A program made the position numbers and the translations under genes. Below the pieces are notes generated by a model. That model was not told the origin of the DNA, searched no databases, and saw nothing but the letters and a program-made list of their open reading frames with translations. A stretch of 60,618 bases of DNA, from contig CAYHTW010000002.1 in the NCBI GenBank assembly GCA_964360065.1, positions 68,251 to 128,868 of the forward strand, written 5' to 3'. This stretch comes from an uncultured Candidatus Saccharibacteria bacterium (GTDB lineage: Bacteria > Patescibacteriota > Minisyncoccia > UBA6257 > Colwellbacteraceae). Shown piece by piece: positions 1 through 60,618 of the stretch (within the stretch, counting starts at the first letter, position 1; each line of letters starts with the position of its first letter).

Positions 1-47
1 ATGTCAAATCCATCCTTCAAATGATTCTTTAGTATTATTAATTTCAT
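1..47 (-). CDS. dnaN: DNA polymerase III beta clamp, N-terminal fragment (runs off window start)
   Basis: Minus strand from ATG at 47 reads MKLIILKNHLKDGFD, like DnaN N-termini; lies directly downstream of dnaA. Only 15 codons visible. Confidence 0.7.
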   Translation of the reverse strand, partial: MKLIILKNHLKDGFD

Positions 48-240
48 TGTTGTAGTAGTTAGTGTTGTGGATAACTCGGTAAATATTTAAATAATCTTTT
101 ATTTATGTGGGTTAATTAAATTTTTGTGAAGTTGATAGTTTATGTATAAGTCTGTTAGTTATCCACTATAATAATTCTAAACTTTTGAAAGTCGGAAATC
201 ACTCAACAGAATATCAACAACTTACCCCATCTTATTCACA
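48..240. promoter_or_regulatory. Probable replication origin oriC (dnaA-dnaN intergenic)
   Basis: AT-rich. DnaA boxes TGTGGATAA 66-74 (perfect), TTATCCACT 159-167 (1 mismatch), TTATTCACA 232-240. TAG-rich tract 48-65 abutting the first box resembles DnaA-trios. Confidence 0.8.
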
Positions 241-1577
241 AGCTCTTTAATCTCGTTAAGCTTTTCAGTTAATTGATTGTTTTGGTTTAAGTCTTTACTT
301 AACTTTTTATAGGCATAAATAACCGTAGTGTGGTCTCTTTTACCTATTTTATTAGCTATGTATGGATAAGACATATCCAGCATATCTCTTAAAAGATACA
401 TAGCTATTTGCCTCGGTTCTATGAATTCTTTATTTCTTGATTTACCAGTGAGGTCGCCTGGAGAAATCTCAAAGAAATTAGAGACAGCCTTGATAATCTG
501 GTTGGGATTAATGTTAATCCTATCCTTATCTCCGATTTCGGAGACAATTTTCTCAACATGAGCCACAGAAACAAGCTTCTGGTAATTGTTTTGATAGAAA
601 ACAACTTTATTTAGAATACCCTCTATTTCACGTATACTCTTTGAGATTTTTTTAGCTATCAAATCAACACACTCGTCGTTTAAAGAAGCACCCCTTTCCT
701 GTATTTTATTCCTGATAATAGCCACTCTAGTTTCATAATCTGGGAAGCCAACATCAGCCATCATACCACTCTCAAAACGTGAACGAAGCCTCTCTTCAAG
801 AGTAGGAATGGATTTTGGGGGACGGTCAGAAGAAATAATTATTTGTTTATTATTTTCGTAGAGGGCGTTAAAGGTGTGAAAAAATTCTTCTTCGGTCTTT
901 TCTTTACCACCGATGAATTGGATATCATCAACAATTAGAACATCAACGTGGCGGTAAGCGCTTTTAATATCTTCGGTGCGCTTGTTCCTTATAGCCCAGA
1001 CAACGTCGTTGGTAAATTTCTCGGAAGTTACATACTTAACCTTAACTTTATTTTTATGGAACATTTTAATCTCGTTTCCTACGCCTTGGATTAAATGAGT
1101 TTTGCCCAAACCCACTCCACCGTAAATGAAAAGCGGGTTGTACTTTGTCCCCACGCTTTGAATAATAGCCGAAGCTGCAGCGTAAGCTAATTCATTAGAA
1201 GAACCAACCACGAAAGAACTTAAAGAGTATCTAGGGTTGAGGTTGGTGTCCGGATCAACTTTAAATTCTTCTATGGAAAGTTGTTTTTCGCTGACTAAGG
1301 CGCGAGTTCGTTGAGCTGGGGGCTTGGACATGCCTCCCTCCACGATATATTCAACCTTCTTTGCAGAAGCAATAAAATTTCTAACAACGCCAAGGATTAA
1401 TTTGTCATATTTACTTTCAACCCACTCTTTAGCGAAATGATTGGGGAGAGCGACGGTGATTGCCTCGTCGTTGTTTTCTATCAAGCGGCTGTTTTTTAAC
1501 CAAGTAAGGAAGTTGGCTCTGGAAACCTGAAGCTCAACCTCTGATAATACCGATTGCCAAAGCTCTTCGTTCTTCAT
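222..1577 (-). CDS. dnaA: Chromosomal replication initiator DnaA
   Basis: Walker A GGVGLGKT, VDDIQF, C-terminal RDHTTVIYA helix. Start moved from 1631 to ATG 1577 (MKNEELW) because TTGACT-16-TAGAAT lies 7 nt upstream. Confidence 0.98.
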   Translation of the reverse strand: MKNEELWQSVLSEVELQVSRANFLTWLKNSRLIENNDEAITVALPNHFAKEWVESKYDKLILGVVRNFIASAKKVEYIVEGGMSKPPAQRTRALVSEKQLSIEEFKVDPDTNLNPRYSLSSFVVGSSNELAYAAASAIIQSVGTKYNPLFIYGGVGLGKTHLIQGVGNEIKMFHKNKVKVKYVTSEKFTNDVVWAIRNKRTEDIKSAYRHVDVLIVDDIQFIGGKEKTEEEFFHTFNALYENNKQIIISSDRPPKSIPTLEERLRSRFESGMMADVGFPDYETRVAIIRNKIQERGASLNDECVDLIAKKISKSIREIEGILNKVVFYQNNYQKLVSVAHVEKIVSEIGDKDRININPNQIIKAVSNFFEISPGDLTGKSRNKEFIEPRQIAMYLLRDMLDMSYPYIANKIGKRDHTTVIYAYKKLSKDLNQNNQLTEKLNEIKELVNKMG

Positions 1578-1635
1578 CGTTCTAATTCTATGTGTAGCCA
1601 GCATATAGTCAAATACCCACAACTGGCTCAAACTG

Positions 1636-1664
1636 TTGATTAACTGTGGATAAGTGAGTATAAT
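1636..1664 (+). promoter_or_regulatory. sigma70 promoter of rpmH operon with a DnaA box in the spacer
   Basis: TTGATT(1636-41)-17 nt-TATAAT(1659-64); perfect box TGTGGATAA at 1645-1653; ATG 7 nt downstream. Confidence 0.75.
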
Positions 1665-1671
1665 AATGCCT

Positions 1672-1806
1672 ATGTCCGTAACATATCAACCCAAAAAACG
1701 TAAAAGAGCTAGATCACACGGCTTCTTAAAGAGGAAAAGGAGCGCCGGCGGCAGAAAAGTTTTAAAAAACCGCAGAGCTAAGGGCAGAAAGAGAGTGGCC
1801 CTCTAA
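1672..1806 (+). CDS. rpmH: 50S ribosomal protein L34 (missed by ORF track)
   Basis: Translates to [44 protein letters not shown]; divergent from dnaA, followed by rnpA. Confidence 0.97.
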
Positions 1807-2148
1807 ATGTTGCCTAAAAAGTTTAAGACCCCAGTTCAAAGCTTCCCCAGGGGAGCAAAGACAGTCTTTAACGACCGCTTCGTTACTGTAAGGGCTTACA
1901 AGAACAACCTTAAACATATCCGCTTGGGGGTTTTAGTTAATAAACACATTTCTCCAAGCTCGGTTAAAAGAAATTATTTAAGAAGACAATTTTTTTCTTG
2001 TTTCGCTGAAGCAATAAAAAACAAATCCACTAAGGGCGGAGTAGATTTGCTTATAATCACAAAAACTCCTATCATGGCTCTTACAAGAGAGGAACTAAAG
2101 GTTTCTCTTAAAAATTATGGTGGACTTATTCAACGCAGTTTTATATAA
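1807..2148 (+). CDS. rnpA: Ribonuclease P protein component
   Basis: RLGVLVNK..SSVKRNYLRR RNR-like motif; position after rpmH. Confidence 0.88.
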   Translation: MLPKKFKTPVQSFPRGAKTVFNDRFVTVRAYKNNLKHIRLGVLVNKHISPSSVKRNYLRRQFFSCFAEAIKNKSTKGGVDLLIITKTPIMALTREELKVSLKNYGGLIQRSFI

Positions 2149-2836
2149 CCCCCTTTTTAATATTCTCGTAATTTTTTACGACTCAATAGCCCTGCAAGAT
2201 CTAGGGCTGGCAATAATATTTTTAACTATTTTAATTAGGTTATTACTCTTCCCGATATTTCATGAATCGCTTCGACAACAGAAGATTCAGCAAGCCCTAC
2301 AGCCTCACATTAAAAAAATTCAAGAGAAGCACAAAAACAACAGAGAAGATCAAACTAAGGCGATACTCAACTTGTACACAGAGCACAAAGCCAATCCGGC
2401 CTTGCCGATTATCCTGATTTTACTCCAACTGCCAGTGCTTATAGCTCTCTTTTTGATTTTTAAGGCCGGCATCACAGCAGAGTCTTTAAATTCTCTCTAT
2501 TCTTTTGTGCCTCGTCCCCTGACAATAAACCACACCTTTTTTAATTTACTAGATTTAACTAAAGCCAGTCTGCTTCTAACCGTATTAGCGGCAATCGCCC
2601 AGTATTTTCAGTCTAAGCTTGCTATAGTTAAACCGAAACCGGGTGAGACTCAAACCGACGCAGAACGTATTGGTAGAAGCTTGGTCTACGTAGCCCCGCT
2701 TATAACCCTTGCGGTGCTCTGGACTCTGCCCGCGGCCATCGGCCTTTATTGGATAACCACTACTATATTTTCAGCGGCCCAGCAGGTTATCATAAACAAA
2801 GGTAAACATGGAGAACTTAAAGGAACAACTCAATAA
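2117..2836 (+). CDS. yidC: YidC/Oxa1 membrane protein insertase (short form)
   Basis: LGLAIIFLTILIRLLLFP, QPHIKKIQEKHK, LPAAIGLYW motifs; synteny. Confidence 0.93.
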   Translation: MVDLFNAVLYNPLFNILVIFYDSIALQDLGLAIIFLTILIRLLLFPIFHESLRQQKIQQALQPHIKKIQEKHKNNREDQTKAILNLYTEHKANPALPIILILLQLPVLIALFLIFKAGITAESLNSLYSFVPRPLTINHTFFNLLDLTKASLLLTVLAAIAQYFQSKLAIVKPKPGETQTDAERIGRSLVYVAPLITLAVLWTLPAAIGLYWITTTIFSAAQQVIINKGKHGELKGTTQ

Positions 2837-3245
2837 ATTAGTCAGCTTGATGGGATTTACCAACTTTTCCATAGAAGCAGATAGTGGAAATAAAATTATT
2901 TCCTTAACACTAGAAGACCCAACTTTAACGACAGAAAGGCTTCCGGGCCTGGTTCTTAATTTAAACAGAGTCGTTAGATTACTAGCTAAAAAGTACGATG
3001 TATATCCGGTGCTTGTTGATGTTAATGGTTATCGCAAAGAAAGAGAGAGATTAATTTTGGAATTGGCGAGAGCCGCAGCAAGGCGCGCGGTGGCAACCAA
3101 AGAAGCGGTTAATTTGCCGGCGATGAACGCTTACGAGAGAAGAATAATACACGCCGAGCTTTCTGTGAGGCCGGATGTTATCACAGAAAGCGTTGGCAAT
3201 GATAAGGAACGCTACGTAGTGGTGAGAGCTTCAAATATAGAGTAG
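2808..3245 (+). CDS. Jag/KhpB-like KH-R3H RNA-binding protein lacking Jag_N
   Basis: VDVNGYRKER and R3H motif MNAYERRIIHAEL; follows yidC. Confidence 0.85.
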   Translation: MENLKEQLNKLVSLMGFTNFSIEADSGNKIISLTLEDPTLTTERLPGLVLNLNRVVRLLAKKYDVYPVLVDVNGYRKERERLILELARAAARRAVATKEAVNLPAMNAYERRIIHAELSVRPDVITESVGNDKERYVVVRASNIE

Positions 3246-3548
3246 CTAACCCAGTATGACTGGGTTGATGTGTTTAAGGAGAATGTATCCCACAGCCAAA
3301 AGCACCAAGCCGTAAACAGCAGCCCATATCCATTCTTTCGCCTCTTCTTGTTTGGAGGAGTTGCCGGCTGAAGCAATATAAAGCACTCCAGCATACATAA
3401 ATATTCCTAACGCCAGTGTCCCGCCAATTCCTAGGGCCCATGTGAAAATATCATTAAAAGAATACGTGCCCAAAATGCCAGTTTTCGTGACAGCATTAAC
3501 TAACCCTTGGGCAGTAGACTCTTCAGCTAAAACAGTTTTAATAAACAT
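3246..3548 (-). CDS. TrbC/VirB2-like pilin (CPR type)
   Basis: Two hydrophobic helices flanking YIASAGNSSKQEEAKEWIWAAVYGL, C-terminal INP; downstream of VirB4-like gene. Confidence 0.75.
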   Translation of the reverse strand: MFIKTVLAEESTAQGLVNAVTKTGILGTYSFNDIFTWALGIGGTLALGIFMYAGVLYIASAGNSSKQEEAKEWIWAAVYGLVLLAVGYILLKHINPVILG

Positions 3549-3557
3549 ACGACAACA

Positions 3558-5924
3558 TTATACTCCTTCTTCTTTCTTCATCTCCAGTATTTCTTGGGGA
3601 TTGGTAGTGATGAGCTTATCCTCAAAATAAGACGGCACAATCTGTATAGCGGCCCTTTTTAAACCAGCTATAAATAGTCCCTGGCCCACGTCAGACTCTA
3701 AAAGATAGTTCTTCTCAACATCGGTTAAGTTAAATGCCTTAGCCGTTGTATCTATGGTTGCCGGGGCCTGTTTCAAGAGTAGTTGTAGCGATGAGTTGGT
3801 GATAATCGGCTTGCCGAAGGGTGAGTTTAGGAAGTCTTCTACGTCCTGGGTGATAGTAGAAATGCCAAGATAGTATTTCCTGCCACGTTTGGCGAGTCCA
3901 AAAAGGAAGGAAGCGGAGTCGGGGTATTTCATCATCCACCAGGCCTCATCAATAATCATGATCCTCTTCTTAAGTTCGGCTCGGACTAGACTCCAGATGT
4001 AATTTAAAATAATGTACATAGCTATCGGACGAAGTTCGTCCTCCAAATCTCTAATGGAAAAAACTATCAGGCGGTTCGTCACATTAACATTGGTGGGCTT
4101 GTTGGCGAAACCAGCGTAGCTACCTTTAGTAAAGCGATATAGTCTTTCGGCCATTCCTTTGCCACCCTCCATTCCTGCGAGAACCGTCTCCAGGTCTTCT
4201 AGTAGGGGCGGGGAAGCCTTAGAAAAATCTTTATCGGCAGTTATGTCACGAGAGGCATAGGTTTCGGTGACGGCCCTATCTAACATAGCTTCTTCTTCGG
4301 GAGATATTTCCCCAAGCATTAATTTAAGGAGTCCTACCAGATTAACAATGTGGGATTTTAATACTTCACCCGGTTCTTCATCTCCCGGGATAGCCGGAAC
4401 ATCAAATGGGTTAATGTGGTTTTCTGAATCTAGCGAGATTTTGAATACACTGCCGCCCATAGCCTTAGCCATTGGTATATATTCATTTTCCGGGTCAACT
4501 ACTATTATATCGGTTCCCATCATCATAGACCTGATAACTTCCAGTTTGGTGGCGTAAGACTTGCCGGAGCCGGCTTTAGCAAAAACAACCATATTGGCGT
4601 TTTCCAGGGAGAATCTGTCAAAAATAACGAGAGTATTATTGTGACGATTTACTCCGTACATAATCCCGTCTTCAGAGGTCAAGTCCAAGGAGACAAATGG
4701 GAAGAAAGAGGAGACCGGCCCGGAGTTTAAAGGATTATAGATGTTCATACTATCCAATCCCAGCGGCGCCACCGATGACCAGGCTTTAGTTTGCTCAAAA
4801 TTAGCCGGCTTCATATTGATAAGCTTGGCATCCAAAAGGTTGGTTATCTCGGTCTCCAGTCTGTTTAAATCTTTCTCGGAATCAGCATAGATAGTCATAT
4901 AGACTCCCACATCGAAAAGTTTTTCCGTGGCTTGCTGGAGAGAGTCTCTTAAGCTTTCTACGTCTTGAAATCCCGTTTCCAGCGCTGGGTCTCTGACAAG
5001 TCCTTTCTCCTGATTAGACATCATCTGCGACTCTAACTGTGTCGCCTTCCTTCTTAGTTTCCGTAAAGCAATGGCCGTGTCAACGGGATTTATAAATATA
5101 GAAACGTCAGAAAGCTCAGGCAAGTTAATTAACGGGGAGAACCAACCGCTCGATAAGTATCTCGGGTAATCTAAGACAAAAAGGTTTTTAGCGAATTTAT
5201 CACCAAGCCTTAGATAATTAGAAGTAATCTCTATAGAAGTCGGAGCAATGGTATCTTCAACACTACCAGAGGAACCACTCCGGTCTATATTGTTCAGCTC
5301 TTTCTTTTCAATGGTGGTCGGATTGTAGAAATTGTAAAAAAGTTCCAGGAGTTCGGGATCTTCCAGGCTCACGGCCCGTAAGCCAACTTGTCTTAAGCCA
5401 CTCACAACTTGCTCGGCTCTTTGATGGAGTTGTTCGCGGTGGCGTGGCAGAATTTCTTCCTGCTGGGTTGAAGTAGCCTTACCACCGCCCAGGAATTTGG
5501 GTAGTAAGGAGGTGTTTGCGGATGGAAGGCTCACTGGATCGTAAGGCACGGTCACAAAAAAGCTTTTCGTCATTACGGCGTTAGACTCAACAAAAGATTT
5601 TATAAATTCTCTGTACTCGCCAATCTGGGTTTTAAGAAGCTCGTTTTCCTCCTTAGACTGTCGTTCGTCTAGGCGTTTTAGATAGTCCTCAACATTAAGT
5701 TTTCTGGAGTGGATACTAATCTGGATTGGGAAGTCCAGAGAGTTCAGGAAATTCTGATAAGCAAAGGTTATAACGCTTTGTTCGTCCTCCGACTTCAAAT
5801 CAAAATTAAGTCCATCGACTAAGATAACTTTTCTAAGTCCGCCATTCTTTAGTAAGACTACGCCTTCTTTAATGTCCTTAACCTGGACAAAGTCTTGAGC
5901 GCGCGCAAGTTGAGTATCCGCCAT
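3558..5924 (-). CDS. VirB4/TraE-like secretion ATPase (N-terminal domain fused to DUF87-like ATPase)
   Basis: Walker A AKAGSGKS, VDPENEY, Walker B IIDEAW, GRKY..ITQDVEDF. Confidence 0.9.
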   Translation of the reverse strand: MADTQLARAQDFVQVKDIKEGVVLLKNGGLRKVILVDGLNFDLKSEDEQSVITFAYQNFLNSLDFPIQISIHSRKLNVEDYLKRLDERQSKEENELLKTQIGEYREFIKSFVESNAVMTKSFFVTVPYDPVSLPSANTSLLPKFLGGGKATSTQQEEILPRHREQLHQRAEQVVSGLRQVGLRAVSLEDPELLELFYNFYNPTTIEKKELNNIDRSGSSGSVEDTIAPTSIEITSNYLRLGDKFAKNLFVLDYPRYLSSGWFSPLINLPELSDVSIFINPVDTAIALRKLRRKATQLESQMMSNQEKGLVRDPALETGFQDVESLRDSLQQATEKLFDVGVYMTIYADSEKDLNRLETEITNLLDAKLINMKPANFEQTKAWSSVAPLGLDSMNIYNPLNSGPVSSFFPFVSLDLTSEDGIMYGVNRHNNTLVIFDRFSLENANMVVFAKAGSGKSYATKLEVIRSMMMGTDIIVVDPENEYIPMAKAMGGSVFKISLDSENHINPFDVPAIPGDEEPGEVLKSHIVNLVGLLKLMLGEISPEEEAMLDRAVTETYASRDITADKDFSKASPPLLEDLETVLAGMEGGKGMAERLYRFTKGSYAGFANKPTNVNVTNRLIVFSIRDLEDELRPIAMYIILNYIWSLVRAELKKRIMIIDEAWWMMKYPDSASFLFGLAKRGRKYYLGISTITQDVEDFLNSPFGKPIITNSSLQLLLKQAPATIDTTAKAFNLTDVEKNYLLESDVGQGLFIAGLKRAAIQIVPSYFEDKLITTNPQEILEMKKEEGV

Positions 5925-5989
5925 ATCTCAATTATAGACCGTGGACAGCGCCAAACCAAGTGGGATTCGTTTCTGCGGGAATATTAAAA

Positions 5990-6505
5990 CTATCTATAGT
6001 CAATCCTGCGCCCAAGCTCCTTGTCTCCGGTAATCTTACGGATGACTTCGTATTTCTGTTTAACTTCCTTCTTACTGATGCCGAAATCGGTGTTACTAAC
6101 GCTTTTTTCCCTCTTTGGGATAGCAGCTTTATATGTAGTCATCTTATCCAAAAGGCTTCTAATCCCACCAAAGGGTGTCTCTGTGGGAGTAGGCTTAAGA
6201 CTGACGCCGCCAATTTTTTGTTCTTGAGTTTTTGGTTTTAAAGTGTAAATTCTGGGACTCCAAATATAACCGAAGGCAGATTGAGCAAAAACAGACATTG
6301 ATCTTCCGTTTATCTTAATAAAGGCTAAGGAAACACTCGTTGCCATCAGAACGAAAGTTACTATAAGCCATAACCAGGGCTGAAGAACAAAGAAGAGTAT
6401 GGCACTTATAGTTGCTCCAATGGCTATGTAAATAAATTGGCGTAGGGTTAATGGGCCAATTATTTTGTCTTCTGTTTCTATAAATTGTGGTACTTGGAAT
6501 TGCAT
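5990..6505 (-). CDS. PrgI family membrane protein
   Basis: MQFQVPQFIETEDKIIGPLTLRQF N-terminus, two TM helices; upstream of VirB4-like gene. Confidence 0.88.
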   Translation of the reverse strand: MQFQVPQFIETEDKIIGPLTLRQFIYIAIGATISAILFFVLQPWLWLIVTFVLMATSVSLAFIKINGRSMSVFAQSAFGYIWSPRIYTLKPKTQEQKIGGVSLKPTPTETPFGGIRSLLDKMTTYKAAIPKREKSVSNTDFGISKKEVKQKYEVIRKITGDKELGRRIDYR

Positions 6506-6529
6506 ATTTATAGTAAGCCTGTCGAATTA

Positions 6530-7360
6530 TTATAAAGGTAAATCCTTGAGATCAACGACGTTATTGGAATTAATTGGAACAATTGGAGTTTGCGGCGTTT
6601 GTGTGGCTGGTGTTACAGCCGGATTGGACATAGGAGTTTCTGTGGGGATAAGACCAGCAGGGTTTGTTGGCTGGCCGCCAAACGGATTAACATCAGTCTT
6701 AAACTCCGAGTAATGAACAACCCTTACATGCTGTGGAGATGTTTTTAGGGAAGTGGGCAAGTCGCTTTTTATTTCCTCACCTCCTAATTCAACCGTAGCG
6801 GCTTTTGGCTTAGCGTAAGCATTAAGGCGTGTCTCTTCGGAACTAAAAACTGGTTTATAGAAAGTAGGCCGTTGAACCGAGAGGTCTTGATGGAGACTTT
6901 GTATTTCTTCAATGGGTTTTTCTTCGTGGAGCACAAAGGGGGCGGGGTGGATTATTTCGCCGGGTTTGGCTTCTGCTCCGGGACTGGAAGAAGTAGTGAT
7001 GGGTTCTTTGAAACTAGGCCTTAAGTTGGTTTGAGGCTGGGGAGCTTGAGTAGCTATCGCAATGTCTTGATCTGGAATTTGGGGTTTATTTCTACCGTGA
7101 TATATAGAGTCCAATATTTTTATTACAGACTGTTCCAGTAAAGTGTTAGAAGGGCCTATTTGTTGTAGTTTGGCCTTTAAATCAGATTCTTTTTCTACAC
7201 CCATAATAATGTCTCCAACTAAATCTCCCAAAGATGATATTTGTTTATCGTTGAAGTTGATGGACTTGCCCAAGTTGTATATCGCGTCTGCTATTTCCGT
7301 TGACAATAGGGTGTCTTGGACGTTTTCCGGCAGGCTTTCAAACAATCTTACATAATTCAT
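6530..7360 (-). CDS. Hypothetical protein (helical N-domain, P/T/S-rich tail)
   Basis: 276-aa ORF translationally coupled within the secretion cluster. Confidence 0.7.
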   Translation of the reverse strand: MNYVRLFESLPENVQDTLLSTEIADAIYNLGKSINFNDKQISSLGDLVGDIIMGVEKESDLKAKLQQIGPSNTLLEQSVIKILDSIYHGRNKPQIPDQDIAIATQAPQPQTNLRPSFKEPITTSSSPGAEAKPGEIIHPAPFVLHEEKPIEEIQSLHQDLSVQRPTFYKPVFSSEETRLNAYAKPKAATVELGGEEIKSDLPTSLKTSPQHVRVVHYSEFKTDVNPFGGQPTNPAGLIPTETPMSNPAVTPATQTPQTPIVPINSNNVVDLKDLPL

Positions 7361-9705
7361 CGTGTTTTATTTTTACCAGCTTCCTCAAACCCCTCTTCGC
7401 GGCCGGCTTCTCTAGCTGTATCTATGACGTCTTCTTCATATGGTTGAAGTACTTTTCTGCCAGCGGAAGATTTTAAATATTTCTTGATGGAGTCGGGCAT
7501 GTTAGCCATCGTTGGGTTGGAATCCAAGACTTTCTTGATTTCGGCAGAGAATTTTTCCTTGTCTTCTCCGTATAATTGTTTAATGCTTCCTCTTAGTGTA
7601 TCCGGATTGGAACTTAACACTTCCGCAACAAAAGAATTCTTTAATTTATCGGAGAATTCTTGAGGTAATCCAGCAGCCGCACTCCCACTCATAATATCCT
7701 TAACTTTTATGTCTTTAATATTTGTTTTACTCAGTATTTTTCTTATTTCCAAGAATAGTTTCTGATTATCATTCTCGTTAAGGGCCGAGAGTGTTTCTTG
7801 GGTGAGAAGCCCCGCCTTGCCCTTGCCTCTTGATGCAAGCTCCGCGGTTATAATGTCAGCCCTCTCTTTTCTGGTCCCACCTTTTCTAGTAACCTCTTGG
7901 CTGTAAGCCTTATTCAGTTCTTCGGTTGTCATTCCTTTAGCGAATTGTTTAGCCCTGTCAGCGGAAGTTACCACTGGCTCAGTAGAAGGACTCGCCGGTA
8001 GGCTTAAGCCGGCTTTGGATAAAACAGCGCCGGCTGGAGTTGATGCTGTAAATTGCGTTCCTTTTGACCAATTTGCCAATAACGAGGCTTTTCTCCGAGC
8101 GTTTCTAGCATCTTCTATGTCTTTTGCTGTTCCAGATTTTTCGGCCCTCTTCTGTGCATCCTCGGCCTTCTGTTCAAATTTTCTTTGCTGGTAGCGGAAA
8201 GGCACGCTTATAGCTTTACTAGTCATGCCCAAGCCAACGCCGGCTCCCTTCATGATATAGTCGGATCCCATCATTCCCATTTTACTGGCAATATAGATGC
8301 CTGTGCCGCTGAAAATTATAATAACAATCATCTGTAAAATTCCTGCAGCGAAGCCCAAGGTTCCACTACTAAGGGCAGGTGTTGAACCTATTCCGTCCAC
8401 CATTAATTTTGTGGCCAAGAGGAAGAAAGCGAGCACAGGTCCATATAAAGCCCACTTAAGGAAATTGTCCCACCAGGATCCCCAGAGATTACCGATGCCG
8501 GGTATTTTTAAGTCGGGGAAGGCGAAACCAAGCCAGGCTACCGGAGCTAGAATTATTAAAATAGATAAAGCTACATACCTTAAAACAAGGAACAAAAATA
8601 TGATTAATAAAGTGACAGCCGAAATGACCGCTAAAATATCGGCGAAAATAAGCGCGGCTATTTTAGACAACATCCACTTGACCGGACTAAACACCCATTC
8701 CCATAATTTCCCCTTCTCTCCTTCTGGGATTTCTACTTTTTTATTTTTCGTAATGTTGTTTATTGTAGAATTATCAATTGTTTGATTATCTGCGGTGGCA
8801 TTAGGGTCTCCTTTAAGGGCACAGTCAATTTTTGTATATATTTTAGCTATATTCAAAGTTGAGGCTAAAGAGCCACCTATCCCTTTCGATGGATCAGTCT
8901 TGTTGGCCGCCGCCGCGATTATACCGCCGGTTAGGCCATTGCCCACCTTGGCTATTTCTATGGCTATGAAAGAACTAAAGTTGACCAAGAGAAGCGCTAT
9001 TATAAATTTGGGCAGTACTTTTGCCGCGGTCCATTTCTCGCGGCGCAGCATAGTAGCAAAGGCCATAACAACAAAGCCCAAGACAAACCCGATATTAACC
9101 AAACCTCTTACTATGCCAATTATCGGGTCTAAAATATCTCCCTGGCCGAGGGCAGAATTCAAAACTAAGCCGGCGTCTATAAGATAGCCCCCCAAAAACA
9201 CAGCTAAACTAGCGACTATCCCCCATGTTACTACGTGGATATATAGCATCATGACGTAGTCTATTATTTCGTCCAATGGTTCGAGCCCCCCTCCTAGATC
9301 GACGTTAAATCCGAACCCAGCGATAGAAAATCCTCCAGATGGCGGGTCGGCTAAGAAGCTGGTAATTAAATCCAATAAGAAAATAGGCAAACCTACTATA
9401 GCAACGTCGGTTGTGTAATTTAATGTCGAGCCCGCATTACTTGAAGCGCAATCAAACCCAGAAAAAAGGTTGATTGACCCATTACTGCCTGTTGCGGACG
9501 GAGCGGTTACTGCGGGCGTGGAATTGGCGGTTGTTGTGTTAAGGGGGGTTGTTGGGAATAGATTATTATTGTTGTTCAGAAAGGAGTTGAGGCTGGGCTG
9601 TCCAGTGGGCAAAGTAGGTTGAGCAAAAGCTGTGCCGGCAGGAACGATAATAGGGAGCAATAAAGCAACTAGGAATAAGGTAGATATTACTGACTTTTTA
9701 GGCAT
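7357..9705 (-). CDS. Large polytopic membrane protein, VirB6/TrbL-like
   Basis: Signal peptide, about 8 TM segments (LLVNFSSFIA; LRYVALSILIILAPVAW), charged C-terminal tail; heads the PrgI-VirB4-pilin cluster. Confidence 0.6.
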   Translation of the reverse strand: MPKKSVISTLFLVALLLPIIVPAGTAFAQPTLPTGQPSLNSFLNNNNNLFPTTPLNTTTANSTPAVTAPSATGSNGSINLFSGFDCASSNAGSTLNYTTDVAIVGLPIFLLDLITSFLADPPSGGFSIAGFGFNVDLGGGLEPLDEIIDYVMMLYIHVVTWGIVASLAVFLGGYLIDAGLVLNSALGQGDILDPIIGIVRGLVNIGFVLGFVVMAFATMLRREKWTAAKVLPKFIIALLLVNFSSFIAIEIAKVGNGLTGGIIAAAANKTDPSKGIGGSLASTLNIAKIYTKIDCALKGDPNATADNQTIDNSTINNITKNKKVEIPEGEKGKLWEWVFSPVKWMLSKIAALIFADILAVISAVTLLIIFLFLVLRYVALSILIILAPVAWLGFAFPDLKIPGIGNLWGSWWDNFLKWALYGPVLAFFLLATKLMVDGIGSTPALSSGTLGFAAGILQMIVIIIFSGTGIYIASKMGMMGSDYIMKGAGVGLGMTSKAISVPFRYQQRKFEQKAEDAQKRAEKSGTAKDIEDARNARRKASLLANWSKGTQFTASTPAGAVLSKAGLSLPASPSTEPVVTSADRAKQFAKGMTTEELNKAYSQEVTRKGGTRKERADIITAELASRGKGKAGLLTQETLSALNENDNQKLFLEIRKILSKTNIKDIKVKDIMSGSAAAGLPQEFSDKLKNSFVAEVLSSNPDTLRGSIKQLYGEDKEKFSAEIKKVLDSNPTMANMPDSIKKYLKSSAGRKVLQPYEEDVIDTAREAGREEGFEEAGKNKTR

Positions 9706-9731
9706 GTGTGTTTACCTAAATAATATCACTT

Positions 9732-10493
9732 TTATGCCTCAAAAACACGAGCTAGGCTAGTTATATCGCTTATCTTAAGAGCTTGGGGGCGCAAGGAGGG
9801 AGATATTTTAGCTTGGACAAGTATTTTTTCTACTTCTATTTTTGGCATATCCAGGCCAGAAGAAATATTATTAAGAATGGTTTTTCTTGGTTGTTTGAAG
9901 AGGGTTTTGATAAAAGGGTAATAAACTTTAGCCTTGATAATGGACTTTTTGGTTACTAATTTAAGAACCGCGCTATCAACTTTAGGCGGAGGACTAAATA
10001 AACCTTTTTTAATAATCATTTCCAGTTTAGGTTCAGCCCAGAACTGAATACTGGCGGCAAGCAAATTCATCTGTGGCGGATTAGCACAAATTCTTTCCGC
10101 AACTTCTTTCTGAACAGTGAAAACTATTACTTTAGGTTTTTTATTTAAATCTCCGATAATACGAAAGAGGTAGCCGGTGATGTAGTAAGGGATATTGCCC
10201 ACTAAAATAAAATCCCCCTTGATAGTAGAGATTACATCTTCTAAGACTTCCAAAACATCGCCTTCTACCACTTTGGCTTCGGGAAAATTATTTCTAAGAG
10301 TTGGGACGAGTTCTCTGTCCGCTTCTATAAGAACAAGATTCTTGGGTTTCTTATCCGCAAGATATTTAGTAAGCTCGCCGTGCCCAGGCCCTATCTCAAT
10401 AACAGTGTCTGTAGATTTTATTCCCACAAACGAAACAATGCTTTTTAAGACATTTTCGTCAGTCAGGAAGTGTTGTCCTAAACGCTGGCCCAT
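9732..10493 (-). CDS. rsmA: 16S rRNA m6,2A dimethyltransferase KsgA
   Basis: LGQHFL, EIGPGHGELT, VGNIPYYIT, FSPPPKVDSAV. Confidence 0.97.
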   Translation of the reverse strand: MGQRLGQHFLTDENVLKSIVSFVGIKSTDTVIEIGPGHGELTKYLADKKPKNLVLIEADRELVPTLRNNFPEAKVVEGDVLEVLEDVISTIKGDFILVGNIPYYITGYLFRIIGDLNKKPKVIVFTVQKEVAERICANPPQMNLLAASIQFWAEPKLEMIIKKGLFSPPPKVDSAVLKLVTKKSIIKAKVYYPFIKTLFKQPRKTILNNISSGLDMPKIEVEKILVQAKISPSLRPQALKISDITSLARVFEA

Positions 10494-12250
10494 CAGATTA
10501 GATTTACTTCGTCTTCATCTGCCCAATTATTTTTGGTATCAAAATCAATCAGCTCAGGCGGTATTTCCTGCAGAAAACGAGAAGCTAGGCCATAAAAACT
10601 TAGCGTTAGTCTTTTCCTTGCCCTCGTCATAGCTACGTACATCAGCCTTCTTTCTTCTTCTATGTCGTCATTTGAGAGAAGCGACCGTTGGTGGGGAATT
10701 GTGCCTTCATTAACGCCAGCGATAATAACGTTATCGAATTCCAAGCCTTTTGAGAGATGAATGGTCATTAGCTTCACTCTTTTGATATTAGTGTCGGTTT
10801 TAAGTTTGTCGGTGGATTCAAGGAGCGAAATGCGTTCCACAAATCCAATAAGAGTTGGGAAGTTAGAAGCGAAATTAATGAGCTCTACAATGTTCTCAAG
10901 CCGTTCTTCATAGTTATCAAATTTATTTTCCAGGTAACTTTCATACTGGCTGGCCTTAATAATGAAGCCAATAAGCTCAATTGGGGAGAGTTTATCTCCT
11001 AAAGCAGGGAGCTTTTCCTGAAGTTCAAGAAATTCTTTTTTGCGGAAGGTTTTATGTAAACGCTCCAAACTAATTTCGTCTTTTGGGTTCATGGCGTAGC
11101 GCAAGCCAGCTACAACATCTTTAATTTCTTTTCTTTCGTAAAATTTCAGGCCGCCAAAAATCTCGTAGGGGATAGAGTTAAAGTTGAGAGCCTGTTCAAT
11201 GGCCCTAGACTGTGCGTTGGTCCTGTATAGGATTGCCGAGCTGCCTAAGTTGCCCTTCAAGAGTTCAGCAACGATTTTAACCGCCTCTTCCTCCGCGTTC
11301 CAAGATGCCAAAACTTTCACCGGTTCGCCTCCGTCATTAGATGTCCAAAGTTTCTTGGGGCGTTGGAGTTTATTGTTTTTGATTAGACTAGCCGCCGCGT
11401 CAACTATGTTTTTACTGGATCGGTAATTTTCTCCCAGATGAACAATCTTCGCTTCTGGCCAATCTTTTTCAAAATTAAGGAAGTTTCTGAAATCGGCTCC
11501 GCGGAACTTATAGATAGATTGGTTGTCGTCTCCCACCACGTTAAGATTTTTATGTTTGTGAGCCAGTAACCTTATAAGAGCGTACTGGCTGGTATTAATA
11601 TCCTGAAATTCGTCCACCAGAATATATTCAAAACGATTTTGATATTTTTCCAAGACTTCCTTATTTCTCTGCAGAATCCTGACAGGCTTTTCTATCAGGT
11701 CGTCAAAATCAAAAGCGTTTTGTAGCCTTAGTCTCTCTTCGTACTTTTCAAAAATACCTCTAAAGGGGTCTTCTAGTTCCGAAGAGTCTGCCAACTCGTC
11801 TTTGATAAAAGAGATTTTCTTCTGAACTTTGCCGACTGGATATTTCTCTGCGGAAAGCTCCATGTCTTTGATTGTCTTTTTTAAGACTTTTTCCGAGTCG
11901 TCGTTGTCAAAAATCACGTAATTATTTGCCCGCCCCACAAGTACCGCCTCCTCTCTTAAAATTCTCGCACCAAAAGAGTGGAACGTTCCCAAAAATGGCA
12001 ATGTTTCCAGGTCTTTGAAGCTGGAGCGGAGCCTGGACTTAATTTCATCAGCCGCTTTGTTGGTGAAAGTGATAGCTACAATTCTTTCTGGAGGGATGCC
12101 TTGCCCCACAAGTTTTATTACTCTCTGTGTTAAAGTCTTGGTTTTTCCGCTGCCCGCGCCCGCAGAAATTAAAAGGGGGCCCTCTCCATGCGAGATGGCT
12201 TCCTGTTGCTGTGGGTTTAGAGAAGGTTGCGCGTCTTTTGGCTTGTCCAT
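10493..12250 (-). CDS. uvrD: UvrD/PcrA SF1 helicase (compact, short C-terminus)
   Basis: AGAGSGKT, VDEFQD, VGDDNQSIYKFRGA, ENYRS, EEERRLMYVAMTRA. Confidence 0.95.
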   Translation of the reverse strand: MDKPKDAQPSLNPQQQEAISHGEGPLLISAGAGSGKTKTLTQRVIKLVGQGIPPERIVAITFTNKAADEIKSRLRSSFKDLETLPFLGTFHSFGARILREEAVLVGRANNYVIFDNDDSEKVLKKTIKDMELSAEKYPVGKVQKKISFIKDELADSSELEDPFRGIFEKYEERLRLQNAFDFDDLIEKPVRILQRNKEVLEKYQNRFEYILVDEFQDINTSQYALIRLLAHKHKNLNVVGDDNQSIYKFRGADFRNFLNFEKDWPEAKIVHLGENYRSSKNIVDAAASLIKNNKLQRPKKLWTSNDGGEPVKVLASWNAEEEAVKIVAELLKGNLGSSAILYRTNAQSRAIEQALNFNSIPYEIFGGLKFYERKEIKDVVAGLRYAMNPKDEISLERLHKTFRKKEFLELQEKLPALGDKLSPIELIGFIIKASQYESYLENKFDNYEERLENIVELINFASNFPTLIGFVERISLLESTDKLKTDTNIKRVKLMTIHLSKGLEFDNVIIAGVNEGTIPHQRSLLSNDDIEEERRLMYVAMTRARKRLTLSFYGLASRFLQEIPPELIDFDTKNNWADEDEVNLI

Positions 12251-12264
12251 TTGTTTTTTTCTGC

Positions 12265-12302
12265 TAGTATACTATAGTACTGATCAGTACTATAGTATAC
12301 TA
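12265..12302. repeat. Perfect 38-bp palindrome
   Basis: TAGTATACTATAGTACTGA|TCAGTACTATAGTATACTA; arms are exact reverse complements with no loop. Confidence 0.97.
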
Positions 12303-12321
12303 AACCCCTGTATGATATATA

Positions 12322-13845
12322 TCATTTTTCTCGGACTCTCAACTGGAAGGCTTCAGAGATATGCGGAGCCTCTACGATTTCGCTTTCTTCCAGATCCGCG
12401 ATAGTTCTAGCGGTTTTGAGTATACGGTAATAACCCCTGGTGGATAGGTGTACTTTATCAAATATTTCTTTGATAAGTTGTTCGGCTCCATGAGTTAAAT
12501 TAGTTAGTTTTTCACAGGTTTTTGAATTCATCTCTGAATTAGTGATGATGCCGAGGCCATTATTCATAAATCTTTCTCGTTGAAAAGCCCTAGCCCTCCC
12601 GACTCTCTTTCTTATGTCGTTTCCTTTGATTGCCGAGCTTGGAACTTTTAGTTCATCAATCTTAATACGGGGAACGTTGATTTGAATATCAATTCTATCT
12701 AAGAGAGGGCCAGATATCTTTTTCTGATATTTAAAAACTTCGTAAGCGCTGCATTTACATTCTTTTTCTGTATCTCCCCAGTAGCCACAAGGGCAGGGGT
12801 TCATAGCGGCCACCAGCGTAAATCTGGCTGGGTAGGTAAGATTGTTTCTAATTCTGGAGACCGTTATTTCACCGGATTCCATAGGTTGTCTTAGAGCCTC
12901 CAAAAGATCTCTTCTGAATTCTGGGAGCTCATCCAGAAATAAAACCCCACGATGAGCCAGACTTATCTCTCCGGGCTTGGAGTTTTGCCCGCCACCGATT
13001 ACAGATACAGGCGAAGCAGTCTGGTGAGGCATACGAAAGGGCCTGCTTTTAAGGTGAGACCCCGAGAGGAGCCCGGCTGCGCTCCAAATTTCCGAAGCCT
13101 CAATAGATTCTTCTAAGGACAGCGGAGGAAGGATAGAGTTGAAAGCTTGAGCCAGCATAGTTTTACCTGACCCTGGCGGGCCGCTCATTAATATATTGTG
13201 TCCACCGGCGGCCGCCACCATCAGGGCGCGTTTCGCGGATTCCTGTCCTCTTACATCTTCTATATCTACATCCGATAAAACATCCTCCGGGACAAAATCT
13301 TGTTTAGGGAAAGGAGTAATCGGCTTCAATTTTTCCAAGTGATTTATTAAGTCGGCTAAATTATTAAGCGGGAAAACAGAGATTCCTTTAACGAGACTGG
13401 CTTCACCGGCGTTACTAGCCGGGAGAAATACTTCGGTGATATCAATTTTCTTAGCTAGAGTGGCGAAATTAAGGGCGCCGGCTATAGGGCGGATATCGCC
13501 ATTTAGGGCCAGCTCTCCTAAGAAAAGGCTTTTGCCGGGCTGATTTTTGATCTGTTCGGTGGCTAATAAATAGCCGACTGCTATAGCCAAGTCATACTGT
13601 GAACCGGTTTTCTTAACATCGGCCGGGGCAAGATTAACAGTTATTTTCCTGTTTTCTTTAGTCGGTGGCTTAAGCCCGGTATTTTTGATAGCGGAACCAA
13701 CCCTTTCTTTAGCCTCCGAAAGAGCCTTATCGGCCAATCCCACAATATTAAAACTATGAAGGCCGACGTTTAAGTCGACCTCCACTTCAATAAGTTTCCC
13801 CTTAATGCCTTCGAGTTCAGCCGAATAAACTTTGGCGAAACGCAT
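12322..13845 (-). CDS. comM: ComM/YifB Mg-chelatase-like AAA+ ATPase
   Basis: KITVNLAPAD.KK.GSQYDL, GPPGSGKTM, HRGVLFLDELPEF, AAMNPCPCG. Confidence 0.95.
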   Translation of the reverse strand: MRFAKVYSAELEGIKGKLIEVEVDLNVGLHSFNIVGLADKALSEAKERVGSAIKNTGLKPPTKENRKITVNLAPADVKKTGSQYDLAIAVGYLLATEQIKNQPGKSLFLGELALNGDIRPIAGALNFATLAKKIDITEVFLPASNAGEASLVKGISVFPLNNLADLINHLEKLKPITPFPKQDFVPEDVLSDVDIEDVRGQESAKRALMVAAAGGHNILMSGPPGSGKTMLAQAFNSILPPLSLEESIEASEIWSAAGLLSGSHLKSRPFRMPHQTASPVSVIGGGQNSKPGEISLAHRGVLFLDELPEFRRDLLEALRQPMESGEITVSRIRNNLTYPARFTLVAAMNPCPCGYWGDTEKECKCSAYEVFKYQKKISGPLLDRIDIQINVPRIKIDELKVPSSAIKGNDIRKRVGRARAFQRERFMNNGLGIITNSEMNSKTCEKLTNLTHGAEQLIKEIFDKVHLSTRGYYRILKTARTIADLEESEIVEAPHISEAFQLRVREK

Positions 13846-13853
13846 GGGTGATT

Positions 13854-14201
13854 TTATTTCTCTTCCTTCCCCTCCTTAAGTTTACAGCTTTGGCACAGAC
13901 GAGATTCGGGATCAACTTTCAAGAGCTCTACGGAAATTTCATTGCCACATTCTTCACATATTCCATAAGCTCCAGCTCCAATTTTATCTAAGGCGAAATT
14001 AATATCTTTTAAGCTGTCTTTCAGGGAGACAGCCACGCCTTCATTAATAGCAGCCTGTTCGCTTTCGTCGGCCTCTTCTTCTAAGTCGTGACCGTCACGG
14101 CCCAGATCAGCACTGCCTATACCCTTTATTTCTTTTTCTAGTCTCTTTTTCTCTTCTTTTAATAGAGACTCCATCTCCTTTAGGATTTCTTTTGAGATCA
14201 T
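13854..14201 (-). CDS. TraR/DksA C4-type zinc finger protein
   Basis: YGICEECGNEI..L..DP..RLCQSC; coiled-coil tip DLEEEADE. Confidence 0.9.
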   Translation of the reverse strand: MISKEILKEMESLLKEEKKRLEKEIKGIGSADLGRDGHDLEEEADESEQAAINEGVAVSLKDSLKDINFALDKIGAGAYGICEECGNEISVELLKVDPESRLCQSCKLKEGKEEK

Positions 14202-14255
14202 GCCTCATATTATTCTGGCCTTACTCAAAAGTCAAAACAGACTATAATAGTAAGG

Positions 14256-14837
14256 ATGATTCATTTTGTTTCAGGCAAGTTGGAGAGCAAAAAGGTTAAC
14301 TTCGTTGTAGTGGAAGCTCACGGAATCGGCTATAAAATATTTGTTCCGACGTCCACCATAAAGAAATTACCAAATCTTGGGGAAGAAATTAAACTTCTGA
14401 CTCATTTTCATGTGAGAGAAGACGCCATGAGCCTTTATGGCTTCTTAGAAGAAAAGGAACTCAAACTTTTTGAAGCCCTGGTTTCTATTTCCGGAGTCGG
14501 ACCTAAAACGGCCTTGGGGATATTAAGCTTAGCTCCGGTGGATAATTTAGTGGCCGCCATAGCAAGAGGTGAAAGCGATTTATTGCAAAGATCGGCTGGT
14601 ATAGGCAGGAAGACGGCCGCGAGAGTTGTCATGGAACTTAAAGATAAAGTTTTCGTGGAGATTGGCACCGGAGAAGAAACGGTGCGCCTTATGGAATCGG
14701 ACGAAGATGTTTACGAAGCGCTTTTGAGTCTCGGCTATTCGGCTAAGCAAGCCAAAGCAGCCATGGACAAGATTGACCCGAAACTCAAGGGAGTTGACGA
14801 AAGACTTAGAGAAGCCTTGCAAAAACTGAGAGGCTAA
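14256..14837 (+). CDS. ruvA: Holliday junction branch migration protein RuvA
   Basis: VEAHGIGY, HVREDAMSLYGF, SISGVGPK, GIGRKTAARV, LLSLGY. Confidence 0.97.
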   Translation: MIHFVSGKLESKKVNFVVVEAHGIGYKIFVPTSTIKKLPNLGEEIKLLTHFHVREDAMSLYGFLEEKELKLFEALVSISGVGPKTALGILSLAPVDNLVAAIARGESDLLQRSAGIGRKTAARVVMELKDKVFVEIGTGEETVRLMESDEDVYEALLSLGYSAKQAKAAMDKIDPKLKGVDERLREALQKLRG

Positions 14838-14841
14838 TGGA

Positions 14842-16050
14842 ATGAATAGAATTCTGATACAAATAAAAAGATTTATACCCAAAGAAATTTTTAGATCGCT
14901 GTCTCCGATTTATCACTGGTGTTTGGCTTTAGGAGGCGCGGTGGTTTACGGATTCCCGTCTGTAGGCATGAAGGTTATAGGCGTGACTGGCACGAGCGGC
15001 AAAACAACCACGGTAGAGTTTCTGCATGAAATATTTGCCGCGGCCGGCTACCGGACAGCATCTTTATCGGGTCTGCGTTTCAAGGTGTTAGATAAAGAAG
15101 AGCCTAATATGCTTAAGATGACTATGCCGGGCCGTTTCAAGGTCCAGAAGTTTCTCTCTGATGCCAGGCGGGCGAAGGCTCAATATGTTTTTTTGGAAGT
15201 TACCTCGGAAGGTATTAGGCAATACAGGCATAAGTTTATAGATTTTTACGCCGCCATTCTTACTAATCTCTCTCCGGAGCATCTGGAATCACACGGCGGA
15301 TTTGAAAAATACAGGGCCGCTAAGGCCGAACTGTTCAATATTTCTCCTATTCACGTTTTAAACGGAGATGATGAAAACTTTGAATTCTTCAACAAAATCC
15401 CCGCCAAAGAGAAAATAGTTTTCAAAAGTTCTGATTACCCCAATCTGAAAATTCATTTGGAAGGAGAATTTAACCGGATGAATGCGGTGGCTGCGCTTTC
15501 TTTTGCTAACTCGGAGCATATTCTGGAAGAGATATCTTTAAGAGCTGTAGAGGCGGTTAAGACCTTGCCGGGCAGAATGGAATTCGTTAATCCGCCAGTT
15601 GGCGGACATAAGAACTTCAAGGTTCTGGTGGACTACGCTTTTTTACCACAAGCCCTGCGCAAAGTTTATGAAACCCTAAATAAAGATTATGGGTTGAAAG
15701 GCAAAAAATTGATTTGTGTTACCGGCGCCGCTGGTGGAGGCAGGGACAAATGGAAAAGATCGGTCTTGGGGGACGTGGCCGCCGAGTTTTGTAAGAAAGT
15801 AATAGTGACTAATGAAGACCCGTATGATGAGAACCCGATGGATATTTTGAAACAAGTTGAAGGGAAGCATAATTTCGAGAAAATATTAGACAGGCGGGAA
15901 GCTATTAGAGTTGCCTTAGAATCGGCGGAAGACGGAGACATAGTAGTCATTACCGGCAAGGGAGCCGAGCCTTGGATTATGGGGCCCCAAGGAACTAAAA
16001 CTGCCTGGGACGACAGAGTGGTTGTTCGCGAGGAGCTTTCAAAGCTATAA
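14842..16050 (+). CDS. murE: MurE-like Mur ligase (no N-terminal domain)
   Basis: GVTGTSGKTTT, LEVTSEG, LTNLSPEHL, LPGRME, ITGKGAE. Confidence 0.8.
   Translation: MNRILIQIKRFIPKEIFRSLSPIYHWCLALGGAVVYGFPSVGMKVIGVTGTSGKTTTVEFLHEIFAAAGYRTASLSGLRFKVLDKEEPNMLKMTMPGRFKVQKFLSDARRAKAQYVFLEVTSEGIRQYRHKFIDFYAAILTNLSPEHLESHGGFEKYRAAKAELFNISPIHVLNGDDENFEFFNKIPAKEKIVFKSSDYPNLKIHLEGEFNRMNAVAALSFANSEHILEEISLRAVEAVKTLPGRMEFVNPPVGGHKNFKVLVDYAFLPQALRKVYETLNKDYGLKGKKLICVTGAAGGGRDKWKRSVLGDVAAEFCKKVIVTNEDPYDENPMDILKQVEGKHNFEKILDRREAIRVALESAEDGDIVVITGKGAEPWIMGPQGTKTAWDDRVVVREELSKL
15591..15606. repeat. Short GC-rich palindrome in frame in murE
   Basis: TCCGCCA-GT-TGGCGGA, encoding PPVGG between GRMEFV and FKVLVDY. 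Confidence 0.6.
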
Positions 16051-16063
16051 TCCTAACTAAACA

Positions 16064-17413
16064 ATGAAACTTACTTTTTTCGGCGGAGCCGGAATAGTTA
16101 CCGGCGCCAATTATCTTTTAGAGTCCGATAGCGGGGACAAGATTTTGGTTGATTGCGGGCTTATTCAGTCGGGGCACAATTCAGATAAGGATAACTTCGC
16201 GCCATTTGCTTACGACTTAAAAGATATTAAAGGAGTTTTTATAACCCACGCCCATATTGACCACACGGGCCGTCTGCCCAAGCTTTATAAAGAGGGTTAC
16301 CGCGGGCCCATTTATTCCACTCCTCCTACCAGAGACTTTGCGAGGGATCTTCTTCTTGATTCGGAAGGAATATTAAGTAGAGAAGCGGAAAGAGAAAAGA
16401 GAGAACCTATTTATAACGCTAAAGATGTTCTTGGAATTATATCTTTATGGAAAGGCTTGGAATATAACACTACGATTAAGGTAGGAAGTTTTTCCATCAC
16501 ATTAGTAAACTCTGGGCATATTCTTGGGTCTAGCTCCATAGTGGTTGAGGGAGACGAAAAGACGATAGTTTTTTCTGGTGACTTAGGTAATGTTAATCCG
16601 CCACTCATTAGGGAATGGACGCCACTTCAAGTACACGCTACATATTGCTTAGTGGAATCGGCCTATGGAGACAGGCTGCACGAAGATCTGGAGAAAAGGG
16701 AGGATCTCTTGGAGGATGTGATTGAAGACGCCGTTAAATCAGGCGGAGTTCTGATGATTCCGGCTTTCGCGCTGGAGAGAATCCAAGTTTTGCTTTATCA
16801 CCTGGACGCGCTTATTGAAAACGGTCGTATCCCGCGAATCCCCGTTTTCGTAGACAGTCCGTTAGCTATAAAGCTGACATCGGTTTACGAGAAATATTTA
16901 AACTATTTTAATTCAGAGGCTCACAAAATGATTGGTTCAGGAAAGTTTTTTGATTTTCCTGGGTTGAAATTAACCATGACTACGGAAGAGTCCAGAGCTA
17001 TTAAAGATGTACCCTCTCCGAAAGTAATTATCGCCGGCTCTGGTATGTCTCAAGGCGGCAGAATTCTTTTCCATGAAATAGAGTATCTGCCTGACCCCAA
17101 GAGCACGATACTTTTTGTCGGTTATCAAGCCGCAGGATCTTTAGGGAGGCAGATATTGGAGGGAGCTAAGTCAGTCAGAATAATGGGAGAAGAAGTCGCG
17201 GTGAACTGTAAAGTAGCTCACATTCCAGGTTACTCTGCTCATGCCGACCAAAAGAGACTTATAGATTGGGTTAGGCCAATGAAAGGGACTCTTAAGAGAG
17301 TTTTTGTGGTGCAAGGCGACCTGGAGGCAAGTAAGGCTTTAGCTGTAGCTATAGAAGACAAGCTGGCAATTCTCGCCAAAGTGCCTTCGGCTGGAGAGGA
17401 AGTGGTGCTATAA
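16064..17413 (+). CDS. MBL-fold beta-CASP ribonuclease
   Basis: THAHIDHTG, SGHILG, FSGDLG, ESAYG, GYSAHAD. Confidence 0.93.
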   Translation: MKLTFFGGAGIVTGANYLLESDSGDKILVDCGLIQSGHNSDKDNFAPFAYDLKDIKGVFITHAHIDHTGRLPKLYKEGYRGPIYSTPPTRDFARDLLLDSEGILSREAEREKREPIYNAKDVLGIISLWKGLEYNTTIKVGSFSITLVNSGHILGSSSIVVEGDEKTIVFSGDLGNVNPPLIREWTPLQVHATYCLVESAYGDRLHEDLEKREDLLEDVIEDAVKSGGVLMIPAFALERIQVLLYHLDALIENGRIPRIPVFVDSPLAIKLTSVYEKYLNYFNSEAHKMIGSGKFFDFPGLKLTMTTEESRAIKDVPSPKVIIAGSGMSQGGRILFHEIEYLPDPKSTILFVGYQAAGSLGRQILEGAKSVRIMGEEVAVNCKVAHIPGYSAHADQKRLIDWVRPMKGTLKRVFVVQGDLEASKALAVAIEDKLAILAKVPSAGEEVVL

Positions 17414-17423
17414 TTAAGCCATA

Positions 17424-18014
17424 ATGGCCATAGAAGACATCAGACCTAAATATAAGATTTGTGTTTCTGGAGCAGCCGAGACGAGTTATTTTGGAGACGA
17501 TGCCTTTGCCATGGGCACGGAATTGGGCAAAGAAATAGCCAGAAGAAACTGTGTTTTGGTGGAAGGGGCTACCACAGGGTTTCCCCTATGGGCAGCTAAA
17601 GGAGCCAAAGAAGAAGGAGGCATAGTGGTCGGCATTTCTCCGGCGGGCAGCGAGAGAGACCACGTGAGTATTTACAAATTACCGATTGATTATCATGATA
17701 TTATTATCTACACAGGCTTCGGTTATTCTGGTAGGAATTTACTCTTGACCCGATCGGCTGACGCCGTTATTGTCGGCCCGGGGCGAATGGGAACTATCAA
17801 CGAGTTCACAATCGCCTTTGAAGACGGCAAGCCCATTGGAATACTGGAGGGTTCTTGGGAAACAGATGAGTTAATCAAGAACTTAATTGAGAAGTCGCAT
17901 CGCGCCGAAGAGAGAAAAGATAAAATAGTCTTCGCAAAAGACCCCAAAACCCTTTTAAATGAGCTTCTTAAAATCATTGCTCGGGATAAAGAAAAAAATG
18001 GGCACTACCTCTAA
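17424..18014 (+). CDS. LOG/SLOG family protein (TIGR00725-like)
   Basis: VSGAAE, GATTGFP, GRNLLLTRSADAVI, GTINEF..A...GKPIG. Confidence 0.85.
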   Translation: MAIEDIRPKYKICVSGAAETSYFGDDAFAMGTELGKEIARRNCVLVEGATTGFPLWAAKGAKEEGGIVVGISPAGSERDHVSIYKLPIDYHDIIIYTGFGYSGRNLLLTRSADAVIVGPGRMGTINEFTIAFEDGKPIGILEGSWETDELIKNLIEKSHRAEERKDKIVFAKDPKTLLNELLKIIARDKEKNGHYL

Positions 18015-18303
18015 AATTAAAAAGCCGGCCGTTAGTAAGAAGGTAATTAAAGGCAAAAAATCCAAGAAGATTGGTAAAATAGTCCATTATTATGGCGGGA
18101 TTAAAGTAGCCATAGTTAAATTCAGTAAAGACATCAAAGTAGGCAAGGAGATTCGTTTTAAAGGGGTTACAACCGACTTCGGGCAAGCAATTTCTTCTAT
18201 GCAGTTTGACCATAAGGAAATAAGGCTGGCTAAAAAGGGGAAACAAATCGGCGTTAAGGTTAAAAGCCGGGTTAGGGAAGGAGATGAAGTTTTTGAAGAG
18301 TAG
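17998..18303 (+). CDS. Translation elongation factor domain II-like small protein
   Basis: IGKIVHYYGGIKVAIV...TDFGQAISSMQFDH...GVKV..RVREGDEVF; start taken at ATG 17998. Confidence 0.7.
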   Translation: MGTTSKIKKPAVSKKVIKGKKSKKIGKIVHYYGGIKVAIVKFSKDIKVGKEIRFKGVTTDFGQAISSMQFDHKEIRLAKKGKQIGVKVKSRVREGDEVFEE

Positions 18304-18383
18304 GCCCTTACACTTCATAGTATGTGCTATAATAATCATGAGAATTTGGTCAACTTCTCCACTTAAATCTAATTTGTAAACTT

Positions 18384-18773
18384 ATGAACAATATTAAAGT
18401 CGCCGAGTGGGTTCTACGAGTCGCTATTTTTGGTACATTTTTCGGCCATGGCGTGTTTGCGTTGCAGGGAAAAGAAAACTGGGTTCAATGGATAATGGAT
18501 TTTGGCGGCTGGGATGCGGGGCTTGCCACACAACTTCTTCTCGCCGTAGGCATACTTGATGTAGTTGTTGCGTTGTTTGTGTTGTTCAAACCGGTTCGCA
18601 TAATTTTGCTTTGGGCGGTAATTTGGACATCGTGGACAGCGTTTATGCATGTTCTGCCCTTCATCGGTGATCCAGTCTGGGATTTCGTAGAACGATGGGC
18701 AAATATCGGCGCGCCATTGGCGCTTCTTATCCTTCTTGGTTGGCCAAAAAACTGGAGAGAATGGTTGAAATAA
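18384..18773 (+). CDS. DoxX-like membrane protein
   Basis: WVLRVAIFGTFFGHG, four hydrophobic segments. Confidence 0.65.
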   Translation: MNNIKVAEWVLRVAIFGTFFGHGVFALQGKENWVQWIMDFGGWDAGLATQLLLAVGILDVVVALFVLFKPVRIILLWAVIWTSWTAFMHVLPFIGDPVWDFVERWANIGAPLALLILLGWPKNWREWLK

Positions 18774-18911
18774 ATAGTTTACACCGAAGATCGACAAACA
18801 AGTGTTTTCAGTTGAAGCGCAAATCGTAGGCTTGCAAGAGCGTGCCGCCTTATCGAGTGATCGGCGGACTGACTCAAGAATACTGCATAATTTTAGGCTA
18901 TAATTAGTAAG

Positions 18912-20600
18912 ATGCTTTTTACTGATATAGTTATAGCCGTTATCGCGGCCGCCGCTATCGGCATACTTTTCCATCTCTTGCGTCAGCCATCCATCATTGG
19001 TTTCATCGCCGCCGGACTGGTAATAAGCTCCCTAGGTTATATAACCCAGGAAAACGTGGAGATAATTTCTGGTCTTTCTTCCTTAGGAGTAGCTCTACTT
19101 CTTTTTATAGTGGGGTTGGAAATGAATTTGAAAGAGTTGAAACACATCGGCCGGCCGGCAATTCTGGTGGGTCTCGGGCAGATAGTGTTTACCTTTTCTC
19201 TGGGTTTTGCGATTTTGTACACTTTGGGGTTTGCCACAATCCCGTCGCTTTATATTTCCGTAGCTCTGACCTTTTCCTCTACCATAGTGGTGGTTAAACT
19301 CTTATCTGAAAAAAAGGACTTGAGGAGTTTATATGGAAGAATCGTCCTTGGGGCACTTTTGGTTCAAGATGTAGTAGCGATCCTTTTATTACTTTTTCTT
19401 TCCGGTTTTGCCGGCGGCGAAGATTTGGGCAGGAGTTTCTTCCTAACCCTCATCAAGGGTTCTATATTTATAGCTTTAGTGATGTTTTCTTCCCGATATC
19501 TTTACAAGCTTCTCGACCTTATCGGCAGGTCAAGGGAGCTCTTATTCCTTTTCAGCATTGCTTGGGCTTTGGGGATATCGGCCTTGGCCGGTTCTGAATT
19601 TGTAGGTTTATCAATGGAGGTGGGTGGATTTTTGGCAGGACTGGCCTTAGCCGGTTCCTCGGAAAATTTCCAGATATCTTCACGCTTGAGGCCACTTAGA
19701 GATTTCTTTTTGATACTGTTTTTCGTGGGCTTGGGTACAAGTATGATGCTTGGTATAACATCGGAAGCCATATTCCCCACCGTCATCCTTTCTTTATTCG
19801 TTCTTGTTGGCAATCCTCTAATAATTCTTATTATTATGGGCATTATGGGTTATAAGGCGCGCACTTCATTCTTGTCGGGTCTCACTTTCGCGCAAATTTC
19901 TGAATTCAGTTTTGTGATCATGGTTTTAGGAAGCCGTTTGGGGCATTTGGGGAGCGCCGAGGTATCTCTTGTTACTCTGATAGGGATAATGACAATTTTA
20001 ACATCTTCTTATTTCATTTATTACGGGGATAAGATTTATGAAGTATTTAAGCCGGCTTTGAAGTTTTTTGAAAAGAAAAGAGGGATTGTAGAAGAGCCGG
20101 TTGAAGAAACTAATTTGAGCGACCACTTGGTGCTTATCGGCGTTCACAGGATGGGACAAGGGATACTAAGAACTTTAGCTAGTTCGTCTCGTGATTTTGT
20201 GGCGGTGGACTTTGACCCCGTGGTGGTAAGGCATCTTCGCGAGGAAGGATTCCCAGTTTTTTACGGCGATATTACTGAAGAGGCCATACGAGATTTCGTG
20301 GGGCTAGATAAGGCTAGCGTTATTATTTCCACCGCTCCCGACATGAGAGACAATCTTTCTATATTATCTTCGGCGCGAAGCCGTGGCGCCAAAGCTAAGG
20401 TAATTTTGACCGCGGATAGTGAAAGAGAAGCCGAAGAACTATATAAGGAAGGAGCCGATTATGTAATACTGCCGCACTTTTTAGGAGGCAAAGAATTGGT
20501 TGATATATTGAGCAAAGACCACACATTCTCTAGTCTTAAAAAACTTAAAGAAAGAGATATTAGTTCTTTCGGTAACGGCTCTCGGGATTCCCTGTATTAA
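18912..20600 (+). CDS. CPA2 cation:proton antiporter with C-terminal TrkA-N/RCK domain
   Basis: LLFIVGLE, LVQD, TFAQISEFSF, about 13 TM; C-terminal LIGVHRMG..VDFDP..YGD. Confidence 0.92.
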   Translation: MLFTDIVIAVIAAAAIGILFHLLRQPSIIGFIAAGLVISSLGYITQENVEIISGLSSLGVALLLFIVGLEMNLKELKHIGRPAILVGLGQIVFTFSLGFAILYTLGFATIPSLYISVALTFSSTIVVVKLLSEKKDLRSLYGRIVLGALLVQDVVAILLLLFLSGFAGGEDLGRSFFLTLIKGSIFIALVMFSSRYLYKLLDLIGRSRELLFLFSIAWALGISALAGSEFVGLSMEVGGFLAGLALAGSSENFQISSRLRPLRDFFLILFFVGLGTSMMLGITSEAIFPTVILSLFVLVGNPLIILIIMGIMGYKARTSFLSGLTFAQISEFSFVIMVLGSRLGHLGSAEVSLVTLIGIMTILTSSYFIYYGDKIYEVFKPALKFFEKKRGIVEEPVEETNLSDHLVLIGVHRMGQGILRTLASSSRDFVAVDFDPVVVRHLREEGFPVFYGDITEEAIRDFVGLDKASVIISTAPDMRDNLSILSSARSRGAKAKVILTADSEREAEELYKEGADYVILPHFLGGKELVDILSKDHTFSSLKKLKERDISSFGNGSRDSLY

Positions 20601-21256
20601 AGCAGGGGCTGTTCCTTGGGTTCAGGTACGGAAGGTGTGGTTTCAACTTCGGGACTCCCGCCGCTTTTCTTTTTTTTCAGAAACATTCCGTACTTTTTCT
20701 TAATAACAGGGAGCTTATCAAAGCTTTTCTTAAGTTCGTTTTTAACGGTGGTGGAACGAAGCGCCGCCGCAGGGTGGTAAAGCGGTATAATGAGACGATC
20801 CCCCAACCAGAATATTTTTCCCTGATCACGGGAAATTTTACCGGCCGGCATAAAAAAGTTCATAGAGAATCTGCCGAGGGTGGCTATTATTTTAGGGTTT
20901 ATTATTTCAACCTGCCTCATCAAATAGGGAGAATAAGCTTCTATTTCCTCTGGCAACGGATCTCTGTTCTCTGGAGGACGGCGTTTCACGATATTAGTTA
21001 TGTAAACGTCTTCTCTTTTCCAGCCCAGACTTTCTATCATGACATTCAAAAGCTGTCCGGAACGTCCTACAAAAGGCCTTTTCTGGATATTTTCGTAAAA
21101 ACCGGGGGCTTCCCCAATAAAAAGGATTTCAGAATCGGGGCTGCCTTCACCAAATACCAGGTTGGCCCCCTGGAGAGGCAGGTTTTTATCTTCCTCCGTT
21201 TCTTGCTGGAGTTGATGAAGAGCTTCTGTTTTTGGGCTATAATTATCAGGTGGCAT
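20597..21256 (-). CDS. Uracil-DNA glycosylase family 4-like
   Basis: VFGEG, IGEAPG, PFVGRSG, RPPENRDP, YHPAAAL. Confidence 0.92.
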   Translation of the reverse strand: MPPDNYSPKTEALHQLQQETEEDKNLPLQGANLVFGEGSPDSEILFIGEAPGFYENIQKRPFVGRSGQLLNVMIESLGWKREDVYITNIVKRRPPENRDPLPEEIEAYSPYLMRQVEIINPKIIATLGRFSMNFFMPAGKISRDQGKIFWLGDRLIIPLYHPAAALRSTTVKNELKKSFDKLPVIKKKYGMFLKKKKSGGSPEVETTPSVPEPKEQPLL

Positions 21257-21621
21257 CTATCCTTACCTATATTACAACAAGATTCGTTTATAAGCTTGTT
21301 GAGTTTTTCAGAGACTGGTATGTTGGTTTTTTCTTTCTGTTAAGTCGTTTAGCTTCGCATATTTTTAGAACTTTGGACAGAAGCCTGGCTCTTAGGGTTA
21401 ATCTGCATCATTTTTTTGAACCTCTTTATCAAGACAGAACCATTCTCGGGTACATTCTGGGGTTTATTTTCAGATTAGCCAGGTTATTTATCGGCCTTGT
21501 GCTTTATATGGCTCTCGCCATAATCTTCGTTCTAATTTATTTAACCTGGTGTCTAATGCCGTTTTACTTGGTTTATGAAACACTGGTCGCTTACGGATTA
21601 CCAAACCAATGGACGATTTAA
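21250..21621 (+). CDS. Small membrane protein coupled to Clp ATPase
   Basis: LFEPLYQDR..LGY.LGF..R plus TM helices; start placed at GTG 21250, 6 nt after TATAAT (21238-43). Confidence 0.7.
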   Translation: MASILTYITTRFVYKLVEFFRDWYVGFFFLLSRLASHIFRTLDRSLALRVNLHHFFEPLYQDRTILGYILGFIFRLARLFIGLVLYMALAIIFVLIYLTWCLMPFYLVYETLVAYGLPNQWTI

Positions 21622-24116
21622 AACGTTTTTATTTCCAAGATAGATTTTTAGAGATGCCGGCGGTGTCGCGGAAAATTGTTGTCATGATTTTTGATATTTG
21701 GATGGTAATTTTGTGGGTGGTGGCCCCAGTCGCAATTTTCTCCGGTACGCCTAGGGTAATCTACCCAGGTTTAATACTATTACTTTATTTAATTCATGGA
21801 CTATTCGCGAGGCGCAAAACGAGACATTATTTGTATAACATACCCCCCTCCGGAGAGGTAAACGTAGCCGACTATTTAGAGGCTAAAGCCATAAAAATAT
21901 TGGCGCGTTGTGCTGACAACGCCCTCATTTTTGGGGGAGATTTTTATCTTCATCTAATAAACAATCTACTACAGCTTCACGAAGTCAAAGAAGCCTTAGT
22001 TAGGTTAGACATAGACCCAGATGAATTTGGGAGCAAGATTTCCGAATATCTGGAAAAAAGTTTTGTTGCGGCCAAAGAAAGTCGCGAGGAGGTCACAGTT
22101 AAAATAAGAGATTTAACGGTAGCTTCCATTGCTTTTGGGAGAGAAAACTCCCTTAAACAAATTTCTGCTTCAGATCTTTTTGCTTCTGTGGTCGGAGTGA
22201 ATAACGGGGAGGTAGCTAAAGCCTTAAATCTTTTTAAACTTGTTCCGCAAGACATGGAGAGTGCCTTGGTCTTTGGAAGATTTAGGAAACACTCTTGGTT
22301 TAAAAGACCCCCAACTAGTTTGGGTGGATTTGTTGGAAGCCCTTACGCGCTTAAACATCGCGTTATAAACCGCGCCTGGACAGCGAGACCAACCCCAACT
22401 TTAGACAGATTTGGAGTAGATTTTACCGATATGGCTAGGGCCGGCTTGGCTGGATTTTTGGTTGGTCACGAGAAGGAATACGACAGGATGTTGGACGTGC
22501 TCTCTAGACCAAACAAACCGAACGTGATTCTAGTTGGAGAGGCCGGGGCTGGCAAAGAAGCGTTGGTAGCGCATCTCGCTTACAACATAGTGGGAGACAA
22601 AGTACCGGCTCCACTTTTTGATAAAAGGTTAGTGGCTCTGGACATAAATTCTCTTTTAGCTGGAGCCGATACAGGAGAACAACAGCAGAGGGTCAAAACT
22701 ATTTTTAAAGAAATAAATCAGGCTGGCAACGTGGTTCTCTATGTACCCGATATACACAATCTATCGCGAACAGCCGGTAAGTACGAACTTAATGTTACTG
22801 ATACCCTTATCCCACTCCTTTTATCCAACGACTTCCCAACTATAGGTTCTACTTATCCTAAAGATTTCAAGAAATCCATAGAAGGAGAAGGATCTTTCGC
22901 AGATGCTTTTCAGTTTGTGCAGATTCAAGAAATAACCTCGGCGGAGGCGGAGAAAGTTTTGACTTATGACAGTATTATTCTAGAGGACCAATATCAAATT
23001 AAAATTACTTACGGGGCTATTAAAAAAGCAGTGGAATTAGCTAAAAGATATTTCCACGAAAGACTGCTGCCGTCCTCGGCTGACGACCTTTTAAAAGAAG
23101 CACTTTCGGAAGGCGCCCATAAAGGGAGTAAGACCATAACGCCTGATGATATAATTTCTATCGCCGAAAAAAGAACTAACGTGCCTCTTCGCGAGACCGG
23201 AGAAGCAGAAAGAGAGAAGCTTTTAAATCTGGAAGCGTTGATACATGGTCGCCTGATTGATCAGGAAGAAGCGGTGGCGGCAGTTTCAAGAACTCTAAGG
23301 GAATATAGAAGTGGGCTCACCGGCAGTAAGGGGCCGATTGGAGTGTTTTTATTTGTAGGACCTACTGGCGTGGGTAAAACAGAGTTGTCCAAGATATTGG
23401 CTCGGATTCAATTTGGCTCTGAGCAGATGATGGTCAGATTTGATATGTCGGAGTACCAAGATAGAACGAGCCTTTATCGCTTTATCGGTTCTCCGGACGG
23501 TGAGATCGCTGGAGCCCTAACAGAGACAATTTTAGAGAAGCCTTACAGTCTGATACTTTTAGACGAATTTGAGAAAGCCAACGCCGATGTTTTGAATCTA
23601 TTCTTGCAGGTCTTTGATGAGGGTAGGGCGACAGATAATCTGGGCAGAACTATAGACTTTAAAAACACCATTATTATTGCCACATCCAACGCCGAATCTA
23701 ATTTTATTAAGGTATCTCTTGATGAGGGCAGAGATATGGGTTTCATTGCCGGAGAGTTAAAGAAGAAACTTATTAACCATTTCAGGCCGGAACTCTTGAA
23801 CAGGATGCAGGTTATAACTTTTAAGAATCTAAGTTTGGCAGACATGGAGCGTATTGCCGAGCTGATGCTGAACGATTTGACGAAGACCCTCCAAGAAAAA
23901 GGCATTGGGTTAAGCGTTAGTGAGGACGCCTTGAAGAAACTAGCAACTCTCGGGTTTGACCCTTCTTTTGGGGCGAGGCCTTTGCGGGCCGTTATCTCTA
24001 AAGAGATTAAGTCGGAACTTTCCAGTTTGATACTTAAAGATGAATTAAAGCGTGGGGATTCGGCCAGAGTCTATTTGGAAAGCGGCACGATAAGGGTCAA
24101 AAAGGATGCTGAATGA
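21609..24116 (+). CDS. ClpA/B/C-like AAA+ ATPase with N-terminal membrane segments
   Basis: D2 GPTGVGKTE, RFDMSEY, LLDEFEKA, GFDPSFGARPLR; D1 degenerate; two N-terminal hydrophobic helices. Confidence 0.9.
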   Translation: MDDLKRFYFQDRFLEMPAVSRKIVVMIFDIWMVILWVVAPVAIFSGTPRVIYPGLILLLYLIHGLFARRKTRHYLYNIPPSGEVNVADYLEAKAIKILARCADNALIFGGDFYLHLINNLLQLHEVKEALVRLDIDPDEFGSKISEYLEKSFVAAKESREEVTVKIRDLTVASIAFGRENSLKQISASDLFASVVGVNNGEVAKALNLFKLVPQDMESALVFGRFRKHSWFKRPPTSLGGFVGSPYALKHRVINRAWTARPTPTLDRFGVDFTDMARAGLAGFLVGHEKEYDRMLDVLSRPNKPNVILVGEAGAGKEALVAHLAYNIVGDKVPAPLFDKRLVALDINSLLAGADTGEQQQRVKTIFKEINQAGNVVLYVPDIHNLSRTAGKYELNVTDTLIPLLLSNDFPTIGSTYPKDFKKSIEGEGSFADAFQFVQIQEITSAEAEKVLTYDSIILEDQYQIKITYGAIKKAVELAKRYFHERLLPSSADDLLKEALSEGAHKGSKTITPDDIISIAEKRTNVPLRETGEAEREKLLNLEALIHGRLIDQEEAVAAVSRTLREYRSGLTGSKGPIGVFLFVGPTGVGKTELSKILARIQFGSEQMMVRFDMSEYQDRTSLYRFIGSPDGEIAGALTETILEKPYSLILLDEFEKANADVLNLFLQVFDEGRATDNLGRTIDFKNTIIIATSNAESNFIKVSLDEGRDMGFIAGELKKKLINHFRPELLNRMQVITFKNLSLADMERIAELMLNDLTKTLQEKGIGLSVSEDALKKLATLGFDPSFGARPLRAVISKEIKSELSSLILKDELKRGDSARVYLESGTIRVKKDAE

Positions 24117-24765
24117 AATTATAGGACCGTTAAAATTCAATAAAGTTATAAGATATTTTGTTCTTTGCGACTTGTCGCTTTTTAGCGGGTGGGGATTACT
24201 CGCTCCTATTATGTCCGTCTTTATAGTGGAACATATTGCCGGCGCAAGCATTTTTAACGCTGGGGCGGCCGTCTCTGTGTACTGGGCGGCCAGAAGCATT
24301 GTCCAATTGCCCATAGCTGGTTTATTAGACAGAAGAAAAGTAGAGAAGGATGATTTTTATGTCTTGATTGTAGGATTGCTTTTAGCCTCGCTAGCCGCTT
24401 TTTCTTTCTCTTTAGTGACTACCATTGCAGAACTTTATATAACTATGGTTGTTCAAGGCATAGCCTTTGGTCTCTACGCGCCGGCTTGGCAGGGAATTTT
24501 TTCCAGGCATCTGGATAAAGATAAGTTTGCTTTTGACTGGTCTATAGATGGCGTTGGTTTGGGTATCGCCTCTATGGTCACGGGGCTCACCGGAGGATAT
24601 TTGGCAGATACTTTTGGGTTCAATATAATTTTCTACTTAGCCGCTTTTTTCTCTTTTCTCTCTGCCGTGATAATTTTTTCGTTGCCAAAAATAATCCTGC
24701 CGGGAGAAGTTAAATCTAGTCAGCCGATAATTCTGAATCATACTCCAAGGAATACCCCCAACTGA
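24106..24765 (+). CDS. Half-size (6 TM) MFS transporter
   Basis: MFS motif A-like PIAGLLDRR, GGYLAD; 219 aa. Confidence 0.75.
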   Translation: MLNEIIGPLKFNKVIRYFVLCDLSLFSGWGLLAPIMSVFIVEHIAGASIFNAGAAVSVYWAARSIVQLPIAGLLDRRKVEKDDFYVLIVGLLLASLAAFSFSLVTTIAELYITMVVQGIAFGLYAPAWQGIFSRHLDKDKFAFDWSIDGVGLGIASMVTGLTGGYLADTFGFNIIFYLAAFFSFLSAVIIFSLPKIILPGEVKSSQPIILNHTPRNTPN

Positions 24766-24766
24766 A

Positions 24767-26497
24767 ATGAGAAACCGGGAGATAGCCGAAATTCTCCAAG
24801 AAATAAGCGAATACCTCTCTATGGATGGAGATTCTTTTAAGACCCGAGCCTACCAGAAGGCGGCGGAGAATATTGAGTCCGTGGGAGTAAGCGTGGCAGA
24901 TATTTATAACAGTGGCGGCCTCAAGGCCCTGGAGCAAATAGAAGGGATAGGGGTGTCTATAGCGGAGAAGGTAGAGGAGTTTATTCAAACTAGTAAAATT
25001 AAGTACCATGAAGACTTAAAGAAAAAGACACCGGTAGATTTAGCCGGGCTTATAAAGATCGAAGGGTTGGGCCCCAAAAATATCAAGAAACTTTATGTCT
25101 CACTTAAAATAAAAAACGTAGCAGATTTAAAGAGGGCGGCCCGAGCCGGTAAGATAAAGAAGATGGAGGGCTTCGGGGAAAAATCGGAGAAGAAAATACT
25201 AAAAGGCATAGAATTCTTAGAAAGTTCTGGGACTAGAATGATTCTGGGCTACGCAGTCTCTATGGCTATGGAAATAGAGGCAAGGCTCAAAAAACTTAAA
25301 GAAGTTGAAAAAGTGGTGGTAGCGGGATCAATTAGAAGGCGCAAGGAGACCGTTGGAGACATAGATATTCTAGTGATTTCAAAAAATCCTAAAAAAGTAA
25401 TGGAATATTTTATTGCTCTACCTCAAGTTGTTAATGTGGTAGCGAAGGGCGAGACTAAGTCCTCAGTTAAGATAAGAGGCGGTCTTAATGTTGATTTAAG
25501 AGTGGTTCCAGAGAGTTCATTTGGTGCAGCCTTAAACTATTTCACCGGCAGTAAAGACCACAATGTGGCTTTGAGACAACTTGCTATTGATTGTGGCTAT
25601 AAACTTAACGAATATGGTCTGTTCAAGGGCAAGAAACGAATTGCCGGTAAAACCGAAGAAGAGATATATAAAAAGCTTGGCTTGGATTTCATTGTGCCGG
25701 AGCTTAGGGAGACGACAGGAGAAATAAGTGCCGCTAAGGAAGGCAAGCTGCCTAAATTAATAGACTACAAAGACTTAAGGGGAGATTTACAGATACAAAC
25801 GAGCTGGACTGATGGTGGTGGCACTATTTTGGATATGGCAGAGGCCGCTATAGCTTACGGCTTGGACTATATTGTTATAACCGACCACACTAAACGCCTG
25901 GCTATGACGGGAGGGTTGGATGAGAAAAGATTAGCAGAACAAGGCAAGGAGATAGACAAGATTAACGTCAAAATAAGGAAGAAGAATCCAGACTTTACAA
26001 TTTTAAAGGGCACAGAATGCGATATTTTAAAGGACGGCAGCATGGATTTAAGCGATGAGGCTCTCTCTAAACTTGACGTGGTTGGCGCTTCGGTCCATTC
26101 TTATTTTAATCTCTCTAAAAAGGAGCAAACGGACCGAATCGTGAAAGCGATAAGAAATCCGCATGTGGACATCATCTTCCACCCCACTGGCCGTCTTATT
26201 GGTAAGCGTGCCGCTTATGAGCTAGATATGGATGAAATTATCCGCGTAGCTAAAGAGACCGGGACTATTCTGGAAATAGATGCCTTACCAGACAGAGCCG
26301 ATCTTAAAGATGAATACATCAGAAAGTGTATTGAGGCGGGGGTCAAACTCTCCATAGATTCCGATGCGCATGCCGTTAACCACTTCCAATTTTTGGAATA
26401 CGGTATTGCGCAGGCCAGACGCGGCTGGGCAAAGCGGGAAGATGTAATCAATGCCTGGCCTGTAGAAAAAATGCTCAAATTACTTAAGAATGCCTGA
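24767..26497 (+). CDS. polX: DNA polymerase X with PHP domain
   Basis: HhH IEGIGVSIA and IEGLGPK, GSIRRRKETVGDIDIL, YFTGSKDHN, ITDHT, SIDSDAH. Confidence 0.95.
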   Translation: MRNREIAEILQEISEYLSMDGDSFKTRAYQKAAENIESVGVSVADIYNSGGLKALEQIEGIGVSIAEKVEEFIQTSKIKYHEDLKKKTPVDLAGLIKIEGLGPKNIKKLYVSLKIKNVADLKRAARAGKIKKMEGFGEKSEKKILKGIEFLESSGTRMILGYAVSMAMEIEARLKKLKEVEKVVVAGSIRRRKETVGDIDILVISKNPKKVMEYFIALPQVVNVVAKGETKSSVKIRGGLNVDLRVVPESSFGAALNYFTGSKDHNVALRQLAIDCGYKLNEYGLFKGKKRIAGKTEEEIYKKLGLDFIVPELRETTGEISAAKEGKLPKLIDYKDLRGDLQIQTSWTDGGGTILDMAEAAIAYGLDYIVITDHTKRLAMTGGLDEKRLAEQGKEIDKINVKIRKKNPDFTILKGTECDILKDGSMDLSDEALSKLDVVGASVHSYFNLSKKEQTDRIVKAIRNPHVDIIFHPTGRLIGKRAAYELDMDEIIRVAKETGTILEIDALPDRADLKDEYIRKCIEAGVKLSIDSDAHAVNHFQFLEYGIAQARRGWAKREDVINAWPVEKMLKLLKNA

Positions 26498-26960
26498 GAC
26501 TACCAAAGAGATATCGGCAGGAATAATAGTTTATAGAAGGACCAAAGATGGCCCTAAGTTTTTGCTTCTTTACCACGGAGGCAGTTATTGGAACTTCCCA
26601 AAGGGGCATATAGAGGGAGAAGAGAAAAGCCTTGAGGCAGCGCTTCGGGAGACGGTTGAAGAAACCGGTTTGAAACAAGAGGATTTAAAAATAAGAAACA
26701 GGTTTAAGGATTATGAAAAATATCATTTCTACAAAGGAAAGAACAAGATATTTAAAGTCGTTATTTTTTATCTAGCCGAGTCCAGGAAAAAAGAAGTCAG
26801 GATTTCTGAAGAACACAGTGGCTACGGCTGGTTCCTCTATCGTGACGCGAGGCGTATTCTAAAAACTTATCGTGATAGCGAGTCTGTATTAAAGAAGGCC
26901 CACGATTTCATTCGCGGACCAATGCCAGAAAAGCAGCAGGAGCCAGTTAAGACTACCTAG
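26490..26960 (+). CDS. NUDIX hydrolase (Ap4A hydrolase-like)
   Basis: [27 protein letters not shown] Nudix box. Confidence 0.92.
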
Positions 26961-27297
26961 CCGCCTCTACAACCTTCTTAAAAGTAGCGGGGTGGTTCTC
27001 GGCTAAATCAGCCAAAGATTTTCTGTCTAACTTAATATTCGCTTTCTTCAGCATGTTGATGAATTTACTGTAAGACAAATTCTCGTTACGAACCGCCGCA
27101 TTAATTTTAACCTGCCAGACGGATCGGAACTGTCTCTTCTTTTCTTTTCTGCCCCTGAAAGCATGATCCCAAGCGTGAAGCAAGGCCTCCTTAGCCGCTC
27201 TCTCTTTGGATTTCCTGCCCCACCTAAAACCTTTGGTGTGTTTTAAGAGTTTTTCTCTTTTCTTATGGGCTATTTTACCTCTTTTAACTCTAGGCAT
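26953..27297 (-). CDS. rplT: 50S ribosomal protein L20
   Basis: [36 protein letters not shown]. Confidence 0.98.
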
Positions 27298-27301
27298 ATT
27301 T

Positions 27302-27487
27302 TTATTTCTTTTTGTTTAGATAGTGGTTGATTCTCCTAGAGTCCGGTTTACTAATCTGCAAAGAAGTTCTTTTACCTTGAATACTTCGGGAATTCTTGCC
27401 GGCTCGGAAATGGCCCTGGGCCATCTTGCGCCTGATTAACTTCCCGTTCTTAGTTACTCTTATTCTTTTAGTTACGCTCTTTTTCAT
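27302..27487 (-). CDS. rpmI: 50S ribosomal protein L35
   Basis: [16 protein letters not shown]; between infC and rplT. Confidence 0.92.
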
Positions 27488-27990
27488 TATTTTTTAACAA
27501 TCTGTGTTCCGATACCCCTGCCAGCCGGCCTGATATCTTGCGTTATGGTATGTGGAGTAGTTATTAGTGTCAAGAAATCTCGGAGCTTGCCTCTGGCGAA
27601 ATCTTGCATACCTTTTTCTCTGCCACGTAGGGTAAGAAGTATCTCTACCTTGTGTCCGGCATCCAGAAACTTTTGCAGTCTGCCTACTTTAGTCATGAGG
27701 TCGTTCTTCGCCTCCCTCATACTGATCTGGATCTGCTTCATCTCAAGCGTTTTCTGCGCCTGCTTCTGCTTTTTCAGTTCCTTGTTTTTCTCATAGCGGA
27801 ATTTGTCATAACTGGCAATCTTCGCGACAGGCGGGGTGGCGGTGGGGACTGTGAGTATTAAATCCAATCCTTTGGTTGCCGCAATAGCGAGGGCTTCTTT
27901 CGGGGTCATAACCCCTAAGTTGTCGCCATTCTCGTCCACTACTCTAAGAGCCGAGGCGGTTATTTGGTTGTTTATTCTGAATTCTTGGAT
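27487..27990 (-). CDS. infC: Translation initiation factor IF3, probable non-AUG (ATC) start
   Basis: Frame is open upstream of the track start: ATC CAA GAA TTC AGA ATA AAC AAC CAA ATA = IQEFRINNQIT...; no in-frame ATG before the upstream TAA. Confidence 0.9.
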   Translation of the reverse strand: MQEFRINNQITASALRVVDENGDNLGVMTPKEALAIAATKGLDLILTVPTATPPVAKIASYDKFRYEKNKELKKQKQAQKTLEMKQIQISMREAKNDLMTKVGRLQKFLDAGHKVEILLTLRGREKGMQDFARGKLRDFLTLITTPHTITQDIRPAGRGIGTQIVKK

Positions 27991-28036
27991 GACGTTATCA
28001 TAACGCAGAGCTTCTTAAAACGCAACAACTTAGGCC

Positions 28037-28627
28037 TTAATTATCAGAGACAAACCTTTCCTCTACAACTGCCCAATCCACTGCTTTTATAAAGGCCTCA
28101 ATGTAATCAGCGCGTTTTAGGCCGTAGTCAATCATATAAGCGTGTTCAAAGACATCCAGGGCGAGCAGTATTTTTGAGCCGGCCAAGTGTCCCAAGTCGT
28201 GTTCATTAATCCACTGGTTAAAGAGTCTTTTCTCAACCTGATCGTAATAAAGAATAGTCCAGCCGATGCCGCGCATTGCCGCAGTTGCCCTGAAATCTTT
28301 TTCCCAGGCGTCCATAGAGCCGAATTGTTTGGTGAATGCCTTAGCTAACGCAGAATCAGTTGGTCTAATAGAGCCGCCTTTAATCATATTGTCGAAATAA
28401 TATTCGTGTAGGCGAAAGCCGTTCCATTCCCAGCCGAAGCGGCGTTTCATCTCGGCATATTCTGGTGTGCCAGCCTTGTCGCTTTCGGCTAAGGCTTTCA
28501 AATTGTCGGAAAGTTTATTTACATTAGCAACATAACCTTGATAGAGTGCGAAATGGTTATTTAATATCGTATCGCTGAAGCCGGCAGTGCCGAGCAGCCG
28601 CGAGAAATTCCTTGGTTCGTATGACAC
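28037..28627 (-). CDS. sod: Fe/Mn superoxide dismutase
   Basis: HFALYQGYV, LHEYYF, LDVFEHAY metal ligands. Confidence 0.93.
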   Translation of the reverse strand: MSYEPRNFSRLLGTAGFSDTILNNHFALYQGYVANVNKLSDNLKALAESDKAGTPEYAEMKRRFGWEWNGFRLHEYYFDNMIKGGSIRPTDSALAKAFTKQFGSMDAWEKDFRATAAMRGIGWTILYYDQVEKRLFNQWINEHDLGHLAGSKILLALDVFEHAYMIDYGLKRADYIEAFIKAVDWAVVEERFVSDN

Positions 28628-28660
28628 GAGGTTTATTTATATTTTTAACTCTTTAAGTAT

Positions 28661-28688
28661 AACACCAACCACATAAACGGTTGGTGTT
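28661..28688. terminator. Hairpin downstream of tmRNA-like duplicate
   Basis: AACACCAACC-8 nt-GGTTGGTGTT, perfect 10-bp stem. Confidence 0.55.
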
Positions 28689-28694
28689 TGTTTT

Positions 28695-28782
28695 TGGTGG
28701 AGATGGAGGAATTTCGCTGCTCGCTGCACCCTTCGGGTGGCTGTGCTTTAGAGAACCCACGGTTCTGAATAATCTCCTCCAC
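28695..28782 (-). repeat. Degenerate tRNA/tmRNA 3'-end-like element with expanded T-loop
   Basis: Minus strand GGAGG...insert...TTCCTCCATCTCCACCA; compare tmRNA end CACCGTCTCCACAA. Confidence 0.55.
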
Positions 28783-28843
28783 GGGAGAACGCCCTGCCTT
28801 CCCCCGACCCCCTTTTTCTTCAATGTCCCCTAAAACAAAAAAT

Positions 28844-28860
28844 GACCACATTAAGTGGCC
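28844..28860 (-). terminator. Rho-independent terminator of ssrA
   Basis: GGCCAC-TTAAT-GTGGTC followed by a T tract on the minus strand. Confidence 0.6.
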
Positions 28861-28873
28861 ACTTTTTTGTTTG

Positions 28874-29191
28874 TGGAGACGGTGACATTGAAGCCACGTC
28901 CAAAAATTATTTGCCTAAATCGTCTACGAGCGTATTTCGGTGAGACCGAACTTACGTGCCTTACTCTGGTTTAGTTCCGCATACTGCAAGGCGGTTTTTG
29001 TGGAACGATCCTCCTTGTATAACACGAGTTTCAATCTAAGAGGACCAGACTGAACCCATGCCGTCTTAAGCTAAAGCGAAAGACGGAACCGCTACACGTT
29101 GTGTGGCAGATATAACTTTTTTGTGAGATTAACGACGTCACAGTCGGCTCGCAAATCTAGGAAACGATGATTGTCGAAACCTGTCGTCCCC
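28874..29191 (-). ncRNA. ssrA: tmRNA (one-piece); predicted tag (A)ATQRVAVPSFALA* at 29107-29066
   Basis: 5' GGGGACGACAGGTTTCGAC pairs with 3' CGTCTCCA; T-arm GTGGC-TTCAAT-GTCAC; tag ORF ends ALA-stop; directly downstream of smpB; CCA not encoded. Confidence 0.93.
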
Positions 29192-29197
29192 ATATTA

Positions 29198-29638
29198 CTA
29201 TCGTCTTTTGGCCTCTCTTATCTCTCTAAGATCAGACCTCTTTTTTAAAAGATCTCGCTTATCTTTTGCTTTACGGCTGCGGCCTAACCCTATCTCTAAC
29301 TTGATTAAGTTGCGCTTAAGATAGACACGAAGTGGGACAAGTGTCAAGCCAATCTCTTGGGCTTTGCCTAATAAATAACGTATTTCCGAGGCATTTAGTA
29401 ACAATTTTCGGTTGCGGTGGGGGTCGTAGCCTTCAGGAGCGTTCTTGGGCTGGTAGGGAGGAATATCGGTATTTATAAGGTAGGCTTCGTCCCCGCGTAT
29501 AATGACGTAAGAGCCGCCAAGGTTAATACGCCCGGCTTTGACGGATTTAACCTCAAAGCCTTTCAGTTCTATACCTGCTTCCAGTTTTTCCTGAATGTCG
29601 TAGTCAAAATAGGCTCGTTTGTTCCTCGCAATTTCCAT
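29198..29638 (-). CDS. smpB: SsrA-binding protein
   Basis: NKRAYFDY, EAGIELKGFEVKS, RKLLL, DKRDLLKKR. Confidence 0.98.
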   Translation of the reverse strand: MEIARNKRAYFDYDIQEKLEAGIELKGFEVKSVKAGRINLGGSYVIIRGDEAYLINTDIPPYQPKNAPEGYDPHRNRKLLLNASEIRYLLGKAQEIGLTLVPLRVYLKRNLIKLEIGLGRSRKAKDKRDLLKKRSDLREIREAKRR

Positions 29639-29694
29639 ATTAGAAGTTTAAAGCTTTTTTTGAGTTTTGTCCTCCAAAAGGCTAAAATTAACGC

Positions 29695-31407
29695 ATGTTT
29701 TTGTCTTCTGTGAGGGAACTTATTGAAGAAAAATCGGGTGTCAAAGGATTTAGTCTAGAAGAACCTGAAATTAAAGCTAGGGGCCACTTGGCCACTAACG
29801 CGGCTTTCTTGATGTCTAAAAAAAGCGGCTTGCCCCCGATGAAGACTGCCGAGCTATTAAGAGAAAAACTTCTTAGTGGAAAAGAAGCGGAACTTTTTGG
29901 CAGAATTGAAATTGCCAATCCTGGATTTCTAAATTTCTGGATGTCGGGAAAAGCAACGGGCCTCGCCATAAAAGAAATAATTAAAGCTGGAAGTAAGTGG
30001 GGTAAAAATGCGCCGAAGAGTCGCAAAGAGACTATTATTGTGGAATATTCTTCGCCTAATGTGGCTAAGCCGATGCATGTGGGGCACCTACGTTCCACTA
30101 TTATCGGCGATGCCTTGGCCAATATGTACGAAACGTTAGGCTATAAAGTAATCCGCTGGAATTATATTGGTGATTGGGGGACGCAGTTCGGTAAATTAAT
30201 AGCCGCTTATAAACTTTGGGGTAGAAAGAAAGCGATTGAAAAGAATCCCATAAATGAAATGTTAAAGCTCTACGTCCGTTTTCACGAGAAAGTTAAGTCC
30301 AATCCGGATCTGGATAGAATGGCCCAAATTGAGTTCAAGAAGCTTGAAGAAGGGAATACCGAGAACAAAAAACTCTGGGCCTGGTTCAGAAAAGAGTCGC
30401 TTAAGGAATTCAGTCGTCTCTATAAAGACTTGGGAGTTAAATTTGATGTGACTGCGGGCGAGGCTTTCTACGAAAAAGATTTAAAGCCACTTATAGACAA
30501 GCTTAAAGTTAATGGAATTACCAAGGTCAGTGAGGGGGCCTTGATAGTGCCTCTGGATATCTACGGGCTTGCCCCCGCTTTAATAGAGAAGTCAGACGGG
30601 GCAACTTTATACTTAACAAGAGATATCGCGAACTTGGAATATCGCCTCGGAAAGTACAAATTGCATAAGATCTTATATGTAGTAGCCAATGAACAGGCCC
30701 ACCATTTCAACCAGCTTTTCGCAGTCGCTAAAATTTTGGGCTTGGAGTCAGTGAGCCTGGAACACGTTAAGTTTGGTATGGTTTTGGGCTCCGACGGCAA
30801 AAAACTTTCCACTCGTGAAGGGAAAACTGTTATCTTAGACGACTTAATTAATGAAGCGGTGAAGCTGGCTTACAAAATAGTGGCGGCTAAAAACTCCAAG
30901 CTTCCCAAGAGAGAAAAAGAGAAAATAGCTAAGACTGTGGGTATAGGAGCTATTAAATATAACGATCTCTCCCAGAACAGAGTCGGCGATATTGTTTTTG
31001 ACTGGGATAAGATGTTAAGCCTCACTGGCAACTCCGCTCCGTATCTTCAATACACTTATGTGCGACTGAAGAGCGTTTTAAGGAAAGCCCGCCTCAGCGG
31101 CGGGTCCGCCGATGAAGCGAAGTTTCACGTCAAACATTTAGGTAATGAGTCAGATTCGGCTTTGATAATGAAGTTGGCACAATTTCCTGAAGCGATAAGT
31201 CGTGCTGCCGAGACTTGCTTGCCAAGCCACTTGGCAAAGTACCTATACGAGCTGGCTCAAGAAGTTAATCACTACTACGAAATCAATTCTGTTTTGAAGT
31301 CGGGCGTAGAAATCAGAAACGCGAGGCTTACGCTCATCAAAGCCGTTGTTGAAATCCTGAAAAATGGGTTAGACTTACTTGGTATCCAGACCTTAGAGAG
31401 AATGTGA
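29695..31407 (+). CDS. argS: Arginine--tRNA ligase
   Basis: VEYSSPNVAKPMHVGHLRSTIIGD, GDWGTQFG, GNSAPYLQY, C-terminal ERM. Confidence 0.98.
   Translation: MFLSSVRELIEEKSGVKGFSLEEPEIKARGHLATNAAFLMSKKSGLPPMKTAELLREKLLSGKEAELFGRIEIANPGFLNFWMSGKATGLAIKEIIKAGSKWGKNAPKSRKETIIVEYSSPNVAKPMHVGHLRSTIIGDALANMYETLGYKVIRWNYIGDWGTQFGKLIAAYKLWGRKKAIEKNPINEMLKLYVRFHEKVKSNPDLDRMAQIEFKKLEEGNTENKKLWAWFRKESLKEFSRLYKDLGVKFDVTAGEAFYEKDLKPLIDKLKVNGITKVSEGALIVPLDIYGLAPALIEKSDGATLYLTRDIANLEYRLGKYKLHKILYVVANEQAHHFNQLFAVAKILGLESVSLEHVKFGMVLGSDGKKLSTREGKTVILDDLINEAVKLAYKIVAAKNSKLPKREKEKIAKTVGIGAIKYNDLSQNRVGDIVFDWDKMLSLTGNSAPYLQYTYVRLKSVLRKARLSGGSADEAKFHVKHLGNESDSALIMKLAQFPEAISRAAETCLPSHLAKYLYELAQEVNHYYEINSVLKSGVEIRNARLTLIKAVVEILKNGLDLLGIQTLERM
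31088..31104. repeat. Short GC-rich palindrome in frame in argS
   Basis: CCCGCC-TCAGC-GGCGGG in the linker after SVLRKA. Confidence 0.5.
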
Positions 31408-31434
31408 GGATTTAAACTCACAAATAAAATTGGC

Positions 31435-34400
31435 ATGAAAAAAAACTTTGAAGGAGTCAACCTACCTGAAATAGAGCGTAAAGTCCTTAATTTCTGGAAA
31501 GAGAATAAGGTTTTTGAAAAATCCCTAGCCAAGGATTCGCCCAAAGGCGAATTTGTTTTTTATGACGGCCCCCCCTTTGCTACGGGGCTTCCTCACACTG
31601 GAAGTCTTTTGAGTTCCATCATCAAAGATGTGGTTCCCAGGTACAAAACTATGCGTGGTTACCAAGTGCGCCGACGCTGGGGCTGGGACTGTCACGGTTT
31701 GCCCATAGAAAGTTTGGTGGAGAAACAGCTTAACTTAAAGACAAAGAAAGACATCATTACAATCGGCGTAGATACTTTTAACGAGACAGCTCGTTCTATG
31801 GTTTTGCAATATGTTGGCGACTGGGAGAAATATGTGGATCGTGTAGGACGTTGGGTTGATTTCAAAAACTCCTACAAGACGATGGACAACACCTATATAG
31901 AGTCAGTTTGGTGGGCACTGAAAAATCTCCACGAGAAAGAGTTGCTCTACGAGGGCAGGAAGGTTTTGATGTATTGCCCGCATTGCGAGACGCCTTTGGC
32001 CAAGGCCGAGATTGCGATGGACAACACCTACAAAGATATTACAGAAGAGGCGGTGACTGTTAAGTTTAGAGTTATGAATCCAACTGCGAAAGGCTTGCCG
32101 GAAAACACTTTTATTCTGGCCTGGACTACTACACCATGGACCCTACCCGGCAATGTGGCTTTAGCGGTGGGAGAAAGTATTACTTATGTGGTCAGTGAGA
32201 AAGCTGGAGACAATTTCATTACAGCTAAAGAAAGACTTCCAGATGGAGCAAATATAATTTTCGAAATTAAAGGGTCTGCTTTAGTTGGCGTGGAGTACGA
32301 ACCTTTATATGAAGTGCCTTTGGTAGATGCTCATCAAGGCAAAAAATATGTAGTTCTCGGAGCAGAATTCGTTTCAACCGAGGAAGGAACGGGCATAGTG
32401 CACACTGCTGTGATGTATGGTGAAGACGATTTTGTTTTAGGCCAAAAGGAAGGTTTGCCGATGGTTCAACTTCTGGACGCGAGCGGGAACTTCAATGAAC
32501 AAGCTCCGGAACTGGTGCGTGGTAAATATATCAAGGCGGCCGAGAAAGATATCAAGCACAACTTGGAAAGCCGGGGATTGATGTTAGAAAAGCAAAACAA
32601 TACGCACTCATACCCGCATTGTTACCGCTGTGGCACACCCTTAATTTATAACGCAGTGTCATCCTGGTTTATTAATATCCAAAAAATTAAGGGGAGGATG
32701 CTTGAGGAAAACGAGAAAGTTAACTGGGTTCCAGACCACCTAAAACACGGCAGATTTCAACATATAGTGGATAATGCTCCCGACTGGACAATTTCCAGAA
32801 ATCGTTTCTGGGCCTCTCCTTTGCCTATCTGGAAGGATAAAAAAGGAAACTTGACTGTTATTGGTTCACTGGACGAACTCAAGGAACACATCAAGAAATC
32901 CGGCAACACATATTTCACGATGCGGCACGGAGAAGCGGATTCAAATGTTGAAGAAAGGGTGAGTGCTTACGCAGATGATCCGGTGCATCTCACCGAGCAG
33001 GGGAAAGCTGATGTACAGAAATCAGCGCAAGGTCTCGTGGGGAAGAATATAGATTTAGTAATCGTTTCGCCTTTCGTGCGAACGCAGGAGACCGCAGAGA
33101 TAGTTCGCATGACTTTGGGGCTTGAAAAATCGGCAGTCGTGCTTGAGCCAGAACTGTCTGAATATAATCATGGAGAGTTCAACCAGAAGTTGCTTTCCGT
33201 TTGGTTTGCATCATTCCCTGATACTCTAGATAGCGACATTAATCGTTTCAAACATGGGCCCAAAAACGGAGAGTCGCTCAGTGATCTTCGTCGTAGGGTA
33301 GGTTCAGTATTCTACAATTTGGATGAAACATATTCCGGCAAGAATATCCTTATCATTTCACATGGTGAACCGCTTTGGATGCTCTCCGCGATTGCAAAGG
33401 GAGTACACAAGGAAGAAGCGGCTCTCATCTCGTATCCTGTGCTCGCTGAAGTGAAAGAGTTAACATTCGTTCCATTCCCACACAACAAGGATTACGAACT
33501 TGATTACCACCTGCCGTACATAGATCAGATTAAACTTGAAAATGAAAATGGTGAAGAACTCACCCGTGTTCCGGAAGTTGTAGATTGTTGGGTGGAATCA
33601 AGCGCCATGCCTTTTGCCGAGTACCATTATCCTTTTGAGAATAAAGAAGAATTTGAGAAAAGAGCTCCGGGGGATTTTATCGCGGAATATATCGCCCAGA
33701 CGAGAACATGGTTTTATTATATGCATACTATGGGTGTCGGACTTTTCAACCGCTTGGCTTTTAGGAACGTTATTTCTACCGGTACAATTTTAGCGGCTGA
33801 TGGCAGTAAGATGAGTAAATCTAAAGGCAACTATACCGACCCCCTGGAGCTGATGGAGAAGCTCGGTGCCGACCCTCTGCGTTTTCATTTGATGAATAGC
33901 GTAGTGATGCAGGCAGAAGATTTAGCCTTCAAAGATGAAGATGTCAGAGAGACGCAAAACCGAGTTATCAGTATGTTAAGAAATTGTCTTAAGTTCTATG
34001 AGTTATACAAAGCGGATTTTAACGGAACAACTTCGGCAAGTAACAGCAAACATCCGCTAGACCTGTGGATAATGGCGAGAATCAGCCAAACAATAGAGGA
34101 GACAACTGCGTATTTTGATACCTTCAACTTACCCGTGGTCTGCCGAAGTCTGAAAGCTTTAATAAATGACTACTCTACCTGGTATGTGAGGCGCAGCAGA
34201 GAGAGAGTTAAGGGAGGAGCCGAAGTTGATAAACAGTTTGCATTAGCGGTCCAGAAAGAAGCGCTTCTTACCATCGCTAAACTTATCGCTCCCATTATGC
34301 CTTTCACAGCTGAAGCTGTTTACGCGGGAGCGGATGGCGAGTTGGAAAGCGTTCATTTGGAGACTTGGCCGGAGGCCGCTAAATATAATGAAGGTGTCAT

Positions 34401-34899
34401 AAGTGATATGGCCGCTATCCGTGAACTAGCCTCCAAGGCTTTAAGGCTTAGAGAAAAAGCAGGAATAAAAGTTCGTCAACCATTGGCGTCACTTACAGTT
34501 AAGCCGAGTGAGCCATCTTTGAAGGGTAAAAATGAACTACTGGAGATGCTTAAAGACGAAGCTAACATAAAAGAAGTTTTGTTTAATGATTCCGTTTCGG
34601 AAGAGGCCGAACTGGACATTAATCTTACTCAGGAGCTTAAAGCGGAAGGTATGGCGAGAGATTTAACAAGATTGACCCAAGACTTAAGAAAAAGGGCGGG
34701 ATTAAAACCTCAAGACGCCATAAGGCTTTATATAGAAGCTCATCAAGATTTTGTAAACATTATTACGCCGCAATTATTATCTTTTGGGAAAGAAGTTGGA
34801 GCAGACAAAGTAGAATTCTCTAAAGAAATGTCTTCGGAGAATGAGTCTGTCGGAAAGATAGGCGACTACGAGGTTAAAATTACTTTAAAGAAGTCCTAG
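31435..34899 (+). CDS. ileS: Isoleucine--tRNA ligase (type 2-like) with inserted histidine-phosphatase domain
   Basis: GPPFATGLPH, GWDCHGLP, WTTTPWTLP, DWTISRNRFW, KMSKS; insert RHGE...SP..RT..T...GES...SHG at about 32902-33470. Confidence 0.93.
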   Translation: MKKNFEGVNLPEIERKVLNFWKENKVFEKSLAKDSPKGEFVFYDGPPFATGLPHTGSLLSSIIKDVVPRYKTMRGYQVRRRWGWDCHGLPIESLVEKQLNLKTKKDIITIGVDTFNETARSMVLQYVGDWEKYVDRVGRWVDFKNSYKTMDNTYIESVWWALKNLHEKELLYEGRKVLMYCPHCETPLAKAEIAMDNTYKDITEEAVTVKFRVMNPTAKGLPENTFILAWTTTPWTLPGNVALAVGESITYVVSEKAGDNFITAKERLPDGANIIFEIKGSALVGVEYEPLYEVPLVDAHQGKKYVVLGAEFVSTEEGTGIVHTAVMYGEDDFVLGQKEGLPMVQLLDASGNFNEQAPELVRGKYIKAAEKDIKHNLESRGLMLEKQNNTHSYPHCYRCGTPLIYNAVSSWFINIQKIKGRMLEENEKVNWVPDHLKHGRFQHIVDNAPDWTISRNRFWASPLPIWKDKKGNLTVIGSLDELKEHIKKSGNTYFTMRHGEADSNVEERVSAYADDPVHLTEQGKADVQKSAQGLVGKNIDLVIVSPFVRTQETAEIVRMTLGLEKSAVVLEPELSEYNHGEFNQKLLSVWFASFPDTLDSDINRFKHGPKNGESLSDLRRRVGSVFYNLDETYSGKNILIISHGEPLWMLSAIAKGVHKEEAALISYPVLAEVKELTFVPFPHNKDYELDYHLPYIDQIKLENENGEELTRVPEVVDCWVESSAMPFAEYHYPFENKEEFEKRAPGDFIAEYIAQTRTWFYYMHTMGVGLFNRLAFRNVISTGTILAADGSKMSKSKGNYTDPLELMEKLGADPLRFHLMNSVVMQAEDLAFKDEDVRETQNRVISMLRNCLKFYELYKADFNGTTSASNSKHPLDLWIMARISQTIEETTAYFDTFNLPVVCRSLKALINDYSTWYVRRSRERVKGGAEVDKQFALAVQKEALLTIAKLIAPIMPFTAEAVYAGADGELESVHLETWPEAAKYNEGVISDMAAIRELASKALRLREKAGIKVRQPLASLTVKPSEPSLKGKNELLEMLKDEANIKEVLFNDSVSEEAELDINLTQELKAEGMARDLTRLTQDLRKRAGLKPQDAIRLYIEAHQDFVNIITPQLLSFGKEVGADKVEFSKEMSSENESVGKIGDYEVKITLKKS

Positions 34900-35876
34900 A
34901 TAAGCCCAGTTTTCTTGTTAACTTCCGCCATAGTTTTAGAGGCAATTTTTTCGGCTTTTTTGGCGCCTTGTGCCAGAATACTCATAACGCCTTTCCTGTT
35001 CTTCAGGAGTTTATTTCTTTTAGTTTGGAAAGTGGAAAGCTTTTCTATAACCACATCAGAGAGGGCATTTTTAAACTCGGCATAACCGCAGCCCTTAAAC
35101 TTTTTGACTACATCATCAGTAGAGAGTCCTGAAAATTCGGAATAAATCAAAATCAAGTTAGAAACTGCCGGTCTTTTCTCCGGATCAAATTCAATAGTTC
35201 CGAATGAATCTGTCACGGCTCTTTTGATTTTGTCTCTGATCGTAGCCGGGGAGTCCGATAGGTAGAGACAGCCGTTAGGAATGGATTTAGACATTTTTTT
35301 AGCTGGATCAGCTAGGCTCATAACTCTGGCGCTTCTAGTAGCCACCGCTTTAGGCTCTTTAAAAGTTTTGCCGAATCTGTCGTTAAAGGTTCTCACTATT
35401 TCCCGGGTTAGTTCTACGTGTTGTCTCTGATCATCTCCAACGGGTACATATTCGGCCTTGTAAATAAGAATATCCGCCGCCATAAGGACCGGATAGTCTA
35501 AGAGCCCCGCGTTAGGCATTTGTCCTTCGCTTAACTTCTCTTTGTATTCAATCATGCCCTGAAGTTTTCCAACAGGAGTGATGGTGTTAAAAATCCAGGC
35601 CAAGTTGGCGTGTTCTGGCACATGAGACTGAATAAAGATAACTGATTTTTTAGGGTCTACGCCCATAGCCAAAACATCAACAGCTATCTTGAAAATTTCT
35701 GCGGCTTTTCCCTTTGGTTCGTAACGCTGGGTTAAGGAGTGATAGTCGGCGATGAAATAGAACGGAGTGTACTTACCGGAGTTCTGAAGCTCAATAGCCT
35801 GCCTTAACATACCAAGATAATTACCAATGTGGAGTTCTCCGGAGGGTTTGATGCCGCTAACGATAATAGGTTTCAT
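34896..35876 (-). CDS. trpS: Tryptophan--tRNA ligase
   Basis: SGIKPSGELHIGNY, YPVLMAADIL, VPVGDDQRQH, KMSKS. Confidence 0.98.
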   Translation of the reverse strand: MKPIIVSGIKPSGELHIGNYLGMLRQAIELQNSGKYTPFYFIADYHSLTQRYEPKGKAAEIFKIAVDVLAMGVDPKKSVIFIQSHVPEHANLAWIFNTITPVGKLQGMIEYKEKLSEGQMPNAGLLDYPVLMAADILIYKAEYVPVGDDQRQHVELTREIVRTFNDRFGKTFKEPKAVATRSARVMSLADPAKKMSKSIPNGCLYLSDSPATIRDKIKRAVTDSFGTIEFDPEKRPAVSNLILIYSEFSGLSTDDVVKKFKGCGYAEFKNALSDVVIEKLSTFQTKRNKLLKNRKGVMSILAQGAKKAEKIASKTMAEVNKKTGLI

Positions 35877-35913
35877 AATTTAAAGTATAAATTGTAAATT
35901 GTGAAATTGAAAA

Positions 35914-37650
35914 TTACACCTCTATGATTACAGGCAGAATCATCGGTCTCCTGTAGGTCTTATTGTAGACGTACTGGCCAATTTGGTCTCTAAAGATAGT
36001 TTTGAGATAATCAGGATCAACTTGTTGCGGGCGTGGGATGCGGTTAATGATATTTTTTATTTTGGTACGGATTTCGTCCAGCATACCTTGGTTATCTTTA
36101 AGGTAAATGAAACCACGGGAGATAATGTCCGGGTTTTTAATAATGCGGCCAGTCTTCCTGTCTACGGTCGCTATCACAACTAACATCCCCTCTTGAGCCA
36201 ACAGTTTCCTATCTCTTAAAACTATTTCGCCGACGTCTCCAACTCCCAGACCATCAACCATAACGTAGTAGGCCGGTACGGTTTCGTCTGTAATAACGAA
36301 ATCATCTTTAGTAAGTTCGGCGACTTGACCATTGTCCATTAAACGGATGTTTTCTTTATCTACCCCTCCCTCTACGGAATTTCTACCGTTGGCAACTCTC
36401 ATGAAGTAATAGCCGTGCACCGGCATGACAAATTTAGGTCGCAGGAGCTTGGTTACCATGGTTAAGTCTCCGGCTGGCGCGTGACCGCTCACGTGGATAT
36501 CTATAATGTTTGTTTGATGAACAATAGCCCCTTGGCGGATTATATTATCTTTCAAAACTTGGACACTTCTTTCGTTGCCTGGGATTACGGACGAAGAGAA
36601 TATCATAGTGTCTCCGGCTTTGATGCGGATATGCTTGTGTTCGCCGCTTACAATCCTCATAAGCCCGGCACGTGATTCTCCCTGGGCGCCAGTAGTTATA
36701 ATAAGGAGTTTGTCGTCTTTGTGCTTATTAATTTCGTCCGGAGAAATAAGAGTGCCCTTTTTAGCATTAATGTAGCCCATATTTTGACAGATTTGTATGT
36801 TGTCTTTCATAGACCTGCCGTTTACGAGAACTTTCTTCCCCATTTTCTCGGCTATCTTAATGATTTCAGCTATACGAGTAATCATGGAGGCGAAGGTGGT
36901 AAGAATAATTCTCCCCTTAGCTGCCTTAAAAAGTATTTCTAAGTTCTTTTCCACCAACCTTTCGGATATGGTTTTCCCAGGCTCTTCGGCATTGGTCGAG
37001 TCGGACATAAAAGTGTGGATGCCCATGTCCCCAACCCTTTTTATTGCGTCCAAGCCATTCGCCTTGCCGTCCTCTGTGTAGTCAATGCGAAAGTCGCCTA
37101 AGTGGGCGATGTTGCCCACCGGCGTTTTGATAATGACTCCGGTGGAATCCGGGATGGTATGCTCCACCGTGATGAATTCCACATCAAAATATTCGCCAAT
37201 CTTAGCTTTATAACCGTCTTCAATCGAGACTATGTTTAATTTAGGAGCGTTAACAAATTCTTCTTGCCGTTTTTCAATAATAGCTTTAGTAAGTTTGGCC
37301 GTGTAGAGTGTCGGGTTGCCTAGTTTGCCCATAAGGTATGGGATGGCTCCAATGTGATCGTAGTGGCCGTGGGTGATAATCACCGCTCTGATATTTTTCT
37401 TCTTGTGTTCCAAAGACTCTATGTTGGGGATGATGTAATCAATACCGGGAGTCTCTTCTTCCGGAAACTGTAACCCCATATCAATAATGACTATTTCATC
37501 TTTGTATTCAAGATACATCATATTACGACCGATCTCTTCTAAGCCACCGAGTGGGACTAGGCGCAGTGTTTCGCTTTTGTCTACGTTGGCGTCTGTTTTT
37601 CTTGGAGAATAATTTCCTTTCTCCGATTCTCGCTTGATTTTTGTAATCAT
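35914..37650 (-). CDS. rnj: Ribonuclease J
   Basis: LGGLEEIGRNM, THGHYDHIG, HVSGH, PVHG, RRPMILPVIIEV. Confidence 0.97.
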   Translation of the reverse strand: MITKIKRESEKGNYSPRKTDANVDKSETLRLVPLGGLEEIGRNMMYLEYKDEIVIIDMGLQFPEEETPGIDYIIPNIESLEHKKKNIRAVIITHGHYDHIGAIPYLMGKLGNPTLYTAKLTKAIIEKRQEEFVNAPKLNIVSIEDGYKAKIGEYFDVEFITVEHTIPDSTGVIIKTPVGNIAHLGDFRIDYTEDGKANGLDAIKRVGDMGIHTFMSDSTNAEEPGKTISERLVEKNLEILFKAAKGRIILTTFASMITRIAEIIKIAEKMGKKVLVNGRSMKDNIQICQNMGYINAKKGTLISPDEINKHKDDKLLIITTGAQGESRAGLMRIVSGEHKHIRIKAGDTMIFSSSVIPGNERSVQVLKDNIIRQGAIVHQTNIIDIHVSGHAPAGDLTMVTKLLRPKFVMPVHGYYFMRVANGRNSVEGGVDKENIRLMDNGQVAELTKDDFVITDETVPAYYVMVDGLGVGDVGEIVLRDRKLLAQEGMLVVIATVDRKTGRIIKNPDIISRGFIYLKDNQGMLDEIRTKIKNIINRIPRPQQVDPDYLKTIFRDQIGQYVYNKTYRRPMILPVIIEV

Positions 37651-37672
37651 ATTTATTTTTTATTTTTCTTTG

Positions 37673-37754
37673 TGCCTCCAAGAGGATTTGAACCTCTAAC
37701 CCTTGCGGGACAGCGTTCTGAACGCTGCGCGTATGCCAGTTCCGCCATGGAGGC
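37673..37754 (-). tRNA. tRNA-Leu(CAG)
   Basis: GCCTCCA/TGGAGGC acceptor, anticodon arm CAGCG-TTCAGAA-CGCTG, long variable arm, T-arm AGAGG-TTCAAAT-CCTCT; CCA not encoded. Confidence 0.96.
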
Positions 37755-37785
37755 AGGGACATAACCGTCTTTCTTATTAATTAAA

Positions 37786-38118
37786 CTATTTTCTGTCGCC
37801 GTATTTTTCAAAGACAGACCAAAAATTAAGAGTTTCGGAACCTTCGTTGTGAATTTTGTGAAATTTGCCTCTGTGGACGAGCACTACGTCGCCACCCTTA
37901 ACTTTCTGGTTATCCGTGTCTATATCAATAGATCCGTTGCCGCTGATAAAAATGTAAACTTCGTCGGCGTCAGCATGAGAATGTCCTGTCGTGGACTTTC
38001 CTTCATAAAGTTCTGTTAAAGATAGATTTAGGTTCTGTAAGGCCGGAAGATCGTAGACCTTGTAGATGTCGTTGTCTCTAATGAGGTTGGAAATCTTTTT
38101 ATACTCTCTAATATCCAT
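37786..38118 (-). CDS. Cupin domain protein
   Basis: GHSHADADEVYIFISG...GDVVLVHRGKFHKIHN. Confidence 0.9.
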   Translation of the reverse strand: MDIREYKKISNLIRDNDIYKVYDLPALQNLNLSLTELYEGKSTTGHSHADADEVYIFISGNGSIDIDTDNQKVKGGDVVLVHRGKFHKIHNEGSETLNFWSVFEKYGDRK

Positions 38119-38131
38119 GGGCTTTTGTCAA

Positions 38132-39694
38132 TTATTGGAACCTTCTAGTGGTCTCTACATACCACTTCTCAATAGTATCAAATCTATCAGCAGAAGTGTT
38201 AACGACGCGCGTGGCATCAAGTCCGCCGAGCCTAGGAGTAGAAACGTAGACGTAATCAGGAGAGTAGAGGAAGACAGCCGGGAAGTCGGAAGCGATGAGG
38301 TTGCTAATTTTGGTAATCCTGGTGTTCCTGCTTGCCACATCAAAGTTTCGTCGGTAGGCCTCTAGGAGGTTATCTACAGCCGGGTTCTGGTAAAGTGATA
38401 AGTTTGCGTCTGGATAGAAACGCCTAGAGGAGTCCCAGAAAGCGTAGAGGTCCTCTCCTTGTTTAATGATGTTGCCGAAGATTAGCATTTCGTAATCAGT
38501 GTTCCTTAAGACGTTGTCTTCAATATCTTTAATGGACATAATTCGCAGAGTGATTTTAGCTCCATGAGATTCCCAAGCACCCTTTAATATTTCGGCTGTT
38601 TTAACCAAGAATGATTCATCGGGAACAGTCAGCGTGACGGTAACGTCTTTCAAGACTGACAAATCAGCGTTATTCTCCGGCTGCTTGGTGTTAGTAGTCG
38701 GTCCGTAGAGGGGAGTGGCTCGGCCGTCAAAAATGCTGTTAATAATAAACGATCTATCGGCGCTCTCGCTTAGCGCACGTCTCACGTTAACATCCTTGAG
38801 TTTGGTGTTGCCGGTTGTTTGGTTAATAAAGACAGCGTATTCCCGTGACGATTGAAAATAATCAGTTTTGCTCCTTAAAGTTATGGCCGCGAGAGATTCG
38901 GAAGTAGAAAGTCCGAGACCATCAATTTGTCCGGTGTTATAAGCTTTCACCAAATCAGCAGTATTTTTATAAAACTTGAAGGTGAGGTAAGGAATGTACG
39001 GCTTTTGTCCGGAATATTTAGAATTCTTTTGTAGGTCTATTGACGTGACGACCCCCTTGCTGTCACTTTTGTAACTGGTAACCACGTAAGGCCCAGAGCC
39101 GACGGGCTTCAAGCCGTAAACAGAGAATTTCAGGTTTTCCACCGCGCTATCGGCAAAAATGTGTTTGGGGATAACGTAAAAGTTTTTCAAGTGGTCTTCT
39201 TCAAAGAGGGCATAGGGGTTCTGGAGAATGAATTTAACTTCTAACTCACTGACCCTCTCAACTGTTATTCCACGAAAGCTCGTTGAAAGCGGAGAGTTGG
39301 CATCGGGGTTCTGAATAATTTGCAGCGTGAAGACGACATCATCGGTGGTGAGTTTCTCGCCGTCCTGCCAGCGTACACCTTCCTTCAAGCGTACCGTATA
39401 TGTTTTGTTGTCAGCCTCTCTCTTAATAGAATCAGCAAGCCCCGGGATGTTAGAAAAAACTAATCTGGACAAATCCTTGTCTGTGTCGGTGGATGGGACA
39501 ATAGGGTTAATAAAAACTGGCTGGCCGACAACGCCTTCACGGTAACTGCCGTCGCTCTCTGGCACAGGAACCGTGTTGGTTTGGACAAACGTGAACGACC
39601 AGATAGAAAAACTGGTTACCAAAACCAAAGCCGCGCCCCCGAAAATAAAGCGCTCATTGTGAGACCAGGAGTTATATAAGTCTTTAATCTTCAT
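38132..39694 (-). CDS. Peptide ABC transporter substrate-binding protein (family 5), membrane-anchored
   Basis: LKEGVRWQDGEKLTTDDVVFT, PVGSGPY, VRRALS; N-terminal TM; no permease adjacent. Confidence 0.88.
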   Translation of the reverse strand: MKIKDLYNSWSHNERFIFGGAALVLVTSFSIWSFTFVQTNTVPVPESDGSYREGVVGQPVFINPIVPSTDTDKDLSRLVFSNIPGLADSIKREADNKTYTVRLKEGVRWQDGEKLTTDDVVFTLQIIQNPDANSPLSTSFRGITVERVSELEVKFILQNPYALFEEDHLKNFYVIPKHIFADSAVENLKFSVYGLKPVGSGPYVVTSYKSDSKGVVTSIDLQKNSKYSGQKPYIPYLTFKFYKNTADLVKAYNTGQIDGLGLSTSESLAAITLRSKTDYFQSSREYAVFINQTTGNTKLKDVNVRRALSESADRSFIINSIFDGRATPLYGPTTNTKQPENNADLSVLKDVTVTLTVPDESFLVKTAEILKGAWESHGAKITLRIMSIKDIEDNVLRNTDYEMLIFGNIIKQGEDLYAFWDSSRRFYPDANLSLYQNPAVDNLLEAYRRNFDVASRNTRITKISNLIASDFPAVFLYSPDYVYVSTPRLGGLDATRVVNTSADRFDTIEKWYVETTRRFQ

Positions 39695-39702
39695 TACTTA
39701 AC

Positions 39703-39921
39703 TTAGGAAACCAAAGCTAGGGCGGATAAAACCGCGAAGGCCGTGGCAAAAACTATGGTAGCCATAAATAAACTCTTTTCCAACCCTCTCCTGCGCTGAT
39801 AAACGCCGCCGGCTTCTCCTCCACCGAAAACACCACCAGTGCCGCCGGTTCTGTCCTGCAACAAAACCAAGCCGACTATAATAACGGAAACGGCGACTAA
39901 AGCGATATTCAGAAAATTCAT
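39703..39921 (-). CDS. secG: Preprotein translocase SecG
   Basis: LVLLQDRTGGTGGVFGG...RRGLEK, two TM. Confidence 0.92.
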   Translation of the reverse strand: MNFLNIALVAVSVIIVGLVLLQDRTGGTGGVFGGGEAGGVYQRRRGLEKSLFMATIVFATAFAVLSALALVS

Positions 39922-39928
39922 AAAAGTG

Positions 39929-40276
39929 TTAGTAGAGTATGTGAATCAGGAAATTGACTGTTCCGATGACAATGGTTGCTAAAACGAGGGATCCAATGTC
40001 AGTGATTGTAACAGAGAGGAGGAGATAGTCAAGTAATTTCAGGGTGGCGAGGTTGACTAGGATGCTAGCGATGCCAAGCGTTATAAGTATAAGGGGGCTT
40101 AGCACTAGCTTAATGATGGGGCGGATAAAGACGTTGATAGCGCTTAGTACCAATGCCGTTATCAGTAAGTTCGTCATGTCTAAGGGCACATTGAATCCTG
40201 GGATGTATTTGGTCGCCACATAGAGCCCCGAGGCATTGCCGGCTACAATAAATATTGTTTTTGAGATTATTCCCAT
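39929..40276 (-). CDS. 4-TM phage-holin-family (DUF360/YvlD-like) membrane protein
   Basis: INVFIRPIIKLVLSPLILITLG..VN motif. Confidence 0.8.
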   Translation of the reverse strand: MGIISKTIFIVAGNASGLYVATKYIPGFNVPLDMTNLLITALVLSAINVFIRPIIKLVLSPLILITLGIASILVNLATLKLLDYLLLSVTITDIGSLVLATIVIGTVNFLIHILY

Positions 40277-40329
40277 ATGTTTAATTTTACAATTTTTAAT
40301 TCATAATTTAAAATTATATGTTTGCCAGT

Positions 40330-41847
40330 CTAACGCAGCTGGTCCAATAAACTAATCCCTGTCATCTCTTCGGGTTTCGGCAATCCCATCAGCTCCAAAA
40401 CCGTCGGGGCGACATCAGAAATTACGCCAGCACTCTCTTTTTCCGTCCTCGCTACCTCAAAATTATCTTTAATTCGTTCAAAGTTCTTACCTACTATATA
40501 TATAGGTACGGGGCTGGGGTCGTGCTTGGTCTCGGGCAACCCAGTTCTGGGATCAAACATTCTCTCCACGTTGCCGTGATCGGCAGTTATTAGAAGTACG
40601 TCGTCTTTCTCTAGAACCTTTTTCATTAAGACGCCGATTTGCTCGTCCACCGTCTTAACTGCTTTTATGGCGGCGTCAAAATTTCCAGTGTGAGCCACCA
40701 AGTCGCCGTTAGCGTAGTTGATAAGAATAAAGTCATAAACTCCTTCGTTTATGGCCGACATCGCCCGCTCTGTTATTTCTTTAGCCCTCATTTCAGGGAC
40801 TTGGTCATGGCTCGCTATATTTTGTGAGGGGATCAATACTCTGAACTCTCCGGCAAAGGGAGTTTCACGGAGGCCATTGAAAAAAGAAGTAACATGAGCC
40901 ATCTTTTCTGTTTCGGCGATGCGTAGCTGTGTCATGCCGTTATCGGCAAAAACCTTGCCCAGGGGATTAACAATTTCATCCTGCGGGAAAGCCACCGGAA
41001 AATGAAACTTATCACCGTAGCTGGTGAACGTACCTATATATAGGTTGTTGGTAGGGTTTCCTACAAAAGATTCCATTAGAAGCTTCATCCTGTCCTCGCG
41101 GAAGTTGAAGAAGATGGCAGAGTCTCCTTCTTTTATAGCTCCTTCCGGGTCCAGGAGCTGGGGGTCAATATATTCATCAGTGTATTTTCTGGCGTAATAA
41201 TCTTCCAGGGCCTCAGCGGCCGATTTAAATTCAGACTGTTTGGCATTGCCAATAAGAGCGTCATAACATCCCTTAACCCTGTCGGCCCTTTCTCTATTCA
41301 TGGCGTAAAACCTGCCGCAGATGGTGGCAACCTTGAATCCCACGACTCTTTCCAAAAGTTTTTCGGCTCCATTGGTAGAACCGTCAACGCCATCGGTAAA
41401 AATGTGTAGATAAGTTTTTTCGGTTAAGTTATTGTCTTTAACAAATTTCAAGAGAGCTTCAAGATGTTCAAGCGATGCGTGGACATTGCCTTCTGTTAAG
41501 AGGCCGACAAGATTAAGATTACCTCCGGTTTCTTTGATGTGGTTCACCGCCTTGTTTAAGACTGGATTTTTAAAAAAGCTGCCGTCGCGGATGGTTAAAC
41601 TAATGCGCGGGTAATGTTGGTAAGAAATTCTTCCAGAGCCCAAAGTGAAATGCCCGACTTCCGAATTGCCTTCTTCTCCCCAGGGGAGCCCCACAGAGAT
41701 ACCGGAAGCTTGCAGGTTACCGGTTAAATAATGATGTCTAATATAATCCAAATTTGGAACTCCGGCGACATAGATCGGATTACTCCCGTCTTGCCTGCCG
41801 ATGCCCCAGCCGTCCATCACGACCATTACCAAAGTTCTTTTAACCAT
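40330..41847 (-). CDS. gpmI: 2,3-BPG-independent phosphoglycerate mutase
   Basis: MDGWG, GNSEVGH, NFREDR, AETEK, NYANGDLVAHTG, TADHGN. Confidence 0.97.
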   Translation of the reverse strand: MVKRTLVMVVMDGWGIGRQDGSNPIYVAGVPNLDYIRHHYLTGNLQASGISVGLPWGEEGNSEVGHFTLGSGRISYQHYPRISLTIRDGSFFKNPVLNKAVNHIKETGGNLNLVGLLTEGNVHASLEHLEALLKFVKDNNLTEKTYLHIFTDGVDGSTNGAEKLLERVVGFKVATICGRFYAMNRERADRVKGCYDALIGNAKQSEFKSAAEALEDYYARKYTDEYIDPQLLDPEGAIKEGDSAIFFNFREDRMKLLMESFVGNPTNNLYIGTFTSYGDKFHFPVAFPQDEIVNPLGKVFADNGMTQLRIAETEKMAHVTSFFNGLRETPFAGEFRVLIPSQNIASHDQVPEMRAKEITERAMSAINEGVYDFILINYANGDLVAHTGNFDAAIKAVKTVDEQIGVLMKKVLEKDDVLLITADHGNVERMFDPRTGLPETKHDPSPVPIYIVGKNFERIKDNFEVARTEKESAGVISDVAPTVLELMGLPKPEEMTGISLLDQLR

Positions 41848-42347
41848 CAAAGTTTATTTTTCTTATATTCGAGCTTGTTTTTTAAATTGTTCATGAAAAG
41901 AATCTTTTCTTTTGCAGATTTCTTCAGTAATGTTGAGCATGTCTCTAAATAGGAGCTCATTACATATTTAAGCTTATTTTTCTTATATAGATATTTAACC
42001 AACGAGTAGAAATCCCCGTCGCTTGAAACAATTAGCGCCTTATCATAATTCGGATATTCAATCATGGCTTGTAAAACAAGATCGGCATCTACATTTCCCT
42101 TAACACTTCCTTTTCCATCCGGTAAAACTGGTTTAAATATCAGAATATATCCATATTTTTGCAGAGACGCATATAAACCCTGATTCTCCTGCACATAACC
42201 AATAAACAAAAATGCATTAGTAATCCCGTGAGTTTCTCTTAAATGTATACGAAATTTCTTAAAATCCAAATCCCAACCTAGGCTTTTAACACCCAAATTA
42301 AGATTTTGACTGTCTATAAATGCATAATTATTTTCTTTTGAATACAT
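41847..42347 (-). CDS. NYN domain (LabA/DUF88, PIN-like) protein
   Basis: AFIDSQNL, KGNVDADL, LIVSSDGDF; AT-richer than its neighbours. Confidence 0.9.
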   Translation of the reverse strand: MYSKENNYAFIDSQNLNLGVKSLGWDLDFKKFRIHLRETHGITNAFLFIGYVQENQGLYASLQKYGYILIFKPVLPDGKGSVKGNVDADLVLQAMIEYPNYDKALIVSSDGDFYSLVKYLYKKNKLKYVMSSYLETCSTLLKKSAKEKILFMNNLKNKLEYKKNKL

Positions 42348-42373
42348 AAATATCTGTAATTATAGCATTAAAT

Positions 42374-42429
42374 GAAAAAGCACCGCCCAAGGACAGAACC
42401 TTAAGAAGTGCTTTTTCGTGTGAATTCTA
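42374..42429 (-). ncRNA. Candidate ~55-nt small RNA or attenuator upstream of NYN gene
   Basis: Promoter TTGACT(42463-58)-16-TATAAT(42441-36) reads into a 10-bp stem GAAAAAGCAC/GTGCTTTTTC (42374-42417) ending in T5; separate TGcTATAAT (42367-59) before NYN. Confidence 0.35.
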
Positions 42430-42500
42430 TGTTGAATTATAGATTCTTTACCAATTAAGTCAAGCGACGGCTAGGCAGCCGGACATTATTGGCCAATGCG

Positions 42501-42536
42501 TAGGTCAATTAGGTTAATTAGAGCAATTAGGTCAAT
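42501..42536. repeat. 4 x 9-nt tandem repeat
   Basis: TAGGTCAAT TAGGTTAAT TAGAGCAAT TAGGTCAAT, just upstream of TTGACA at 42549. Confidence 0.85.
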
Positions 42537-42548
42537 TTGTTTCACGGT

Positions 42549-42578
42549 TTGACACTTTTGCCGATTAGTCGGTATTCT
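42549..42578 (+). promoter_or_regulatory. sigma70 promoter of wHTH gene with operator-like inverted repeat
   Basis: TTGACA-18-TATTCT-7-ATG; spacer contains TGCCGA-TTAG-TCGGTA. Confidence 0.65.
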
Positions 42579-43095
42579 CTTACCGATGGCCCTTGCCGAA
42601 AGACCCAACATACACGATCACACCCGCGAAATCTCTTTTGCCGTATTCCGTGTGGCTAAACTTATAGAGAATCCCAAGCTTAAAAAGGAACTTGAGGAAT
42701 CGGCAATTGAATTGGTTTCTAAGTGCGGCGAGATACCATATGTTCCTTATATTCCAGAGGGCGAGACTTTGCCGTATCTACCTTATATTGAGAAATTAGT
42801 GAATCTAGTGAAGCTTGCCGAGATAGTCGGCGAGGTTAAATCGGTAAACTCAAAAGTCCTTTTAAGGGAACTTGGGATACTTAAATCGGCAATCATAGGC
42901 TCACTCGGCAAAAAAGAGGACATTGACCTTGCCGAATCCTTTGCTCGCCCTGAGCCTGCCGAACGGACCGAATTACCATCTGTCGGCAGATTTTCATTGC
43001 CCCCATCAATTAAGCACGAAAAACCCAATGTTAATATTGCCATTCGGCAATCGGCAATCATAGCCTTTATAAGAGGATTGCCAAACGGTTGCCGA
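42558..43095. repeat. Cluster of TTGCCGA/TCGGCAA heptamers
   Basis: Exact copies at 42558, 42593, 42700, 42815, 42886, 42905, 42929, 43044, 43051, 43089; several more with one mismatch. Confidence 0.9.
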
Positions 43096-43251
43096 ATGAG
43101 GGATTTGCTCACTAAGTTCCCGGAAGTCAGCGAAAGAACCCTACGTAACGACCTTCAAGACCTCAATGCAGGAGGATTAGTAGAGAGACTTGGTAAAGGG
43201 GCATCCAGCTCATTTAGGGGTGTAACCAAGCATGAGATTATTGCGTTATAA
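42586..43251 (+). CDS. Putative regulator: N-terminal helical bundle plus C-terminal DeoR-like winged HTH
   Basis: C-terminus RQSAIIAFIR...MRDLLTKFPEVSERTLRNDLQDLNAGGLVERLG fits the DeoR-type HTH pattern. Confidence 0.72.
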   Translation: MALAERPNIHDHTREISFAVFRVAKLIENPKLKKELEESAIELVSKCGEIPYVPYIPEGETLPYLPYIEKLVNLVKLAEIVGEVKSVNSKVLLRELGILKSAIIGSLGKKEDIDLAESFARPEPAERTELPSVGRFSLPPSIKHEKPNVNIAIRQSAIIAFIRGLPNGCRMRDLLTKFPEVSERTLRNDLQDLNAGGLVERLGKGASSSFRGVTKHEIIAL

Positions 43252-43260
43252 TTACTGATG

Positions 43261-43574
43261 CGCTAGACTAAGGACTAGCGTATTGGCTTGAGTGAGGCTA
43301 GCCAAAACATCTTTTTGTTTACTCTTGCGATAACACGCAGGAGGGTTATGTCTCACTCGCCAAAAGCGAGTTTTTTGTTTATTTCGTCCTATTTTCAAAC
43401 TAGCGGAGGGGATACGAAACAAAACAAAACTCTTAACAAGCGACTAGGGTTATCTATGCATATCAGCTCGCCGCCTTAACCTCACAAATGGCAAAAGGCA
43501 GCTGGTCGATGATATAGACAGTGGATAATCTCCAGACAAAAATAATTCTGAATAAAAGATTTAATAAAATAAAA
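43261..43574 (+). promoter_or_regulatory. Long multi-hairpin leader/intergenic region
   Basis: Stems at 43261-80, 43283-305, 43322-43, 43355-71 (followed by a T tract), 43368-432; GGTCG at 43504. Confidence 0.5.
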
Positions 43575-46500
43575 ATGAGTAAATTTATCTCGAAAGTTGC
43601 TTCAGCTGGGCTTACTGCCATAACTGTTGTCTCTCTTTCAGGGTTTGCTATGCCTCTTGCCGCTGCTCAAACGAGCGCCGACATTCAGGCACAGATTACA
43701 GCCCTGTTAGCTCAGATCAACGCTTTGCAGGCTCAATTGGGCACAGGTACTTCTACTGGCGCCGCCTACACCTTCACTAACAACCTCACAGTTGGTTCTA
43801 AAGGTGCAGACGTAACTGCCTTGCAGAATTACCTAGTTTCAACTGGTCACTTCACCCTTTCTGGTGGCGCGACTGGTTATTTCGGTTCCATAACTAAAGC
43901 CGCTGTAGCCGCTTGGCAAGCCGCCAACGGTGTTTCACCGGCTGCTGGTTACTTCGGATCCATTTCCAGGGCTAAGTACGTTTCGGTTACCGGAGCTGTA
44001 GTCACCGTACCTACTACTCCGACTACTCCGACTACACCGACAACTCCAGCTGTTCCATCTTCTGGTGTAGCTGTAGCGCTATCTTCTGACACCCCGGGAG
44101 CGGCAACATTGCCTGACGGTTCGGCCTACAATAAGGTTACTAAATTGAATCTTACTGCTGGTGCGAGCGGTGGCGATGCTAAAGTTACCGGACTTCGATT
44201 AACAAGAACCGGCTTCAGCTTGAACTCTGATTTCACTGGAGTAATGGTTTTTGATGCTAACGGCAATCGTCATGGCAATGTTGTCACGATTAGTGAGAGT
44301 AAAGCCTTGATAATGTTTACAGCTGATCCTATTACTGTTCCGGCAGGTCAAACTGTCGCAGTAACGGTCCAAGTGAACATTGATGCCGCGCAAACCACGA
44401 ACGGTACATTCGCTTTTGGTGTCGCTGCACCATCCGATGTATTCGTAGCTGATTCTGCTGCTATTTCCGGAACATTCCCAATTAATGGCAATATTTTTAG
44501 CGTCATTAATGGTGCTAACACTCTAGGAGCGGTAGACATTGACGCAGTAACAATTTCTGCGACAGCGAGAACTGTTGACCTAAATAACTTGGATTACCAA
44601 ATTTCTAAATTTAGGTTCTACGAGACTGGAGGCAAGGAGGATATCAAAATTACCTCCCTTCGCTTCTACAACAACGGCAACACCACCGACGCCGATCTGG
44701 CTAACTTAAAGCTTAAGAACGACGCTACTGGTGAAGTCTTGGCAACGGTGGCTGCGACTACCGGCAAGTATGTAACATTTAATTTGTCGTCAGGGCTAAC
44801 AGTCTTAAAGGGTCAAAACAAAACAGTCGCAATTTCTGCTGATGTTGTGAACGGTTCCACTAGGACCGCTCAATTCATAATTCAGAACGACTACGACGTT
44901 TCAGCCGTTGGCGTTTCAACGGGTGGTGGCCTTTTGTCGACTCACGCAACGAACCTAGCTGGCGATACAGCTGCTGGGTACCCAGTTGGTGATTTAACGA
45001 CAACTTACAACTCAATTACTGTCAATTCAGGCAGTTTGACTGTTGCTAAGGACAGCTCTTCGCCTTCCGGCAATGTCAGCCAAGGCCAGAACAACGTTGT
45101 TCTCGGCTATTGGAAAGTTGAAGCTACCGGCGAAGACATTGAGCTCCAAAAAGCCGACTTCAGCATCACAGGTTCAAGTGTGGCTGCTGATTTCAGCGGT
45201 TCGGTAAGCTTGATGATTGGCGATACGACCATCTACAGTACATCTACTCTAGCAGGCTTACTTGACGATGATGCTGCTGGTCTTGACCAGGTTGCTTTGA
45301 GTAATTACTACCTCATAAAATCTGGCACAAGCGTCTTAGTGAAAATGGTTGCTAACGTTTCAAGTTCAGCCACCAATAACGTGACGCTTATCGGCAACTT
45401 CGGCGATGCCTACTACAAGAGGGTGTCGTCTAACAACTACGCATCAGCCTCTGACGATGCATTTGTCACGGCCAACACTTTGACGGTTTCTACCGCGGCT
45501 TTGACAGTTGCTAAGAACTCCTCATACGGAGATCAGAACGTTGTAGGCGGCGGCGCGTTGAACAAGATTGGTTCATACGTTTTCCAAGCTGGTTCAGCGG
45601 AAGGCGTCAACATCTCTTCAGTAAATGTTGATATGTCTGCCATAACTGGTATGACCAACATGAAGTTAAGGAAGGTTAATTCCGATGGTTCCGAGACTCA
45701 AATCGGTTCCACCGTGACTGCGCCTTCTACAACCGACGACGCTAACAGCTTCTCTGTAGGTGGAACATTAAATGTCCCAGCTTCTGGAACTGTTGTGGTG
45801 AACGTCTATGTTGATATGTCGTCCGCAGCCGTTACGGTTAATACCGACATCGACGCTGCTGACGTAACAGCTTCCGGCCTTTCGAGCGGCACGGCTTTGA
45901 GCGGCAATACTCCAACTGCCCAGGTGGTTGGTCAAACTATTACCGCGAGAGCTAGCGGCACGCTCTTGGTTGAAACTGATACTTCTACTCCGGTAGAGGC
46001 AGTTGTTCGCGCTTCGGAATCTAACCGTGAACTCTTGAAAGTTAAATTCACTTCGCAATACGAAGCCGTTAACTTGACCAAGTTGGTATTTGGCAGCCGA
46101 AGAGGCAATGCCAACCTGAGCTCGGTTTCATTGACTGCTGGCGCCGTAACCGTAACTACTACTCCAATAAACGGTATTGCCACCTTTAGCGGATTAACCT
46201 TACAGGTTGCGAAAGACAACAATTTAGTGGTGAGTGTAAAAGGTGCATTTACTACTTCCGGCACGATGATTTCAGCTGAAGACGTAAGATTAGGTCTTGA
46301 CTCATTAGAATCTACCGGCGTTTCATCGGGTTCAACCATCTACGAATTGGCGAGAACCACGACTGGTACTGCTGGAGACATTGCTGCTGACGTTGCTACC
46401 GCCGTAACTGTAGGCTCTACCGAGGGCTTCGCGGTTGGCGATGTGGTACAGATCAACACAGCGCAAGGTGTAAGCTCATTCACTGGTGTTACGACTGCCG

Positions 46501-47927
46501 TTGGCAGCGCGACATCTTTGACCATCCGTGGTCCTAAGAACTTAGCTGATTGCGCGGGTGCAACTTGTTACGTAACTAAGTTAGCAACTCGCGAAGCTGT
46601 TACTTCTAAGACCACTGCAGTTACAGTGACCGATGTCACCGCTATCGCGATTGATGTCACTTCAACTCGCGGTTTCGCGGTTGGTGATGTCGTTAGATTA
46701 GACGGCGAATCAGGCGCGACCGACGATGGTGGTTTCTACACGGTTACAGCTGTAACCGATGGCGACACCATGTCTGTTATCGGTCTCGGTGAAGTTACAG
46801 CTAGTCCGACATTCGGTACTACTGCGACTGACCGTGTAACTAGAATGGCGACAACGAGTTCAACTCAAGTGAGAGCGCTTTCTACTATTACCGCGGTCAC
46901 CGCTTCAGCTCTTGAAGTAAATTCAACCGTTGGTTTTGCCGCTGGTGACTTGATAGTGGTGAACTCCACTATAGCTGTTACAACGAGAGTGGCCAGAATT
47001 TACACTGTGGCGGCGGTAACCGATGCTGATACTCTCAGTGTTATTGGTTCTGAAGGTCAGGTGGCCATTCCAGTAAACAGCTGGGTGACTAAGCTTTCTA
47101 CTACTCGCACCACAACCACTAACTTGGTAACTGACGATCTAGTTGCTGACACTGCGGGAACAATTACCGTTGTTTCAACTGCTGGATACAAGGTTGGCGA
47201 TGTAGTGATGCTAAATAGCACTGTTGCGGTGCCGGCTGCCCAAGTTGACACCGTCTACGTGGTTAGCGCGGTGCCTTCCTCGACTACTATTACCTTGATA
47301 GGTGAGGCTGCCCAGACCAACATTCCGGTTGGTAGCTACCTAACTATCTTGGCTTCATCCACAGGCAACGGTAAGCCTTACACGGTTCACGATGTTGAGC
47401 CGGTAATTACCCTAAACTCAGCATCTCCTGGAGCTTCAGGCACAGTCTCTGGTTCTACGAACCAAATTGTGGTTGTGTTTGATGTTTTGGCTTCGGGCGA
47501 TGTAGCCCTCACGCTTAAGGATGTAACCCTTACCCGTGGCGGTAACATTGGCACTAGAGTTGCTGTTACAGCTCAACCAAAGGTGTATGACTACACTTCT
47601 GGTAGCTTAGGAACACTACTCGGTACCGGTGCTAACTGGTCAGGGACAGCGGCTGGCTCTACCTCATTAGTAACCTTCGACACTCCTTACTCCGTCACTG
47701 CCGGTCAATCATTGAAGTTGGCGGTAACCGTAGATACTTCTGCGGCCATAGCTAACGACACCTTCCAGGTGTACATCAATAACACTGGCGGTTTTGCAGG
47801 TTTGTTTGGAGGACTAAGCTGGTACTACGTAGCTACGTCTCCATCCCCTGGCACGGAACCGACGAATGCTGCTCCTTCTACTCTCGCCGATACCTATCCG
47901 GTCTTCGGCAACACCTTGAGATATTAA
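43575..47927 (+). CDS. Large secreted surface (S-layer-like) protein: signal, coiled coil, PG-binding-like domain, beta-rich domains, 4 inserted repeats
   Basis: Start MSKFISKV at 43575; SADIQAQITALLAQINALQAQL; GSKGADVTALQNYL..GYFGSITKAAVAAWQ; T/A/V/S/G-rich; four VxSTxG(F/Y)xxGD repeats. Confidence 0.75.
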   Translation: MSKFISKVASAGLTAITVVSLSGFAMPLAAAQTSADIQAQITALLAQINALQAQLGTGTSTGAAYTFTNNLTVGSKGADVTALQNYLVSTGHFTLSGGATGYFGSITKAAVAAWQAANGVSPAAGYFGSISRAKYVSVTGAVVTVPTTPTTPTTPTTPAVPSSGVAVALSSDTPGAATLPDGSAYNKVTKLNLTAGASGGDAKVTGLRLTRTGFSLNSDFTGVMVFDANGNRHGNVVTISESKALIMFTADPITVPAGQTVAVTVQVNIDAAQTTNGTFAFGVAAPSDVFVADSAAISGTFPINGNIFSVINGANTLGAVDIDAVTISATARTVDLNNLDYQISKFRFYETGGKEDIKITSLRFYNNGNTTDADLANLKLKNDATGEVLATVAATTGKYVTFNLSSGLTVLKGQNKTVAISADVVNGSTRTAQFIIQNDYDVSAVGVSTGGGLLSTHATNLAGDTAAGYPVGDLTTTYNSITVNSGSLTVAKDSSSPSGNVSQGQNNVVLGYWKVEATGEDIELQKADFSITGSSVAADFSGSVSLMIGDTTIYSTSTLAGLLDDDAAGLDQVALSNYYLIKSGTSVLVKMVANVSSSATNNVTLIGNFGDAYYKRVSSNNYASASDDAFVTANTLTVSTAALTVAKNSSYGDQNVVGGGALNKIGSYVFQAGSAEGVNISSVNVDMSAITGMTNMKLRKVNSDGSETQIGSTVTAPSTTDDANSFSVGGTLNVPASGTVVVNVYVDMSSAAVTVNTDIDAADVTASGLSSGTALSGNTPTAQVVGQTITARASGTLLVETDTSTPVEAVVRASESNRELLKVKFTSQYEAVNLTKLVFGSRRGNANLSSVSLTAGAVTVTTTPINGIATFSGLTLQVAKDNNLVVSVKGAFTTSGTMISAEDVRLGLDSLESTGVSSGSTIYELARTTTGTAGDIAADVATAVTVGSTEGFAVGDVVQINTAQGVSSFTGVTTAVGSATSLTIRGPKNLADCAGATCYVTKLATREAVTSKTTAVTVTDVTAIAIDVTSTRGFAVGDVVRLDGESGATDDGGFYTVTAVTDGDTMSVIGLGEVTASPTFGTTATDRVTRMATTSSTQVRALSTITAVTASALEVNSTVGFAAGDLIVVNSTIAVTTRVARIYTVAAVTDADTLSVIGSEGQVAIPVNSWVTKLSTTRTTTTNLVTDDLVADTAGTITVVSTAGYKVGDVVMLNSTVAVPAAQVDTVYVVSAVPSSTTITLIGEAAQTNIPVGSYLTILASSTGNGKPYTVHDVEPVITLNSASPGASGTVSGSTNQIVVVFDVLASGDVALTLKDVTLTRGGNIGTRVAVTAQPKVYDYTSGSLGTLLGTGANWSGTAAGSTSLVTFDTPYSVTAGQSLKLAVTVDTSAAIANDTFQVYINNTGGFAGLFGGLSWYYVATSPSPGTEPTNAAPSTLADTYPVFGNTLRY

Positions 47928-47943
47928 TCCTCGCTAGGATTAA

Positions 47944-47962
47944 CCCTGAGTTTATCGAAGGG
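47944..47962. repeat. REP-like short element
   Basis: CCCTGAGTTTATCGAAGGG between the surface gene stop and its terminator. Confidence 0.4.
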
Positions 47963-47997
47963 CTAATCTCTAAGGTTTAGTTAGAAGGCGTAAGTAA

Positions 47998-48032
47998 AAA
48001 AAACACCCCGGCTTGAGAGCGGGGTGTTTTTT
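47998..48032. terminator. Bidirectional intrinsic terminator
   Basis: AAAAAACACCCC-GGCTTGAGAGC-GGGGTGTTTTTT. Confidence 0.9.
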
Positions 48033-48065
48033 GTTGCTTATTAATGAGGGGATTATGAGTGATAC

Positions 48066-48114
48066 TTATCCACACCCTCGTATACATAGCGCTGGCGATG
48101 CTTTGTGCTATAAT
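48066..48114 (+). promoter_or_regulatory. Perfect DnaA box followed by extended -10 promoter
   Basis: TTATCCACA 48066-74; TGcTATAAT 48106-14; predicts a ~315-nt leader to ATG 48438. Confidence 0.6.
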
Positions 48115-48437
48115 AAAACGTAGTGAAAAGGTCGGTAATTATTGTCTCTGACTTGCCTCGCATAGCTTTAACGGCTAAGCGGGTATTATAGAGATAATAA
48201 GAATTCAATTCGCCCTCCTAAGTTTTTGAATAAAAAATTTAGGAAAGCAAACAACAAAATAATCAAAATTGTAAAAACAAAAACCAGGTAGTGACTTACC
48301 CTCTATATTTATAGAGTTGTGGCTACCATCTGGGAAAGCCGGTCGAGCTTACTTTGTTCTTACAAGTAAAATAAAAAAAGTCGATTCGCCTCCATCTTCT
48401 TTAACAAGATTAAATAAGGTGGTGGTAAAAATAAAAA

Positions 48438-50453
48438 ATGACACAAATAAAAAATAATTTAACAAAACTTAGTATTATATCAGGGCTTCTTGCCTTGATG
48501 GTTTCTGTAGTTGGCGTTCAATCGGCTTCTGCCGCATTGACGCTTAACGCAACAACAGTTTCAAGCGATGGTAACGCGGTGCTTACCACGTCTCTTACCG
48601 CTGGGACTATTGGTGTAGGTTTGGCTACTGGCACCGGAGCAATCACTCTCGGTTCTTCATCAGGCATACAGAACGTCCTTATCGGTAATGGTGCCGGCGC
48701 TGGTGTTCACGCCATCGCCAATGTGCAAGCAGAAGGTTCTCTATCTATTGGCGCAGGTATGATTGGCGGCACAGTTTCTGTTGGAGGCACGGCTCTTAAT
48801 ACTGGCACATTGACCTTCGGCCGTGGTACTGGAGCGCAGACAGTTGCGATTGCTTCTACCACAGGTGTTTCTACTACAAACATTGGAACAGCTGGCGCGG
48901 CTACCTCTGCTGTCACGGTTGGAAGCGCTGCTCAAACTGGCAACACCACTATTCGGGGAACCATTCTTTTGGACCCAGGAGCAGCTGCTAACGTCATCAC
49001 TATTGGTAAATCAGATGGCACCGGCACAATCACAGTCGGTTCCTCGTCCGGCACGCAGATAGTAGCGATCGGGGCAGGTGCCGGAGTTTCAACCGTCAAT
49101 GTTGCAAATGGCAATGGCGGTAATACTATCGCCGTAGGCACTGGTACAGGAATCGATACGATTAACATTGGTACGGGCGGCACTGCCGTAGATGTCATCA
49201 GTATCGGTACTGGCGCGGTTGGAAGCACAACCAGCATTGGTACCAATACCGGCACAACCACTCTTACTCTGGCTGCCGGTTCAGGCAACATTAACTTGAA
49301 TGCTACGACAGCTTCATTTGCCAAGGAAGTTGACCATACTCTGAGCGTTGTGACTTCAACAACAGCTAATACTGTTGGTGGCGCTCTGACTGTTTCTGCC
49401 GCCACTGGAGTTGGATCTGGCAACGGTGGCGCAGTAAACGTAACCGGCGGCGCCGCAGGCGCAACTGGCGCTGGTGGCGGGGTGGTTATTACCGGTGGCG
49501 CATCAACTACTGGCACAAGCGGAGTTGTAACCATACTATCAGGACTATCAGGAACTGCTGGAGCTTCTGGAGCAATGCGATTTGAAAGCGCAGCTGGCGT
49601 TGGAGCAACATTTGGATCTGGAACAGTGGCCATTAAATCGGGCGCTGGCATTACGACAGGCGCTCCTGGCGCTATAACTATACAAGGTGGCGCGGCAGGC
49701 ACTGACGCTATTGGTGGTAATGTGGCGATTACAGGTGGCGCGGCTGGAACAGCTTCCGCTGCCGCGAGAACTGGTGGCACAATTTTAGTGACAACCGGCG
49801 CTGGTTCTGCCGGTGCTGCTTCAACTACTTCAGGCGATGGTGGCGTATTAGCTCTTCTTGCTGGCAATGGAGGTATTGCTAATTTGACTTCTGGTACGGG
49901 TGGTATCGGAGGAGCAATCACCCTAACTGCTGGTAATGGTGGAGCTATAAACGGCGGCACAGCTTCTGGTGCGCCTGGCGCAATTACTATCCGGTCTGGT
50001 GATATGGGAACTACTACTGCAGGCGCAGGTGGTAACATCACTTTGAACATTGGTAAAAATGGAGCCACTGATGCAGTAGGTATTGCAACCGGTAAAGTTG
50101 TTATCTCGGGTAGTGCTGCGGGTGCGGCATCTCACTTGGCTTCAACTCAGACTGTTGCTCCGGTTGTAACTGGTGCTGTTACTACAAATGGTTGTACTAC
50201 TTGTACTGATATGAAGGGATTAATGACCTTCACTCCGACCGCAGCTGCGTCGGTAATTACATTGACCTTTAACAAAGCGTATGCAGCGGCACCTATATGC
50301 GTAGTTACGCCATCTAATGCCGCCGCAGCGTTAGATTTCTCTACAGCTACAATCAAGCCAGCTATAGCAACTTCAACGACCACTTTGACTATAACCCCTG
50401 CGGCCGCTTGGGTTGCCGATGCCAAGACAGTAAGCTACATCTGCGTTGAATAA
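48438..50453 (+). CDS. Secreted Gly/Thr/Ala-rich fibre-like adhesin
   Basis: Signal peptide ending ASA; repeats such as TGxITxG..GxQxVxI and GGxVxITxG; C-terminal Cys-containing domain ITLTFNKAYAAAPICVVTP. Confidence 0.65.
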   Translation: MTQIKNNLTKLSIISGLLALMVSVVGVQSASAALTLNATTVSSDGNAVLTTSLTAGTIGVGLATGTGAITLGSSSGIQNVLIGNGAGAGVHAIANVQAEGSLSIGAGMIGGTVSVGGTALNTGTLTFGRGTGAQTVAIASTTGVSTTNIGTAGAATSAVTVGSAAQTGNTTIRGTILLDPGAAANVITIGKSDGTGTITVGSSSGTQIVAIGAGAGVSTVNVANGNGGNTIAVGTGTGIDTINIGTGGTAVDVISIGTGAVGSTTSIGTNTGTTTLTLAAGSGNINLNATTASFAKEVDHTLSVVTSTTANTVGGALTVSAATGVGSGNGGAVNVTGGAAGATGAGGGVVITGGASTTGTSGVVTILSGLSGTAGASGAMRFESAAGVGATFGSGTVAIKSGAGITTGAPGAITIQGGAAGTDAIGGNVAITGGAAGTASAAARTGGTILVTTGAGSAGAASTTSGDGGVLALLAGNGGIANLTSGTGGIGGAITLTAGNGGAINGGTASGAPGAITIRSGDMGTTTAGAGGNITLNIGKNGATDAVGIATGKVVISGSAAGAASHLASTQTVAPVVTGAVTTNGCTTCTDMKGLMTFTPTAAASVITLTFNKAYAAAPICVVTPSNAAAALDFSTATIKPAIATSTTTLTITPAAAWVADAKTVSYICVE

Positions 50454-50564
50454 ATCTTAACCAACTTTAAATTCCACCCCATTTTGTTCTCGTAAAAAGG
50501 TCGGATTCGTCTCGCCAGTCTACGGACTGGCGGGTAAGGTGGGGACAAAAAAACGAAAACAATA

Positions 50565-51728
50565 ATGACAAAAAATAAAATAAAATTAGGTTCATCAATT
50601 GCGTTGGTTCTAGGTCTCGTACTCGGAGCTCAAGCCGCGATGGCAGCAGACATTAATTTCAGCGTTGCTACAACCGTAACGATTGGCGCGACTAACTACA
50701 CCATTAGCGCGGCATCGGAGGCCACTTCTATGACTGTGGGCGCGAGTAGTCTTACAGTAACAGTTCCAGCATCAAGCACTTTCACGCTGGTTTCTTCCGA
50801 CAAGTTCCTCTTGAATAACGACCAGGTTGTAAGCCAACAGTGTACTGCTTCGCAGAATAGTCTTGCGCTTACTGGTTCTATAACCGTGGTAGTTACTCCT
50901 GATATTACTGCTGTTTGTACTGTTTCAAGTAGTGGCGGTACCAGCAGTGGAGGCGGTGGTGGTGGACCGATCACTGATACAACTCCGCCTACGAGCACTT
51001 CCATTGTAATTAATAGCGCCGCTGTAACTACTTCTACTACAGCTGTTACTTTGACCTTATCTGCGGTAGGCGCGTCAGACGTGATGATCTCCAACGACTC
51101 GGCCTTCACTGGGGGTACTTGGCTTGCGTATTCCACATCCAAGAATTGGACACTAACCACAGGAGACGGAGTAAAAACTGTTTACGCGAAGTTCAGGGAC
51201 GATGCTATGAATGTCTCAACCGCTGTTTCAGACACTATTACTTTGACGACTGGCGTGGCGGCTATTCCTGCAACTCCAGCAACTCCTGCTACACCAGTGG
51301 CTCCAGTGGTTCCGGTTGTCTTGAAAGCTTTGCCGTATCCGGTAGCTAAAACAACCGCGGAGATGCAGGCTAACTTAGCTGTCTTGCTTCAAAACTTGGC
51401 GGCATTACAGGCATCCCAGAAAGCTGCCACCCCTGCAACCCCGGCCACCCCGTCTGTAGGAAGCAGTATCCCTTCAGCAGGTTCATATAAGGTAAGTATT
51501 GTTCCAGGCTCAAAAGGGAGCGATGTTACTGCCCTACAGAACTTCTTGAAATTACAAGGAAAGGATATCTATCCTGAAGGTTTGGTAACTGGTTACTACG
51601 GCTCGCTTACAACCCAAGCTGTACAGAAATTCCAAGAGAAATATGGAATTGCCGCCCCCGGAGTTACCGGCTACGGCAATGTAGGTCCAAAAACTAGAGC
51701 CAAGATAAATTCACTACTTGGCCTATAA
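50565..51728 (+). CDS. Secreted protein: Ig-like domain plus C-terminal coiled-coil/PG-binding-like module
   Basis: Signal peptide AQAAMA; GDGVKTVYAKFRD domain; C-terminal GSKGSDVTALQNFL...GNVGPKTRAKINSLLGL. Confidence 0.75.
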   Translation: MTKNKIKLGSSIALVLGLVLGAQAAMAADINFSVATTVTIGATNYTISAASEATSMTVGASSLTVTVPASSTFTLVSSDKFLLNNDQVVSQQCTASQNSLALTGSITVVVTPDITAVCTVSSSGGTSSGGGGGGPITDTTPPTSTSIVINSAAVTTSTTAVTLTLSAVGASDVMISNDSAFTGGTWLAYSTSKNWTLTTGDGVKTVYAKFRDDAMNVSTAVSDTITLTTGVAAIPATPATPATPVAPVVPVVLKALPYPVAKTTAEMQANLAVLLQNLAALQASQKAATPATPATPSVGSSIPSAGSYKVSIVPGSKGSDVTALQNFLKLQGKDIYPEGLVTGYYGSLTTQAVQKFQEKYGIAAPGVTGYGNVGPKTRAKINSLLGL

Positions 51729-51788
51729 GCCCTCTTGTGGTGAGTCATATCGAATCCATTAGGTTTGTAATTTAAACTTAAATGTGGC

Positions 51789-51856
51789 ACGGTTTCATTA
51801 ATGAAACCGATGGAAAGTAATAATCTGCAAAAATCGCCCCTTCCAAAAGGGCGGTT
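51789..51856 (+). repeat. 68-bp direct repeat, copy 1 (20-bp palindrome plus terminator-like hairpin)
   Basis: ACGGTTTCATTAATGAAACCGATGGAAAGTAATAATCTGCAAAAATCGCCCCTTCCAAAAGGGCGGTT; here followed by a T tract. Confidence 0.95.
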
Positions 51857-51957
51857 TTTGTTTTAGTTCTGTCTTGTGGTGACTTGTCCTGAAGTTTCTC
51901 GAAAGAGCATAGCCGAACCATTTTGCATACTACTTATTAAAAGTTATAATGCGAGCC

Positions 51958-51975
51958 GGTTTCATTAATGAAACC
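51958..51975. repeat. Isolated 18-bp palindrome copy over a predicted transcription start
   Basis: GGTTTCATTAATGAAACC, 7 nt after TTGCAT-16-TATAAT (51923-51950). Confidence 0.9.
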
Positions 51976-52054
51976 AACGAATTGATGTTGAATTGATGCT
52001 CATTTTTTGAGTTTTTTGTTTGTTATTTTTATTGTCGTTTAGGCTCTCTATTGT

Positions 52055-52122
52055 ACGGTTTCATTAATGAAACCGATGGAAAGTAATAATCTGCAAAAAT
52101 CGCCCCTTCCAAAAGGGCGGTT
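52055..52122 (+). repeat. 68-bp direct repeat, copy 2
   Basis: Identical to copy 1. Confidence 0.95.
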
Positions 52123-52206
52123 GATGTTCGTCATTTGAGCTTGTTCAACATTGTCATCTAGAAGACAGTTCTATTAATGAAACCAAGGTGGTATAATTTA
52201 TATATT

Positions 52207-52587
52207 ATGAAAGTATCAAATAAAAAACTAACTGTGGTTTTAAGGAAACAGTCGTTGGAGAGATTATTAGATGAAATAAAGATGGTTAAAACTACTGCTG
52301 ACTTAGATAAGTTTTTTGGCAAGATTCTTACTAAAGACGAGAAAGAAATGATTTTAAGGAGAATAACCGTGGCGGATATGTTGGAGAGAAAGCTCAAATA
52401 TAGAGAAATAGAGGAATCTTTGAGTATCTCCCGTCTGACGATAAGCAAAGTTCGGGATATGCTTGCGAAAAGAGGTTATGGACGCAATCCAGGCAGAAAG
52501 AGAGTTTACTCCGGGGACGCGGATCATAAAAGGCGGAGACAAAAACCGCTTTTAGGTTATTACAAGGGAGCGAGGAGTATTATTTAG
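52207..52587 (+). CDS. TrpR/YerC-like helix-turn-helix protein
   Basis: ILTKDEKEMILRRITVADML...YREIEESLSISRLTISKV matches the TrpR/YerC pattern. Start set at ATG 52207 after TATAAT 52192-97; a 15/18 palindrome copy (52167-84) overlaps its promoter. Confidence 0.8.
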   Translation: MKVSNKKLTVVLRKQSLERLLDEIKMVKTTADLDKFFGKILTKDEKEMILRRITVADMLERKLKYREIEESLSISRLTISKVRDMLAKRGYGRNPGRKRVYSGDADHKRRRQKPLLGYYKGARSII

Positions 52588-52626
52588 ATTTATCTTGAGG
52601 TTTAATTGTCTAGTACTAGCTATTAG

Positions 52627-52694
52627 ACGGTTTCATTAATGAAACCGATGGAAAGTAATAATCTGCAAAAATCGCCCCTTCCAAAAGGGCGGTT
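52627..52694 (+). repeat. 68-bp direct repeat, copy 3
   Basis: Identical to copies 1 and 2. Confidence 0.95.
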
Positions 52695-52770
52695 TATCGC
52701 ATTATTGATGCAGTAGGCGGTTAAGGCCATCGCAAGACATTAAGTGTTAGTTATTCCGAGCTCTGCGAAG

Positions 52771-52790
52771 CCTGCCTACCGCTAGGCGGG
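52771..52790. repeat. Short GC-rich palindrome
   Basis: CCTGCCTA-CCGC-TAGGCGGG. Confidence 0.5.
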
Positions 52791-52894
52791 GCTGTTGATA
52801 ACTTTCATTATCATACTTGCAACAGTATGTTACTATATTTAGTAATAGGGCATTGTCGGATGCCGAGTTAATTTCGTTAATTTAAAAAATAATT

Positions 52895-55800
52895 ATGACG
52901 AGAAAAATTTTCACGTCGGCGAATATTAATATTATAAATAAGTCGTTAATTATATTCACAGCCTTAGCTGTGGTTTTGTGGTCAATAGGCGCAGGATTTT
53001 TTATTCCGGAGATCACGAGAGCAGCCGTTTCGCAAACAACTGCTCCGGCTGGTATGGCTGTAATGGGTCAGACCATCAAAGCGTCTTCTGTTGAAACTCC
53101 AGTCATAAAATTTCAGCTTACTGGCAATTCGGCCGATAACACAGTTACGCAGGTAACGGTTACCGTTGAAAGTACGGCCGGTCCGACTGTTTCGGGTGAT
53201 TTCGCCAGTTTGAAAGTATTTAAATCGGCGGACGGTATTTTTGACGGCGGCGATACTCTAGTCGGAACTCAAACAACAGTGAATGTTGGTTCGGCGACTA
53301 ACATTACTGTTGTTGAACCCCCATTGGGAGCTGCCGCATCTTGGTATATAGTAACCGCCGCAACTTCCGCAGGCGCGGGTAATGCCCATGCTTTTAAAGT
53401 TACTATGGCCGCGAACACAGCTGTCACAGTTGGCGGCGCTGGCGCAGGCTTGATTACCAGTTCAGCTCTTGCCGCTGGTTCAGTTCAGGCTTTAACTACT
53501 GATACAGTTGCCCCGACTCTTAACGTTAGTATGACTGGTCCGGCGACCGGTTCAACCAATGTTCCCGTGAGCACGTTCGTACACATGGGTTTTTCGGAAA
53601 GCCTTGACCAGTCAACTCTTATACCTGCTAACATCACTTTTACAAGCGGAGGCAGTCCGGTAGGCGCGGGTATCAAGCCTTTCCCTGATGGTTTTGATCT
53701 TACAACTTCAAACGCGCCAACATACACTACAGGAACTTCTTTTTCTAAGGCACTAAACACATCAACCGCTTTTTATCATATGTCAGGCACGAATGCCATT
53801 AATCCACAAGGAGCTTATGTAGCTCCGACACTTGGCGATATAGTTTTCTTTCAAAAAGATACTTTCCCGATGGATGTGGGAGTGATTACGAATGCTACGC
53901 TGGCCTCTGGCACGTTTGGCGTTAACGATTTCAATCTATTCCAAGGCCAACAAATCACTAAGTTCGGTACTATAGCGGCAACTGGTCTTCAAGGGTCAGC
54001 TACTACTCTCGTGGTGGGGGATATTGTTGTCGCGAATGTTTCGGCTAATCCGACCGATATGCGTTATAACTGGCATATTGTAACTGCTGGCACTGCCGTG
54101 AACGATGCGGCGCTTCGTTTTGATAGCGTAACAGCTGCGGCTCCAACCTTTGTTACTACGCCCAGCTCAAGGATATCTCGTATTACTCCTACCGCGACTA
54201 CGACAGTAAACGTAAGTAGCCAACTCTCCTCCATGACCTTTGTGGCGGGAGACCTCGTTTTCGCCAAAGTTACCGCAGGTGCTGACAATCTGAATCAGTA
54301 TGCGTGGCATACAGTAACAACTGGCGAGACCATCTCCGGCACGGTGCCGAGCGTTCTACGTCTTGATTGCGGCGCTACTTGTACGGTGCCCGTTACTTTT
54401 ACCCCTTCAACCCAGGTTAGCAAACTTTCTGCCGCCGCAACCGGCGCGGTGACCGATACCACTACCGCTCTGTCCTTCGGCGATATCGTGATGGCGAAAA
54501 CCACCTTGAATGCGTCAAATAACGGTAACTATAACTTCCATATGGTTAGCGCGGGCGCGACCGGCGCTTCGGCTGCTGGTTTACGTTTTGACAATGCTTC
54601 GACGAACCTTAGTCCTTCGGTGACTTATGTAGCAACCGCGGGAGTTGGTGTCAAGGACTCCGCGGGAAACCCATTGGCCGCCCCAGCAACTATCAGCTTT
54701 ACGACTGGTTCAAACACCGGTACCGTTACCACGCCTCCGTTTGTTCAATCTTCGACTCCACAAGGAGGAAGTGTGACTTTCCCGATCGGCGTGCCGATCT
54801 CGCTGCAGTTTTCGGTGCCGATGGCTAACACAGGCGGAGGGTCAGTACTCTCCAGTTCTAATATAGGACTTTTCACCAATGTTAATGGCGCTCCTGGCGT
54901 CGCTGTTACGGCCGCGAACGGCTACGATTCTGTCACCAATACTGTAACTGTTACTCCCAGCGCCGTTCTCACTGCGGCTACGAGTTTTATAGTTAAAATT
55001 TTTGGTAGTACGACTAGCAGTACTGGCACGTTTGTGTCGCCGTATCAATTATTCTTCACGACTGCCTCCGGCGCGGCTGACACGGCGAGACCAACAATTA
55101 CGGGAGTTTTCCCGTCTCCTGGAGCAACAGGCGTTGTGCGTCCAGTGGGAGATATTAGTATCGGTTTTTCGGAAGATATGAACGCGGCGACCATTAGCGG
55201 CACCACGATAACAATCAATAACAGCATTACAGGGACCGTTACTTATAATGCTCAGCAACGCGCCGCGCACTTTGCGCCAAATATTCCGTTAGCGCAAAAC
55301 ACCGCTTATACAGTAACGGTGGGTACGGCGGTTACGGACCTTTCTGGTAATGGCTTAGCGGGTAATGGTGGCGTGGCTAACGCGGTAACGATCGCGGGGA
55401 GTTCGTCCGCTTATGTCTTTAGTTTTACCACGGCAAATACGGCTAACGAGACTGTAAAACCTACGGTTCAATCCGCGAATGCCGACAATTTCGGTGTAGC
55501 TGTAACTTTTTCAGAACCAATTAAATCCGGCGGCGGACCGGCTGCGGCTGATAATATTGCTAACTACACATTAGAGAGTCCCGTTGGAACTTCAATTTCC
55601 CTGGGTGGGAAAACCGTAACCTATGATGGTCCAACGATGACGGCAAGGATCACCGGGCTATCATTACAGAATGGGGCTTTGTTCAAAATAACGGCTAGTA
55701 ACATTATGCAAGACTTGGCTGGTAATAGTATGGAAACAGTCTCAAGTGCTAATGTTTCCCAAGCCACAGTCGCGAGTTCCACTATGACCGGAGGCCTTCT

Positions 55801-58800
55801 TGGTCCCGGCGGCGGCATGATGCAAACCGGAGGTATGATGGGCATGAGCCCGATTCGAGTTAGTCCTATGAACCGATTAGCTGGGGCAACTTCTGGTTAC
55901 TTCGTGGAAATGCCGGTTACTACATCCATTCCTTTGGGTGCCTCAATTGTGCTTACTTTCCCCACGGGGTTTGATGTAACAAACGCCGCGGCTATGACTG
56001 CTGTCACGGAGAGTCCGGCTAATAGTGATATTAATGGACCGGCTACCGGTGTTGTTACTATTGCCTCAACTGCTGTTAATATTTCAGCTAGAACTATCAC
56101 GATAGTTACCGGCGGCGCGGAAACAGGGGCCAATACTTTCTTGCGTTTTGACCTAAAGACAATTGTAAACTCAACTGTTCCTAATAGCGCTGGCTATACA
56201 GTAGACATTAAGACGAAAACCGCGGCCAATGTCATCCTAGAAACGCAAACCTCAAGTTTCTTCTTTCTAGGTCAGGCGGGAACGAATACTCTTACTGTTA
56301 CTGTATTTAACGATAATGGCGAGGGTGGCGTTACCGCAGGAGATGGTATTAAGAGTGGTACCGAGCCGGGAATCGCAAGCGCCACAGTTTTCCTCTTTAG
56401 TATGGCTGTCGGTGGCCAAAGTGGAACCACTGATGTAAACGGTGTGGCTACATTCCCAAGCCTTGTAAATGGGACTGACTATATGGTTGGTATTGAACCG
56501 TCAAGCGTTACCGCGGGAGGGTTTTCCTTCAATTCCGCGCATCAACCGCTGTCAATTTCAGGCAACACCGCAAAGAGCTTCGGTTTAAGAGCGGCTCCTC
56601 ACACCATTGCAGGTACGATCACGGGTCCTATAAATACCAAAGTTGATGTATTTGCGAGCGGCTTCAATGGCTACACATCGGTCACAGTAGACACTGGCGC
56701 AGGTGGGAGCGTGGCTTACAGCTTGCCGGCGCAGGCGAGTACCACCTATCGAGTGGGAGTTTCGCCTTCTATGCCTAGGACCTTTATGCAACCAGGATCA
56801 GCCATGCCTCCGCCGCCAACTTTCACCTTTATGCCTCCTCCGATGATTGAAGTGGCTGTCGCGGCCGCTAACGTGACGGGCAAGAACTTTGCCCTTACCG
56901 CGACTGATAAAACTATCGCTGGCACAGTGAAGGATTCTGCCGGAGTCGGGATAAATAAAGCCCAGGTTTTTGCCAGGCCGGTTCAGACTTCTAGTGATGG
57001 TACTAACACAGGTTTCGGCACGGGTGGAGAAACTGATACCCAGGGCAACTTTAGCTTACGTGTAACTCCTGGAGTGTATCTTGTTGGCGTCTTTAAGCCC
57101 GGTATGCCTAATGTCCAAGAAAAGCAGATTACAGTTGCCACAGTTAATACTCCTGCGACACTGGCCTTTGTAATTGATGCCTCAACTAGCCTTACGATTA
57201 GCGGCAAGGTGACTGATGATGCGGGGAACGCCGTTGCTTACGCTGGCGTAGGTGGCAGAAGGGTAACATCCACTACCAATACGACAAGTTTAGGCGGTGA
57301 TTCTGGCAACTTTGTTGGCGGCCCGACTGATGCTAACGGTGCTTATACTCTTTATGTAACCGCTGGCACATGGGTGATAGAAGCTTATGCTCCGGGGTTT
57401 GGAAGGTTAGGTACTAAAACCGTTACTGTTGTTGCTGGTACCAGCTTGACGGGTCAGGACTTCTCGGCGGCGACTTTGAGCGTTGGTACGATTACTGGTC
57501 AGGCTACTAAAGCGACCGTAGCTCAACAAGGAGTTATGGTACGCGCAGATGGTGCTAATGGAGGCAACATGGCTATTACGGATGTAAGCGGTAATTACAC
57601 TTTGAAAGTTCCCGCAGGCACCGGTTATACGATTAATTGTTATTTCCCGGGCGTGGGTGAAGCTACTCCACTTACGGGTGTCACGGTGACATCTGGTGCC
57701 ACGAGTTCCGGAAATAATTGTTCGTTAGCGGCTCCAATTACCGTTACAGTGAACGTTACGAATGGCACAAGTGGGATTACTGGCGCGTTTGTGGACGCAA
57801 GGGACACGAACGGCCGGGGCAATGGTACGAATAGTTATACGACTTCTGGGGCGAATGCTGTCTATGTGTTAACGCTCTCACCAGGAACCTACACTGTGCG
57901 CGCGGGACATCCTTCGTACGGAATGCTTGGTTCAACCTTAAGCGTTAGTACCACACAGACTATTACTTACACGGCTGCGGCTGGCGCGACATTCGCGGTG
58001 ACTGGCACAGCTACTGGTGGTGGGGTTGCTTTAAGCGGCGCTTGGGTATCTGTTACTGGTACGTCTACCGGTCAGACAAATATTATTCATGTTGGTGGAC
58101 AGACTGCCTCTAACGGTACGTTTTCTATCAGCGTTCCAAACGGTACTTATAAGGTTCGTGTCGACAAACCGGGATATAAATCTCCTACTGAAACAGGAGT
58201 TACGGTCGCGGGCGCTACTATTTCGGTTGGCACGATTGCTCTCTCGGCCGCAACACTTTCTATTACCGGTAAGGCTACTCTTGATGCTGTGGGCGTAAGT
58301 GGCGCCTTTGTGGACGCGACTGATGGAGCAGGAGGGTTTACAGTTGATCAAACTGATGCGAATGGCAATTATACTCTCGCGGTTAACGCTGGGAACTGGA
58401 CAGTCCGGGCTCACAGCCAGGGTTACGATGGTGGCCCGCTCTTAGTCGCTGTTGGCGCAACAAACGTGAGTGGCCAAGACGTTGCTCTAAGCGCCATATC
58501 TGGTTTCACAGTGCAGGCCGAAAAACAGGAGACAGTTACTCCGAGTTCTGGTGGTTTCTTCACTAATACAAACATCGGCGCTGGTTTCAAGTTGAATATT
58601 CCAGCGAACGCTTTGGGTACCGGCGCAAACGCCAGCACTGTTAAAACCCAAATTAATACTGCTATGCCTAACCCACCGACTGGTTCCATCTTAAAGAAGA
58701 ACGCGGTATCAATCTCGGCGGTAGATGCTGCTGGCGCCCTGATTAAGACCTTGAGTGATGCTGTGACAGTGGTTATTCCTTACACGGAAAGCGATATCCC

Positions 58801-59827
58801 AAGTGGTATTGCCGAAACAAGTTTGGTAATCGGTGTTTGGAACGAGGCTACCTCAAACTACGACACCCTGCCTACCACAGTGGACACAACCGCGAATACA
58901 CTCACGGCTACCGTGTCTCACTTCTCTGATTTTGCTCCATTGGTGCCTACCAATCCAACAGCTACGGCAACCCCGACCGGATTCACGGTTGGAGGTGCAA
59001 CATCGAGTACACTACTGCTTAGTTGGACTTTGGTATCCGGGGCGAGTGGTTACGATATATATAGAAGTGCTACAACGAGTGGCACTTATGCCCGTTTGGG
59101 TTCGGAACCAACAGTTTCTAGCGGATCAACAGTTACCTACACCGATACAGGTCTTAGCGCATACACCGCTTATTACTACAAGATCTCTTCGGTGAGTACG
59201 GGAAATGAATCAGCAGCGACTGAATACTCTTCGGGTACGACTCTAAACACTGCAAGTTCTGGTGGTGGTGGTAGCAGCAGTGGTGGTGGAGGTGGCGGAT
59301 ACGCAGCGGTATCAACTCCTGCCGCGACCACTACTGTCACCCCCGTAGTTCCAGTAACTTCAGCAGTACCGACTACAACTCCTGCGGTTCCAGCGACCCC
59401 TGTAACTCCAGCCGTCTTGAAAGCTTTACCATACCCGTCGGCCAAAACAACTGTGGAAATGCAGGCTAACCTAACTGTCTTACTAGGAAACTTAGCAGCG
59501 TTGCAGGCACAACAGAAAGCTGCAACTCTCGCAACACCAGTCACTCCATCAACAGACGCATCAGTGCCTCCAGCTGGTTCTTACAAAGTAAGCATTGCTC
59601 CTAATTCCAAAGGGAATGATGTTACCGCCCTGCAGAACTTCTTGAAGTCACAAGGCGCGGATGTCTATCCCGAAGGGCTTGTTACTGGTTACTTCGGCAA
59701 CTTAACCAAGGCCGCTGTTGGCAGATTCCAGATTAAGCAGGGAATTGTTACCAGTACGAGTGATGTAGGTTACGGCAATGTAGGTCCAAAGACTCGTGCC
59801 AAAATCAACTCATTATTAGGTTTATAA
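52895..59827 (+). CDS. Giant (2310 aa) multi-domain surface protein: Big_5-like Ig domains, carboxypeptidase-regulatory-like repeats, FN3, C-terminal PG-binding-like module
   Basis: DT.AP/RP...F(S)E motifs x4, ISGKVTD..G..TD.NG.YTL repeats, FN3 LLLSW..GYDIYRS..YTDTGL..YYYKI, C-terminus nearly matching 50565..51728. Confidence 0.8.
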   Translation: MTRKIFTSANINIINKSLIIFTALAVVLWSIGAGFFIPEITRAAVSQTTAPAGMAVMGQTIKASSVETPVIKFQLTGNSADNTVTQVTVTVESTAGPTVSGDFASLKVFKSADGIFDGGDTLVGTQTTVNVGSATNITVVEPPLGAAASWYIVTAATSAGAGNAHAFKVTMAANTAVTVGGAGAGLITSSALAAGSVQALTTDTVAPTLNVSMTGPATGSTNVPVSTFVHMGFSESLDQSTLIPANITFTSGGSPVGAGIKPFPDGFDLTTSNAPTYTTGTSFSKALNTSTAFYHMSGTNAINPQGAYVAPTLGDIVFFQKDTFPMDVGVITNATLASGTFGVNDFNLFQGQQITKFGTIAATGLQGSATTLVVGDIVVANVSANPTDMRYNWHIVTAGTAVNDAALRFDSVTAAAPTFVTTPSSRISRITPTATTTVNVSSQLSSMTFVAGDLVFAKVTAGADNLNQYAWHTVTTGETISGTVPSVLRLDCGATCTVPVTFTPSTQVSKLSAAATGAVTDTTTALSFGDIVMAKTTLNASNNGNYNFHMVSAGATGASAAGLRFDNASTNLSPSVTYVATAGVGVKDSAGNPLAAPATISFTTGSNTGTVTTPPFVQSSTPQGGSVTFPIGVPISLQFSVPMANTGGGSVLSSSNIGLFTNVNGAPGVAVTAANGYDSVTNTVTVTPSAVLTAATSFIVKIFGSTTSSTGTFVSPYQLFFTTASGAADTARPTITGVFPSPGATGVVRPVGDISIGFSEDMNAATISGTTITINNSITGTVTYNAQQRAAHFAPNIPLAQNTAYTVTVGTAVTDLSGNGLAGNGGVANAVTIAGSSSAYVFSFTTANTANETVKPTVQSANADNFGVAVTFSEPIKSGGGPAAADNIANYTLESPVGTSISLGGKTVTYDGPTMTARITGLSLQNGALFKITASNIMQDLAGNSMETVSSANVSQATVASSTMTGGLLGPGGGMMQTGGMMGMSPIRVSPMNRLAGATSGYFVEMPVTTSIPLGASIVLTFPTGFDVTNAAAMTAVTESPANSDINGPATGVVTIASTAVNISARTITIVTGGAETGANTFLRFDLKTIVNSTVPNSAGYTVDIKTKTAANVILETQTSSFFFLGQAGTNTLTVTVFNDNGEGGVTAGDGIKSGTEPGIASATVFLFSMAVGGQSGTTDVNGVATFPSLVNGTDYMVGIEPSSVTAGGFSFNSAHQPLSISGNTAKSFGLRAAPHTIAGTITGPINTKVDVFASGFNGYTSVTVDTGAGGSVAYSLPAQASTTYRVGVSPSMPRTFMQPGSAMPPPPTFTFMPPPMIEVAVAAANVTGKNFALTATDKTIAGTVKDSAGVGINKAQVFARPVQTSSDGTNTGFGTGGETDTQGNFSLRVTPGVYLVGVFKPGMPNVQEKQITVATVNTPATLAFVIDASTSLTISGKVTDDAGNAVAYAGVGGRRVTSTTNTTSLGGDSGNFVGGPTDANGAYTLYVTAGTWVIEAYAPGFGRLGTKTVTVVAGTSLTGQDFSAATLSVGTITGQATKATVAQQGVMVRADGANGGNMAITDVSGNYTLKVPAGTGYTINCYFPGVGEATPLTGVTVTSGATSSGNNCSLAAPITVTVNVTNGTSGITGAFVDARDTNGRGNGTNSYTTSGANAVYVLTLSPGTYTVRAGHPSYGMLGSTLSVSTTQTITYTAAAGATFAVTGTATGGGVALSGAWVSVTGTSTGQTNIIHVGGQTASNGTFSISVPNGTYKVRVDKPGYKSPTETGVTVAGATISVGTIALSAATLSITGKATLDAVGVSGAFVDATDGAGGFTVDQTDANGNYTLAVNAGNWTVRAHSQGYDGGPLLVAVGATNVSGQDVALSAISGFTVQAEKQETVTPSSGGFFTNTNIGAGFKLNIPANALGTGANASTVKTQINTAMPNPPTGSILKKNAVSISAVDAAGALIKTLSDAVTVVIPYTESDIPSGIAETSLVIGVWNEATSNYDTLPTTVDTTANTLTATVSHFSDFAPLVPTNPTATATPTGFTVGGATSSTLLLSWTLVSGASGYDIYRSATTSGTYARLGSEPTVSSGSTVTYTDTGLSAYTAYYYKISSVSTGNESAATEYSSGTTLNTASSGGGGSSSGGGGGGYAAVSTPAATTTVTPVVPVTSAVPTTTPAVPATPVTPAVLKALPYPSAKTTVEMQANLTVLLGNLAALQAQQKAATLATPVTPSTDASVPPAGSYKVSIAPNSKGNDVTALQNFLKSQGADVYPEGLVTGYFGNLTKAAVGRFQIKQGIVTSTSDVGYGNVGPKTRAKINSLLGL

Positions 59828-59842
59828 CTAAACTTGATTAAC

Positions 59843-59868
59843 AAAAAACCCGCTCAAGCGGGTTTTTT
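59843..59868. terminator. Bidirectional intrinsic terminator
   Basis: AAAAAACCCGC-TCAA-GCGGGTTTTTT. Confidence 0.9.
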
Positions 59869-60014
59869 GCTTGTAGATAACTTAGGTATTGTTGTCTATT
59901 AATGATATGCTATAATTTTTTCATACCCAGCTAGCAAAACTGCGATTTGATTAATTCAAGTTATCTTGGTTTAATAATTGGGCAAGAAAAAATAAAAGTC
60001 AAAATAAAAACATT

Positions 60015-60407
60015 ATGTCTAAAAAAATAAAAATCATACTTTTAGTATTAGCGTTGGTTGTGGTCGGTGGGTCAATCTTTATCGCCACTTTGTCAGTATC
60101 TAAGCCAGATGCTTTGCGTAGCGCTTTTAACAGCGCCTTTAGTAAACCCTATTCCGTTGTCTATCTTACAACTGGAGAAATATATGTTGGCCATCTTTCC
60201 ACTTTCCCTAAACTCGTCCTAACGGATTCTTATATTTTGCAAGTAGCGACTGACTCCAAGGATCCCGCGAAAAAGACTTTCCAGCTTGCGCCGCTTAAAG
60301 AGTCCCTATGGTCACCAGAGAGAATCTATCTGAATAATGACCAGGTAATCTTTACCGCCCCAGTTAGCGCCGACAGCCAGGTAGCCAAAACTCTAAATAA
60401 AAAGTAG
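60015..60407 (+). CDS. Membrane-anchored hypothetical protein (small beta/Sm-like domain)
   Basis: N-terminal TM, YSVVYLTTGEIYVGHL..LTDSYILQ. Confidence 0.7.
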   Translation: MSKKIKIILLVLALVVVGGSIFIATLSVSKPDALRSAFNSAFSKPYSVVYLTTGEIYVGHLSTFPKLVLTDSYILQVATDSKDPAKKTFQLAPLKESLWSPERIYLNNDQVIFTAPVSADSQVAKTLNKK

Positions 60408-60445
60408 TAATTTGCCGCTAATATAGCGAGCAATCCCAGGTCGTC

Positions 60446-60454
60446 TTATCCACA
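60446..60454 (+). promoter_or_regulatory. Perfect DnaA box
   Basis: TTATCCACA, 41 nt upstream of the last ORF. Confidence 0.5.
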
Positions 60455-60495
60455 GTTAGTATATTTAGTAACTAGTTTGTTACAATTAACTAACA

Positions 60496-60618
60496 ATGCA
60501 AATAAAAAATAAGTTACTAAAATTTAGTACATCAGTTCTTCTAGCCCTAGTAGTTTCTCTCTTCAGTATCGGCACAGTCTCGGCTGCGTTGACGATTGAC
60601 ACGACAACGATCTCTAGC
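60496..60618 (+). CDS. N-terminal fragment of a paralog of the 48438 adhesin (truncated by window end)
   Basis: MQIKNKLLKFSTSVLLALVVSLFSIGTVSAALTIDTTTISS versus MTQIKNNLTK...SASAALTLNATTVSS. Confidence 0.75.
   Translation, partial: MQIKNKLLKFSTSVLLALVVSLFSIGTVSAALTIDTTTISS

Follow-up and report, generated by a model that had tools for sequence, protein, structure and literature searches.

A probable peptidoglycan-anchored surface-protein island in a groundwater Paceibacteria-type bacterium, with two putative regulators that each sit on their own repeated DNA motif

Here, we analyzed a 60,618-nt stretch of DNA (the window) and propose that positions 42501-60618, from a groundwater bacterium of Paceibacteria type (CPR/Patescibacteria), are probably an island of genes for surface proteins anchored to peptidoglycan, arranged in three layers. 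By comparison across genomes, the first layer, g1 and g2, is a gene pair conserved family-wide; the second is a tail of variable content, made up of paralogous secreted proteins (g3/g8 and g4/g6) and the membrane-anchored g7; and the third is g5, a predicted autonomous TrpR/HisR-like cassette between 18-bp palindromes. All eight genes lie on the plus strand, and five of them (g2, g3, g4, g6, and g8) carry a signal peptide and show an A/G/T/S/V content of 51-71%, confirming the first-pass annotation of eight co-oriented genes, five of them encoding secreted low-complexity proteins. Motif counts likewise bear out its observation that the two HTH genes, g1 and g5, each sit on their own repeated motif. 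The first layer contains the following features.

42497-42535, plus strand: four tandem 9-mers AGGTCAATT, read from the sequence, 5' of the g1 promoter
42549-42578, plus strand: promoter-like site of g1, TTGACA-18-TATTCT, with the TTGCCGATT motif within the spacer
42558-43097, no assigned strand: array of 12 TTGCCG(A/T) cores with the consensus TTGCCGAWT (7 on plus, 5 on minus), across promoter and coding sequence of g1
42586-43251, plus strand: g1, 221 aa; N-domain of four helices (aa 9-108), disordered linker (aa 122-146), C-terminal winged helix (aa 149-212)
43322-43377, plus strand: pair of hairpins 3' of g1, of which the second (43355-43371) carries a T-run and is the g1 terminator (43355-43377)
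43443-43538, plus strand: conserved block 5' of g2, candidate promoter/leader
43521/43575-47927, plus strand: g2, 1450 aa from 43575, secreted
47996-48033, no assigned strand: bidirectional terminator after g2 (hairpin and T-run 48004-48032)

The TTGCCG(A) motif reaches a density of 16.5/kb in g1 and its promoter, compared to ≤3.3/kb in every other open reading frame. The g1 coding sequence holds 11 cores, against 1.7±1.2 in synonymous-codon shuffles that keep only amino-acid sequence and codon usage constant (0 of 2000 reach 11), and the same test was positive in all eight g1 orthologues to which it was applied. Within 42558-43095 lie 10 of the window's 29 matches to TTGCCGA (shuffle mean for the whole window, 8.3) and 7 of its 9 matches to TTGCCGAWT. 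An intragenic array was found in each of the 12 g1 genes examined (11 orthologues and the window gene), and arrays also occur in more distant members (L095, L096, and L097). The motif changes in step with the protein's recognition helix: TTGCCGAWT accompanies RNDLQ, TTGCCGTTT accompanies RNDIQ (Colwellbacteria), TTGCCGGAT accompanies RYDLQ, and TGGCCGAG accompanies RRIIQ. This joint inheritance and co-variation across genomes supports the earlier suggestion that g1 may target its own gene, and the presence of cores in both orientations suggests that double-stranded DNA would be recognized. Some array positions overlap the conserved residues FAVFRV, RQSAI, and GCRM, so conservation of the array could be partly inherited. 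Upstream, AGGTCAATTAG repeats resembling the AGGTCAATT 9-mers precede the g1 orthologues of L094 and L023, and the layout of a −35 element with the motif in the spacer recurs in L093, L006, L091, and L097. The promoter-like site ends 7 nt 5' of the ATG, so the g1 mRNA would be nearly leaderless.

The g1 family comprises 311 representatives at E≤1e-30, with a linker that varies in length among orthologues. Pfam matches to HTH_DeoR/HxlR fell below threshold and a Pfam search gave no match to PF05635; in the AF2 model (pLDDT 79), the N-domain bears a weak likeness to the four-helix bundles of 2gsc, 2rld, and Avd (Foldseek E 7.7e-4, TM 0.64-0.73 on target). We propose that g1, assumed to oligomerize via this domain, would bind the 9-mer TTGCCGAWT through its winged helices; the site in the promoter spacer would bring about autorepression, and the ~10 further sites in both orientations within the coding sequence would assemble a multisite nucleoprotein complex that lies 0.3-1 kb 5' of g2 and probably sets or insulates g2 expression.

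The g2 protein combines a signal peptide, a coiled coil, a PG_binding_1 domain, a TTPTTP linker, and ~1250 aa of beta-rich repeats, and is the leading candidate for the main layer of the envelope, or S-layer. Its orthologue (E 1e-9 to 4e-152) lies directly 3' of g1 in 9 of 10 other sampled genomes and is adjacent in the 10th. The block upstream of g2, with a stem of CAGCTCGCC (43464-43472) and GGCAGCTG (43497-43504) in which one compensatory pair was seen, is conserved in five genomes despite g2 proteins being only 28-45% identical. The hairpin block after g1 is also kept in relatives, with its reverse complement in L023; no Rfam family matched the leaders, even at E≤1. The window's g1-g2 intergenic region contains no g1 motif and relatives have only sporadic single cores there, so the evidence that g1 controls g2 is their synteny.

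Alternatively, the g1 array could be a chromosome-structural element, either centromere-like or nucleoid-organizing, or an iteron-type origin, relic or secondary, in an initiator gene, with adjacency to g2 reflecting plain synteny; we consider this unlikely. Iterons lie within phage lambda gene O and parS lies within spo0J, and the 10-16 g1 sites in both orientations inside the binder's own gene recall both. The distance of ~41 kb between the island and dnaA would also suit such an element, as would the lack of a g1 site at the g2 promoter and the succession in g1 of oligomerization domain, flexible linker, and DNA-binding domain, which is the layout of H-NS/Lsr2/Rok-type proteins. However, the pair survives both a local inversion in Colwellbacteria, where the genes are divergent, and a full change of backbone in L096 and L097 (ClpB context), which points to a functional link and not to inertia; the promoter-spacer site fits ordinary autorepression, and neither ParB nor Rep nor an AT-rich unwinding element was observed.

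The variable tail consists of the following features, between which g5 is inserted.

48066-48210, plus strand: 5' region of g3, with DnaA box, extended −10, and leader
48438-50453, plus strand: g3, 671 aa, secreted Gly/Thr/Ala repeat protein (71% AGTSV), paralogue of g8
50565-51728, plus strand: g4, 387 aa, secreted
52895-59827, plus strand: g6, 2310 aa, secreted giant
59843-59916, plus strand: g6 terminator (59848-59868) and extended −10 TGCTATAAT (59908-59916) ahead of g7
60015-60407, plus strand: g7, 130 aa, one N-terminal membrane helix
60446-60454, plus strand: perfect DnaA box, 42 nt 5' of the g8 start
60496-60618, plus strand: 5' end of g8, a g3-like secreted repeat protein that runs past the window end

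No Pfam or PHROG match was found for g3 and its AF2 model was of low confidence and unusable; its paralogue g8 runs to at least 365 aa in a contig of the same species (L001). Two of the five perfect DnaA boxes in the window are intergenic, 5' of g3 (48066-48074) and g8 (60446), and the g3-like genes of L090 and L094 likewise have a box upstream. The g3 box is followed by an extended −10 TGCTATAAT (48106-48114) and a leader with an 11-bp stem that is ~95% identical to L094 15650-15795, with a compensatory change in its inner hairpin, between genes whose proteins are ~35% identical. The second copy of TGCTATAAT would serve as the g7 promoter. A C-terminal anchor module of coiled coil and PG_binding_1 is common to g4 (51280-51728) and g6 (59376-59827) at 74-80% DNA identity; g6 additionally carries three Big_5, five CarboxypepD_reg, and fn3 domains, and its orthologue in L090 has 2311 aa. 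The claim that each large gene is insulated by a terminator holds for g2, g4 (hairpin and T-run 51835-51860), and g6, but not for g3, where the hairpin (50513-50532) lacks a T-run. No hairpin with T-run follows g7, and the T-run after g5 is weak.

The third layer is inserted between g4 and g6.

51782-51859, no assigned strand: copy 1 of a 78-nt unit (D2), with palindrome 51791-51808 and bidirectional terminator hairpin 51835-51853; ends g4
51922-51975, plus strand: promoter-like TTTGCA-17-TATAAT, then 8 nt, then palindrome 51958-51975
52048-52125, no assigned strand: D2 copy 2, with palindrome 52057-52074 and a hairpin that has no T-run downstream
52167-52197, plus strand: degenerate palindrome AGTTCTATTAATGAAACC (52167-52184), separated by 4 nt from the extended −10 TGGTATAAT (52189-52197)
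52177/52207-52587, plus strand: g5, TrpR/YerC(HisR)-like HTH
52620-52697, no assigned strand: D2 copy 3, with palindrome 52629-52646 and hairpin, 42 nt past the g5 stop and ~250 nt before the g6 start

The g5 protein most likely starts at 52207, giving 126 aa as in homologues; it matches PF01371 (48.2 bits, cut-off 27), falls under the cut-off for TIGR02531 (40.9 versus 42.2), has 3kor, 3g1c, and 3frw as PDB relatives, and ends in an invariant tail in the alignment (RGYGRNPxRKR...PLLGYYKGAxSII). The palindrome GGTTTCATTAATGAAACC occurs in four perfect copies and one degenerate copy only around g5 (five in 51791-52646 versus 0.02 expected), three of them within the triplicated D2 unit of palindrome plus terminator hairpin. 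An 18-bp palindrome adjoins g5 in 13 of 14 lineages, lying on both flanks in 10, wherever both were covered, and seen on the single covered flank in L012, L017, and L020. Its sequence is particular to each lineage and varies together with the recognition helix TIS[K/N]V, which recalls the ~20-bp palindromic, lineage-specific operators known for the TrpR family, including YerC/HisR (PMC9413887). That the palindromes travel and co-vary with g5 supports the proposal that g5, too, may be self-targeting. Spacing is fixed, with 4-6 nt separating the palindrome from TGGTATAAT and a short leader following, and this architecture recurs in L011, L027, L046, L069, L006, and L013; AGTTCTATTAATGAAACC, which overlies the −35 of the g5 promoter, is a putative proximal operator. 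The site at 51922-51975 might be a distal promoter of g5 whose operator lies near +1.

It had also been claimed that the wHTH, TrpR-like, and DnaA motifs and the RNA leaders form one coordinated programme controlling lattice, fibres, and giant adhesin upon host attachment, in which the DnaA boxes and leaders would take part; we find this improbable. Clustering and co-orientation of the genes speak for it, as do the conserved leader blocks ahead of g2 and g3, the single DnaA boxes 5' of g3-like genes in three genomes, and a TrpR-type palindrome between g1 and g2 in L023. L090, L091, and L094 share the g1-g2 pair and some of the gene order beyond it (in L090, a g3-like gene is followed by a g4-like, PG-binding one and then by a g6-like giant), and close relatives keep the order g6/g4-like anchor module, palindrome, g5, palindrome, g7, with g7 directly 3' of the TrpR-like gene. 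Yet neither TTGCCGAWT nor the palindrome is present at the window promoters of g2, g3, g4, g7, or g8, the only palindrome close to g6 is the one that lies 3' of g5 and belongs to it, and L093 has only housekeeping genes 3' of g1-g2. Only in close relatives does g5 lie among surface genes; orthologues ≤56% identical adjoin RNase J/TrpRS, glycerate kinase, ClpB/HtrA, FtsW, SecA, or glycosyltransferases and still keep their flanking palindromes. Of the coordinated programme, then, only the g1-g2 link is supported, solely by synteny, and the same holds for the notion of dedicated regulators: g1 is tied to a large PG-binding gene in all genomes with context, but distant g5 orthologues have unrelated neighbors. 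Downstream of its g4-like gene, L090 has a palindrome, and a 75-aa open reading frame with HicA occupies the g5 slot; recombination between repeated units of anchor module plus terminator probably moved g5 within the island.

A final alternative, that the palindromes and D2 units are RNA or single-stranded DNA hairpins (terminator, stabilizer, or REP-like) that surround g5 by chance rather than operators, is very improbable: each D2 unit does fold as two stable hairpins (copy 1, a bidirectional terminator, dG −28.6, z −5.2), palindrome variants within L011 and L016 stay perfectly symmetric through paired changes that also fit selection for a hairpin, L056 and L024 carry such units far from any TrpR-like gene, and many unrelated metagenome matches to the same 18-mer are simple terminator stems, but the proximal copy, fixed 4-6 nt 5' of the extended −10, would lie outside the transcript, the core of the palindrome and the recognition helix vary together across 14 lineages, TrpR-family proteins use exactly such operators (PMC9413887), and imperfect copies (7 GT, 5 AC, and 14 other) have no G.U bias, which argues for recognition of DNA, not RNA.

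In the autonomous cassette that we favor, a g5 dimer would bind GGTTTCATTAATGAAACC, the degenerate proximal copy over the −35 of the extended −10 promoter would provide autorepression, and the perfect palindromes 5' and 3' of g5 would be auxiliary operators, possibly acting through looping or as a roadblock in the direction of g6. Both putative regulators of this island may thus act on their own genes, and for g1 the arrangement, with a dozen motif copies inside the gene of their putative binder, is an unusual one.

The first-pass annotation described eight co-oriented genes forming a surface-protein island from 42501 to the end of the window, and this observation stands with small corrections: g3 has no terminator, and the start of g5 moves to 52207. 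The window was recovered from a groundwater metagenome (Hainich, 0.1-µm filter) and represents a Paceibacteria-type CPR bacterium. Its dnaA gene, identified by the C-terminal domain IV motif, lies at 222-1631 on the minus strand with a DnaA box cluster on both sides (66-369 and 1645); the window begins in the origin region, and the island therefore begins about 41 kb away, adjoining a conserved backbone with the order holin_4_2 <- iPGM <- NYN. The genes of the island are as follows.

g1, 42586-43251, plus strand: winged-helix (wHTH) gene, 221 aa
g2, from ATG 43575, plus strand: secreted surface protein, 1450 aa
g3, plus strand: secreted surface protein, 671 aa
g4, plus strand: secreted surface protein, 387 aa
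g5, 52207-52587, plus strand: TrpR-like gene, 126 aa from ATG 52207 (the ATG of a longer ORF is part of a palindrome)
g6, plus strand: secreted surface protein, 2310 aa
g7, plus strand: 130 aa, one membrane helix
g8, plus strand: secreted surface protein truncated by the window end, at least 365 aa in contig L001 (99.7% identical)

Signal peptides are present in g2, g3, g4, g6, and g8, in which A, G, T, S, and V make up 51-71% of residues. The Pfam domain PG_binding_1 is N-terminal in g2 and C-terminal in g4 and g6, the latter two having in common a 450-nt module of coiled coil and peptidoglycan (PG)-binding domain with 74-80% DNA identity; g6 also carries three Big_5, five CarboxypepD_reg, and one fn3 domain, and g3 and g8 are a paralogous pair. 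Canonical terminators follow g1, g2, g4, and g6, and none was found after g3 or g7. Rfam covariance models run over 42300-53000 gave no match at the gathering threshold or at E<=1, and g2 was not found in RNA runs, the locus being present in DNA runs only. Elsewhere in the window we noted a tmRNA at 28871-29191 (minus strand, tag ATQRVAVPSFALA), a tRNA-Leu(CAG) at 37672-37754 (minus strand), and three further perfect palindromes of at least 16 bp (45088-45107, 46742-46761, and 12276-12295), the two within g2 being CAGAACAACGTTGTTCTG and GGTTACAGCTGTAACC. Antisense ORFs of up to 378 aa, rich in Pro, Val, and Ala, run on the minus strand through g3 (48932-50068), g2 (45932-46339), and g4 (50696-51160); we rejected these as genes and regard them as composition shadows of G/A/T-rich genes. 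Antisense predictions of this kind had also been made by gene callers over g8 of L001.

The most interesting element of the island is a family-wide, co-varying array of sites within the coding sequence of g1, beside an S-layer-type gene. Ten of the 29 window matches to TTGCCGA fall within 42558-43095, as do seven of the nine matches to the longer TTGCCGAWT, of which none lies upstream of g2 to g8. The TTGCCG core reaches 16.5 sites/kb in g1, compared to at most 3.3/kb in every other ORF of the window, and when synonymous codons were shuffled with protein and codon usage kept, 1.7±1.2 sites were obtained against 11 observed, with none of 2,000 shuffles reaching the observed number; the same test was positive for each of the first seven orthologues examined (L006, L023, and L090-L094). 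Since the sites occupy both strands (seven plus, five minus), the signal resides in duplex DNA rather than in mRNA. One site, TTGCCGATT, is located in the spacer between -35 and -10 of the predicted g1 promoter (TTGACA-18-TATTCT, ending 7 nt 5' of the ATG), a layout repeated in several orthologues, and more distant family members bear arrays of altered motifs, the alteration paralleling changes in the recognition helix as listed below.

Recognition helices and array motifs in the g1 family.
RNDLQ: TTGCCGAWT
RNDIQ (Colwellbacteria): TTGCCGTTT
RYDLQ: TTGCCGGAT; 16 sites, 18.5/kb
RRIIQ: TGGCCGAG; 8 sites, 8.8/kb versus 1.1/kb outside

This co-variation of motif and recognition helix is the strongest argument that the motif is the binding site of g1 itself. 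Arrays of binding sites inside the gene of their own binder are known from lambda O with the ori-lambda iterons and from parS within spo0J/parB, and g1 resembles these in holding several presumed cognate sites in its coding sequence. In contrast to those systems, g1 is a conserved chromosomal gene without Rep or ParB domains, and its short sites (8-9 bp) have irregular spacing, occur in both orientations, and extend throughout gene and promoter. Our literature search found no description of a gene-body array that co-varies with the g1 family. The likeness of the motif to the Spo0A 0A-box (TGNCGAA) was dismissed as coincidental. Directly 5' of the g1 -35, at 42497-42535, four tandem 9-mers (AGGTCAATT) constitute a second motif at g1 besides TTGCCGAWT, and similar repeats occur upstream of the g1 orthologues in L094 and L023.

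For the g1 protein, Pfam returned only HTH_DeoR (18.2 bits versus a cut-off of 21) and HxlR, both below threshold, and an AF2 model (pLDDT 79) shows a four-helix N-terminal domain, a disordered linker whose length differs between homologues, and a C-terminal winged helix. A profile search at E<=1e-30 gathered 311 clusters at 50% identity; the g1 family is therefore a large one, and it has no name. Though NCBI names its homologues DeoR regulators, the likeness lies in the weak HTH_DeoR and HxlR matches of the C-terminal winged helix, whereas DeoR regulators have an N-terminal HTH and a C-terminal sugar-phosphate sensor (DeoRC) domain; g1 has no DeoRC match, its N-terminal domain is a predicted four-helix bundle, and it falls outside that family as so defined. 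The predicted fold of residues 9-108 matched 23S rRNA IVP/S23/bAvd bundles by Foldseek, weakly for 2gsc (E 7.7e-4, TM 0.64-0.73) and also for 2rld and 4dwl, but the g1 bundle is fused to a winged helix and gave no Pfam match to bAvd/23S rRNA IVP (PF05635) at E<=0.01. In L094, two stand-alone 23S_rRNA_IVP/bAvd four-helix-bundle genes (6933-7280 and 9543-9908), of the same fold as predicted for the g1 N-terminal domain, adjoin the g1 orthologue. A diversity-generating (DGR) system, prompted by the Avd-like fold, was rejected, as the locus has no reverse transcriptase.

A g2 orthologue adjoins the g1-family gene in every genome with fetchable context (BLASTP E 1e-9 to 4e-152), which bears out the proposal that this regulator is linked to a surface gene. 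These orthologues keep one architecture, namely a signal peptide, a QAQINAL-type coiled coil, a PG-binding domain, a Thr/Pro linker, and a repeat body. The backbone of the window is also found in L023, L090, L091, L092, L093, and L094; the pair is divergent in L006 (Colwellbacteria) and sits on a different (ClpB) backbone in L096 and L097. After g1-g2, the rest of the island is absent in L093, and much of its order is repeated in L090, where a g3-like gene (584 aa) is followed by genes for a PG-binding protein of 403 aa and a g6-like protein of 2311 aa. Upstream of g2, a block of roughly 100 nt, with a stem bearing one compensatory change, is kept in five genomes despite g2 protein identities of 28-45%. 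The g1 motif is absent from the g1-g2 spacer of the window, and elsewhere these spacers hold only sporadic single cores. Where S-layer proteins are secreted, wall-anchored, and self-assemble into a two-dimensional lattice, g2 has a signal peptide and PG_binding_1. Cell-wall-protein clusters are known in monoderm bacteria, such as slpA/cwp of C. difficile and sap-eag with PagR of B. anthracis, and the island shares with them clustered secreted surface proteins with a common wall-anchoring module, one dominant large protein, and small HTH regulators nearby or acting on them. The anchor there is CWB2 or SLH, whereas the island uses a coiled coil and PG_binding_1, with a lattice that is only putative, and it differs further by a regulator-surface gene pair kept family-wide in a CPR lineage.

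The second regulator, g5, exceeds the cut-off for Trp_repressor PF01371 (48.2 bits versus 27, residues 25-98 of the 136-aa ORF) and falls just short of that for YerC/YecD (HisR) TIGR02531 (40.9 versus 42.2 bits); its nearest solved relatives are YerC-like (3kor, 3g1c, and 3frw). By sequence it is a close outlier of the YerC/YecD subfamily with an added, conserved C-terminal tail, which is basic and invariant. The 18-bp palindrome GGTTTCATTAATGAAACC occurs in four perfect copies and one degenerate copy, all within 51791-52646 (0.02 expected), three of them held by the D2 unit, a triplicated 78-nt arrangement of palindrome, 26 nt, and terminator hairpin whose first copy is a bidirectional terminator for g4. 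Such an 18-bp palindrome lies beside the TrpR-like gene in 13 of 14 lineages (identity 40-88%; the exception is L018), 34-76 nt before the start codon or 3-61 nt beyond the stop, and on both sides in all 10 lineages with both flanks in the fetched DNA; only one palindrome was seen in each of L012, L017, and L020. The sequences are lineage-specific (for example, GCTTTCATTAATGAAAGC, GGTTTCTTTAAAGAAACC, GCGCCTATTAATAGGCGC, GGTACTATTAATAGTACC, ACTCTCATTTATGAGAGT, and GGTCTCCTTAGGGAGACC), with a core that follows the recognition helix TIS[K/N]V. As the proximal palindrome ends 4-6 nt 5' of a TGn-extended -10 (4 nt upstream of TGGTATAAT, the predicted promoter, in the window) and leaders measure 6-13 nt, it would cover the -35 position and lie outside the transcript. 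No bias of G.U over A.C was seen among imperfect copies, and a reading of the palindromes as RNA hairpins is not favoured.

Lineage-specific palindromes of about 20 bp are the known operators of YerC/HisR and TrpR (PMC9413887). The g5 palindromes correspond to such operators by sequence, being likewise lineage-specific, 18 bp long, and perfect, but the putative operators flank their own gene on either side instead of his or trp genes. Genes for amino acid biosynthesis or uptake (trp or his) were not found near the TrpR-like loci, which lie among surface, envelope, or housekeeping genes, and by neighbourhood g5 thus departs from the regulators of those pathways. A tRNA-synt_1b gene (TrpRS/TyrRS size) belongs to the conserved backbone (L006 11116-12096; L090 2745-3728) and in Colwellbacteria is separated by 0.7 kb from the TrpR-like gene, a proximity that is probably coincidental. 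The island location of g5 is kept only in close relatives (at least 80% identity), in the order anchor-module gene, palindrome, g5, palindrome, g7. Neighbours of distant orthologues are mutually unrelated (LTD/PKD proteins, RNase J with TrpRS, glycerate kinase, ClpB with HtrA, FtsW, SecA with a pilin-like protein, and glycosyltransferases). In L090, the segment 19611-20180 has a TrpR-type palindrome after the g4-like gene, and a 75-aa ORF and a HicA toxin gene in the g5 slot; in L023, a palindrome lies within the g1-g2 spacer. A metagenome scan with the exact 18-mer returned 67 loci, only 10 with a TrpR-like gene (tblastn), the others being mostly chance matches in coding regions or unrelated terminator stems, and the scan was unable to define a regulon. 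In L061, L072, L074, L083, and L087, the match is part of an unrelated repeated element, tcaagaaaa-GGTTTCATTAATGAAACC-ttttcttga...ctgaggcaatgtgccgaagaatc. D2-like units (palindrome, spacer, CGCCCCTTCCAAAAGGGCGG hairpin, and an extra inserted hairpin) occur in L056 (2085-2190 and 8125), L024 (52), and L063 (6136); one genome with such a unit has no TrpR-like gene within 6 kb, and its second palindrome adjoins a tRNA gene. These distant units could represent additional targets or a small mobile repeat.

Other signals before the surface genes are leads, not demonstrations. Two of the five perfect DnaA boxes in the 60.6-kb window are intergenic, at 48066 before g3 (about -51 relative to the predicted g3 start site) and at 60446 before g8, and g3-like genes in L090 and L094 likewise have boxes upstream. 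Ahead of g3, the DnaA box, TGCTATAAT (extended -10), and a leader containing an 11-bp stem make up one block. Its roughly 150 nt of non-coding sequence (48060-48210) are about 95% identical to L094 15650-15795, where flanking proteins are 35-45% and g3 proteins about 35% identical, and this disparity suggests either strong constraint on an RNA or promoter or a recent lateral exchange. We rejected AAAAGGTCG as a shared leader motif, as it is not enriched (16 matches versus 20 expected). An AF2 model of g3 (15 sequences) had a low pLDDT of 46 and revealed only a beta periodicity of about 10 residues. Homologues of g3 (P0247-P0269) are weak and partial, mostly proteins of 770-900 aa on contigs of 33-47 kb, one with a K1-lyase_C tailspike-type C-terminal domain; g3 had no match in phage GenBank records or PHROGs, and these proteins may be phage fibres resembling the repeat proteins of the host.

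The wider proposal of a coordinated surface programme under two dedicated, self-targeting regulators thus survives in part. Self-targeting holds for both as judged from motifs that lie at their own genes and co-vary with their recognition helices; each has its presumed cognate site overlapping its own predicted core promoter, as expected of autoregulated repressors, and the g1-g2 link stands. Neither motif marks the promoters of surface genes, and g5 is better described as an autonomous, autoregulated cassette and a recent resident of the island than as dedicated to it. We propose, as a possibility we consider rather unlikely, that g1 represents a large, as yet undescribed CPR-wide class of regulators, built from a four-helix oligomerization domain, a flexible linker, and a winged helix, that coat their own gene through 8-16 lineage-specific intragenic sites. 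The array would serve the adjacent major surface gene (S-layer-type) as an insulator or a dosage-sensing switch, and the pairing is kept in both Paceibacteria and Colwellbacteria in spite of inversions and backbone changes.

Regulators are very few in CPR/Patescibacteria, whose envelope forms the interface to their hosts; we know of no genetics in these organisms. The g5 cassette represents an amino-acid-repressor fold repurposed in organisms without those pathways, and the intragenic array of g1 reflects strong selection at the DNA level over codon choice within a protein-coding gene. A family that comprises at least 311 clusters (50% identity), is linked to the principal wall-anchored surface protein, and has a predicted motif readable from its own gene offers a concrete, testable entry point to envelope regulation in CPR bacteria.

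Follow-up and report, generated by a model that had tools for sequence, protein, structure and literature searches.

A predicted auto-regulatory TrpR/YerC-type repressor region with a palindromic operator array in a groundwater CPR bacterium

A small TrpR-like gene of a groundwater CPR bacterium, Paceibacteria-like in affiliation, stands among identical copies of a palindrome-bearing repeat, and the question raised by this locus is whether the repeats are the borders of a cassette, the crossover points of a switch, parts of a mobile unit or binding sites of the encoded repressor itself. Three 68-nt units, at 51789-51856, 52055-52122 and 52627-52694 of the 60,618-nucleotide stretch of DNA that was analysed (the window; all features are on its forward strand unless stated otherwise), are identical base for base, with gaps of 198 and 504 nt between them, exactly as a first-pass annotation of the sequence had placed them. 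We consider it probable that this is an auto-regulatory region of the TrpR/YerC(HisR) type from a CPR-specific branch, with the 68-mers a secondary spread and the palindromes serving as breakpoints; the cassette array, the adhesin phase switch and the mobile unit all lost ground in the analysis.

The gene at 52207-52587 encodes 126 aa starting at MKVSNKK, which we take as the real start in preference to a 136-aa ORF that opens at 52177. The protein belongs to the Pfam Trp_repressor family (PF01371, matched over residues 15-88 with 48.5 bits and E 9.6e-13, where the cut-off is 27) and is nearest to the YerC/HisR branch. TIGR02531 (YerC/YecD) is its top-scoring NCBIfam model, at 40.9 bits narrowly under the 42.2 cut-off, and the TrpR equivalog TIGR01321 scores 29.1 bits against a cut-off of 67.25; with the first just under and the second far under, family precedents for mechanism and ligand are only approximate. 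Sequence matches in the PDB are 3KOR, 3FRW and 3G1C. An AF2 model has five helices over residues 10-89 (pLDDT 75-88) in a TrpR fold with a helix-turn-helix, at a moderate overall confidence (mean pLDDT 67.5, with the C-terminal tail below 50), and the best Foldseek matches are TrpR itself (1TRO, 6F7F) together with the same three entries, at probability 1.0 and TM 0.56-0.73 on the target, albeit with E-values no better than about 0.02, given the small size of the domain. The conserved, basic C-terminal tail of 35 aa (RGYGRNP...PLLGYYKGARSII) obtained no structure in the AF2 model and is probably disordered.

Each 68-nt unit runs from a 20-bp perfect palindrome, CGGTTTCATTAATGAAACCG, through a middle stretch to a hairpin, CGCCCCTTCCAAAAGGGCG. 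The 18-mer GGTTTCATTAATGAAACC is present in four exact copies and one 15/18 copy, all inside 51791-52646, and is found nowhere else in the window at three or fewer mismatches (shuffled sequences give an expectation of 0.02). Three of the exact copies lie in the unit palindromes (51790-51809, 52056-52075 and 52628-52647), and the other two sites are placed on promoters, as the first-pass annotation had claimed. A lone perfect palindrome at 51958-51975 lies over the predicted +1 of a distal, sigma-70-like promoter, P1 (51922-51950; TTTGCA/TTGCAT-17-TATAAT), which ends 7 nt ahead of it. The 15/18 copy, a proximal site of sequence AGTTCTATTAATGAAACC at 52167-52184, covers the -35/spacer region of the predicted repressor promoter P2 and ends 7 nt before the TATAAT (52192-52197) of an extended -10, TGGTATAAT (52189-52197), in which a TG precedes the hexamer and after which the gene begins at the ATG at 52207.

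The units differ in their surroundings. In unit 1 the palindrome is followed by a 47-nt module with a hairpin at 51835-51853, and together with a T-run at 51854-51866 the unit forms a predicted bidirectional intrinsic terminator (-27.9 kcal/mol, z -5.7) for the gene on its left, which encodes a 387-aa surface protein (50565-51728). Only unit 1 has the full terminator of A-tract, stem and T-tract; units 2 and 3 carry the same palindrome and module without the T-run, and their shared identity ends at GGGCGGTT. A GATG that follows unit 2 is the same as the module's opening 4 nt. Unit 1 is preceded by a remnant (51735-51788) of the 3' end of a second anchor gene (..attaggtttgtaa) and then by a conserved 5' flank, AAATGTGGCA; the remnant is the same in relative L109, and in L062 the homologous sequence is a genuine gene end. 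The unit is not a coding sequence, as the ATG after the palindrome opens ORFs of 18-23 codons that are different in every copy and the homologous units in L010 carry stops at different places.

To the right of the array, at 52895-59827, is a gene for a 2310-aa adhesin-like protein with Big_5, CarboxypepD_reg, fn3 and PG_binding_1 domains. It and the 387-aa protein both end in PG_binding_1, which bears out the earlier statement that the array lies between two surface genes sharing an anchor, and the 387-aa gene is also the left neighbour in L062, L109 and L120. In the genes scanned between 27.5 kb and 60.6 kb, Pfam and NCBIfam models identified housekeeping and surface proteins only, with no recombinase, transposase, integrase or invertase.

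A triplication of identical repeats carries the general hazard that mis-joined repeats have produced it, and mis-assembly was named at the outset as a finding that would overturn the arrangement. The repressor occurs on five contigs, of which the three that were inspected (L036-L038) derive from as many additional ENA samples taken at Hainich well H52 and, although assembled independently, have the same three units with 0-2 SNPs across the repeat zone; the other two were flagged by similarity as matching places. All three units have unique flanks, and single short reads of ordinary length can span 68 nt, so that an artefact is hardly credible.

The evidence for what the palindromes do comes mainly from relatives. 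Homologues of the repressor in at least 15 lineages (36-100% identity) have a palindrome at the -35/spacer and the same palindrome again 2-57 nt after the stop codon, and dyads flank the gene in every lineage examined, in answer to the earlier query whether the palindrome accompanies TrpR-like genes elsewhere. When the same perfect 8-nt-arm palindrome was required both upstream and downstream, 12 of 15 TrpR-like genes passed and only 3 of 149 control ORFs did, all three of the latter involving the very sites of the TrpR-like genes; the three TrpR-like genes that missed have dyads with one mismatch on either side. Exact matches to the 18-mer elsewhere were not used as evidence, many being chance or coding occurrences (Enterococcus L005 and L013; coding ORFs in L033 and L035) and others the tips of unrelated long hairpins. 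Perfect palindromes offer no more than 4^9 distinct centres, and some coincidence between a few repeat families is to be expected.

The position of the proximal dyad is kept, as read from exact offsets at 14 loci and from sequence readings at further ones: in most lineages it lies 4-7 nt before a TATAAT-like -10, the departures being L117, where the distance is about 15 nt, and L119, where no -10 was assigned. The element TGGTATAAT/TGGTAAAAT also follows the palindrome in L010, L041, L113, L114 and L115, and P1 is retained together with its operator in L010 and L109. The sequence of the dyad shifts symmetrically alongside divergence of the protein. Within the group of 79-100% identity it is GGTTTCATTAATGAAACC or a symmetric variant with one or two bases changed; the forms in lineages further away are GCTTTCATTAATGAAAGC in Colwellbacteria (L115), GGTTTCTTTAAAGAAACC in L113 and GGTTCCATTAATGGAACC in L114, then TGGTCTCATTAATGAGACCA (L116) and CGGTTCTAATATTAGAACCG (L117) at 44% and 45% protein identity, and TGGTCTCCGATTGGAGACCA (L118, 40%) and GATATACTCAAGTATATC (L119, 38%). 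Because its sequence changes symmetrically with the protein, the palindrome is most likely the cognate operator of the repressor, and because the position of the site relative to the -10 is conserved as well, the gene is most likely auto-repressed; five copies of this putative operator almost certainly form an array around it. That part of the first reading offered by the first-pass annotation, an auto-regulated repressor with several operators, is thus strongly supported by comparison, through both position and covariation.

We propose that a repressor dimer would bind each dyad, so that occupancy of the proximal site would silence P2 and occupancy of the site covering the +1 would silence P1, with the post-stop site acting together with those upstream. 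By family precedent (Trp, His), the co-repressor might be an amino acid. The closest described relative, Bacillus subtilis YerC, is HisR, a histidine-dependent repressor whose binding site is a palindrome of 20 bp and which often controls its own gene (PMC9413887). The window protein shares its Pfam family, the three closest PDB matches being YerC/HisR-type structures, and the locus has a 20-bp palindrome as its putative operator, placed, as is common for HisR, before the regulator's own gene and with a TTT-N8-AAA layout like that of the HisR consensus cacTTTAnnnnnnTAAAgtg. The operators agree in nothing more than length and this spacing, however, and the dyads of other lineages differ. The CPR system is also unlike HisR in lacking his or trp biosynthesis genes as a regulon, in the extra conserved basic tail, in an operator sequence that depends on the lineage, and in a conserved second putative operator immediately after the stop codon, with up to six sites per locus; for its own gene, the HisR study describes no sites but those in front of hisR (PMC9413887). 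Escherichia coli TrpR offers a parallel in its fold and in an 18-20-bp dyad overlapping a promoter, and the window protein would resemble it in acting as a dimer on the dyad with negative auto-regulation, but it is not an orthologue (29 against 67 bits for the equivalog), its operator is unrelated to the TGTACTAGTTAACTAGTAC type and the multi-site bracket is its own. The first-pass annotation had also stated that no trp genes are present; there are indeed no trp biosynthesis genes to regulate, although trpS lies at 34896-35876 on the reverse strand, without a palindrome and with a 37-nt gap (35877-35913) to the gene for RNase J. No his genes lie near any of the palindrome sites. A full-text literature search returned no description of a TrpR/YerC-type regulator or operator from CPR/Patescibacteria.

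The palindrome-hairpin unit might instead function in transcripts, as a 3'-end stabilizer or processing site, through pairing of 5' and 3' palindromes in the P1 transcript, or as part of a small RNA extending from P1 to unit 2. The unit folds as two stable hairpins (z -5.7), the second and third palindromes can pair in a 19-20-bp duplex in the P1 transcript (z -4.3), transcription would include the post-stop dyad (which in L118 is lengthened to a 14-bp stem), and the unit is found at gene 3' ends in the window and in L062, L079 and L096. Against such a role, the proximal dyad, the most strictly positioned of all copies, lies upstream of the -10 and outside the P2 transcript, and the inner bases are invariant within each lineage group and change with the protein, which is the pattern of a protein site. 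Moreover, Rfam models had no relevant match in 50-54 kb at E<=1, so that the unit corresponds to no known RNA, and the short ORFs of the P1 transcript are not conserved between the window and the relative loci. We regard an RNA-level explanation as very unlikely.

The post-stop site is the least expected part of the predicted operator array. It is retained in L042, L117 and L118, where the next gene is convergent, and for this reason the putative operator is intrinsic to the repressor gene and not to what follows it. The converse possibility, that it is the operator of the next gene, was rejected as a general case on the same loci, and where a 127-aa membrane-protein gene follows, the dyad is about 95-130 nt before that gene's -10 (L055, L072). 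The remaining part of the first reading, in which the array would switch or insulate the 2310-aa adhesin, fares poorly by the same token, as the site is kept irrespective of the gene that comes next. That gene is the 127-aa one in most close relatives, where it directly follows the downstream operator; its orthologue in the window is a 130-aa membrane protein at 60015-60407 (61% identity, 2e-55), and the adhesin gene is an insertion between the two that is common only to the window and its sister lineage L120/L121. The adhesin was accordingly discarded as a conserved target, its position being that of a sub-lineage insertion.

In the lac (O1-O2), gal (OE-OI) and deo systems a strong promoter operator is paired with a second operator hundreds of base pairs downstream. 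By analogy with these looping systems and with protein roadblock terminators, in which a promoter operator has an identical distant partner downstream, the post-stop site may act as a loop anchor or as a roadblock; it differs from the looping systems in lying past the whole of a short gene rather than within one. A repression loop of about 460 bp could be closed round the gene, or a bound dimer could stand against read-through and convergent transcription, which would insulate a dose-sensitive repressor gene. The spacings between sites vary, from 86 to 167 bp upstream and from 411 to 500 bp across the gene, with no constant helical phasing. An identical post-stop operator kept down to 36% protein identity is unreported for the described members of the family (PMC9413887), and its conservation points to looping or insulation as a selected feature.

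What, then, are the three 68-mers? In the alignment of the downstream region (A2), a 43-47-nt insertion after the post-stop palindrome, the module of unit 3, is specific to the window lineage and absent from L069, L055 and L072, so that the palindrome of unit 3 represents the ancestral downstream operator. The sister lineage L120/L121 (86%) has the same neighbours and six palindromes and no identical 68-mers, its one unit-like copy having a different hairpin. Operators normally have GATG(G) directly after them, and the 47-nt middle-plus-terminator module itself starts with GATGG. These comparisons indicate that the three 68-mers arose when a module of site plus terminator spread locally and recently, and that they are not the borders of a cassette: the module would have been copied beside existing operators once the 86%-identical sister had branched off, the palindrome likely having seeded recombination, gene conversion or template switching. 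Perfect identity over 3 x 68 nt could alternatively reflect selection on the module, for instance as an RNA, and not recency.

The same comparisons bear on the second of the original readings, in which recombination in a cassette array deletes or shuffles the repressor. L010, L062 and L109 share about 97% identity along the 190 nt that follow a dyad on the right and have unrelated sequences on the left of it, the palindrome-middle-hairpin unit is inverted in L069 and L072, and among near-identical strains the module junctions at palindromes amount to insertions, deletions and one inversion. As direct and inverted repeats, the palindromes would mark where small modules with promoters or terminators have come in, dropped out or been flipped over evolutionary time, and we conclude from these junctions that shuffling at palindromes is real on an evolutionary scale. 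Insertions, deletions and inversions of palindrome-bounded segments thus distinguish lineages and even near-identical strains, as that reading anticipated, but deletion or phase variation of the repressor does not follow, as the gene is never the variable piece and the inspected assemblies agree.

A programmed, shufflon-like switch would go further, with crossovers between palindromes inverting or deleting the segments that carry P1, the terminator or the repressor promoter, and with the consequence that expression of the repressor would vary by phase and, under its control, so would that of the surface proteins next to it. It would account for alternative modules that join exactly at palindromes in strains otherwise about 97% identical, for the occurrence of the unit in both orientations, for an array set between surface-protein genes in both the window and L120, and for the breaks of relatives' contigs within the array (L010, L062, L029/L011). 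No recombinase or invertase is among the genes scanned, however, and the pieces vary between lineages and not inside one, the three inspected assemblies having the same arrangement and the two flagged ones being similar, although consensus assemblies hide minor alleles. Distant brackets also have housekeeping neighbours (lysS/dnaG in L116, dinB in L118), for which phase variation is implausible, and we judge a programmed switch unlikely.

The third reading, a minimal mobile unit, was not borne out, with no recombinase or transposase among the genes scanned, one copy of the gene per locus and stable synteny in the 79-100% relatives. Its most developed form is a selfish, REPtron-like cassette in which the gene and its flanking palindromes move together and mini-modules disperse in the manner of REP/BIME elements. 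As in REPtrons and BIMEs, identical palindromes always bracket the gene, modules form mosaics in both orientations, and copies are found at gene 3' ends and elsewhere between genes in relatives, of which L015, L022, L032, L077 and L079 have, at other loci, dyads accompanied by flanking modules that they share. Distant lineages differ in the genomic context of the gene, and the site between the RNase J gene and trpS exists in three states: occupied by the repressor gene with four dyads in Colwellbacteria (L042), reduced to two dyads 68 nt apart directly ahead of trpS (L015), and empty in the window. In an unrelated organism (L068) a RAYT/IS200-like gene even lies between hairpins with the same 18-mer. 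The 126-aa protein, however, consists of a helix-turn-helix domain and a probably disordered tail, with no nuclease or recombinase domain, in place of the Y1 HUH transposase of REPtrons. There is no second gene copy in 60 kb, the neighbourhood (127-aa gene, PG_binding gene) is stable in the 79-100% group, and the possible GATG at unit 2 is the sole candidate for a target-site duplication. The handful of stand-alone sites per relative genome, as opposed to hundreds, is regulon-like rather than REP-like, and the promoter positions are fixed; we consider this form of mobility quite unlikely. Integron cassettes likewise place a short gene between repeated palindromic elements, as in attC, whence the cassette-like appearance remarked on in the first-pass annotation, but here none of the scanned genes encodes an integrase, the repressor gene is served by its own two promoter-like sites, the element is a simple perfect dyad with a terminator in place of the R''-L''/L'-R' structure, and the bracket is vertically conserved with the gene.

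The auto-regulatory reading that we favour extends to other loci of the relatives, where stand-alone dyads precede trpS, leuS, genes for CheY-like regulators (which adjoin a pilin-like gene) and one surface-protein gene; a relative MAG, DASRUQ01, has about four intergenic palindrome loci. The candidate regulon would thus comprise trpS, leuS, CheY-like response regulators and PG-binding surface proteins, and such aminoacyl-tRNA synthetases, regulators and surface proteins are central to an episymbiotic, auxotrophic lifestyle. The regulator and its putative operator, with lineage-specific variants, form a natural specificity series, and they make the evolution of an operator array visible, with palindromic operators as breakpoints for the shuffling of promoter and terminator modules. 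Regulation and shuffling might even be coupled, the repressor bridging sites at its own gene and at other loci and so both regulating and gathering the palindromes, such that mini-modules exchange, invert and seed new promoters at trpS, leuS, response-regulator and surface-protein genes. We hold this self-bracketing scheme to be rather unlikely; if true, it would represent recombinase-free, regulator-guided rewiring of a small regulon in reduced CPR genomes, and perhaps also a source of varied surface-protein expression.

Two minor observations may be added. The half-site GTTTCA resembles parS (TGTTTCAC/GTGAAACA), with no ParB-type protein involved at the locus. The proximity of trpS to the sites or to the repressor gene in L015 and L042 is a lead only, and one that concerns the ligand.

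The gene at 52207-52587 encodes a 126-aa TrpR-like protein, as the first-pass annotation had proposed, with a match to the Pfam Trp_repressor family, and it lies in an array of three 68-nt units (51789-51856, 52055-52122 and 52627-52694) whose base-for-base identity and spacing of 198 and 504 nt are confirmed by coordinates and base-level comparison. Every unit begins at its 5' end with a perfect 20-bp palindrome, CGGTTTCATTAATGAAACCG, and ends at its 3' end with a hairpin, CGCCCCTTCCAAAAGGGCG. Extra copies of the 18-bp palindrome core are located at 51958-51975 (perfect) and 52167-52184 (15/18 match), and a search allowing up to three mismatches found no copy beyond the array in the 60.6-kb window (0.02 expected). 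The perfect extra copy starts 7 nt beyond the end of a sigma-70-like promoter (P1, 51922-51950), while the 15/18 copy is followed after 7 nt by the TATAAT, preceded by TG, of the gene starting at 52207. A T-run is present at unit 1 only, where it completes the hairpin as a predicted intrinsic terminator working in both directions; sequence identity in units 2 and 3 ends at GGGCGGTT, with no T-run. The protein was found on five contigs, of which three, from other samples of the Hainich H52 groundwater well, were read and have an arrangement identical to that of the window; the remaining two were marked as similar places. The triplication is thus genuine and not a mis-assembly.

The top NCBIfam model for the protein is YerC/YecD, with a score narrowly under the cut-off, and the score against the E. 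coli-type TrpR equivalog model is far under its cut-off. Its closest solved structures by sequence are the YerC-like 3KOR, 3FRW and 3G1C, and these together with TrpR are also the structural matches of the AF2 model, which has five helices (pLDDT 75-88) and a tail below 50. YerC of B. subtilis is HisR; this histidine-dependent repressor has a 20-bp palindrome as its binding site, and its auto-regulation is frequent (PMC9413887). HisR and TrpR (~100 aa; PMC9413887) lack the C-terminal extension conserved in the branch described here (RGYGRNP..RKR.YS...PLLGYYKGARSII; residues 90-126, window 52474-52587), of which the motifs RG(Y/F)G, P and YKGARSI, the last being its final residues, are retained down to 36% identity. 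The extension is predicted to be disordered and could function in DNA contact, oligomerisation or partner binding. A profile search at E<=1e-10 recovers about 50 clusters (at 50% identity) of the repressor subfamily, which is thus small but real; members with a named or identifiable source come from Paceibacterota, Colwellbacteria, Liptonbacteria and the Parcubacteria group.

Homologue and palindrome-bearing loci (L numbers) were collected by exact-protein look-up and by an 18-mer scan of genomes and metagenomes, and in every lineage examined the palindrome occupies two fixed places around the repressor gene. The upstream copy overlaps the -35/spacer region, its 3' edge in most lineages followed after 4-7 nt by a TATAAT-like -10 (often TGGTATAAT), and the downstream copy begins 2-57 nt past the stop codon. 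Homologues of 79-100% identity carry the dyad GGTTTCATTAATGAAACC or a variant altered symmetrically by one or two bases, for example AGTTTC...GAAACT. Lineages further removed have other dyads, with the copies before and after the gene matching exactly or almost exactly: GCTTTCATTAATGAAAGC in Colwellbacteria (L042) and L115 (56 and 57% protein identity), GGTTTCTTTAAAGAAACC in L113 (54%), GGTTCCATTAATGGAACC in L114 (57%), TGGTCTCATTAATGAGACCA in L116 (44%), CGGTTCTAATATTAGAACCG in L117 (45%), TGGTCTCCGATTGGAGACCA in L118 (40%) and GATATACTCAAGTATATC in L119 (38%). A strict scripted test, requiring the same perfect palindrome with 8-nt arms within 250 nt upstream and 200 nt downstream, was passed by 12 of 15 TrpR-like genes versus 3 of 149 control ORFs; those three overlap or neighbour the TrpR-like genes and see the very same palindromes, and the three failing TrpR-like genes are flanked on both sides by one-mismatch dyads. 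The palindrome is most likely the operator of a dimeric TrpR-like repressor whose gene is auto-repressed, because a symmetric site, fixed in its place at the promoter and outside the proximal transcript, changes along with the protein; the same co-variation and position speak against an RNA stem or a generic repeat. The earlier suggestion of an autoregulated repressor with several operators is thus supported at the sequence level, and we regard the locus as real, well defined and auto-regulatory, and its putative repressor as a CPR-specific one of the TrpR/YerC type. What is new is the conserved bracket, in which the same putative operator stands before and immediately after the gene throughout the subfamily.

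The post-stop palindrome persists when the gene that follows is convergent (Colwellbacteria L042, L117, L118) and, when that gene is co-directional, lies ~95-130 nt upstream of its -10; because of this retention and this distance, we infer that the palindrome may serve the repressor gene itself as an auxiliary operator. Together with the promoter operators it could close a loop of about 410-500 bp, and spacings compared across loci gave no consistent helical phasing. Alternatively, it could act as a roadblock, shielding a dose-sensitive repressor gene from read-through and antisense transcription.

The proposal that the array controls the 2310-aa adhesin gene (52895-59827) is not supported, as the adhesin is not a conserved partner; in most close relatives the downstream operator is followed by a gene for a 127-aa membrane protein, whose window orthologue is at 60015-60407. 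The adhesin is one of four large secreted or surface proteins clustered here (43521-47927, 48438-50453, 50565-51728 and 52895-59827), three of them PG_binding_1 proteins and one a Gly/Ala/Thr-rich protein of 671 aa without a Pfam match; the 387-aa and 2310-aa members have about 130 C-terminal residues in common. Candidate regulon sites occur in the relative MAG DASRUQ01, as a palindrome pair between RNase J and trpS (L015) and stand-alone palindromes upstream of leuS (L032) and of a CheY-like response regulator (L022). Metagenomic relatives have palindromes at the homologue of that response-regulator site (L093), at a CheY-like gene adjoining a pilin-like (N_methyl) gene (L082), at a PG_binding_1 surface-protein gene (L046) and at the 3' ends of PG_binding_1 genes (L062, L096). 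The Colwellbacteria repressor gene is itself placed between RNase J and trpS-ileS, within a block that shows synteny to window 31-40 kb. Three versions of the RNase J-trpS junction were seen: an empty one of 37 nt (window 35877-35913), one with a palindrome-68 nt-palindrome insert (DASRUQ01, L015:4651-4878), and one with the TrpR-like gene, four palindromes and two small ORFs (Colwellbacteria, L042:4361-6115). These contexts hint, as a lead only, that the repressor might sense tryptophan or general amino-acid status. Ordinary features of the window include a tmRNA gene (28873-29191; tag ATQRVAVPSFALA) and a tRNA-Leu(CAG) gene (37672-37754); a 115-aa ORF at 39929-40276 matches Phage_holin_4_2 (PF04020, 4.7e-16) amid housekeeping genes.

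When the downstream flank is aligned to that of three relatives, unit 3 proves to be the ancestral operator after the stop codon, extended by a 43-47-nt insertion of the middle stretch and hairpin (the module), directly after PAL-GATG and missing in L069, L055 and L072. The sister lineage L120/L121, from the same aquifer, with 86% protein identity and the same left neighbour and adhesin, has six palindromes (four upstream, two downstream) and a single unit-like copy, after the upstream gene and with a different hairpin sequence; the identical 68-mers therefore arose or were homogenised after the split. The module begins with GATGG, operators are generally followed by GATG(G), and GATG recurs after unit 2. 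As a mechanism, we infer copying that would be seeded by the palindrome plus micro-homology, via gene conversion or template switching, and we regard the triplication as a recent by-product of such module copying at putative operators.

Related rearrangements are found elsewhere. Three strains (L010, L062 and L109) are ~97% identical over the 190 nt that follow one palindrome on its right and carry unrelated modules on its left (P1 directly; a unit plus tail; P1-palindrome-75 nt-unit-tail), and in L069 and L072 the hairpin and middle module lies inverted against the proximal operator. A variant unit lies at the 3' end of a P-type ATPase gene in L079 and L047, with a 26-nt box between middle and hairpin. 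The palindromic putative operators are thus visible as apparent breakpoints for module shuffling, a new element of this locus. The suggestion of shuffling at the repeats holds on an evolutionary scale, given these junctions and the inversion; its other part, deletion or shuffling of the repressor, is not supported, as the repressor gene is never the variable part and the assemblies read from the window population all agree. The genes scanned between 27.5 kb and the end of the window included no recombinase. Past the true stop of the 387-aa gene, the 3' end of a second anchor gene survives as a remnant (..TCGAATCCATTAGGTTTGTAA; window 51735-51788 and 51874-51885, also in L109), whose box CTTGTGGTGAGTCATATCGAATCCA recurs inside the unit variant (L079:2126-2152 and L047); we read this remnant as a recombination trace among paralogous PG_binding_1 anchor genes.

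The same 18-mer occurs in other settings. In other Patescibacteria genomes GGTTTCATTAATGAAACC lies exactly at the tip of a conserved, multi-copy, intergenic hairpin of roughly 130 nt (OY970216.1, L009:4238-4375, L012:3973-4110 and L020:2563-2700; also L008:3010-3147 and L021:4228-4365), which has 37 predicted pairs, four with compensatory changes, and matches no Rfam family; one such genome, DAIDAY01, also carries a TrpR-like homologue, and the dyad belonging to that homologue is different at two central positions. In another organism (L068:640-1530; also L007:7468 and L023:1946), REP-like hairpins (cgtcgt-GGTTTCATTAATGAAACC-acgacaa and variants) flank and also interrupt a RAYT/IS200-like Y1 transposase gene, a textbook REPtron arrangement; these are probably a coincident palindrome family. 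A near-perfect palindrome of approximately 86 nt (GATTCTTCGGCACATTGCCTCAGAATCAAGAAAA-18-mer-TTTTCTTGA...) recurs in several metagenome contigs (L084:2316, L095:880, L097:108, L106:3225 and L110:105), and in L097 (Hainich H43) adjoins a consensus TTGACA-16-TATAAT promoter. Finally, the exact 18-mer lies within a conserved ~400-aa ORF (..GFINET..) in three related contigs (L031:4241, L065:5241 and L111:853), as a match that may have arisen by chance in coding sequence or may be an intragenic site.
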